Shown piece after piece: positions 1 to 64,000 of a DNA stretch of 64,000 bases. The notes below the pieces were generated by a model. It worked only from the letters and a program-made list of their open reading frames with translations, had not been told where the DNA came from and made no database searches. Source of the stretch: Malacoraja senta (Eukaryota); NCBI GenBank assembly GCA_038087875.1, contig CM075988.1:18044001-18108000 (forward strand). The letters run 5' to 3'. How positions within the stretch are numbered: the first letter of the stretch is position 1; every line of letters begins with the position of its first letter. Both the position numbers and the translations under genes were made by a program.

Positions 1-934
1 TTTCTTTGTCAGCACAGTGACTCTTTTGTGCCCTGAGCTGTACTAGTAGCTGGCCGTGTCATTGTTAAACAAAACAGCGAGCCAGCAAAGATTGCAAAAT
101 CAATAGTAGTCAATTCATTTATTATAACCAACCTTCATGGGAGTAAACGTGAAGCTCGCAACATAACTGCAGAAACCATTTCAAGCGCTTGAAAGAACAG
201 TTCCATTGTAAACAAAAAAAAGGTTAATTGAAATTTTTCATTTCAATGGATCCTTGCAGAAATGCAAAACACCCTGTCCTTCAGTTGGTGCCAAGTCCCC
301 ATTTCATTGTGTACACTATAGCTGGCAATGTATTAATGTTGCTCGAATTCTGTAACCAGTCTTCTTATGACACTGATGCCATGGATTTGAGAGTCACTGT
401 ACAGATTGTGATATCTGAGAGTGGTTTCTTTTATTAATCCTGAAATTGTCTTATGTGTCAGAAAATAAAACGATAGATGTGATGTTTGGAGACACACTGG
501 CTGGTAATTGTAGAGCACGTTAAAATGGTGAGCCACGTTAGATCTGTTCAAGCTTTCTCACCAACCTCCTTCCCAAAGAAGCTAAATTATGAGGTTGTCG
601 ATCATTCTTATCCAAGTATCCGACAGAATTACATGAACACAAGAAAAAAGGAGAGATGCAAGAGATTGCAGATGCTGCAATCTGGAGCAAAACTAAACTG
701 CCGGAGGAACAGCAGGTCAAGCAGCCTCTGAGGGGGGAAAGGAATAGTCGATGTTGCATTCGAGACCCTTTATCAGGACTGAGATTGTTGCAGAGAGATG
801 GTCAGTGTGAAGAGGAGTGATGGAGGGGCGAGGCAGGAGCTGCAGGTGAGGCGGGAGGTGATGGACAGATAGAACAGGGCTGGGGGCATGGGGAGCGGTA
901 GAGTAGGGAGACTTTTAAAAATAGGAAAATTACC

Positions 935-1380
935 CCCTTCCAGTGCTTCCTCTAGTAGCTCATTCCACATACTGACTACCCTCTGTGTGAAAACACTGGT
1001 CCTGAGGTTCTTCAAATCTCTCAACTTAAGCCTATGGCCTCTAGCTTTAGAATTCTCTAACCTGGGAAAAAAACTGTGAGCGTTTACTTTATCCATGCTG
1101 TTCATGATCTTGTACACCTCAATAAGGTCACCGCTCAGCCTCCTGCGCTCCAAAGTAAAAAGTGCCTACCTATCCAACCTCTCCCTATAACTCAAGCCCA
1201 TAAGCCCAGGTAACATCCTGGCGCATCTCTTCCACACCCTTTCCAAATGAATGACATCCTTCCTGTAGCTGGGCGACCAGAACTGCACACAGCACTCCTG
1301 GAGTGGTCTTGCCCATGACTTGTACAGCTGCATCATGATGTCAAGACTTTTGTATTCTGTTCCCTTCGCAATGAAGGCAT
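935..1380 (-). mobile_element. CR1-type LINE 3' fragment
   Basis: ORF 773..1153 gives RRLSGDLIEVYKIM...RGHRLKL...FTQRVVSMWNEL, the typical CR1 ORF2 C-terminus. Confidence 0.85.
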
Positions 1381-2321
1381 GATATCAAATGGTATAGGAA
1401 AGCTGAGAAATGTATATAGAGGAAAATTTGTTTACCTTTTTAAAATAATTCCAAAGTTTTCAAATATCATATATATTACCTGATCATAAAGAACATTTTG
1501 CCTCTCTCTAAATAACTCCTCTAAATTTTTTTAATTTCTTGGCTTGATCTAATTATGTTTTTTATATCTTAAAATATAGTACTGAAAGTGTTAAGTAGTT
1601 TGGAGTAGATAATTTAGCAATGCATGCTGGTGTTTCGGGATCACAATCTGAGTCAGGGTCTTGTGGGGAAGTATGCTGCAGTACATACTCAGGGACTCGC
1701 ACTGCCTGTTTCACATTGATTGCGTATGTTCTGTATTCGAAAGCCACAGCAATCGCCTCAGTACAAGCGGCAATAATATAATGATCAGTTGAGGGCAATC
1801 GGACTATATCCCTTGCAATTGAGTAATAGGCTCTGATCAGTTCCAAGCTCCTCCCCTTCCCTTCACGTTGTGTTTCATCCCTGTGGTATGAGGTAAATGA
1901 ACAGCGACTGTTGTGCATTGGCTATGTCTCACAACAGGGAAGGCTGAAGAATTGAGAGTCAGTGCATTTCAAACACTGGCTTCTTAAGTCAATCGCTGAA
2001 AGAATCTGTTTCCAATTTGGAGTAGTTGTTTCTGCAAACTGTTCTCGGGATTTAGGCGTGGACTGAGAATAAGGAGACTCGATATTCCAAGAAAAAAAAC
2101 AGTCATGTCTCTGAAAATGGCTCAAAGCAGAAAAGGATCAAGCAAAACAGGCAGCAAATTGTGAACCTTAGCTACTGGAACTGGATGCTTGAAGAAATTG
2201 CTCATGTTAAGCAATATTTTCTGATGGTGTTGTAGCTGGATGTACGTGGGAGAGGCGTGAATAGGCACTGTGGCTAAATGAAGAGTATAACTTGTTGTGA
2301 AGCTGAAGGTCAAAGGGGACA

Positions 2322-2344
2322 ATGGGAGGACTACAAATCAAATG
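2322..2344 (+). CDS. DIXDC1: DIXDC1 alternative first coding exon (MGGLQIK-C)
   Basis: ATG GGA GGA CTA CAA ATC AAA TG|GTAGGA. Phase 2 matches the acceptor at 11386. Resembles the recalled mammalian short-isoform start MGGTQVKC. Confidence 0.8.
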
Positions 2345-5300
2345 GTAGGAGCTTTTTAAATAAACAGACCCTGTACCATTATAGCGGCAGTATTTTCATT
2401 CATCTCCATGCTCAGCTTTCAACTGATTGCCAGTGTCTGTGCTTAGATTCTTGGCAGCAATTAGAAAAGGAAAAATATTTGTTGAAGTTCTGCTGAGGTA
2501 AAGAAAATCAGCGTCTCCTGAGACAATGTGGCAAAAGCAATGATGTTTTTACCTGGACTGCTGCTTCATAAGGTTTTCCACATTAATGGCATTAACGAAA
2601 TGAATTAGGTGATTTGTGTCTTGTCTGCAGTAGCAGTGTCACTGGTTATGTGTAAATCAGTTTAAAAGCTTTAGATCGTTCATCCGCATAAATCTTTATA
2701 AACATCTGAACAGTATGTTCCTCAGGCTCCATTAACCTATATTTGGATCTGACCTAGTCCCTCCTCTGTCCAAGCTCCTAACGTATGAGTGAGAGGAAAA
2801 TAATTTTTATATAAAAAATTAAAATATCCATGCATCATTATGTACTCAGTCGATTTATACAACAAAATTGTATTAGATACCATTTGGATCTATTTCTCTG
2901 CATATAAATGAATGACTGTACATTTACTGTGTCAGCTCTGATTTGGAAGAAATTATTGCAGGCTTGTTTTTTTATGTGTCGTAGATGACTATTTATAAGT
3001 GGTTTGCATCACTTCCTCCATGTGGGAAAAGAGTATTACTTTTCCTCAATGTTAATGCTAAATAGTTTCACTCTGAAGTCAGTTGGCTGCCTTCCAACAC
3101 AAATTCTTCTCTGTGCAAACACTTCTATTTCCCGACTGCATTCGTAAAAGAAAAAGCACCGCATCTAGTTAAAGGGATAATAATTCACTTAATCTATTTT
3201 CGAAATCAAATGAAAAAGCAGTTTAATTGAATGTTATCTGGCTCTCAACACTGGTTGATACATAGTGCTTCATGGGACATCCTTCTTGACAATACAGGAA
3301 TTTGGAGAAGGGGGTTCAAGGAAAAAGAAATAGAGTAAATGGCTTTGTTGTTGTGTGGAACATTATTTGCTCAATGCTTGGTTTTCGGTTTTTAATTTGG
3401 ATTTTATATTCTCATTTATTGTGTTGTGATTTGAAAATTAAATGGAAATGATTACAGCTGTAACCAATCCGAATTAGATTCATAGTCATACAGCATGGAA
3501 ACCGGTCCTTTGGTCCAACTCGGCCATGACGACCAAGATGCTCCATCTAAGCCAGTCCCATTTGGTTGCATTTTACCCATATCGCTCTAAACCTTTCCTA
3601 TCTATCAACCTGTCCAAATGTCTTTCAAATGTTGTTAATGTACCTGCCTCAACTACTTCCTCAGGCAATTCATTCCATATATCGTCCACCCTATGTGTAA
3701 AAAAATATCCTTCAGGTTCCTATTGAATCTTTCCCCTCTCACCTTAAAACTGTGTCCTCTGGTTATTGATTCCTCTCTTCTGGGTAAAAGACTGTGCATT
3801 TACCTTATATATTCCCCTCATGATTTTATTCACCTCTATACGATCATCCCTCAACCTTTTGTGCTCCAAGGAATAAAGCCCTAGCCTGTCTAACCTCTCA
3901 TAGTAGGGTGGCTGGAGTGTAATTATTATTAATACTAATTTTATTCACATTTTAATTATTGTTCAAAAACTGCAGTTTTTATTTAGCGTGGTCAACGTAT
4001 CTTTCTATTGATAACATTCAATGATTTTCAGTTATAGTTGCGGTCGTTGGTTCTACACTACCCGTTGTTTGGGGGCCACGGGTGCCGAAGTGGTTCCGTG
4101 CGACTGCGTGGGTGCTTCTCACACAAGGTGGATCAGTTGTAGCATTGGTACATTTGGCATGAGTGTGAGCTCCACGGGAAGGCAGATCAACCACATCATG
4201 CTGATTTAATACCTTCTCTTTCCAAACTCTTTCTAAACTCATCAAGCAGACTTGGAGCAGGGAGAAAGGTTTGTAGGTTAATTGGCCTCTGTAAGTTTCT
4301 ACTGGTGTATAAGGAGTGGATGGGAGGGTGGAATAACATAGAGCTAGTGTGACTGGGTGGTGATGGTCGGCATGGACTCAGTGGGCCGAAGGCCCTGGTT
4401 CCATGCTGTATCTCTAAACTAAATCTAAAAATAAAACAAAAATCCCCCATCATCCACCTTTGTTCTAATGGGAATCGCCCACTATTGTCAAATAAATGGT
4501 AAGATAGTTTTAAGTTAGCCTTCTATAAGTAATAATTAGCCAAACGTGTTCTTCCTGGAAAATGTTGCCAGAATTCATCTTCTAACCTCGTTTATTCTGA
4601 TTACTTGAATCTCAGATGTGTGAAATTAAGAATGTATTGATCTGTCTACGGTCACCATGTTTACCAATAACATTATGAGGTGCACAATAATATTTTCTTA
4701 GACACAATCATTGTTACACTTGCACCACATCTTCTCTGTTTTTGCACTATTAATCATATTAAAAGTGCAGTTTATTTATTTATCTGTATTTCCTGGGGAC
4801 TCACTAACTGACATAAGAATTATTATATCTCGAGCCCAAAACACACAACATCCATATGCTTATCTATGGGGATTTTCACTGTCAGCACCTGGACTGCATC
4901 CCATTATTGGGCCCTGTGTCATGCACTCAGGCAGGGACAGGACCTGTTGTGACTGGCTGCTCACAGTGGCTCCTCTGGTTTCCTGCTCCATTTGTGTTTC
5001 CAGTCCTTGACCTCACTCAATGCTCCTTTCACTTGTCTCACATAAAACCTAATGGTCCTCAATGACAGCCAGTAACTTTCTTTTAAACTTGACATCAAAA
5101 AAATAATTATTGTGAAATACGTTTGACTGAAGGCAATGACATTCAGGTTGCTGATTTTAGCATTCTGTTGCTGGGGTATACACATTCCCTTTTGCAATGT
5201 ATTGAATAGCATGAACTGTTATAATGTGTGAGTCAACATCTACAAAGGCTGGTGCCAACCAGAATACAAAGCAATTTGTCAGATGCACTCATGAAGCAAT

Positions 5301-8300
5301 CAGTCTTTAGACTTTAGAGATACAGGATGGAAACAGGTCCTTCGGCGCACTGTGTCCATGCTGATCAGTGATCACCCCATACACTAACACCATCCTACCC
5401 ACAAGGGACAACTTACAATTTTTATTTTACCAAAGCCAATTAATTTACAAACCTGTATGTCTTTGGAGTGTGGAGGAAACCGGAGCACCCGGAGAAAACC
5501 CACTCGGTCACGGGGAGAATGTACAAACTCCGTACAGACAGCACCTGTAGTCAGGATCGAACCTGGGTCTGTGGGCACTGTGAGGCAGCAACTCAATCGC
5601 TGCGCCACTGTACCGTTCCAAGAACTAGAAATTATTCTAAGAAAATGGCGGCCTTCAGGTGCTGCTTACCCATGGTGTCAATCTTTTGTTTCAGCATAAA
5701 CAGTTGAGCAGTTGAACCATGAGAATTACCACACTGGAACTCTGGGACTTGATGTCCATGCAAGGCAATGTCACTTCATTTTTATGACAATTAGCAGATG
5801 TGTACAAAAGGTGACTAATCTGACATTGTGACAGTGCTTTACACTATCACTGCAAATTAAAATTTAAGCCAGTTCTTCTAAATTCTCCACATTGAATTAA
5901 TGTTTAATTAAGGTTGGAGAAGACGGGCGTAATGGGGTGACAGAGAGTTGATTATGGGGGAAATGTCACTTGAAATGTCAGTGATGACCACTTGAGATGT
6001 CAGTGATGGCCCTTGGTCAATGAGATATTTGGCGATATATGAATGATATGTGGGAGACAGCTGTCAGTACCGGGCACTTGTGCAATGAACCACTCGGGAT
6101 ATTGCAGTTTCCAACCCCAAAACACCAATAGGCCATTGAGGGTGGTCACAGTGGGACAGATTGAGCTATAAAGTGGCAGTCTACAAAAATATATGAAATG
6201 AAATTGTGAGGTTGTTTTGCCTCCCTGTGTAATATGGTATCGGGTGTAATATATTCATCTTTTCTTTCCTATTTAGTATTTCCTTCATTACTCGGAGATA
6301 ACAAGGATTTATACATTGGTGTTCCTTCTGTGTTTTTGTCCAGTTGTATGTGCATCTGCAGGAACCCCAGTAGGGACTGGGATTACAATGTCATATCCAG
6401 AAATACACATCGTTCATTGAAGGCTGGAGACGTTTTGTTAAGTAGGTCACTGAGCATGACAGATTCTCCTGTTGTTTTGCAGTCTAGTGTCACAAAGGAG
6501 TTCTAGTTAGAGCTCAGGAGTTCTATAATACTGGGAAAAGAAAGCTTCTGGTAACCTGATTTGCATCACAAAAAGACCACTGAGGCACCAAACCATTGGC
6601 CAGAGCTGGTTATTTTCTGATTTATTACTTAGCAATCTCTGAAAGAGCCACATTTGGGCTCTGTGACACAGACATTGCAGTATTGCAGCTGGCTAGCCCA
6701 ATGTCCCCTTTGTAAACAGTTATTATTTTTGATGTGTTGGTTTCATAGGTCGTCTCAGTTTTAGTGATCTAATCCTTTCAGGAGTTCATTCGACAAGGAT
6801 AGATTTAACCCTGCTCCCAGCCCAGCCTTATACCCCTGTAAGGTTTTTCCACTGTACCAGCGTGGTATTCCCATTACCAGTGCTCCCCTTGCAGTCATAT
6901 TAAGATAAGATTGCTAATTGGAGTTGAATTTTAGGTATTGCTGTTTAATGATCTTGTGTAAAGTAAGAATTTAATGGAAACTGAGACAGCATAGATACAG
7001 GCCACATAGCCCACCATGAGCCGCATTTATCCCATTGGGGCAGCATGATGTACTTGATTCTGATTATAACCTGGATTGTTTTCTGGAGTGTCCATGGTTG
7101 AGGGGAGACCTGATAGAAGAGAGGCATCAATATGATAAATAGTGGGAACCTTTTTCCCAGTGCGGAAATGTCAAAGACTAGAGGACATAGCTTTAAGGTG
7201 AGAAGGGCAAAGTTTAAAGGAGATGTGTGGGGCAAGTTTTTTACGCAGAGGGGTGGTGGGTGCCTGGAATGCTCTGCCAGAGATGGTGGTTGAGGCAGAT
7301 ACAATAGTGGCATTTTAGATAGGAACATGGATATCCAGTGAATGGAGGGATATGGATCACTTGCAGGCAGAGGAGATTAATTGAAAGGCATCATATTCAT
7401 TGTGGGTGGACGAGTGTGTTCCTGTGGTGTACTGTTCTATAAAAGAGAGTGTTAATATAGAGTTTTTTCCCCAGTTGTGTCCCATCCACTGTCAACCCCA
7501 ACCATTGCCCAGTTTCCCTCCCATCACTATGATGGGTGGCTGCTGACCCGAGGCATTTATTCAGCTCATCTGTTTCACTGCAAAAAATGACGCTGGCCAG
7601 ATTCCTGAAGTCATTGTCATATGATCCATAACAAGATTCAAGTTTGGTGCTGCCGGTTGAAAATCTATGAGAAATATTCTCCTTTCTGTTCCTTCCACTT
7701 GCTATTATTTCTGCTCCTTTCACCAATGTAAACCATATTTAAGTTTGGTCAGGTGCTGAGACAATTGTGTTTGCATTTCAGATGCTGACTATTCTCATCT
7801 CGTGTCGCTGCACCGTGGGAAAGCAGTGCTCATCAGTCAGCTCTGTGTCTACATCACAAAACCATTTCCTCTCCCAGTGCAAAGGTTCTGGGGGGTCGCT
7901 AATTCTGTTGCTGTTGGGATAATGGGAGCCAGCTATAACAACGTAAACATGGGCAGTCAGCTCACAGCTGCTGTTCTCCTGGGTGCGTCAGTGTAGGTGT
8001 TACCACAGGCACATTCAGCTACTGTACCCATAGCAGGGAGGGGGAGAGAGGGGAAATCCATTGAAATGTGATGTTAAAAAGAGGTGGAAGTCAGCAGCTA
8101 AAAGTTTGAATGGAAGTTAAAATGTGTTTGGCATGTTGTTATTTAGGATTTTGACAGACTTGCTGATGGAAAACTCTGGGAAAGAGAATTCCTTCATCGG
8201 CATCACTCAGGAACATTAGGTGAAATCTGCTGTATGATCTGACTGGATTGTGTGCAAAAACAAAAATAAAAAATCTCACAGTAGGTACATATGACAAGAA

Positions 8301-11300
8301 CATATCATTGAATCAAAGCTTGTCACACAGAGAATATCTGGAATGTACGCACAGAGAAGGCAGTGGAATCAGATACAGCTCTCCTATATAAGAGGCATTT
8401 AGACACACATAAATAAGCAAGGCATAGAAGGGTCTGGAGCTAATGCGTGCAAATGGGATTAGTGTGGATGGGGAAAAGGGTCGGCATGGACAAGGTGGGT
8501 TGAAGGGTCTGTTTCTGTGTTGTACGACTCCAAATAACACAGCAATCAGCCATTCAGCCCAGCCGATTGAGTGCAGCAATAATGCTGGGGAATGTTTGCT
8601 GCACTTGAGCCTTCTTTCCTTCGCTAAATCTGTCGGCGCAACCTCCTTCTCCCTCATGTATTTTGCCAGCCTCTTCTTAAATGCATCTTTATACATGGTC
8701 ATTTCTTTTGAACTTTATCGATGCAGGCATTGTATAGATTGATTTTGTTCCTCAGTTTTAAGTTTTCTAAAGATTCAGCACCAGTGTTTCAAACAATTTG
8801 CCTTTACAAGGGGGAGTGATGTGGGAAATGGAAGTGGAGCCTTACTAATTCCACTCTTTGTTGAAGGGTTTAAATGAATATTCAGCAAGGTGAATCTCAA
8901 TGGGCTATTCTGATCAATGTATGGGAGTGAATGTGCAAGTGTGAATGAAAATAAATCATTCAATTCATTAAACGTGTTCTTTTCCCAGATTTTACATCAG
9001 TGCCTCAGCAATAAATGTCCCACCAGTCTAGGGAGCAGCCAGTGTTAATCCTATTGCCTCTGACTACGGGTTGTGTTTATATTTTACAACATTCAGATCT
9101 TTCCATTTTAAGATAACGCTTGAGCAAGTTGTCGGACTGATCTCCAGTAGGAAATGTAAATCATGCATTTCAACATTGTAAACTGGGCAGTAAAGTAAAA
9201 GTCAGCTTTTACTTAAACAAATACCAGCCTCAGAAAGACCTCATTCCTAAGTTTCTAGCCACGTGTTTAGGAGAAAATAGCTATGTAACATAATAGTTCT
9301 TACCTTGCCTGGAAAAACATTTCCATTTACTTTGGCACACAAATAAGAGAGTAAGTTTGTTGGTCAAAATGTTTGTGGAAAATTGTATGGTACTGAAATA
9401 AATTGGAAGGCAGTGACAGCAAGTTAAGGGCCTGTCCCACTTACGTGTCCTTGGCACGCAAATTACGCGACCTCGTGGTCGCGTTGAGCCGCGAAGGTCG
9501 GGCGTGATTACATGCGTACGCACAGTCGTCTGGAGCGCGTGACGTCATTTGAAGATGGACACAAAGCTGGAGTAACTCAGCAGGACCGGCAGCATCTCTG
9601 GAGAGAAGCAATGGGTGACGTTTCATGTCGAGACTCTTCTTCAGTCTGAAAAGAAGGGTCTTGACCCGAAACGTCACCCATTACTTCCCTCCAGAGATGC
9701 TGCCGGTCCCGCTGAGTTAATACTGCATTTTGTGTCTATCTTCAATTTTCTTGGCCCCGCTCTGCGAGTAGAAGTGGGGGTGGATCCGGACCGCAACGGC
9801 CGTGAGCCCCAGGCCGAGCTTGGCGATCGTTTGCCTGCTTCTGCTGCTGTTAGAGGTGAGACGTTGCGTCGCGCCAGGGTCTTGGCCTGTCCCACTTTGG
9901 CCAACAGTTCCGCGACAGGCCGTTAGCGCGTGAAGATTTAGTTCACTACAAAAATTTCGGAGCCCCGTGCGATATCGTGCACAACTCCATACCCCTCCGC
10001 GCTTCTAAGTGGGACTGGCCCCGCGCGGCCATTCATTGTCCGTACGCCTCAACGCGACCACGAGGTCGCGTAATTTGCGTGCCAAGGACACGTAAGTGGG
10101 ACAGGCCCTTTAGTGTTTGTATGAAGAAAGGCAGATGGGATGTTTTGGGATACTGCAGACTGAGTGAAACATTGTCTATCCATTCCCTCACTAATGCTGC
10201 CTAACCTGCTGAGTTCCGCCAGCACTTTGTTTTTCTGCTCAAAATTCTAGCACCTGTGATATTATGTACTGTCATCTGTGGTGAAAATACATTTCAGATG
10301 TCTTCTTTTCTCCTTCTTTAAAACAAAGTCAATTGAGTAAACACCAGCACCCACAGTTGAATGATGGGCTTCAGCAAGGAGCTGAGGTAAATGGTAACTG
10401 TGGAACTCCACGGCACCGAAGCAAAAACACATATATTGTTAGAACAGGAGAAAACTGGTGAGAAGTTTGGTCAGTTTAATTGTTGATTTTTTCTTTCTTC
10501 TCTTTGCAATAATGTTTCAGAAGATGACCCCATCTTCTTTCATTCAACAGGCATTAGAATCTCTCTTCAGCTAGATGGGTGGTGAAATAGCATGTGTTTA
10601 CTGAGCTGCAGGGCAGGTAGCAGGGCTACTTGATCTGATTGCAAGGGGTGAAGTAAATCATGAGCACAAGCATGGATGGTGCATGCATGAGGGCCTGACC
10701 TCAAATGCGATCAATGCAGGGATGTGTTTGTAGTCGTATACAAGGGAATGATCCTTCGCGTGAAGATGAGTGTCCACATGCTCTGCATTGGGAGTATCGC
10801 ACAGAGGTTTTCCTCATCTTAATACAGGTTTAATTTTATAAGAGCAATCATTTAGACCCAATCCAAGGGTCTAAAAAGAACTGAGTAAAATAATAAGGGC
10901 AAATATGTTAATATGTTGCATAACATATCGAAAATATCATTATGAGCTTGCAAAATATTTTAATATAAATAAATCCTTGACTTCTCAGCAATAATTAAAA
11001 ATACTGATTAAAAAGTGAGGAGGTTCTTGTTTCATTGAAGAGCATGCATGCTGTTTGAATGTAGTCTGGAAATTAAGCAGAAAGTGTTGACATTGGACTC
11101 GTATGTTTTGGTTTAATAATTCTGAACACAATGTTGGGAAAAGATAGAGTGATTCTTTGAGTTTTATATCTTGATACCGCATCTTGCTTGAGCTGAAGGG
11201 CCTGTTTCGTTGCTGTGTGACTGTGTGATACGATTGATTGGTGTTGAAATTTTACAATTCATGTTAATTTATCCAGTACTCTGTTTTATAATCTGAGATG

Positions 11301-14300
11301 TTTTTATTTTTGCGTTAATCCGCAGCATCAGTGGAGCTGGAACTGTGCAAGTCCTCCTGCAGCTAAAGTGCTTTGTCTTTTTCAGTGTCAGTTCAGCAAG
11401 TCCAACGAACAGTGCAAAACCAGAGTCCATTACCAGTCAACTGGAGGAAGGATTGGATTTATCTTCCCAGAAAGAGGAATGGGAGTCCAGACCAGGTACG
11501 TGAACTTCACTCTCAAGCCTAGACTTAAGGCAGATGTCTTTGATAGTTAGTATCAGCTGCTGCAGAGAAAGTCTGTAGCCAAATAGAGATGATATAGTTG
11601 TGGTGGAACTTGAGCTGGGGCAGTGATCCTCAGTGAGTTGAGTCATAGACCACTTGCGATACACCTTGCTCCAGTTCAGATGTTAATGGGGCTGGAGATC
11701 GCATGGGATGAATAATATCAAATATCTTTAACTTCATAAAAGCCTCCCAAGAGGATTTTTTAATCATCTGGGATTCTATGAGATTACGAAAATGCAAACA
11801 GCAATAAAAAAAAGAAATTGATAAGCATGGAGTGAAAACACCTGAGGCAAGAGGCTGAGGTGATGGTGAAGTGTTGCTATTGAATCTTGGAAGCCCTGTC
11901 AAAAGGCAGATGATATACAGGCAATTCTTCACTAATTGCTCCTACTGAATGGATTAGTTATACACAAGTGTGGGAACATCGCCATGTTTGCAGCATCTCA
12001 GGAAATACATGATTTAATCAGTCTTATTCAGGATAGCTCAGCAAGTTAGCTCGTGATTATAGCTTCAGGTATTTCCAGGGTTGAGTTGGTAATGTGAGAG
12101 TGACAAGAAGCACCGCGGTTAGTATCATCAGCCCTGCGTTAGTCTGGGAGAAAGCTAGATATCCATTAAAAGCAGCTTCACCTACAGTGACTTCTATGTT
12201 GTTCTTTGTAGGGGTCATCGAATGGTTTAGCTGCAGTGTCATTTCTTTGCATGGATGATGGCTACTCGAGGGAGGTGCTGAAAGGAAACTGACACTGTTG
12301 ATATCTTCTCCCATCTATCCTTCTTGGGCATATATCACCTTTCCCACATTGTCAATGGTCTGAGTCCTACAACTACGTGCACAAAAGCATTTATCAGAAG
12401 GACCACAGTGATTCAAGAAGGTGGTTCACCACCAACTTCTCAAGGACAGTTAAATTGGGCAATGAGATTTTTTCCAGAGTAGAGGAATAAAGAACCAGAG
12501 ATCATAGGTTTAAGGTGAGAGGGGAAATATTTAATAGGAACCTGAGGAGAAACTTTTTCACACAGAGGGTGATGGTTGAGGAGATAGTTGAGGCAGATAA
12601 TATAACAACATTTAAAGACATTTGGGCAAGCACATGGATAGGAAAGGTTTGGAGGGATATGGGCCAAATGTATCACAGTATGGTTTTGGAACAGCTCTAT
12701 CCAAGACCACAAGAAATTGCAGAGTGTTGTGAAAGTAGCTCAGACCATCATGCAAACCAACCTCCTTTCCATTGAATCCATCTACACTTCATGCTGTCTC
12801 GGCAGGGCCATCAGCATAATCACGGACTGAATTCTCACCACGGTCTCTCTTCTCCCCTCTCTCATCAGGCAAAGGTTTGAAAACGCATACCTCCAGATTC
12901 AGGGACAGTTTTTCCGCAGCCGTTATCAGCCAACATAACTCCTCTCACCAGCTTGAGTGCAATCCTGGCATCCCATCTACTCCATTTGAAACTTTTGAAC
13001 TATCTATAATAGGACTTTATCGGACTTTATCTTGCACTAAACATTATCCTTTATCTGTACACTGTGGACGGCTTGATTGTAATCACGTATAGTCTTTTCT
13101 TTGACTGGATAGCAAGCTTTTTACTGTACCTTGGTACACATGACATTAATAATATACTAAATTAAAGAAGAAGGGTCTCGACCCGAAACGTCACCCATTC
13201 CTTCTCTCCAGAGCTGCTGTCTGACCGGCTGAGTTACTCCAGCATTTTGTGTCTACCTTCAGGAGAAATACATTTGTGCCCGAGTGGATTGAGTGAACTG
13301 CAGCCTGTATTGTCCATTGAAATGTGGTCAGTGAACGCTCAGCAGCTCCACCTGGTGGAGCCTTTTGGGGCCGTTTCTTTCTCTCAGAGGTGGGAAGCTG
13401 TGGGTAGTTGGTGCTTGCTCCACTACTGCTTTCCTTCCAGAGGAAAGAGAGTGGCAACAACGTCTTGAGAAGCTCGGGACCGCGCCCTTGTGCAAACTAA
13501 TGATGTGGTTGAAGGCTTCATGACAATTATTTCTGGAAATTGCTGAAATTCCATCCATAATTACTGGCAATTTTCAAGATAATGACAGGGCCAATGCCTA
13601 CAAATGCAAATTCAACTTTTTTTCACCCAATGATTAAGTGACTGATATCAATCTAAAATAGGAATCGGGAAAACGTTATGATACTGAATGGATATAAAAA
13701 TATTAATTAAATGTTACTAAATTGATATAAAAATATTCACTGTACGATACTAAATGTTAAAATAGTTTATTTGAAGAAAGTTGGCAAAGGTTATTGAATT
13801 AAAAGATCAGGACCTATACACTGCGATTAAGCATTAGATTCTTCTGCACATTCCTACTTGGAGGTATGGATAGTTGACATGCCAGTGGGATATTCAGCAC
13901 CCAAAACTAAATTGACTGTCCATGTTTGGCTTTATTATTGTCATGTGAACTAAAATACAGCAAAAAGCTTTATTTTGCATGCTATCCAAGCAGGTCACAT
14001 GTACCATACAGTCAGTTCAAACTCAAGTACAATAGATAGAGCAAAGAGTAAGATACGGAGTGCAGATCATAGTTCTCAGCCTTGCAGCATTGTATTGCTG
14101 TCTGGGCTTTGCTTTAAACTAGTAACCTTTGGATTGCCGCTAGTCTTTCTGCAGGCTGAATTGGAAATCACTCAATGTATGACCTTTTAATTTGGAAAGG
14201 ATAGAAAAATACTTTAAAAAAAGGGTATTCCAGGAAAATATAGATTTTTAAAAAAACATTTTGATTTGCAAATGAGGATCTTTATATTGATAGCTGAGAT

Positions 14301-17300
14301 TGTTCTGCAATAATTCCACGAATAATCTCTCCCTGTCAGAGGATAATATTGAATCTCCATGGATGTCCATCAACTCTGGAAAATTCCTGATGAATGACAG
14401 CCACTCCCTGTGGGAGGATCAGTTATTGGATCAACAGGACCAGCTGGGCAAGGAAATGGAGGAGGCCAGAAAGATGATTTCCATCCTACAAGTATGTACT
14501 TTCATTTGCGCACTTCGAAAAATATGTTTATCTTGTTGCACTGATTGGTAATAATTTATATCTATAAATAATTTATATCTATATATTTATATTTATATCT
14601 ATTGCAATGTTTAAGAAACATTTAGACGTACATGGATAGGACAGGTTTAGAGATATGGGCCAAATGCAGACAGGTAGAACTAGTGTAGATGGGACATATT
14701 GGCTGGTGTGGGGAAGTTGGGCCGCAGTGCCTATTTCAACGCTAAGACTCTATGACTATCACTCTAAGGGCAAAATAATTTAAAAAATACAAAATGTCAT
14801 CATATTGGGGTGCTATTGGTTATGGTACTGAAGCATGTTCCCAACCTAATTGTTGCCAAAGGTAGACAAAAATGCTGGAGAAACTCAGCGGGTGCGGCAG
14901 CATCTATGGAGCGAAGGAAATAGGCAACGTTTCAGGCCGAAACCCTTCTTCAGACTGATGCAGGGTGGGGGGGGGATGGGGGGGGAAGAAGATAGGAAGA
15001 GGAGGAGTAATTGTTGCCAAGGCAGGTTGTGTGCTAATGTATCTGTTTCAGGTTGTGTGCTAATGTATCAGGTACAGCAGGCAGTGAAGAAAGCGAATAG
15101 CATGTTGGCCTTTATAACAAGAGGAGTCGAGTATAGGAGCAAAGAGGTCCTTCTGCAGTTGTACAGGGCCCTAGTGAGACCACACCTGGAGTATTGTGTG
15201 CAGTTTTGGTCCCCTAATTTGAGGAAGGACATTCTTGCTATTGAGGGAGTGCAGCGTAGGTTTACAAGGTTAATTCCCGGGATGGCGGGACTGTCACATG
15301 CTGAGAGAATGGAGCGGCTAGGCTTGTACACTCTAGAGTTTAGAAGGATGAGAGGATATCTTATTGAAACATATAAGATTGTTCAGGGTTTGGACATGCT
15401 AGAGGCAGGAAACATGTTCCCGATGTTGGGGGAGTCCAGAACCAGGGGCCACAGTTTAAGAATAAGGGGTAAGCCATTTAGAACGGAGATGAGGAAACAC
15501 TTTTTCTCACAGAGAGTTGTGAGTCTGTGGAATTCTCTGCCTCAGAGGGCGGTGGGGCCGGTTCTCTGGATACTTTCAAGAGAGTTAGATAGGGCTCTTA
15601 AAGGTAGCGGAGTCAGGGGATATGGGGAGAAGGCAGGAACGGGGTACTGATTGGGGATGAGCAGCCAGGATCACATTGAATGGCGGTGCTGGCACGAAGG
15701 GCCGAATGGCCTACTCCTGCACCTATTGTCTATTGTCTATTGTTTAAGTTACCATTGCCTTTCAGGTACCAGGCACTCTAGTTAATTCTGGCCTTTGAGC
15801 AACTCTAGCTACCAGAGTGTAACCAATACTTAGAAAATCTAAATACAACCATATCTGGCAAGTTAAAGGATTAATTTTATTTAATTTTAAAGGCCACTAA
15901 ACTTTTGAGTGATTTTGCATGTACTTTTGACAAATTGATTTTCATAATATTCTTCCGTGGCATAAGAATTGCTCCCCTTTGCTCATTTTGTATTACAAAA
16001 TGTATTATACTTAATATTGTTCCCCCTGTTTTTGATTTCTAAAATGAATAGACTGTATTTGTGTGGTAATTGCTGCAGACATCTAACACTAGCTCCTTGT
16101 GAGTTTACCTCATTGAGTGTCTTTGTCACCTGAAACCATGTTATAATTCTGTTGCCAGGGGTTACTATTGAATGGTTCACTTCCTGAAGATGAACAGGAA
16201 GGATCATTTCCCCTGAGTGAGCAAGGAGCATGTGCAGAAGAGCAACTGGTACGTGCTGTTGTATAACGAGCTACACACCAGAGTGTTTGGTCTGTATAAC
16301 CGTTTCTTGTATCTGGAGTAAACATTTGACTGTAAATTCTTGTGTGAATCAGGTCATCATCAAGAGTCGATTGGATCTAAGCATGGATGAATGCCAAGAG
16401 TTAAAGGTACAAAGAATAGCTGCTTTTAAACAACTTCAGAAAATGTTTATGTTTTGGTGTAATTGTTTCTTTGAACCAAACCGGTTCTACAAACGTGGGA
16501 GTAACGTTAATTCCCAACAATTTGGTCAGGTGGAAAGTTAACATTTCAAAACTACATTAATTCATAACTCCAAGCTGCTCAGGGTTGTGGAGAGAGGGTA
16601 ATAGTGTACGACCTGTCAAGTCTCAGTAGCACACCGGCCAGTAACAGCTCCAAGGAAGCTGGATCATGATCTCTTCAGTCTGAAGAAAGGTTTCGACCTA
16701 AAACGTCACCTATCCATGTTGCCCAGAGATGGTGCCTGACCCGCGGAGTTACTACAGCACTTTGTGTCCCTTTGCGTATTAACCATAGATTTAGCCTGTA
16801 GCCCTCTAAACCCTTCCTATCCGATATCTGTCCAAATGCCTTTTAAAAGCCGTAATTGTATTCACTCCTATAGCCAGTGACGGAAATCGCTATCAAAATA
16901 TGGAGGGGACTGGGGGACGGGGGGGGCACAATTTCTTGGTGGCCGAGCGTGCATGTGCACACTCGCACACACATGCGAGGCTTCGGAGACTTCAGCCGTG
17001 GGCCCTGTGAACGGTAATTTCAGCTCAATCCAACGCTAAATGCAGCTCAACTCTGCCTGTCTCGCCGAGGTAACCTACAGCCCTGCCTGGACTGACGGAA
17101 TACCAGTCCGGAGCCGTGGAGCTAGCGCTGCTTCTCCGCGTTGGCTGTAAACCTGGGCCATATTTCCCTTAAGTCCAGGCAGGGCTGTAGGTTAACCTGG
17201 CGGGACAGGCAGAGTTGAGCTGGGGGGGACACTCGGGTGGGGACAGGGATGGTCCAGTGGCAGTTCGGCAGTGATTGCAGCGCCTGAGAGCCGGCTGGGA

Positions 17301-20300
17301 TCGATCCTGGCTGCGGATGAGGCGCAGGTCTGTGTCCAGGGCTGCTGTTGTGACCCTATGACCTGGGCACGTCTCCCTCCTCCAATCACTGCGCTCTATC
17401 CTCAGTCCCACACCCGTACTTCCGCCTCTGACCGACACCTCCCTCCTCCAATCATCGCGCTGAATCATCATGTCCCGCCCCCATTGCCTGCTGACCGACG
17501 TCTCTCTCGTCCAAGCGGCGCCCTCGATCAGCAGTCCCACCCCCACTGTCTCGCGGAAAGCGGAGATTTCACCGGATTTTAAAATGGGGAGGATCGTCCC
17601 CCACCTCTCAAAACAGAGGGGGGACTTGCCCCCCCCGGTCCCCCCTGGAATTCCGCCACTGACTATAGCTTCCTCTGGCAGTTCATTCCAGACACGAACT
17701 ACCCCCCACCCCCACCCCCACTTAAATCTCTCCCCTCTCACCTTAAGCCTATGCCGTCTTGTTTTAGAATCCTCTACCCTGGAAAAACGACTGTGCATTC
17801 ATTTTATTCATGTTTCTCGTGATCTTCTCGGTTCTCCTCAATAAGGTCACCTCTCAGCTTCAAATTCTCCAAAGAAAAAGACCCAGCCTATGAATGGGAA
17901 ACGGTAGGAATGGGTGGTGGTGTGAATGGGTGGTGTTTTGAATTATTCATTTTATACTGTGTTTCTCCCTCAACGTATAAATGGTTGGAGTGAGCTGAAC
18001 TTCACACTATCTCTATTACTGTGGTCTCTCCATAATTATTTTGTATCCTATCTGGTGGAGGAGAAATGTTTTTAACAGGGTAGGAATAATCCTTCTTTAA
18101 TTATTTTTGAATTGACAGAAAGAACTTTCAAAATACAAACTACAAACCAGGAATCTGCAGGGAGTGAAGGTGAGTGCCCAGTAACATCTGTACATGCAAC
18201 GCATCAATTGGACCGAACTATTTCACACTACTAACCTTTCTATTCCCTGCTGATCAAACCCAGAGTGGAACATCAGTAAAACATAATGATCTTATGTGGA
18301 AGGGTTTTTGGAGCTTATTTCGTGATCTGTTTTGCAGCCTAATAGAAACAGAACAGCAACAGCTGTTGTCCACCACGTTCTGACCAATAATTACACCTCA
18401 ACCATCCAAATCACTGAAATAGACGGTCTGGTTACCTTCCCTGGAAGACTGTGCATTCACTCTCTCCCTCATGATCCTATGCACCAATATAAGATCGCCC
18501 CTCAACCTCCTGTGCTTCAAGGAATAAAGTCCCATCCTGACCAATCTCTCCCTATAGCTCAGGTCTTTGGGTCCCGGCAACATCCTCGTAAATCTTCTCG
18601 GCAGAGGGGCGGCATGGTGACGCAGCGGTAGGGTTGCTGCCTTACAGCGGCAGAGACCTGGGTTCGATCCTGACTATGGGTACTATCTGTGCGGGGTTTG
18701 AACGTTCTCCCCGTGTCTGCATGGGTTTTCCCTGGATGCTCCGGTTTCCTCCCACATTCCAAAGACGTACAGGTTTGTGGGTTAATTGGCATTGGTTGTA
18801 AAAATTCCCTAGTGTGTAGGGTGGTGCTAGTTTACGGAAATCGCTGGTCAGCGCGGACTCGGTGAGCAGAAGAACCTGTTTCCGTGATGTATCTCTAAAC
18901 TAAATTAAAGAAAATGCTTTTTATCTAAAGAACATTTTAATGCCTTTAAGGAGCATGGCCGTGCATATTAAGGTCCTTTATAATATATTTTATTCAGGAC
19001 ATTTTGAGCATGTGACGTAGCTGGGTGAGGGTCTCTTGGCGCATGTTAAGCCCACTTCCCTGCTCACTGCCACATGTTTTTCCTCAGGATGCCTTGCAGC
19101 ATCGGATGGCCCAGCAGGAAAACTCCATTCTTCAGCTCAAGCAGGAGTTGCTGAGAGCGGGCATGGCCAAGGACGAACTGCTGAGTGAAAATGTGAGGAC
19201 CGAGGGGCTTTGATAGTTGACACACCGGGAAATGTATTCAAGTTGATAAGGTGCTCCCTGACTCGCTGAGTTCCTCCAGGGCTTTATTTTGTGCTTGAGG
19301 AGAGAGGTATTGGAAGTAGAACCACATGTGGGATAGGTGGTGGCCAGGTGAAATTAAAACAGAAAGTGGTGAAAATAATATACCTTTCAGCAGATACATT
19401 TACCATGGTGAAGTGAACAGAACAGTAAGAAATTCCATGTTAACAATATTTTAAGTACAAGTGCACCATTGATTGTGAGGAACCCTTGGTTTATAGAACC
19501 TTGCCAGATTATCCATTTTGCCGGGCCAACAGAGGTCACGTAATAATAATAATTCAACAATACACCTCTGACCCACTAATTATATCCCTCCCGTACCTCT
19601 AAAGCACCATGAACTGCTAGAAACTTAAATAAAACATAAACAAAGTAAATAATTAACTGATTCAGCACGGAGACACACCACCCGAAAGAGCCTGCGCCAC
19701 GTGCAATACTCTTGTAATTTTGTCCGGGTTAAAGGAGGTGCCCGGATCAGTGGCGGTGTACCTGTGTATAATGAGAAGGGGGAGTGATGAGGAGAGAACG
19801 TGCAAGTTGAACTTTATGAATGGTGGAGCGGCGAATGCTCACATCAGGAAATCAACGTTTCTTGGCGGCGATAGAGTCTAACGGTGCTGATGTGATGCAA
19901 CACTTTTCAGAAAGCATTCTAGGATTTTTGTGATGAGCCAAATGCCCTTTGCTTGTTTATCTTCCTGAATGTAACTGCTGAAGTCATTTCTGTCACTTTC
20001 ATTTTGTGTTGACAGCTTGACCTTCAGAGGAAGTCTGAAGAACGGAACCGGATGATTGGGGAATTTAAAGTAAGCAACTCTAAGACCCACAGTCGGAAAT
20101 GATTGCACTTTGGGGTCTACGAAACACACAGACATGATTTATTGAAATGGCCACATACTTTACATCAACAATCTGGTTCACAGAGTAAACATTAATTGTA
20201 AATCATGATTTTTCTGGGACATAAATAAATCATGCTATAAATTGCATTATATCCATGTCTCATTGCTGGTTGTAACTGTTGTTTAAAATACCATACTAGT

Positions 20301-23300
20301 TCTTGTGCTTGATGCAGTAACATTATATGTGGACAGCAGATGGGAGTGAATCCCACATTATTGGAGTTGTTGTCTTGTGAACAACTCGTTCAACCAAAAG
20401 CTTCCCTGTGTTAGTGCTTCAAGTGGACCCCGTGGTTACACAGAAGAGCCATGACAGCATTCACCCTCAACCACTGGCACACAGCAGAGAAATGAATCCT
20501 TCAACATGCAACCCATAACTTCACAAATGACAGCTGTGCTTTTCTCATAACAAGATTTCACATACAAGTAAATCGATTTGAGAAATGCAAATGTTTCCAT
20601 CTTTGTGATGTGTTATATGTCCCCACAGAGGGAGATGGGTCAGAAGGAGAGACTGCTCCAACAACAGAAGGTTAAACTGGATGATGCACTGCGGAAACTA
20701 ACAGAAACTACTCACATAAAGGTACGAGAAGGTGCTTTGTCCATCAAACTGTACACAAAACTATACAATACAAAAAATACAATATCAAATTACAATACAA
20801 AGAAAGTGTGGTACAGCCACTTGAGTTCTCTATGCACGTTTAAATTTAAATGGTACTGAAGCAAATTAAAGTGATATTCCCAATCCATCGATTTACTCAG
20901 CAAAAGTGCTGGAAGAGCTGAGCAGGTCAGGCAGCATCTGTGGAGGCAGACAAATGGTCTACATCCTGCTTCAGGACACTCCAGCACTTTGTTTATGCTC
21001 TTGATTCCAGCATCTGCAGTCCTTTGTCTCCATTAAGTTACTCATTTGATTGAATTCAACATTTTTAAAATAATTTTGAACATTTCAGTTGTAAACAAGT
21101 TAACATCCCCTTTGTTATATAAATGAAGTTTAAAAAAAACATGAATAGTTTAAACGAGAAAAATCCTTTCAGTGTGGAGTTGTGATAAACTCACCGGCAG
21201 TGCACCTTTTCCGAGAGGCATGCTGTTACTCAGCCATACCTGTACTTTCTGTTGTAACCACTTGTTCAGCGAACGCCTGGATTAGTGAGGTATTTTGTAT
21301 TAATCGGCAGAACGGGTAAACATACGTGTGCCTACTTATTCACATTGCTGTTTTTCTTCTATGTGATATTCTGTCTGTTACAGAATGACTTGCAGAGAGA
21401 GTTGGACCACAAGGAGATACTTCTGCAGCAGCTGGTGAACAGAGGGGAGGAAGAGGTACATTGCCGCCTCATCGCAGGCAGATACAGAATTCATGCAATT
21501 TATCATTAATAAATGGCCGTGATTTCATACAGTGCATGAATACTAATGAAAAACTCAAGCGGACCCCTCACAAATATCTCTGCATTAAACCCTGATTATT
21601 ACTGAGCATTTTATTTCATTGGTTTTTACAGCTGCTCGCAGCTTGATGCACCGAATTTTAGAGATTGTTGTTTCAAATTTCTGACTGCAAAACAAGTTAA
21701 ACTTTCCTTAGAATTCATTGTACAGCTGCTGTCCAATGAAAGGCTGTGTTTGATTGCCGTCGAGTCAGGAACATCCGTCTGAATGATATTCTGTGTACGT
21801 TTCCTTGTGTAAATTCAGACGGAGGACCTTCAGGTGGTTCGAGATTCACTACGAAGTTTACGTAACAGCTTTGCTGGTCATGACCCTCAGCACCACACCA
21901 TCGACACCCTGGAACAAGGAATTTCAAGTTTATTAGACCGAATGCATGTAGCCCAAGCACAGGGAAGAGGCAGCAACAAAGTAAGGACGTGTTCCCCAGC
22001 TGTGTAAAACCAATCGATTCAGTGATCAATTTCTGGTGGATTTTTTCCTCTCTCTTTATATCTATGTGAGCAATCTTCATTAGTTGAAACTGCGCTGTGG
22101 CATAAAACTGACTGGTGCAATCATATGTATAAGCAGGAACTGCAGATGCTGATTAAACCGAAGACAGACACAAAAAGCTGGAGTAACTCAGCAGGTCAGG
22201 CAGCATCTCTGGAGAAAAGGAATAGGTGACGTTTTGGGTCGAGACCTTTTGGTCTGAAGTAGGATCTCGACCTGAAACATCTCCTATTAACTTTCTCCAT
22301 AGATGCTGCTTGACCCGCTGAGTTACTCCAGCTTTTTGTCTATCTTAGGTGCATCATACGTTAATCTCAGATCCGTCACATGACAAGTGAGCTGAAGCTT
22401 CTGGTTAGGAACTAGACTCAATGTACCAATTGCACACCTCTCGACTTTAACACCCTGTGTTCAAACTGTATAATGTCATTAGTTGGGGAAGCAATGCATC
22501 TAGTCACACAACACGGAAACGGACCCTTCGTCCCAACTCGTCCCAACTCGTCCATGCTGACCAACATGCCCCATCCAAGCCAGTTCCATTTTACCGCATT
22601 TAGCTCTAATCTCTCTAAATCATTCCTAGTAAATGTCCAAATGTCTTTTAAATGCTGTTATAGTACCTGCCTCAACTACCGAGTCACCATGAGCGTTGCT
22701 CACTCTCTCAAGTGGCTCGAAGAGTCTGTGGCAATGAACACAGGGTGTTGTTCCAATATTCCGGACAACATTAATCTCCGAGACAAAATCACATTAAACT
22801 GCTATTGTGAGAGCTTGCTTTACACAAATTGGATGCCGATATGCCTACAGTTCAGTAATGAGCACAAAACTTGATTTGTAAAACTATATATAATTTCCTG
22901 AAAGGAATATAGAGATGCATGGTAAAAACACATTTTTGTTATTGTTGTATAGACTCCAGTGAAAAATTCAGGAAGAGGATCAGACACAGAAAGAGAATCC
23001 TGGCCATCAAATCCCAGTAAGTTCTGAACAATGAAACAGCAGCTGTTTTAGGCATCAAATCGTTGCTCAATGAAACTAATATGTGATGCATGATATTTTA
23101 ACTTAATCGTTTTTCTTTTTAAAGAAATATTTGTAAGATTGTGAACATGTCATTATACCATAATGCAGCCATATTCTGGTTCTAAAATGCAAAGAATATT
23201 TGATCATTGTTATTTTGTTGCTTTTTATCATTTGTTATTACTATTTTCTCCACCGTACACATGCTTGCTGTAGGGTCATTGATGTACTGTAGCTGCCATC

Positions 23301-25357
23301 ATGTGGCAGCATATTTGGTTTTTGCTTTTAAGAATAACTTCTCTTTTTCTTTCTCAGCGTCTCTTCATTTTCACAACAGTCCTGGTCTGAGAAATCGTGT
23401 CTTCACAAAGGTGCTATACTTCACAGACCGAACTCTTGTGCCATTCATGATAAACATTCCAAAGAGGCAAGTATTCTACCACTCGCAGAAATATTTTGAC
23501 AATGAGACCATCAAAAATTTCCTTTGGTTTCATGGGCAAAACTATTGGATGAAGCATGAGCATGTTTTTTTTGTACAAGCTTTTCCCCATCTACTTTCCT
23601 TCTGCATTTTTTCTCTTCTCGATAAACAGCTGAAATAATGTTTAAACTCAGGGAAAATATTACTTTGAACCAGTGAATAAGATATGACCGAGGTCTGTGA
23701 GAATACAAGGAGCTTTTAGCTTTATTCTGGGAAAGTAAATGTCTTTTTTAAGACTAATACTGATTGCATGATACCAATAAGTTTCTAATCTTTGCCGTGA
23801 TGTCCCTAAAGATAGAAACCCGTCAGCTTACTCAGCCTCGGCTGCTGCTGTGCACGTACAAGGCACTGAGTTGATTTTGGTTTATTATTGTCACCTTTTC
23901 CAAGATACAGTGAAAAGCTTTGTTTGCATGCTATCCAGTCAAATCATATTATACATGAGTACAATCAAATGCAAGTACAACAGGTAGTACAAAGAGAAAA
24001 TACGTGTGCAGAATATAGTGTTACAGCATTATAGCATTACAGTCGCAGAGAAAGTGCAGTTTAAATAAGAAATGAAGCTCTGCTGTGAGGTAGGTTGGAA
24101 GATTGGGACTACACCCTAGTTTATGGGATGACCGTTCAGTAGTCTGATAACAGTGGGGAATAAGCTGTTCTTGAATCTGGTGGTACGTGCTTTCAAACTT
24201 TGGTATCTTCTGCCTGATGGGAGGGGTAAGAATGACTGGGGTAAGAAAGGTCCTTGATTATGTTGGCAGCTTTCTCAAGGCAGTGTGAAATGTTGATGGT
24301 GGGGTAGCTACCTCGCTACAATTTCTTGCTATGCACACGGTGTGCATTTTTTTCCACATTCGCTCAGGGAAAATCTTTTTATTTAAATTGGCCGAAAAGA
24401 TCCTGTTTAAACTTGTACGTTAATTTGCTAACCTAATTTTCCAGCCTTGGTGAGGTGACTCTTAAAGACTTTAAAGCAGCAATAGATCGGGAAGGGAACT
24501 ATCGATATCACTTTAAGGCACTGGACCCAGAGTTTGGCACTGTGAAGGAAGAGGTAAGCTTGAGGCATTGGTCTTTGTCGGGATGAATATTACAGATATT
24601 TGTGGTTTTTACTTGGCAGTAAACTATATTGTTTGTGTTGTGCAAAGGAGCACGTGCGACTTAGGTACAACTAGATTCCCAAGTCCTAAGGGAAAATCTT
24701 TTTATTTAAATTGGCCGTAAAGATCTAGTTTAAACGTACATTATTAATTTGCTAACCTAATTTTCCAGCCTTGGCGAGGTGACTTGATTTTAAAGCAGAA
24801 ATAGATCAGGAAGGGAATTATCAATATCACTTTAAGGCACTGGACCCAGAATTTGGCACTGTGAAGGAACTTTAGAACTATAGTGTCTGTGTTGTGTAAA
24901 GGAGCATGCTCAGCTTTGGTGCAACTAGATTGCCAAGCGTGTAATTAACTCGCTGGGGTTGAGCATTGCTGATTAACCCAGCGATTATTGGCCAGACCAC
25001 TGCCATGCTGACCTCCATCATAAGAGACAGCTGCAGTGAGCCATCTTGCAGCTGGGCTTACGTGCAGGCTGCCGTGTTGCAGTTTGAATTCCTGCCGCTG
25101 CATCAACTATTCAGGCCACCGGAAACCATGCTGGTAACCGAACCAGTATTCTTGCACATTGATAAATAGGTAAAAGATGTAACTTCCTTTTACAAAGCGT
25201 ATGCAGGATGTTACACCCAGTACCAAAAGCACAGGTTGGCAAATGTAGACCTTTTTATAATTTGTTCCCACAGCTTTTCCATGATGACGACATCGTTCCA
25301 GGTTGGGAAGGCAAAATAGTTGCATGGGTCGAAGAAGATGGTGGTGACAGTCGGTAG
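2322..25357 (+). CDS. DIXDC1: DIX domain-containing protein 1 (Ccd1), short CH-less isoform, 15 coding exons, 443 aa
   Basis: Exons 2322-2344, 11386-11495, 14340-14491, 16159-16248, 16353-16406, 18119-18169, 19088-19192, 20016-20069, 20629-20721, 21384-21455, 21819-21980, 22953-23016, 23358-23466, 24445-24553, 25274-25357 join in frame (1332 nt). Translation gives coiled-coil segments ([64 protein letters not shown]) and a C-terminal DIX domain (TKVLYFTDR...[14 protein letters not shown]...[14 protein letters not shown]). No CH-domain exons were seen in the window. Confidence 0.95.
3480..3900 (-). mobile_element. CR1-type LINE 3' end
   Basis: Same 3' tail (catagtcatacagcatggaa) and ORF2 end as the other copies. 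Confidence 0.75.
5305..5616 (-). mobile_element. tRNA-derived SINE (elasmobranch HE1-like)
   Basis: Pol III A box (TGGCGCAGCG) and B box (GGTTCGATCC) on -, CR1-like 3' tail. Confidence 0.85.
7080..7440 (+). mobile_element. CR1-type LINE 3' fragment
   Basis: gaggggagacctgataga...gactagaggacatagctttaagg...ttttacgcagagggtggtg. Confidence 0.75.
9427..10109. mobile_element. Non-autonomous DNA transposon (PIF/Harbinger-like MITE)
   Basis: Perfect 62-bp TIRs (9427-9488, 10048-10109), TTA target-site duplication, CpG-rich. Confidence 0.88.
9550..9745. mobile_element. Inverted pair of Penelope-like terminal repeats with hammerhead-like core
   Basis: About 190-bp imperfect palindrome centred on cttcagtctgaa. 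Confidence 0.75.
11386..11495 (+). CDS. DIXDC1: DIXDC1 exon ([21 protein letters not shown]...)
   Basis: tttttcag acceptor, G|GTACGT donor; similar to human SPIHSAKSESIITQSEE. Confidence 0.9.
12465..13160 (+). mobile_element. CR1 fragment followed by a Rex1/Babar-like LINE 3' end
   Basis: CR1 motif ttttcacacagagggtg, then ccagattcagggacagttttt...cttttactgtaccttggtacacatgac tail; related minus-strand copies at about 23875-24330 and 59010-59430. Confidence 0.55.
14340..14491 (+). CDS. DIXDC1: DIXDC1 exon (...[27 protein letters not shown])
   Basis: AG acceptor, GTATGT donor, phase 1 to 0. Confidence 0.93.
14860..15007 (-). mobile_element. Penelope-like 3' terminal fragment with 13-bp TSD
   Basis: TAATTGTTGCCAA at 14847-14859 and 15008-15020 flanks the repeat. 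Confidence 0.75.
15070..15745 (+). mobile_element. Young 5'-truncated CR1 LINE
   Basis: Near-intact ORF2 end ([19 protein letters not shown]...[13 protein letters not shown]) and (CTATTGT)n tail. Confidence 0.93.
16159..16248 (+). CDS. DIXDC1: DIXDC1 exon ([14 protein letters not shown]...EEQL)
   Basis: 90 nt, AG/GT flanked. Confidence 0.95.
16353..16406 (+). CDS. DIXDC1: DIXDC1 exon ([18 protein letters not shown])
   Basis: 54 nt, AG/GT flanked. Confidence 0.93.
16875..17661. mobile_element. hAT-like non-autonomous DNA transposon inserted in a CR1 fragment
   Basis: Termini CAGTGACGGAAATC / GAATTCCGCCACTG; 8-bp TSD CCTATAGC / ACTATAGC (7 of 8 match); CR1 sequence on both sides (about 16785-16870 and 17670-17890). 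Confidence 0.8.
18119..18169 (+). CDS. DIXDC1: DIXDC1 exon ([17 protein letters not shown])
   Basis: 51 nt, GTGAGT donor. Confidence 0.93.
18606..18905 (+). mobile_element. tRNA-derived SINE
   Basis: A and B boxes (GGTTCGATCC at 18661-18670), tail tgtatctctaaactaaa. Confidence 0.87.
19088..19192 (+). CDS. DIXDC1: DIXDC1 exon (DALQHR...DELLSEN)
   Basis: 105 nt, AG/GT flanked. Confidence 0.95.
20016..20069 (+). CDS. DIXDC1: DIXDC1 exon ([18 protein letters not shown])
   Basis: 54 nt, GTAAGC donor. Confidence 0.93.
20629..20721 (+). CDS. DIXDC1: DIXDC1 exon ([13 protein letters not shown]...THIK)
   Basis: 93 nt, AG/GT flanked. Confidence 0.93.
21384..21455 (+). CDS. DIXDC1: DIXDC1 exon ([14 protein letters not shown]...EEE)
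   Basis: 72 nt, AG/GT flanked. Confidence 0.92.
21819..21980 (+). CDS. DIXDC1: DIXDC1 exon ([18 protein letters not shown]...GSNK)
   Basis: 162 nt, GTAAGG donor. Confidence 0.95.
22130..22350. mobile_element. Inverted pair of Penelope-like terminal repeats
   Basis: gctggagtaactcagc ... gctgagttactccagc arms around a degenerate hammerhead-like core. Confidence 0.7.
22953..23016 (+). CDS. DIXDC1: DIXDC1 exon ([21 protein letters not shown])
   Basis: 64 nt, GTAAGT donor; RESWP motif. Confidence 0.9.
23358..23466 (+). CDS. DIXDC1: DIXDC1 exon, start of DIX domain; followed by a GC donor
   Basis: [28 protein letters not shown] donor is needed for phase 2. Confidence 0.92.
24445..24553 (+). CDS. 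DIXDC1: DIXDC1 DIX-domain exon ([10 protein letters not shown]...GTVKEE)
   Basis: 109 nt; ctaac branch point, ttttccag acceptor, GTAAGC donor. Confidence 0.96.
24769..24869 (+). pseudogene. Degenerate tandem duplicate (pseudo-exon) of the DIXDC1 DIX exon
   Basis: Second copy (about 24689-24937) of block 24366-24688. Branch point and acceptor are intact, there is an in-frame TGA at 24785-24787, and the donor is deleted. Confidence 0.9.
25274..25357 (+). CDS. DIXDC1: DIXDC1 last coding exon ([27 protein letters not shown])
   Basis: cccacag acceptor; TAG at 25355-25357. Confidence 0.96.
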   Translation, partial: LFHDDDIVPGWEGKIVAWVEEDGGDSR

Positions 25358-26520
25358 ATTAATCCTCGCCTCCAGATCGGGAGCTTGAACCTTGCTTTAT
25401 AAAGTACAGACCTAAGGAGGACACCCACCAAAGAGCCAAAAGACACCACCCAAGTCTTCACACTCTCCTCTGCCTTCAGGGTAGACATCGTGCTGTGCCA
25501 ACGGCCTCATGTGGACTGGAGACGAGTCTGGTGTAAATGCCTTGCACTGACGTCTGGCTGCTGTTGGCTAACGTGGCTTCTGTTGGTCACTACCAGTGTA
25601 CAATTATGATGCCATTCATAGGCAATGAGTAGACTGTGGCTTACATCAGTGTTGTGCGGAACAGCTTCAGTTGAATTTTGCTGCTGTTACATCCTCAAAG
25701 CTTGGAGCATCTAAGGCTATCGTTACTTATACCTGAGCTCTTGACATAACTATTATGTTTCATGTTATTTAAATTCCAAACTTTCTTCATGACAAACCTG
25801 TAAATATCATCTTTGCTAATTGTTTCTACTTCGTACCATTGTGGTTACATCAGAGTTCTCAGCTGAGTGACTGCAGTTCTGAGCTTCAAGGCTAGGGCGA
25901 ACTGTGCCAGTTAGCAGGTACAAGGAGGTGCCACAGGATTGTGGTGGTCACCCTTCAAATAGCAGCCAATGTTTTACCTGCATTGTGTCTTGTAGACCCT
26001 ACTGCTGGTGTGTGGCAGGGTCTACCTGGGCTTGTTGGCTACAGATTACTCTTTGGAGAACAGGAAGTAATCATCACAGGAACTGCAGATAGAAGGCATT
26101 GGCTCTTTTCCCACAGAACAGCAAAGGCCATTAGGTGAAAACAGGTCCCCTTAGTGCACTGCCTGGTAAAGAAGCAGCGTTCATCTCCTCAAAGCACCGT
26201 GCCCACATGACCTGCATTTAACAAACCTGTAAAGTCAACAGCATCTGAAGAAAGTTTAGAAGGCACCCTCTTAAAATAGTAGCATGTTCGTCATTAAAAT
26301 TAAAACACAAAAACAAATAGGCCCATTAGATGTTTTGTATCTTGTGTAGAGTTCATTCTGCTTCTATTCAGTCAGTGAAGAGGAACAGCCAGACTCCCGG
26401 AGAATCACAGACAGTGCAGCTTAGAAACGGCCATTCTGCCTGCTGTGCTTGTGCCAATTATTTGAAAGAAGTAACCTGCTGGTTCATGTTCTCTGATCTT
26501 CCTCATCGCAAACCATCTAA

Positions 26521-26830
26521 GGGCAGCACAGTGGCGCAGCGGTAGAGCTGCTGCCGCTTGGTGACAGAGACTCAGGTTCGATCTTGGCCTCGGGTGCTGT
26601 CTGTGTGGTTTGTACATGTTCCCTGTGACTGCATGGGTTTTCACCAGGTCTCCTGTTTCCTCCCACAACCCAAACACCTGCCAGTTTGCAGGTTAATTGG
26701 CCCTCTGTAAATTGCTCCTAGTGTGTAAGGAGTAGATAATATAGAACTAGTATGTGAATGGGTAATCGATGGTTGGCATGGACTCAGTTGGTCAAAAGGC
26801 TTGTTTCCCTGCTGTATCTCCCAACTAATT
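26521..26830 (+). mobile_element. tRNA-derived SINE within the probable DIXDC1 3' UTR
   Basis: gtggcgcagcggtagagc...ggttcgatct, CR1-like tail. Confidence 0.85.
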
Positions 26831-27765
26831 AAAATAAAAAGTAGTGAAGCATTATAAGGCATGTGGGAAAGTCATAAGAACTTTCTGCAAGAATCACCAA
26901 CCAATTTGGATTTAGTAACTTTATTTTAGGGTTACCGCAGTGACAGGAACGAATCAGTGGTAAACTGATTGTTGACGGTAATGGGAGCTTGGTTTTGTCC
27001 AGAGGGCAAGTTTAACAGAAGCGAGTAATGCAGAAGTACATGAGTACACATTACAAGACTACAGGTTGCTTACAACACTGCCTTTTTTAAATGGGACGTG
27101 GAATCGTGTTAACACAGAAGCATTAATGCCATCAAGAAATTATGCATTGAAAGATTTTGGTAATTTCAAATTAAGAATTTTGAGAATGTTTACCAACACC
27201 ACATACTTGTGTAGGTAAATTTGTTTTTAAACATCAGCTATCCTTTTAGCTTTTTTAATTTTTTGTATGACAATTATGCTGCTCAAATTGGCTAGTATTT
27301 GGAAATTTACATTATCAAACTGGATTTTAAGTAACTACTGTCAAATCTTGTTTGTGAAAAATTATGAGAACTGGAAAGTACCCTTATATAAATGGAGGGT
27401 TATCTTGAAGAATGAATTACTCTTGACTACTTTTTTCATAATAGACTGCTTTAAAAAAAATACTGGATGTTTTGCCAGAGTTTCTGCTGTTGTATGTGCT
27501 GGCACAATGTTTAGGCCACACATGGTACCAGGCATTTATTGTAAGTGCCAAATGATTACTGCTGTGCAGTTCATAGTTGCAGAGCTCAACATTCCAAATA
27601 ATGCAAGTGGAGTAATTGATGTGTGCATTGTAAAAGCTGTTGCAAGAAAGGTTGTTTGGATTGTGTAAACTTGACTGGTCCTTCAAATGCCTTCCAAAGA
27701 AACTTGTTTGTCATAATGTCGTGTGATTGTATAAGGATTACTGTTTTAAAAAAGCTTGCATTTTC

Positions 27766-27771
27766 AATAAA
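27766..27771 (+). terminator. Candidate DIXDC1 polyadenylation signal
   Basis: AATAAA closing a U-rich, UTR-like stretch just before repeats resume. Confidence 0.5.
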
Positions 27772-28139
27772 ATGTGGGCCATTTGTACAACAGCTCGATA
27801 TATTGTGGAAAATGCCTCCTAATTTCTTGGGTAGACAAAAGTGCTGGAGAAACTCAGCGGGTGCAGCAGCATCTATGGAGCGAAGGAAATAGGCAACGTT
27901 TATTTCTTGGGTTATTCTGCCAAAGCTGCTCAGTGGTTTGGTGTGTACTAGTTGCACAGTTCCACTATTCCTTTAAAAGCTTCCGTGCTGTTTGCCTCAA
28001 ATACCACAAGGCATTCGTTATAACATTTGTCAGGGTCAAACACCATCCCTTGAAATTTCTGGATTTATTGGTGACTATTATATTTATGACCTTTAATTTT
28101 AAATGATCATAACATTACAAATGACTGTTATACAGAAAT

Positions 28140-29550
28140 ATAGAACAGAAATAGGCCACACAGCCCAACTCGCCTATGCTGATCAAGATGCACTATCTAC
28201 ATTAGTTCCACCTATCCATGTACCTGTCCAAATACCTTTTAAATTATGTTATTGTACCTGCCTCAACTACTTCCTCTGGCAGCTTGTTCCATATACCAAC
28301 CGTTCCCTGTGTGGGAAAAGTTACCACTCAGGTTTCTATTAAATTATTCCCCTCTCAGCCTAAACCTATGTCCCCTGATTCATGCTTCTCCTACTCTGAA
28401 CCTAGCAGGGACCAAAACTAAACATAATACTCCAAATGCGACCTCACCATTGTCTTGTACAACTGTAACATAACATCCCAACTTCTATACTCAATATCCT
28501 GATCAATGAACTGAGTCTTCTTGACAATCCTATCTGTGACATCATTTTCAAGGAACTATGCACTTGCACTCCTTGATCCCTCTGCTCTGCAACACTCCCC
28601 AGTAAAGTAATTTTTGGTTGCTTCTTAAAAAACTTTGTGAGACACCATCTCCCACATACAAAACCATACTGACTATCCCTAATCAGCCCTTGCCTATCCA
28701 AATGCATCTTATCCCTCAGAATTCTCTCCAGTAACTTGCCTATCACAGATGTTAGGCTCAATAGTCAATAGTTCCCATGCTCTTGCAGCCCATCTGAAAT
28801 AGAGGCACAACATTAGCCACTCTCCGGTGTTCTGGCATCTCACCCACACTTAATGATGATTCATATATCTCAGCCAGGGAGCCTGCAGTTTCTTCTCTAG
28901 CTTCCCACATTGATATATCTAACCAGGCCCAGAAGATTTATCAACCTTCATATGCTTTAGGATATTCAGCACCGCGTCGATCGCACTGATTGTCCTGAAT
29001 ACATTTCCATTAACTGTCCCAAGTTCTCCCGGCTTCATGTCTTTCTCCATAGAGAAGAAATACTCATTGAGGACCTTGCCAATCTCCTGCTGTTCCACAT
29101 AGAGATGACTGCTTTGGTTTCTGAGGGGCCCTATTCTCTCTCTACTTACCCTCTGCCTTAATGTACTTATAAAATGTCTTTGGATGTTCCTTAATACAAT
29201 CCTGCTAGAGCTATCTTCTGCCCCCTTTTTTGCCTTCCTGATTTCCTTCTTAAGCATGCTCTTCAGTTCCTGAAACTCTTCCAGATCTACACTTGATTCC
29301 AGCTGATTATAACTGTCCCATACCTCTTTTTTCCTGACCAGAGCCTCAATTGTTCTTGTCGTCCGTACTTCCTTACTCCCACTTCCCACTAACAGGAACA
29401 TGCATGCCCTGAACTTTTGTCATCACACTTTTAAAAGCATCCCACTTTCCGGACGTTCCTTCACCTGCAAACAACCTACTCCAATCAACTTGAGCACGTT
29501 CCTATCTAATACCAACAAAGTTGGCCTTGCCCCAGTTCAGAATTTTAATT
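28140..29550 (-). mobile_element. Degenerate CR1 LINE (ORF2)
   Basis: SLTSVIGKLLERILRD...SQYGFVCGR; KVDKSSGPG; RERIGPLRNQ. Confidence 0.85.
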
Positions 29551-29999
29551 TTTTTTTTAAATTTTATTGAACATGTTAAAAAAAATACAAACACAAATAA
29601 ACTTATAAGCAATAAAAAAGAAAATAAAACACAAAGGAAAACAAACAAATAAGTAACTCAAATAATACAAATAATATCGTTCATGTTCAAAAGGGGTAAG
29701 AAGAAGTTCGAAAACTTTTCTGGTCCTACCCCCTCTTATTTTCTATACATTTTCATGGAAAAACAAAATAATGGGAACAAATGGACCCAAAATCTGTTGA
29801 ACAGTTCACAAACAAGAAATAACCAAACAGAAAAGAAAATCACTGGCCAGCTCATAACCATTCAATCTTTTGTTTCTGAAGTGTTTTTAGTTTGAATAGA
29901 GTCTTACATTTTTTCAGCTCATCGTGGCAGTTATTCCAGAGACTAACACCCTTTGCTGTATGTAACACATTGGAGTTTTGCATTAGTTGAATTAACTAG

Positions 30000-30760
30000 A
30001 GATAGACGCAAAATGCTGGAGTAACTCAGCAGGTCAAGCAGCATTTCTGGAAAAAATGGATAGGCGATGTTTCCGGTCGGAACCCTTCTTCACACGGATT
30101 TATATAAACCAGCATCTGCAGTTCCTTGTTATTACATTTTGACTGCTCCACTGCGATTTCTCTTCAGGGTATGCCGACTTTTAAGAAGTTTTCCTACCCT
30201 TGGGTTACTCTGGCAATTTGTGTCTATTTTTGGTATCTACAGTTTCTTGTTATTACATTTCTGAATTTTAACTTGCCCGCGCTGTCTTCATCCACAATTA
30301 TTTTAAAGCTAATAGAACAGTGGTTAGGAAGGAACTGCAGATGCTGGAATAAACCGTAGACACAAAATTCTGGAGTAACAAAGAGGGACAGGCAGCATCT
30401 CTGGAGAGAAGGAATGGGTGATTCAGGTCGAGACCCTTCTTCAGACTAGTCTGGAGAAAGGGAAACGAGTGGTTGAACAGTGGTTAAGAAGGAACTGCAG
30501 ATGCTGGAAAATCGAAGGTAGACAAAAATGCTGGAGAAGCTCAGCGGGTGAGGCAGCATCTATGAAGCGAAGGAAATAGGCAACGCTTCGGGTCGAAACC
30601 CTTCTTCAGACTCAATAGGCAACGTTTCGGGTCGAAACCCTTCTTCAGACCCGAAGCGTTGTCGGAAGAAGGGTTTTGATCCGAAACGTTGCCTATTTCC
30701 TTCGCTCCATAGATGCTGCCTCACCCGCTGAGTTTCTCCAGCATTTTTGTCTACCTCCGG
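30000..30760. mobile_element. Cluster of Penelope-like terminal repeats (tandem and inverted)
   Basis: Several aaggaactgcagatgctgg...cccttcttcagac units separated by the repeated target gaacagtggt. Confidence 0.75.
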
Positions 30761-31122
30761 TTGAACAGTGGTGGCTGGTTTCAAAACCCTTGTCCAAGGA
30801 CACTTCAGTCACTTGCCCTTCCTAATTTCCTCAGAGCAGAGCATATCAAGTTTTGCTCTCTCCCATGGTTGTCCTTAGTTCTAGGTATTTCCTGAGGAAA
30901 CTTTCCTGAACACGTTTGACAAATTCCTCTCCATCTAAGCCCGTGGCACTCTGGCAGTCCCAGTTTTTGCAGGCATTCCCTGGCGTAAGTAATAGGCTGC
31001 AGGCAATATACGTAAACGTGCACTTATATAAGCAAATCTTTAAGCCCACTGACGCCCATGTGGTCTGCGCGTCGGAGATTCGCCGTGGTTTCAGCCTCGA
31101 AGCTTTCCCCCCTGGTCTATAG

Positions 31123-33098
31123 CAAAGATCCTATAGGGGGGTTGCACGTAAGGTCACCGGGTCATAGGGCTTGACGCACGGAGCCGCTCAATCCATCTGG
31201 AGGACATCCGTCACTTCCGGTATATGTTATTAATGCTAGAAACACGTACTTTCCTACCTGTTAAAAACCGCCAAAATGTTGAATTTTTCCGCTGTAAAAA
31301 AGTGTGTAAGTCGGGGTAAGTGTGAGAGACATGGACCCAACTTCAGAATTCCAAAAGTGAAGTGAAATGAAGGTAAAGAGAAGCGAGAGCTGAAGGGACA
31401 ACAACAGCTAAAGTGCTTGGCGAACATTGGCCGTGCAGATATCGGAATTGGAAATATTGGGATGTATCGCGTTTGTTCGCTGCATTTCATCAACAGTAAG
31501 GCATTATTTGTTTTTTTTCTTGGTTTCTTTGGTATCTAAAAAGTCAGAAGTGGTAAATCTGGTTGTAAATTTTTGCTTCAAAGGCGTTTTATTTTTGTAT
31601 GTAAAAACCCACGAGAACCAGGGGCGATTTTAAAATTTTACAGCCAGATTTATCCCTTCTGAAACTTTTTAGATGCCAAAGGAATCAAGAAAAAACACAA
31701 ATAATGCCTTAGTTGATGAAATGCAGTGAGCAAACGGCCAATGTTTAGGTATGTTACAAAACTTACCTTCAGTCGCGCTGTAATTCTGCCACTGGCCGTG
31801 TGCGCGATTTTGGCGCCTTTAAGGGGGGGGCGGGGTTAAAACGCGGTTTCTTCTCTTGTCCTGGAAATATTTTGTTGGAGTACAAAACTTCGCTGACAAA
31901 ATCGTTCCTACCCGCGTTTTGTGATTTTTTTTTTTAAATTAAATCGTCAATGTCAGTGCTACAGTCATTTTAAAATCAGCTCCTGAAGCGTCAACGCCAA
32001 TAACGGGGACGGATTTCACACAATGGACAGGTAAACGAAAGTGCTTTCTTTAAATGTATAAAAGTGCTTCTTAAGAAGCCTTTAATTCACATTTTGTCAT
32101 GCGACACGGTGATTTTATTCCCCGAATTAACGGCAGTATTTTTCATGCCAATACGGGGTTAAATTCACCGCAAATGAACGTTCCAAAAGATCGCGTTCCA
32201 GAAATTCTCACTCGCAAGATGAATTAAATCCCCATTAATTTACAGGTATTAAACATTCAATTCCTTCCATTTGGCCTGTAAATTCATGAAAATTAGATAA
32301 AAAAATTATGTTATATTGTGAATTATTGTGTGAATGTTATTTGGACACTTAGGCTATTTAAAAATGTTAATCTATTCTTAAGAAATTGATAGATGTTTAG
32401 ATCTAGTAATTGAATTTTGTAATTAGCTACAATTAGGTAACTAACTAATTATATGCTTTACTTTCATGTCTTCGAAGTAAGATTGTTTCATATTTGTTTC
32501 AGAATGCTTCAATCTATAATACCTGAAAATTTCTTTCAGTTACCATAATTTTTAAGAAAGTTATGGGCTTTTAACTGTCCTCGATCACAGCTTTTGTGTT
32601 AAGTCAATGGAAAAGCAATAGGGAACTAGATGCTAATTTCTGAGTATGATAATGGCCATAACTTTTTTAATACTGAAGATATGAAAGTGAATTAAGTGTC
32701 AAATTAAACTTCTTTTTATGCTTTATCTGATGGGATAAATTGCAGACTTTATTTTTTAAATCTCAACATTTTGTAACATTGCTACAATGTTCGCCAAGCA
32801 CTCTGGCTGTTGTTGTTCCCTTCAGCTCTCGCTTCAATTTACCGTCATTTCTCCTCACGTTTTGAATTCTGAAGTAGGCTAAATGTCTCCCACGCTTATC
32901 CCGATTTCCATAATTATTTACAGCGCAAAAATGGACAATTTCGGCGGGTTTTAACGGGCCCGCTACGCTGGAAACAATGGTAAGTACTTACCTGCAGTTC
33001 ATCGCGTGTAATCCACTGGGCGTAGCCTAGCAACAGTACGGGTCATGGGTCGTGACGCGACTGCCGTGAATCCTCCCTGTAGCTCGATAGGATCTTTG
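31123..33098. mobile_element. Fold-back type DNA element, interrupted by a nested element
   Basis: Terminal inverted CAAAGATCCTAT / ATAGGATCTTTG; long imperfect inverted arms 31255-31575 versus 31625-31745 plus 32792-32960. Confidence 0.7.
31746..32784. mobile_element. Nested non-autonomous TIR element (TAG termini)
   Basis: TAGGTATGTTACAAAA / TTTTGTAACATTGCTA termini; flanking direct repeat CAATGTT. Confidence 0.8.
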
Positions 33099-33268
33099 AT
33101 GTAAAGCAACACCTGCAGTTCCTTCCTGTACACGACGCCATGACAGTGCGGGGCAAAGCTTGCTATAGGATCGTTGGTGCGGGGCGGGTCTGTGGGCTGG
33201 CGTCACTTCACGTCACGTCCGGCCGGGCCCGCCCCGCACGGAGGTCAGTGAGGAGACGCGGAGCCGCC

Positions 33269-49784
<16,516 letters not shown>

Positions 49785-51235
49785 ACCGGAGAAGCCAAGG
49801 TTTGAATGTCAGCAGTCTTCATAAGGCAGTTTTTATTTGTAAATTCCAGTACCTGCATGAAATCCTTACTTTCTTGTTACAAAATGTAAGAATTTATGCA
49901 GTGGTTAAAGGTGTGCAGTTAAACTAGAATCCAAAGTAAATGTAGAGGGAAAAACTGATGCCATTGTCCGATTCCAGTAGTATTTCAGAGACCATGAGGT
50001 GCACTTATTGAACTGTTACTTTAACATTCAATAATGTCAAGGCCAAGTGTTCCATCTGGTGCCCTTGCTCAGACGTTGCAGTGGGAACAAACAAAACTAT
50101 TTAAACTGAAAGATTATTTTCTGTTTTAGACTGAGTTGAATTGGTGAGGATTTTCTCAATAAATGTTGGTGTTTCACTGCTCATTCCCATATAATGTGGA
50201 ATTGGCAGCCCACAATGTGGATTAATCATCAGTAGGTTCTGAATATCTCCATCAATTTCTCCACAGTTGAATTGAGAAAAAGGCGCTAAAATACTAGATT
50301 AACTGCCCACCTTCAGTCCAGTGTTTCCATTAGGATTGGAAGTATTTTACCGAGACTATTATAAGAATGTGTGATATGGAAGATGCTCATTTTGGTGTCA
50401 TACATTGATACTTTTTATTTGTACACATGTTTCTTGTGCATCAGGGGTAAGTTATTTAAAATTACTCGGGGTGTAATGAAATTCTACATCTGTTTTCATT
50501 TCCTTACCTACTAAAACTAACACTTGGATCAGTAAGTTAATGTGTCGGCAGCAGTTGAAGCAATATGAAACGGTGCAAATTAGGAACAGACAACTTTAGA
50601 ATCATTTCTCTTGGTTCGATGGTGTAGTTGGTTATTACCCAGACTGTGTTACACAAACCTGTGGACTCTGCTGTTTGTAATGCTGCTCAGGACTAGCTAA
50701 GCATAGCTAAAGTCTGAAGATTTGGGTGACAAGAGTTCAATGATTCAAGTGTGCTGATTATCTTTCAGTCTTTAAAGTACGGTCACCAGAAGCAACATCC
50801 GCTTTATCCCAGTTCTACGTGTTTTGTGTGCACTAGAAGTCTGAACGGGTCAGTGAATTGGGAGTAAAGCAAGATGGTTTTTATCGTGATGAGTTAAGGT
50901 TCTGGTTTCCTCTCGTACGGGTCAAAAATGATTTTGTCTCTAATGGGATTGACATTGACACGTATAGAGCCAAATATAAAAACTCAATAGAATATGAACC
51001 CTATCTTGTCAAATATCTTCTCAGTCTGTGCTTTCTTATTTTTGTTCTTTCTACCATCTAAAATATCTCGTGTTTATTTCATCACTCCAATAATTGTTGC
51101 CTTATTATTTAAGAGAAAGTTAACAAGTGGGAAGGGGGGGGGGGAGAGGAAGAGGGGGGGGGGGGTAAATTAAAACAGCGCAAGGAAACCAAGTTAATGT
51201 AGAATTCTGTACAATATTTCACAAGTTTGTATGTC

Positions 51236-52010
51236 AATAAAAAGCCATATCTTCAAATTACTACTTTTAGCAAGTGTATTTGCAGAGTACGTGTGTGAAG
51301 TCTGCATTCATCTGTTGACATTGTCATTCTGAATCAGTGTGCTGCAGAAAGGAATGGTGTACGAGCAGCATCATGGGTTCAGTAATTAAACCAAATTGGC
51401 TCCATTCTCAAATCAGACTTGACGTCCTTGGCCTTGCCTGTCTATTTAAATATCTGCCCGGGTGTGTAATAATGCTTAATTATGAACAATAGTTTTCATA
51501 ATTTATATAACTGCGAGCTTGCCCGACGGAGGCTATTTTCTGAGTTGTTTGTGATTGTGTATAAAATGGGGCAAGAATCTTTTTTCTTTCTGCAGCACAT
51601 TTCAGTTATTTATATTTGTATTCAGCTGTGAAACGGCTGCCCCCAGTGTGTGACTGGAGCTGGTGTTAATGCTGATTCTAGCTACTGCAGTGCTGTTGAT
51701 GCACACTTTACAGCACTGTGTCTAATACTGTAAAAATGTACAATCACAACATTGTTTCAGCAGAAGAACCATTTTTGCTATTAATATGAAATTCAGCATT
51801 AAACCCATTTTTAAAAACTAGTCCCTGGCAACCTTGCTTTTATTGTGCGGGAGAGGGAACAGTTTACAGAAATGGGTGTTAAATTTTTAAAGCAAATTGA
51901 AATGTGTTGCACTAAATATGTACTGTGGCATCGCGCCTTCCTCTCAGTTGTAGCTGTTTGTAGTGGCAACTTGTCGGAAACTTCTATTTTAAAACCAGGA
52001 ATCAAATAAA
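51236..52010 (+). terminator. Candidate DLAT polyadenylation signals
   Basis: AATAAA at 51236-51241 and 52005-52010 (another at 50158-50163); which is used cannot be told from sequence alone. Confidence 0.45.
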
Positions 52011-52934
52011 ATAATAGCTATTTAAAATGTTGTACATGTTTATTTCATGCAAAGGCAATAGAAAAATATCAGATCCATTTCAGCAACTCCATTCTTTCAG
52101 GATCACTGGGTTCCCTCCTCCACTCTTCCCTCTACCCTCCCCACCCCACTTCCCTTAATCAGTTCTGTGCCTCACCTTCCTATCAGATTCCATCATCTGC
52201 AGCCCTTTGTTACCTCCACCCATCACCTCCCAGCCTCTGTTACCATCTTTACTCTTCCCTCCCCCCTGACTCCATCTGCCAATCAACTCCCCTCACCTGG
52301 ATCTACCTACTGCTTGCCAGTTCAATTGCCTTTTGTGACCCTTTATACCTACAGATGTCTATTTGAGTGCACACCTGTTGGGGACCATGTTCGCAGTAAA
52401 TGTGCCATGTAAATTTGTGCTGCTGCTATCTGGGTTTGGCTGTCTACATTTGCACCCGGTTAAACGATCCCTTTTAAGATTTACACTGCCTGCACCTTAC
52501 AACAGAAGCATTATCTGATACTATCAAACACTGCACAAGCCTTTAGGGAAATGTATGTGGAATACGTTGCAGCTTCTTTCTCGGCTGTCTTGACAGCACT
52601 TCAGAAACCTGGGATGCCTGGTGCTGACTGAAGAAGTCCACGTTGAATGCCACCTCCTAATTGTCAATGAGAACTGATGGCAAATCATCTTCAATTGCTG
52701 CAGTCCTTTTAAAGGGGGGCTTAATCCAAAAATTCCTGTGCATCGATAAGTGGATTTGCATGGTAGATCTGAGGTCCTTGTGAGTAAGTAAAGTATAGGA
52801 ATATTATTTTACTAAGTTTATCGTACAGTCGTAGATAGTTATACAGCACGGAAACATGCCATTCAGTCGAATGCCCATACTGGCCAAGATGCCCACTGTG
52901 TCCACCTGGCTGCGTTTGGCCTATGTCCCTCTAA

Positions 52935-53695
52935 ATAGAAATATAGAAAATAGGTACAGGAGTAGGCCATTCGGCCCTTCGAGCCTGCACCGCCATTCAA
53001 TATGATCATGGCTGATCATCCAACTCGGTATCCTGTATCTCGGTATCTCTCCATACCCCCTGATCCCTTTAGCCACAAGGGCCACATCTAACTCCCTCTT
53101 AAATATAGCCAATGAACTGGCCTCAACTACCTTCTGTGGCAGAGAATTCCAGATTCACCACTCTCTGTCTAAAAAAATATTTTCTCATCTCGGTCCTAAA
53201 AGACTTCCCCTTTATCCTTAAACTGTGACCCCTTGTTCTGGACTTCCCCAACATCGGGAATAATCTTCCTGCATCTAGGCTGTCCAACCCCTTAAGAATT
53301 TTGTACGTTTCTATAAGATCCCCCCTCAATCTTCTAAATTCTAGCGAGTACAAGCCGAGTCTATCCAGTCTTTCTTCATATGAAAGTCCTGCCATCCCAG
53401 GAATCAGTCTGGTGAACCTTCTCTGTACTCCCTCTATGGCAAGAATGTATTTCCTCAGATTAGGAGACCAGAACTGTACGCAATACTCCAGGTGTGGTCT
53501 CACCAAGACCCTGTACAACTGCAGTAGAACCTCCCTGCTCTTATACTCAAATCCTTTTGCTATGAATGCTAACATACCATTCGCTTTCTTCACTGCCTGC
53601 TGCACCTGCATGCCTACTTTCAATGACTGGTGTACCATGACACCCAGGTCTCGTTGCATCTCCCCTTTTCCTGATCGGCCACCATTCAGATAATA
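52935..53695 (-). mobile_element. Young CR1 LINE nested in an older CR1 3' end
   Basis: ORF 53123..53659 (QRDLGVMVHQSLK...[14 protein letters not shown]...[13 protein letters not shown]); older CR1 on both sides (about 52835-52930 and 53700-53900). Confidence 0.92.
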
Positions 53696-54039
53696 GCTGT
53701 AAGTCTTTCCTATCTATGTTCAGGTCGAACTGTCTTTAAAATGTTAGTATAGTACCAACTACCCCAACTACCTCTGCTTACAGCTCATTCTATATACCCA
53801 CCACCCTCTCTGTGGAAAAAGTTGCCCCTCTGGTTCCTATTCAGTCTTTCCTCTATCACTGTATACTTATGCTCCCTGTTTCTTGATTTCCCAACTCTGG
53901 GTAGTAACTGTCCTTGAGAAGGTGGTGTTGAAGGAGGCAAGCTGCCAGTGGCTCCACAGCATAATTATTAGTTTCCCTACACATAAAACATTATTAGTTT
54001 AATAATTAACATAGCACAGGGCACACAGCTTCAAATTAA

Positions 54040-54045
54040 TTTATT
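54040..54045 (-). terminator. Candidate PIH1D2 polyadenylation signal
   Basis: TTTATT on + (AATAAA on -) about 240 nt after the stop codon. Confidence 0.6.
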
Positions 54046-54285
54046 TTGATGCACTGGATTTACAATTCTTTGTGAAATTTTATATGACAAACCAATCTGA
54101 ATGTGAACTGTGCGGCTGAACAAGGTGTGTGATTGTGCGCTCTCTGAGGAACAGGAAACCATTCTCCATGCTGGGAAAACTGGCTATTTGCATTTGGTTC
54201 AATTACATCCATCAGAAACGATATCCTTACAGCAGTCTGTGTGGAAATAGGTTGGAATGCATAACATTTGAGAGATTCGATCCGG

Positions 54286-54426
54286 TTACTTGGTAAGAAT
54301 AGGCATCTGTACGGACAGGGTGTGGGTCTTCCTGCTGAGCTTGGCGCTGACCATGTCCTCACAGATGGTTTCGGGTAGGTTGAGCTGCAGTCGGTACTTT
54401 GCCGCCACATCGATAACAACGTCATC
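54286..54426 (-). CDS. PIH1D2: PIH1D2 last coding exon
   Basis: DDVVIDVAAKYRLQLNLPETICEDMVSAKLSRKTHTLSVQMPILTK*. Confidence 0.93.
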   Translation of the reverse strand, partial: DDVVIDVAAKYRLQLNLPETICEDMVSAKLSRKTHTLSVQMPILTK

Positions 54427-57400
54427 CTGTTTCGAAAGGCAGATGGAAATTAACAGGCTATTCTCTCCATAAAGATATCTTGTGAAGCGTTAACTTTAAA
54501 TGTCAGTCTAAACCAGTTTCAAATTGATTAACTTTACAGAAATATCGGTGACTTTCTGGTGACCGTGAAGCCCAGGTGTTGGTGTGACATTGTCTCTCTA
54601 CTTGCAGCTTAACGACTTATTGTGGACCAAGTACAAGCTATTGTCCATAGTTTTCATAATGTGTATATAACTGCGAGCTTGCCCTGTACTATAATTGTGC
54701 ATCCCTCTTATGGGTGTCCCAATGTTTTCACAATACACAACACAATCGAGGTGCAGCATAAAAATCATGCGTAGACATTCCCAAAACATTATTGTATTAT
54801 AAAGAAATTTTAACTGAATTGCTCAGAAATACTGCCCAGCTAACTGTATTAACAAGACAACGTGCTTGAGTAACTCAGTGGGCCAGGCAACCTCTGGAGA
54901 ACATGGATAGGTGACATTTTGGGTCGGGACCCTTTGTCACCCATCCATGTATTCCAGAGATGCTGCCTGACCCGCTGAGTTACTCCAGAACTTTGGCTTT
55001 TTTTGTAAAGCAGCATCTGTAATTCCTTGTTTCTAACTAGACAACAAATTGGTGACTAACTTATTAGGACAGAGGAGGGGGGACGATCAGCCCATCCTGT
55101 ATCTGAGAGTTCTAAGAGCAATGCCAAATCTGAATCACACCCACCCCCCACCCCGACAGCCCCCGCTGGAATTTGGAATCTGAATTCTCTCATCTGTGGT
55201 TTACAACAGTCTGCACAAGCCCGAGCTCTGTGTTCAGTCAACACCAACCTTGGAGACGCTGAGACCACAGTCTGCCACAGAGGAAACCTCAGGCAGCTCC
55301 ACCTTCAGCTGGATGCTTGTCGGTTTCCCACCCTCATCGGTGATGACGGACATCTTGTACTTTGGAGTAGCCACTGTGTTGCTACACTCAAAGTCCACGC
55401 TTGAAATCTCCTGGATGAGGCCCGGCTTGTTTGGCTGGTGGGTGTGAGTGGGCAGGTGGATGGGACTGTCCTTGTCCTGCTCCCCGTCTGCCTCTCTCAG
55501 GCTGGTCAGCTGCTGCAGTAAGGAGGCGTTAGCATCGGCCTCTGCCCCCACAGCCACAGCTTGGCCAGGCTCGCTTCTCCCGCTCAGCCGCTGCTTGATC
55601 CGTTCCCTGCTGCCCGTCTGCGTCTGCCCCAGCAGCCTGTATGAGTGCGACAGGCGGATGCGGTGCTGCTCCTCGATGTATCTCATCGCCAGGCGGATCA
55701 TCTGGTCCCGTTCCACAGGGTCCTCCCTTGCTTTCTGAATCACCTCGGGGCTGTACGCAACGTCAGTGACACAGCAAATGTCTGCGGGAGGGAATTTAAA
55801 AAGTTCAAGTAACGTTCTCTTCAGCAAACCAGCCCACCTTCCCCCAGTGGAGAGACTAAACTTGGAGCACTGTGTGCAGTTCTAGTTGCCCAACTACAGG
55901 AATGATGTCATTCAGTGGGAAATAATGCAACAAAGATTCACCAGGATGGTACCTTGGTTTGAGTGATAGGGAGACGTGGGATAGGATAGGACTTCTTTGG
56001 AGTGTTGGAGGCTGAGGGGTGGCTTTACTGATGTGTTCAATATCATGAGGGCTATAGAGGCATCCCCCTCCATAGGCATCTGCAGTTCCTTCCGACGCAG
56101 TACCCCAGGTGTGGTGTCACCAGCAGCTTATGCTGAAGTAACATGCCTTCCTCGCCACCTTGTTTTTCTGTGTCACCTCTTTCATGTACTATTACTTGTG
56201 CCTGGAGGTATCTGTTTTACAACAATCCCCAGGGGATTTCCTGTGCAAGTCCTGCCCTGGTTTAACCTTGCATTTGTCCTGGATACAGTTTGAACCTTGA
56301 GGTTGAAACTGCAGGGTGCATTTCAAACCAGGGTTAATTTTAAGCATTCTCCTGGCCAAGTGCCCATCTGTCACTGGGACCTCCAGAACAATCACATAGC
56401 ACAGGAACAGACACTTCGGCCCACAATGTTTGTGCGGAACATGATGCCAAATTAAACTAATCTCATCAAACTGTACATGATCTATATCCCTCTGCTCCCT
56501 GCACTTCCATGTGCCTATCCAAAATCCTCTCAAATGTCACTATCGTATCTGCATCCACCACCATCCCTTCCAATGTGTTCCAGGCCCCCACTACTGTGTA
56601 AAATAACATTTCCAAAAAAAACTTGCCCTGCACATCTCCATTAAACTTTTCATTTCTCGCCTTTACAGCTACACCCTGCAATGTTCGACATTCAACCAGG
56701 GTAAAAAGGTTCTGACTGTCTACCCTATCTATTGCCATAACTTGCAATTCGATGCGGCTCACAGGAGGGAGCATAGGACATGATGTGGCAGTGAGACGGG
56801 CTGGGTGAAGCATCACTGCTCTTACCCCAGGCAACGTGCTCACAACATATCACACGTCAGCGTTAGGAGACAAGCCAGCCTTGGCTCACCAGCTACCTGT
56901 GCCATTGACCGTTTCCTCCATCGGCCCTCCGCTGAGAGGGACAGGGTCGGCATTGCTCTTCGGAGCAGGGACACGACTCCAGCTGCAAAGGTTTACGAAC
57001 AGCACCCTCTCACCGGGTTCCTGGAGGAGAGAGAAATAATGACGGCTTGTTGTCAAAGGTCACAGAGATCTCTGGCAGAATTAACTTGAGACGAGCAGGT
57101 ACAATTCAAACTCTTGTCCATGTGTCACTCATAGCCATCCTCGGCAACCTATCCTCTGCTATCAGAAACTTGTCTCTTGTAGTCTTACGATTTACGATTT
57201 ATGTAATGCATGTACAATTTAAGGTGTGTATGTCTGTGCCTGCGATGCTGCTGCATGCAACATTTACATTGTATCTGTACCTCACCGCACTCGTGCTATA
57301 ACAAAACGCAAGCTCATGCGCCACATAAAAACGCATTACATTTTTTATCACCACCCTCCTGCACTACGTTCCAGTTATCAACCACTCTTTGGGTGAAAAG

Positions 57401-58649
57401 GTTCACTTCATTCCCTCTAGTTCTCCTGCCTGTTATCCTAAATCTGTATCTTCCAGTTCCACCTCTGAAATGAGGAAATGTTTCCTGCAGTCTACTCAAC
57501 CCATACACCTCATAATTTTAGATTCCGCAGTCATGTCCCCTCTCAACTCCCCTGCTCCAGGAAGGACAGACCCATCCTCTCCTCATAGCTAAAGACCAAG
57601 GCAAAGTCCTGGTGAATCTCCTTAGCACTCTGTCCAGTGCTCTCACACCCTTGCTATAGTGTGGTGACCAGAACGCCACACAGTTCTCCAGCTGGAATGG
57701 ACAGAAGACATTTCGGGTTGGGACCCTTCTTCAGTCTGTGGAAGGGTCTTAACCCAAAACATCGTCTGTCCATTACCTCCATAGATGCTGCCTGGCCTGC
57801 TGTGTCTGTGTTTTGCTCCCGATTCCCGCATCTGCAGTTCCTTGTGTCTCACGTTTATAAAATTTTAGCTGCTCTCTCCCACTGACTGTTTGGAACGTGT
57901 GGCATCGCCCAGCTGAGTAATGGCCAGTCCCAGCAACACCTGACTCTCATCACAATAGTTTCATTCATTCACAAGGATTGATTTATTTTAAAGTGTATGT
58001 TATTGAAGGAAATGTAAGTATTGGTGCCCAGCGGTATGTCGCTTAGGCAGCTTACAACCCAGCTGCATGAATATTCATTTTTGTAGTTTCAAGTAACTCC
58101 TGCATTCTCTCTCCCCCCCCCCTTCCCCCACCCTAGTTGGCCTACCAGTTTGCATCCTTGTATCCCTCCTTCTCCAGCCAGCTCTCATACCCTCTCCAGC
58201 CAACAAAGGGTTAGTATGGGCTCCATTCTTCCTGAGGTCTCTGTTGCCAGCCTTGATTTGTTCTGGCCTTTTCTCCACCCCCACCCCCACCCCAATCCCT
58301 ACTTTCGGTCTGAAGGATTCTGACCAAAAACGTCACCTATTCTTTTTCTCCAGAGATGCTTCCTGACCCTCTGGAGTTACTCGTCCAGCACTTTGTGTGT
58401 CTCTCCGGTATAAACCAGCATCTGCAGTTCCACCCTACACATGTTGGTTGGTGTCAGGGTTTGTACCTGTATGTTGGTCTGGATGCAGGCGTGGGGCTCC
58501 GGGGCAGTGAACTGCTTCTTCCCCTCGGTTAGCTGCTGGCTGATGAACTTGTGGTAAGCTTCAGGGCTGCTCTCAGACATCTCGTCCAACAAACTCCACA
58601 GCTGGTTCACCTGCTGCACAAGCGCATCTTCACGCCGCCCTGTGGCCAT
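54286..58649 (-). CDS. PIH1D2: PIH1 domain-containing protein 2 (DNAAF15), 4 coding exons, 326 aa
   Basis: Exons 58649-58467, 57020-56897, 55781-55249, 54426-54286 join in frame (981 nt). Motifs QVNQLWSLLDEM, LFVNLCSWSRVPAP, DVAYSPEV, LIQEISS, LKVELPEVSSVADCGLSVS, KYRLQLNLP match recalled human PIH1D2. Confidence 0.95.
55249..55781 (-). CDS. PIH1D2: PIH1D2 third coding exon (533 nt)
   Basis: Within ORF 55234..55827; cccgcag acceptor, AAG|GTTGGT donor. Confidence 0.92.
56395..56740 (-). mobile_element. CR1 3' fragment
   Basis: Degenerate ORF2 end (VVGAWNTL...VDADTIVTFERILDRHM). Confidence 0.75.
56897..57020 (-). CDS. PIH1D2: PIH1D2 second coding exon
   Basis: EPGERVLFVNLCSWSRVPAPKSNADPVPLSGG...; 124 nt, phase 0 to 1. 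Confidence 0.9.
58040..58440 (+). mobile_element. Penelope-like element 3' end
   Basis: RLGSLQPSCMNIHFCSFK* endonuclease C-terminus, C-rich tail, degenerate hammerhead-like core and terminal repeat. Confidence 0.7.
58467..58649 (-). CDS. PIH1D2: PIH1D2 first coding exon
   Basis: MATGRREDALVQQVNQLWSLLDEM...CIQTNIQ|GTACAA. Confidence 0.93.
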
Positions 58650-58691
58650 AGTTTCCCTGTTGCTGGTGCAAAGCCTTCGACAAAACAGCTT

Positions 58692-58891
58692 NNNNNNNNN
58701 NNNNNNNNNNNNNNNNNNNNNNNNNNNNNNNNNNNNNNNNNNNNNNNNNNNNNNNNNNNNNNNNNNNNNNNNNNNNNNNNNNNNNNNNNNNNNNNNNNNN
58801 NNNNNNNNNNNNNNNNNNNNNNNNNNNNNNNNNNNNNNNNNNNNNNNNNNNNNNNNNNNNNNNNNNNNNNNNNNNNNNNNNNNNNNNNNNN
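58692..58891. other. Assembly gap (200 N)
   Basis: Run of N. Confidence 0.99.
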
Positions 58892-59466
58892 GTCTCTGCT
58901 GCTGGTATGTGCCCATCGTGGTGGGAATAGGGACAGTGGCTAGTCTGTTCTTCCACATCTGGAGGCGAGCTTCAGTTGGTGTTGTTTCCAATGGGGTGAC
59001 ACTGTGACTCTAGTACAATCCACTCGTATATTCTCTACCAGAGTACAGGATATAGTGTGAGTGTTAAGGTGTTACAGTTACAGAGAAAGTGTAGATAAAA
59101 ATGTTCAAGAGATGCAATGAGCTCGGTTGGAAATTTAGGACTACACCCTTCTTATGAAAGGACCGTGCAGCAGTAATCCTATATTAGTGGGGAAGATGCT
59201 GTTTCTGAATTTTGAGGTACATAATTTCAAGCTTTTGTATCTTCCGCCCGACAGGAGGGGGAGAAGTGGGAATGACCGAGTTGTGAGTGGCCCTTGATTA
59301 CATTGGCTGCTTTCCTGAGCCACTGGATAGTGTAGATGGAGTCGATGGGGGAGGCAGGTCTGTGTGATGGACAACCCTACAATTGCTTGCAGCTTGGGCA
59401 GAGATGTTGCCAAACCAGGCTGTGATACATCGAGTGTTTTAAAACTTTCCTTCTGGCCATCTGCAG

Positions 59467-59567
59467 ATTCAGGAGGAGTCAGAAATGTGGAAGATCAGGG
59501 AAAAAGAGAAGCAAGCCGGCAAGATGAGATTTTTCCAGCAGCGAAGAGAGTCTGAGGGTTTGTCGGG
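59467..59567 (+). CDS. NKAPD1: NKAPD1 internal exon
   Basis: ctgcag acceptor, GTAAGT donor. Confidence 0.9.
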
Positions 59568-62500
59568 GTAAGTATTTTAATCCTGCTGCCGGATACCTGA
59601 GGCCTGTGGAGCTGACCTTACTGTTGCTATACCGTCGCTAGAACTGCTCACTTGGATTCATGCATGAGATGTCCCAAACATCTCCCCTTCCCCCTGCAAC
59701 CGCAGGAGATGTAATACCTGTCCCTATACCTCCTCTGTCCTAACGATCTAGACAACCCAGTAGCCCTTCCTGGTGAGATAGTGGATTACACGCACCTCCT
59801 CTAACCTCATCCACTGCATCCGGTGTTCCTGATGTGGCCTTCTGTACATCAGCGAGACCAAGCATAGGCTCGGCAACCATTTTGCTGAACATTCGTGCTT
59901 GGCCTGCCAAGGCCGGCTGGATCTCCTGGTTGCTAACCATATTAACTCCTCATCCCATTCCAATACTCACCTTTTCGACCTGCTCCTCCTCCATTGTCAA
60001 AGTGAGGCCACATGCAAACATAGTTTTGTTTATAGATAAAGCATGGAAACTGCTTTCGGCCCACTGAGACCATGTGGGCCATTGATTACCTGTTGACACT
60101 AATTCTATGTTATCCAACTTTCCCCATCCACTCCCTACACATTATGGGTAATTTAAAAGAGGCCAATTAGCCTATAAACCTGCACTGGAGGAATAGCACC
60201 TTTTATGCCCCTTGGTTAGCTTATGGTATGAACATTGAATTCTCCAATCCCAATTAATTCTCCCCCAATCCCCACTTTCTTTCTTGTGGGCCCCCCCCCC
60301 CGTTCCCCCCATCCTTGAGTGCTAGAATTTCTCCCAGCACATTCCTGTCCCTTCCCCCCCCCCCCCCCCCCCGGTCACCATACTCCTTTCAATTCCCATC
60401 CCTGCGACCCCAATTTCCATTTTATCCACCCCCCCCCCCTTATCCATTCCTCCTTTCTGCTTTTGCATTGAACACCTTTTCTCTCCACTTCTGACATAAT
60501 GTTGTCTTCTTTTCTCTTCTCGCCTTTGTCAGTTACTCCACCTGTCTGCCAATCACACCCCCTTTACCAGTATCTACCTATCACTCACCGGGGCTTTGTT
60601 CCACAGGCACCTCTTTTTTCAGCTTTCAACCTCTACAGCAATTGACTGAAGAAGGATCCCGACCTGAAACGTCACCTGTCCATTCTTTCCACAGATGCTG
60701 CCTGGCCCGCTGAGTTCCACAAGCACATTGTGTTTTTTGCTCAAGATTCCAGCACCTGCAGTTCCTAGTCTCTGTTGCTTTTCTTGATGTATATTAACAG
60801 AGTGTACACCAGCGTACAGGGCAGGTAACAATTAGCTGATGATGCCACAATAAGCTGATGATGCAAAGTACACCAGTGTACTTTGCAGATAACAGTAAGC
60901 TGATGGGTGAAGTAGGAGGACAGCAAGTGACAGAGATGTAGACAGGCTGTGGATGGCTGGATGCGACAAATGTTACATTTTGGTAGGAAAAAGAAATGTC
61001 CTTCAGAAAAGGAAATCCGCCATCTTTAGCCAGCGTAGCCAAGATGTGTCTCCTGGGTATCAATGTTGACCCGTAACTATCTTGGGCACGCACAAAACTG
61101 CAGGTGCGGGAAACTTGACCAAAGGCTGGAGGAACTCAGCGGGTCAGGCAGGATCTGGGATGGGATTTAAGTCTGAGAGAGGAAGTTTTGGCTCAATACC
61201 CTTCTTTATCCCTTCTCCTGGCTTTAGCTTTTACTCATCTACTCTCCTGATCTGACACCTTTTATCTTTCTAGCCTTTGTCTAGCACTTACTCCATTCAT
61301 CTGCCATTCACTCTCCTCACCTCTATGCACCGATTAGTTAATGATTCATGTCGGAGACCTTTCATCAGAGCTCAGTGACTACTAAAGTAGCAGTTTTGAG
61401 GAAAGATCTTAAACCTGATACATTGACCTTTTTTATTCACAGATTCTGCCTGACCTGCTGGGTGTTTTCAGTATTTTCCATTTTATTTAAGATTTTCAGC
61501 GTGTGCTGTTTTTTGAGAGTAATTGAATTATATACGGTGTCTGTCCCAGGAACAGAATGCGGTGTGACGGGTACGATGAAGAGGACGAAGAACAAAAGGC
61601 GACTGCTGCTGCTCAGAAAATGTTCACGGCACAGGATGAACGGGAGAGCCGAATCTGGACAAAGAAGCTGTACGACTTTGAAGCAAGAGATCCAAACAGG
61701 TCTGAGCCTTGAAATCGTCTGTAGTTGGGGAAAGGTCAAACTCCTTGCCATAGAATGTAGAGAAGAGGAACAGGCCCTTTGGCCCATCACATTGTGCTCA
61801 AGATGCCAAGATAAACTAATCCCCTCTGCCTCCACGCAATCCATATTCCTCCATCCCCTGCATATCTGTGTGCCAACCAAAACCCTCTTAAATGTCACTA
61901 TCGTATCTGCCTCCACCACCATCCCTGGCAGCCCATTTCACCCACTCACCACCTTCTTTGTTTTGAAAAAAAACTTGCCTCGTGCATCTCTTTTAAACTT
62001 TCCCCCTCTGACCTTAAAGCTATGCCTTCTTGTCTTTCCCATTTCCATCCTGGGAAACAGGTTCTAACTGTCTCAACTACATGACTTCCTGACTCTTATA
62101 CTCTGATGAAGGCATGCTTCCTTTTCCATTTGAGTCTATTTGAGCTGCTACTTTCTGGTAGTTATGGACTTGGAACCCAAAATCTCTGCATCAATGCTGT
62201 AAAGGGTCATGCCATTAACTGTATACATTTCCCTTGCATTCGTCCTCTCGCACTTACTGATATTAAACTCACCTGCTATTTCTCAACTCAAAACTGATCT
62301 ATGCTGTGCTGTATCCCTTCACAGCTTTCCTCGTAACTAGTTACTCAAACTAATTGCTTCAGTCTTGTGTCCCAGTGCATATACAAAATCCTATATGAAC
62401 ATTTATATATTTTTTAAATAAACCCTCGTGGTTCAAATTTGTTCTTTTTGTTAAGAAGTTGAATTATCATTTAACTTAACAGGTGACCGAATTAAGAGAG

Positions 62501-63169
62501 TCAACTAATCTTGATGCTTGATTTTTATTTGAAGTAATCAGACTTTATGCTTTTTATTTTTAAAAAGCCTAAATTTGAAATCACTGGGAAACAGTGAAAA
62601 CTGAGGATTATACTCAAAATGTTGTTACTGTACTTGGAATGCACACGGCTTATTGTTCAGAAGTGCAGCTTTTATTAAAATTTCAGGCCAATTTTAAAAC
62701 CACTGCTTTCCAACCAAAGTTTTGAAACTCTGCTCTGAATTGTCTTGCTAGAAGAGCTGGGTACCACACCAGATGTATGGCACCCTTTAGTCTTGCCTAT
62801 TAAGTGAATCTAATGAAAAAATCATTGGTCAAGGATCCCGACTTAATGCGTCACCTGTCCATGTTCTCCAGAGATGCTGCCTGACCTGCTGAATTACTTC
62901 ACTTTGTGCCCTTTTGTATATTAACCAGCATGTGCAGTTCTTTGTTTGTACTAATGAATGATGTATAGCCTTTTCTTTAACTGGATAGCATTCAAATAAA
63001 AGCTTTTCACTGTACCTCTGTACACTGATTATAATAACCTAAATTGAATTGAACAATTCATTAGTTTTTTTAATTATGCAGGAATTAAATAGTATTTTCT
63101 GAATTGATTGTTTAGATGGGGCCACAGTGGCTACAAGGAACTTTACCCAGAAGAATTTGAATCTGAGAG
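59467..63169 (+). CDS. NKAPD1: NKAP domain-containing 1 (C11orf57), partial: three internal exons
   Basis: Exons 59467-59567 (IQEESEMWKIREKEKQ), 61550-61699 (RMRCDGYDEE...WTKKLYDFEARDPNR) and 63116-63169 (WGHSGYKELYPEEFESE) are phase-consistent. The first and last coding exons are not visible. Confidence 0.92.
59692..60775 (+). mobile_element. Neptune-type Penelope-like retroelement remnant (GIY-YIG endonuclease pseudogene plus 3' tail)
   Basis: PCNRRRCNTCP...SSNLIHCIRCS*CGLLYISETKHRLGNHFAEH...VANHINS with stops; interrupted by a SINE 3' half at about 60021-60185; ends in the hammerhead-like terminal repeat. Confidence 0.82.
61550..61699 (+). CDS. NKAPD1: NKAPD1 internal exon
   Basis: cccag acceptor, GTCTGA donor, phase 2 to 2. 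Confidence 0.9.
61750..62070 (-). mobile_element. CR1 3' fragment
   Basis: [15 protein letters not shown] and tail shared with other copies. Confidence 0.75.
63116..63169 (+). CDS. NKAPD1: NKAPD1 internal exon
   Basis: tttag acceptor, GTAAGT donor. Confidence 0.92.
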
Positions 63170-63483
63170 GTAAGTTTTAAAACATATCAACATAGTTGGA
63201 AAGGTGGTAATTTAATGTAATCGTAATCCTGAGATTCTGCTCTGAATCAGGATGGGATTGATGTTATAACATATTTCCAATCTTAATCTGATTTTATTTG
63301 TGTGTGGTGGGACAATGCTAAACGGGCGGTGGATTGGACATGAAAAATCAAAGCAATCTAAGCCTGAGTGGACCATTCAGCCAATATTCTCTCAATATTT
63401 TCTAATCGTGGATCTGTCTTAAACATGAAATGTCTGGATCTCCACAACCCTTTGTGGAAGGGAATTCAAAAGTTCAATGCCAA

Positions 63484-63782
63484 GGGCGGCACAGTGGTGC
63501 CACTACCTCACAGCACCAGAAATCCAGATTTAAAACTGTCTGTGTGGAGTTTGCTCGTTCTCCCTGTGGCCCCACGGGTTTCCACCGGCCGCTCCGGTAT
63601 CCCCCCACATCCCAAAGGCGTGCGGGTTCGTAGGTTAATTGGCCTTTGTAAATTGCCCCTGGTGTGCAGGGAGTGGATGCGAAAGTGGGATAACGTAGAA
63701 CTAGTGTGAATGGGTGATCAGTGGTCGGCGTGAACTCGGTGGGCGGAAGGGCCTGTTTCCATGCTGTGTCTCTAAAAACTAA
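63484..63782 (+). mobile_element. tRNA-derived SINE
   Basis: Same body and tail as the other SINE copies. Confidence 0.8.
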
Positions 63783-64000
63783 GTGGGGGAATTTGCCCTG
63801 ATCTGTCCCTTCTTATCTAGATTGAGCCCTGGTCAGAGGCACCTCACTGCAGCTACCTGTGAGAGTGAGGTCATCAAATGTGTCTACCAAAGTGCAGCCC
63901 ACTGTTTAATCTCTCCTTGTGACAAGCCTGTCTTCCTGCAGAGTCAGTCTAGTGAAGAATCTCTGCATTCCTTCTGTCGCTAATAAATCCTCCCATAGGA

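What the first reader, a model, noticed from the sequence alone, without database searches (positions are those of the whole stretch)
9550..62950. Abundant short repeats carry a minimal hammerhead-ribozyme-like core and derive from Penelope-like element ends
Seen: a recurring motif (a/g)gt-CTGAAGA-a-GGGTCTCGACCC-GAAAC-GTC-acc (variant ...GAAAC-GTT-gcc), with copies in varying states of decay near 9644, 13167, 14926(-), 16677, 22250, 30419(-), 30575-30690, 46480(-), 49425, 54910(-), 57710(-), 58306, 60645 and 62830. It maps onto the hammerhead core CUGANGA / stem II / GAAA / NUH. Stem III is reduced to the palindrome ACGU, which could pair only in a dimer, and stem I is 2-3 bp (GGU/ACC). Established: Penelope-like elements carry minimal, dimer-type hammerheads in their terminal repeats. 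Inference: introns of all four genes are seeded with ribozyme-derived motifs on both strands, often as inverted or tandem pairs, so a few could cleave or form dsRNA in pre-mRNA.
Basis: partly seen in the sequence, partly recalled or inferred. Interest (0 to 1): 0.75.

Follow-up and report, generated by a model that had tools for sequence, protein, structure and literature searches.

The report
Decayed Penelope retroelement ends with hammerheads
The short repeats scattered through this stretch of DNA, likely from a skate-like fish, are the clipped ends of a Penelope-like jumping gene and carry its already known minimal self-cutting RNA motif, but most copies are mutated or predicted to be locked in hairpins, so they likely do not cut the host's RNAs.

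Summary
Real and known in kind. The window holds 32 copies (16 per strand, about 22 insertions) of a ~100/130-nt repeat whose consensus fits the published minimal type I hammerhead (min-HHR) of Penelope-like elements (PLEs). PLE origin is now shown. One copy (60646) is the 3' end of a decayed GIY-YIG endonuclease with a Neptune/Nematis-type Cys linker, homologous to 800-920-aa RT+GIY-YIG proteins. The repeats also show the optional ~34-nt tail, head-to-head inversions and 11-14-bp target duplications typical of PLEs. The cleavage idea is not supported. Only 4 of 32 copies pass a relaxed descriptor, the core is not significantly more conserved than the flank (p=0.13), covariation is not significant, and none of the 4 is at once host-sense, palindromic and free of an upstream antisense arm. 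The proposed test dimer (30560-30700) is not intronic, has one mutated core and is predicted to be locked in a ~-206 kcal/mol hairpin. Intronic dsRNA is predicted for several pairs. One extra lead: 14 of 18 copies stop within a few bases 5' of the core and none starts at the cut site, which suggests run-off cDNAs from an uncleaved RNA.

The parts
59674..60773 (+). 5'-truncated PLE copy: Cys linker and GIY-YIG endonuclease remnant (59674-60021, 4 in-frame stops), unrelated short repeat inserted at 60024-60185, ORF C-terminus (~60225-60250), pyrimidine-rich 3' UTR, hammerhead (C3 at 60646; stem II mismatched, helix I broken), tail. In an NKAPD1 intron, sense
58034..58440 (+). PLE ORF C-terminal remnant (58040), 3' UTR, hammerhead with deletions (58306), tail. 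PIH1D2 intron 1, antisense
   Evidence: (profile of PLE C-termini, iE 0.002; best reversed-window hit iE 0.4)
30483..30758 (.). Tail-bearing minus arm with a 39-nt tandem of two hammerhead cores (C3 at 30648, intact; C3 at 30609, A15.1>G), head-to-head with a plus arm (U4>G). 14-bp target duplication. Between DIXDC1 and DLAT
30323..30470 (-). Copy with a deletion at helix III, bluntly joined head-to-head to a short arm, both starting at A-2. 12-bp duplication, same target site as the neighbouring insertion
29999..30260 (.). Inverted pair: minus arm (C3>G) joined to a plus arm that starts near +96 and runs past the tail into a short ATG-led frame at 30171
9549..9745 (.). Head-to-head pair centred on CAG-T-CTG. 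Plus core has a 2-nt insertion; minus copy has a broken stem II. Predicted hairpin -145 kcal/mol
13167..13263 (+). Solo copy truncated at about +3, no tail
14859..15005 (-). Solo copy with ~45 nt of pyrimidine-rich UTR, intact core with palindromic ACGU, 13-bp duplication. DIXDC1 intron, antisense
16670..16787 (+). Copy with a short fold-back at CAG-T-CTG, G12>A. DIXDC1 intron
22128..22349 (.). Head-to-head pair, tail on one arm only, both cores defective. DIXDC1 intron, predicted hairpin -127 kcal/mol
27829..27901 (-). Fragment +22..+93 with 11-bp duplication
38706..38930 (.). Old head-to-head pair. Older subfamily with 4-bp AAUU/AAUU helix I. DLAT intron
46437..46578 (.). Twin-priming-like inversion (+74 to -1 reversed, then +63 to tail), 14-bp duplication, core mutated. 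DLAT intron
49330..49554 (.). Head-to-head pair. Plus arm has an intact core but non-palindromic ACAU and a tail. Last DLAT intron. The plus arm was the reference for read laying
54851..55031 (.). Inverted pair (+7 joined to +26). PIH1D2 intron
57694..57850 (.). Head-to-head pair centred on CAG-T-CTG. Minus core passes the descriptor (AUGU) but its antisense arm is transcribed first. PIH1D2 intron 1
655..930 (-). Old-subfamily copy with >100 nt pyrimidine-rich UTR, 4-bp AGUC/GACU helix I, N7=U, core decayed, tail
61092..61506 (.). Old composite of several arms, including a CUGAUGA core piece at ~61370 (minus). NKAPD1 intron
62831..62948 (+). Decayed copy with tail, core destroyed
10166..10256 (+). 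Old fragment starting at about +21
19249..19293 (+). Fragment +48..+87
20899..21030 (.). Old inverted pair

Best explanation
The repeats are clipped pseudo-LTR ends of an endonuclease-bearing Penelope-like retrotransposon, likely of the Neptune type, and carry its minimal hammerhead motif, which likely works only in the parent element's RNA as a dimer or with protein help, while the genomic copies are likely decaying neutrally. Shown: link to a GIY-YIG remnant, two 3' end classes ~34 nt apart, head-to-head arms, target duplications, mostly mutated cores. Inferred (about 0.5): the element's protein primes reverse transcription at two internal sites ~70 and ~100 nt past the cut site, as shown for the Anolis element, on UNCLEAVED RNA, and most cDNAs run off or stop just 5' of the core. 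Two cDNAs primed from both nicked strands are then joined head to head, often through the CAG-W-CTG quasi-palindrome. Inferred host effect: intronic dsRNA from inverted pairs, not cleavage.
For: Window frame 59674-60021 read with X at 4 stops: 959 homologues at E<=1e-3, best 6e-27. All 7 long hits tested (609-924 aa) carry RVT_1 plus a C-terminal GIY-YIG match at E<0.01, mostly below Pfam's cut-offs. 40% identity over 94 aa to P0023, 51% over 102 aa to a Leucoraja protein. This frame runs through a pyrimidine-rich UTR into the hammerhead at 60646; a second C-terminal remnant precedes 58306. The consensus has the core, the extra nucleotide between 9 and 10.1, G10.1-C11.1 and the palindromic 15.2-16.2 that PMC4209133 lists for min-HHRs. 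In four public runs, loose 3' ends cluster at 49513-20 and 49548-54 with T/A-rich flanks. Duplications of 11-14 bp at 5 of 21 insertions versus 3 of 1980 random pairs. The same architecture is described in PMC3846280 and PMC8557442; internal priming and use of unprocessed RNA in PMC11167929. Decay: core mismatches 35/240 non-CpG versus 292/1560 downstream, p=0.13 (24 of 32 copies). In run X1 G12 and C11.1, a CpG, vary in 12% and 9.5% of depth. 14 of 18 copies stop within a few nt of C3, 4 continue into UTR; none of 32 starts at +29.
Against: No RT remnant lies in the window, so the clade rests on the linker motif alone. The endonuclease-linked copy belongs to an older subfamily (82% to the consensus); the link for the young subfamily is the weaker 58040 remnant (iE 0.002). 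Helix I is only 2 bp in the young consensus against 4-5 bp in most published min-HHRs, so even the parent ribozyme may be weak or dead. The 5' pile-up rests on about 10 independent insertions and could instead reflect fold-back at the palindrome or an RT stop at the C-rich tract. Genome-wide joints back to 49421 and pyrimidine-rich loose ends show that many templates extend further 5'. Three rows of the alignment (9641+, 49401-, 20974-) were misaligned, which adds noise to the conservation test.
Confidence: 0.85

Rival explanations
1. Some intronic copies are active or exapted ribozymes that cleave host pre-mRNA as dimers.
For: 4 of 32 copies keep a full core, a 4-bp stem II and 2-4 bp of helix I. 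Two of them are sense to a host gene (49426 in DLAT, 57734 in PIH1D2). The family is extremely abundant (142,702 and 166,801 contigs laid in X1 and X8), so trans-dimers are conceivable.
Against: 49426 has non-palindromic ACAU and 57734 has AUGU, and both follow an antisense arm. 14953 is antisense to its host gene; 30648 is not intronic. The double-hammerhead fold of the 39-nt tandem scores -9.5 against -18.6 kcal/mol for the MFE and is buried in a -206/-223 kcal/mol hairpin in context (tertiary contacts are not modelled). No excess conservation or covariation. Published min-HHRs cut poorly even as dimers; 1 of 9 Xenopus dimers cut.
Confidence: 0.04
2. The repeat is an independent non-LTR retrozyme or SINE that amplifies through self-cleaved, circular 100- or 134-nt monomers.
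For: Head-to-tail joints going back 99-100 and 133-134 nt exist in runs X1 and X8 (3-34 contigs each) and in 1-2 contigs of X19 and X21. Such dimers would carry two complete hammerheads. A 2026 preprint found retrozymes in its one chondrichthyan genome.
Against: Window copies are dispersed, begin 5' of the core and not at the cut site, end at PLE tail positions, and 4 of 18 continue into the PLE UTR. The joints are tens of contigs among >140,000.
Confidence: 0.07
3. The 5' edge marks a 3' splice acceptor (pyrimidine tract + CAG) abutting helix I, as in Drosophila virilis Penelope, so that splicing swaps the 5' strand of helix I and switches the ribozyme. This replaces only the inferred step of the best explanation.
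For: Pyrimidine-rich tract then CAG|T in copies 776 and 14953. PMC4209133 reports an intron end at helix I in D. virilis; PMC2377424 describes that intron. The unspliced helix I is only 2 bp.
Against: No shared 5' exon upstream of the truncated window copies. Loose 5' ends in the RNA-guessed runs are pyrimidine-rich, not a common exon (contigs only, only the best-supported rows shown).
Confidence: 0.15
4. The hammerhead likeness is chance in an ordinary abundant repeat.
For: Rfam finds no hammerhead. Covariation is not significant (64 of 500 shuffles reach the score).
Against: Descriptor hits 4 versus 0.03 expected. The motif sits exactly where PLEs carry it. Older subfamilies keep the core with N7=U and different, still paired 4-bp helix I sequences (776, 38808; n=2).
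Confidence: 0.02

Closest known systems
Minimal type I hammerheads (min-HHR) in metazoan PLE pseudo-LTRs (Cervera & De la Pena 2014, PMC4209133; the short-stem-III dimers of Lunse et al., seen only through review PMC6765202)
   Same: Core, unpaired nucleotide between 9 and 10.1, G10.1-C11.1, palindromic 15.2-16.2, location in the pLTR, mostly solo copies from truncated PLEs, nearby copies on opposite strands.
   Different: Stem II is 4 bp plus a tetraloop (7-8 bp in Schistosoma) and helix I is 2 bp in the young subfamily (4-5 bp typical, 2 bp in D. virilis). Cartilaginous fishes are not named in the parts of that paper I read.
EN+ Penelope-like elements, Neptune/Nematis type (Craig et al. 2021, PMC8557442; Arkhipova et al. 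2013, PMC3846280)
   Same: C-terminal GIY-YIG, CX2-5CxxC linker, 5' truncation, head-to-head inverted arms with palindromic junctions, 30-40-bp tail on one arm, variable target duplications.
   Different: Here nearly all copies are reduced to ~100-130 nt at about one insertion per 3 kb; no RT in the window.
Poseidon element of Anolis carolinensis, PAc (Frangieh et al. 2024, PMC11167929)
   Same: Two 3' end points separated by a tail downstream of the hammerhead, AT-rich targets, copies made from uncleaved RNA.
   Different: PAc is Poseidon clade and its ATG lies in stem II; here there is no ATG in the hammerhead, and the first end lies ~70 nt past the cut site rather than ~85.
Animal non-LTR retrozymes (bioRxiv 10.64898/2026.07.22.740005; PMC7229834, search listing only)
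   Same: Short, non-coding, pLTR-derived, hammerhead-bearing.
   Different: Retrozymes are head-to-tail arrays with complete hammerheads in consecutive units; these copies are dispersed solos or head-to-head pairs.

Membership tests
PLE min-HHR (type I) | Catalytic core CUGANGA / GAAA / UH | tested here: met
   Met by the consensus; complete with stems in only 4 of 32 copies
PLE min-HHR (type I) | Unpaired nucleotide between 9 and 10.1, and G10.1-C11.1 | tested here: met
   A at +8, G+9/C+20 in the consensus; features from PMC4209133
PLE min-HHR (type I) | Palindromic 15.2-16.2, no loop III | tested here: met
   ACGU in the consensus; often decayed at the CpG
PLE min-HHR (type I) | Helix I of 4-5 bp (2 bp in the D. 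virilis variant) | tested here: inconclusive
   2 bp in the young consensus, 51% of cells paired over 3 bp; 4 bp in two older copies
PLE min-HHR (type I) | Covariation in the stems | tested here: inconclusive
   21 window copies: stem II 88% paired, score 0.172, 64 of 500 shuffles as high; neutrally decaying copies give little power
PLE min-HHR (type I) | Located in the pLTR downstream of the PLE ORF | tested here: met
   59674-60773 and 58034-58440
PLE min-HHR (type I) | Self-cleavage as a dimer or with protein help | not testable with these tools
   Needs an in vitro assay
EN+ PLE (Neptune/Nematis type) | C-terminal GIY-YIG endonuclease | tested here: met
   Pfam alone did not recognise the decayed remnant
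EN+ PLE (Neptune/Nematis type) | CX2-5CxxC linker before the endonuclease | tested here: met
   C-X4-C-X2-C at ~59695-59720; motif as defined in PMC8557442
EN+ PLE (Neptune/Nematis type) | Telomerase-like RT in the same ORF, clade by RT phylogeny | tested here: inconclusive
   No RT remnant in the window; homologues carry RVT_1; no tree possible
EN+ PLE (Neptune/Nematis type) | Optional 30-40-bp tail, often on one arm only | tested here: met
   3' ends near +95 and +129; asymmetric in the pairs at 22128, 30483, 49330
EN+ PLE (Neptune/Nematis type) | Head-to-head inverted 5' arm and variable target duplication | tested here: met
   duplications of 11 bp or more at 5 of 21 insertions
Non-LTR retrozyme | At least two consecutive tandem units with complete hammerheads | tested here: not met
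   The only tandem in the window has one mutated core; rare 100/134-nt tandem joints exist elsewhere in the runs
Non-LTR retrozyme | Circular monomeric RNA | not testable with these tools
   Only contigs were available
Rfam hammerhead families | Match to a covariance model | tested here: not met
   One hit at E<=1 in the whole window, a sub-threshold mir-722 match to the 30615-30698 hairpin

The most novel reading that the evidence does not exclude
The element's mRNA starts at A-2, two bases before the hammerhead's U0-C3, in an initiator-like TCAGTCT, and the short repeats are capped run-off ('strong-stop') cDNAs: a SINE-scale family produced directly by the autonomous element. Support: two arms join bluntly exactly at A-2 (30449), and a G stands in place of the natural C before A-2 at three joints (30613 and twice at 49405-49420), like the cap-derived G of full-length L1 insertions (PMC11702581). 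This would explain why helix I is only 2-3 bp, and would make the hammerhead a dimer-dependent self-decapping off-switch that removes a ~30-nt capped leader. That would be a concrete role for a ribozyme whose function in PLEs is open. The initiator consensus is recalled, n is small, and joints back to 49421 argue that templates often extend further 5'.
Probability: 0.25. Interest if true: 0.55.

Novelty: new member of a known kind. Interest (0 to 1): 0.25.

Why it matters
As a class this is established: PLE ends seed animal genomes with minimal hammerheads. The modest added value is a very abundant cartilaginous-fish family whose many junctions record how PLEs copy themselves (two priming sites, uncleaved template, head-to-head joins), matching the one in vitro study. 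If the 5' pile-up marks the transcription start, it would make the open question of what PLE hammerheads do directly testable. Inverted pairs are also predicted to load introns with long dsRNA.

Tried and rejected
No whole genome was held, so no genome-wide consensus or full-length element could be built. Rfam gave no hammerhead; the mir-722 hit is the inverted-repeat hairpin, below its gathering score. Exact-pattern scans of metagenome and viral contigs found nothing. Pfam on 300 of 314 stop-free frames of 60 aa or more found host genes but no RT or GIY-YIG; the remnant was found by reading translations. A word-indexed search among longer proteins missed it, as did Pfam. Pfam on 98 short plus-strand frames in 1-14400 found no upstream DIXDC1 exon. 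Sequencing runs: no RNA holder listed; X19 and X21 are only guessed to be RNA, so nothing is claimed about expression. No place where many molecules begin or end was listed (table 6), and 8 variant rows were hidden, so the invariance of CUGAAGA across the genome cannot be read from it. The first dimer energy used an impossible 2-nt loop and was redone. An A>G/T>C excess in X21 over X8 (7 of 7 minor sites up, against 5 of 21 other changes) was not accepted as editing: several sites are subfamily markers, and the individuals differ. Look-ups of earlier scan findings by sequence and by seven words gave nothing; by two words, 358 findings, of which the 8 shown concern other elements. Six paper searches listed no paper devoted to this skate/shark repeat or to strong-stop products of PLEs; subscription journals, Repbase and Dfam were not searchable. 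Lunse et al. was not held. The preprint's supplements were closed and may list the chondrichthyan families. A term search in the supplements of PMC11167929 found nothing.
Full report
Setting. The window is vertebrate DNA, likely from a skate-like cartilaginous fish: the closest named homologues of its retroelement remnant are from Hypanus, Leucoraja and Heptranchias. No whole genome is held. Pfam and tblastn place four host genes: a DIX-domain gene (plus, exons 14360 to ~25350), DLAT (plus, 33269-49781), a PIH1 gene (minus, ~54290-58640) and a gene with a weak NKAP match (plus, exons at ~59467 and ~61548). DLAT is named. The names DIXDC1, PIH1D2 and NKAPD1 rest on these domains plus recalled synteny.

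Observation. All 14 positions given hold a copy. A motif scan gave 17 matches. A profile from 15 of them gave 32 hits at E<1e-3, 16 per strand, and none on the reversed window. They form about 22 insertions. Numbering C3 as +1, the unit runs from about -3 to +96, or to +129 with a tail. The consensus reads core, an unpaired A, a 4-bp stem II with a 4-nt loop, GAAA, the palindrome ACGU, C17 (U in one subfamily) and 2 bp of helix I. These are the features of min-HHRs in PMC4209133 (parts 1-2 of 4 read), except for the shorter helices. Rfam has no match. A relaxed descriptor finds 4 sites (14953-, 30648-, 49426+, 57734-) against 0.03 expected. Copies lie between coding exons of all four genes, but the six at 27830-30790 are between genes, and five upstream of 14360 could not be placed.

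Origin. Upstream of the copy at 60646 lie a pyrimidine-rich tract, an ORF end and, at 59674-60021, a frame with four stops that contains a C-X4-C-X2-C linker and a decayed GIY-YIG motif. It has 959 homologues at E<=1e-3. [quoted passage not shown] A second C-terminal remnant precedes the copy at 58306 (iE 0.002). No RT remnant is present. The linker points to Neptune or Nematis (PMC8557442, passages). The architecture matches PLEs as described there and in PMC3846280 and PMC8969392 (passages): head-to-head arms with palindromic junctions, a tail on one arm only, and 11-14-bp duplications at 5 of 21 insertions examined versus 3 of 1980 random pairs. Laying four public runs on copy 49408-49580 recruited 142,702, 166,801, 14,236 and 3,300 contigs. 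Loose 3' ends cluster at 49513-20 and 49548-54 with T/A-rich flanks, and loose 5' ends are pyrimidine-rich. These counts are not copy numbers, but they show a very large family in at least three related organisms.

Are the copies working ribozymes? Probably not. In 24 of 32 copies spanning both parts, core mismatches were 35/240 at non-CpG sites versus 292/1560 downstream (p=0.13; all sites p=0.31), and CpG sites were hit about twice as often, including G12 (three rows were misaligned). In the laid contigs, the listed variation inside the hammerhead sits at CpG pairs; 8 rows were hidden. Covariation over 21 copies is not significant. Two older copies keep different, still paired 4-bp helix I sequences and N7=U, a small hint of selection on parent elements. 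Of the 4 descriptor-passing copies, one is antisense to its host, one is intergenic, and the two sense ones have ACAU or AUGU and follow an antisense arm. In any head-to-head pair the antisense arm is transcribed first, whichever strand is read. The 39-nt tandem proposed for testing has A15.1>G in its second core; its double-hammerhead fold lies 9 kcal/mol above the MFE, and in context it is inside a -206 (minus) or -223 (plus) kcal/mol hairpin. Pairs at 9549, 22128, 49330 and 54851 fold at -100 to -145 kcal/mol with 53-77 long-range pairs, against -20 and -39 for two solos, so intronic dsRNA is predicted for the three pairs placed in introns. Published activity of such ribozymes is low (review passages PMC6765202), protein-assisted in Anolis (PMC11167929, parts 1-2 of 4), and was seen in 1 of 9 Xenopus dimers (bioRxiv 10.64898/2026.07.22.740005, parts 1-3 of 5).

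How the copies likely arise (inference). The Anolis protein nicks both strands of AT-rich DNA, primes at two internal sites that bound the tail, and uses unprocessed RNA. The two 3' end classes here fit that, and no copy begins at the cut site (+29). Of 18 copies with a readable 5' region, 14 (10 independent insertions) stop within a few bases of C3 and 4 continue into the UTR. Three joins centre on CAG-T-CTG, one is a blunt join of two arms at A-2, and others stop at -1 against unrelated partners, as in L1 twin priming (PMC11702581, passages). So a real RNA 5' end or a strong stop likely lies at about -2. Candidate causes are a transcription start in the initiator-like TCAGTCT (consensus recalled; a G replaces C-3 at three joints), a splice acceptor as in D. 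virilis (PMC2377424, passages), or fold-back alone. Head-to-tail joints of 99-100 and 133-134 nt occur in 3-34 contigs each in X1 and X8. They are potential retrozyme seeds, and their return to 49421 argues that templates can extend beyond -2.

Verdict. The ribozyme class, its place in pLTRs, the solo and opposite-strand copies and the dimer requirement are all published. Cleavage of host pre-mRNA is not supported; dsRNA formation is predicted. This is a new member of a known kind, interest 0.25. The start-site and self-decapping reading is the one lead worth a bench test (probability about 0.25). Six paper searches listed no description of this particular family, but repeat databases and most subscription journals were not searchable.

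Noticed in passing
window 30315-30773: Two insertions sit at the same target site; the duplicated 12-14-mer occurs three times, which suggests re-cutting of the duplication.
   Followed up: partly
window 30102-30200 (+): One arm runs past the tail into an ATG-led frame at 30171 that may be the start of the PLE ORF (resemblance to shark PLE starts is recalled; too short to search).
   Followed up: partly
window 49408-49580, runs X8 and X21: Minor A>G/T>C variants are higher in the RNA-guessed run than in the DNA run of the same coded organism (7 of 7 versus 5 of 21 other changes). Could be A-to-I editing of dsRNA or subfamily bias.
   Followed up: partly
runs X1, X8, X19, X21: Head-to-tail joints of 99-100 and 133-134 nt would give tandem units with two complete hammerheads, that is retrozyme-like dimers.
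   Followed up: no
window 24363-24937: The DIX-domain exon region is duplicated in tandem (24363-24683 and 24686-24937); both copies match the same protein stretch.
   Followed up: no
window 9426-10110: The head-to-head pair at 9549-9745 is nested inside a CpG-rich element with 66-bp perfect terminal inverted repeats (9426-9491, 10045-10110), probably a young non-autonomous DNA transposon.
   Followed up: no
window 58431-58452: The tail of the 58306 insertion ends within about 20 nt of the apparent donor of the first PIH1D2 coding exon.
   Followed up: no
window 978-1342, 15069-15750, 43204-43768, 52934-53608 and others: Many 3' fragments of another LINE-like family, and tRNA-like SINE copies (e.g. 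18607, 26521, 45024), are present (class assignment recalled).
   Followed up: no
window 17043-17222, 31257-31736: Other short inverted or duplicated elements, not related to the hammerhead family.
   Followed up: no
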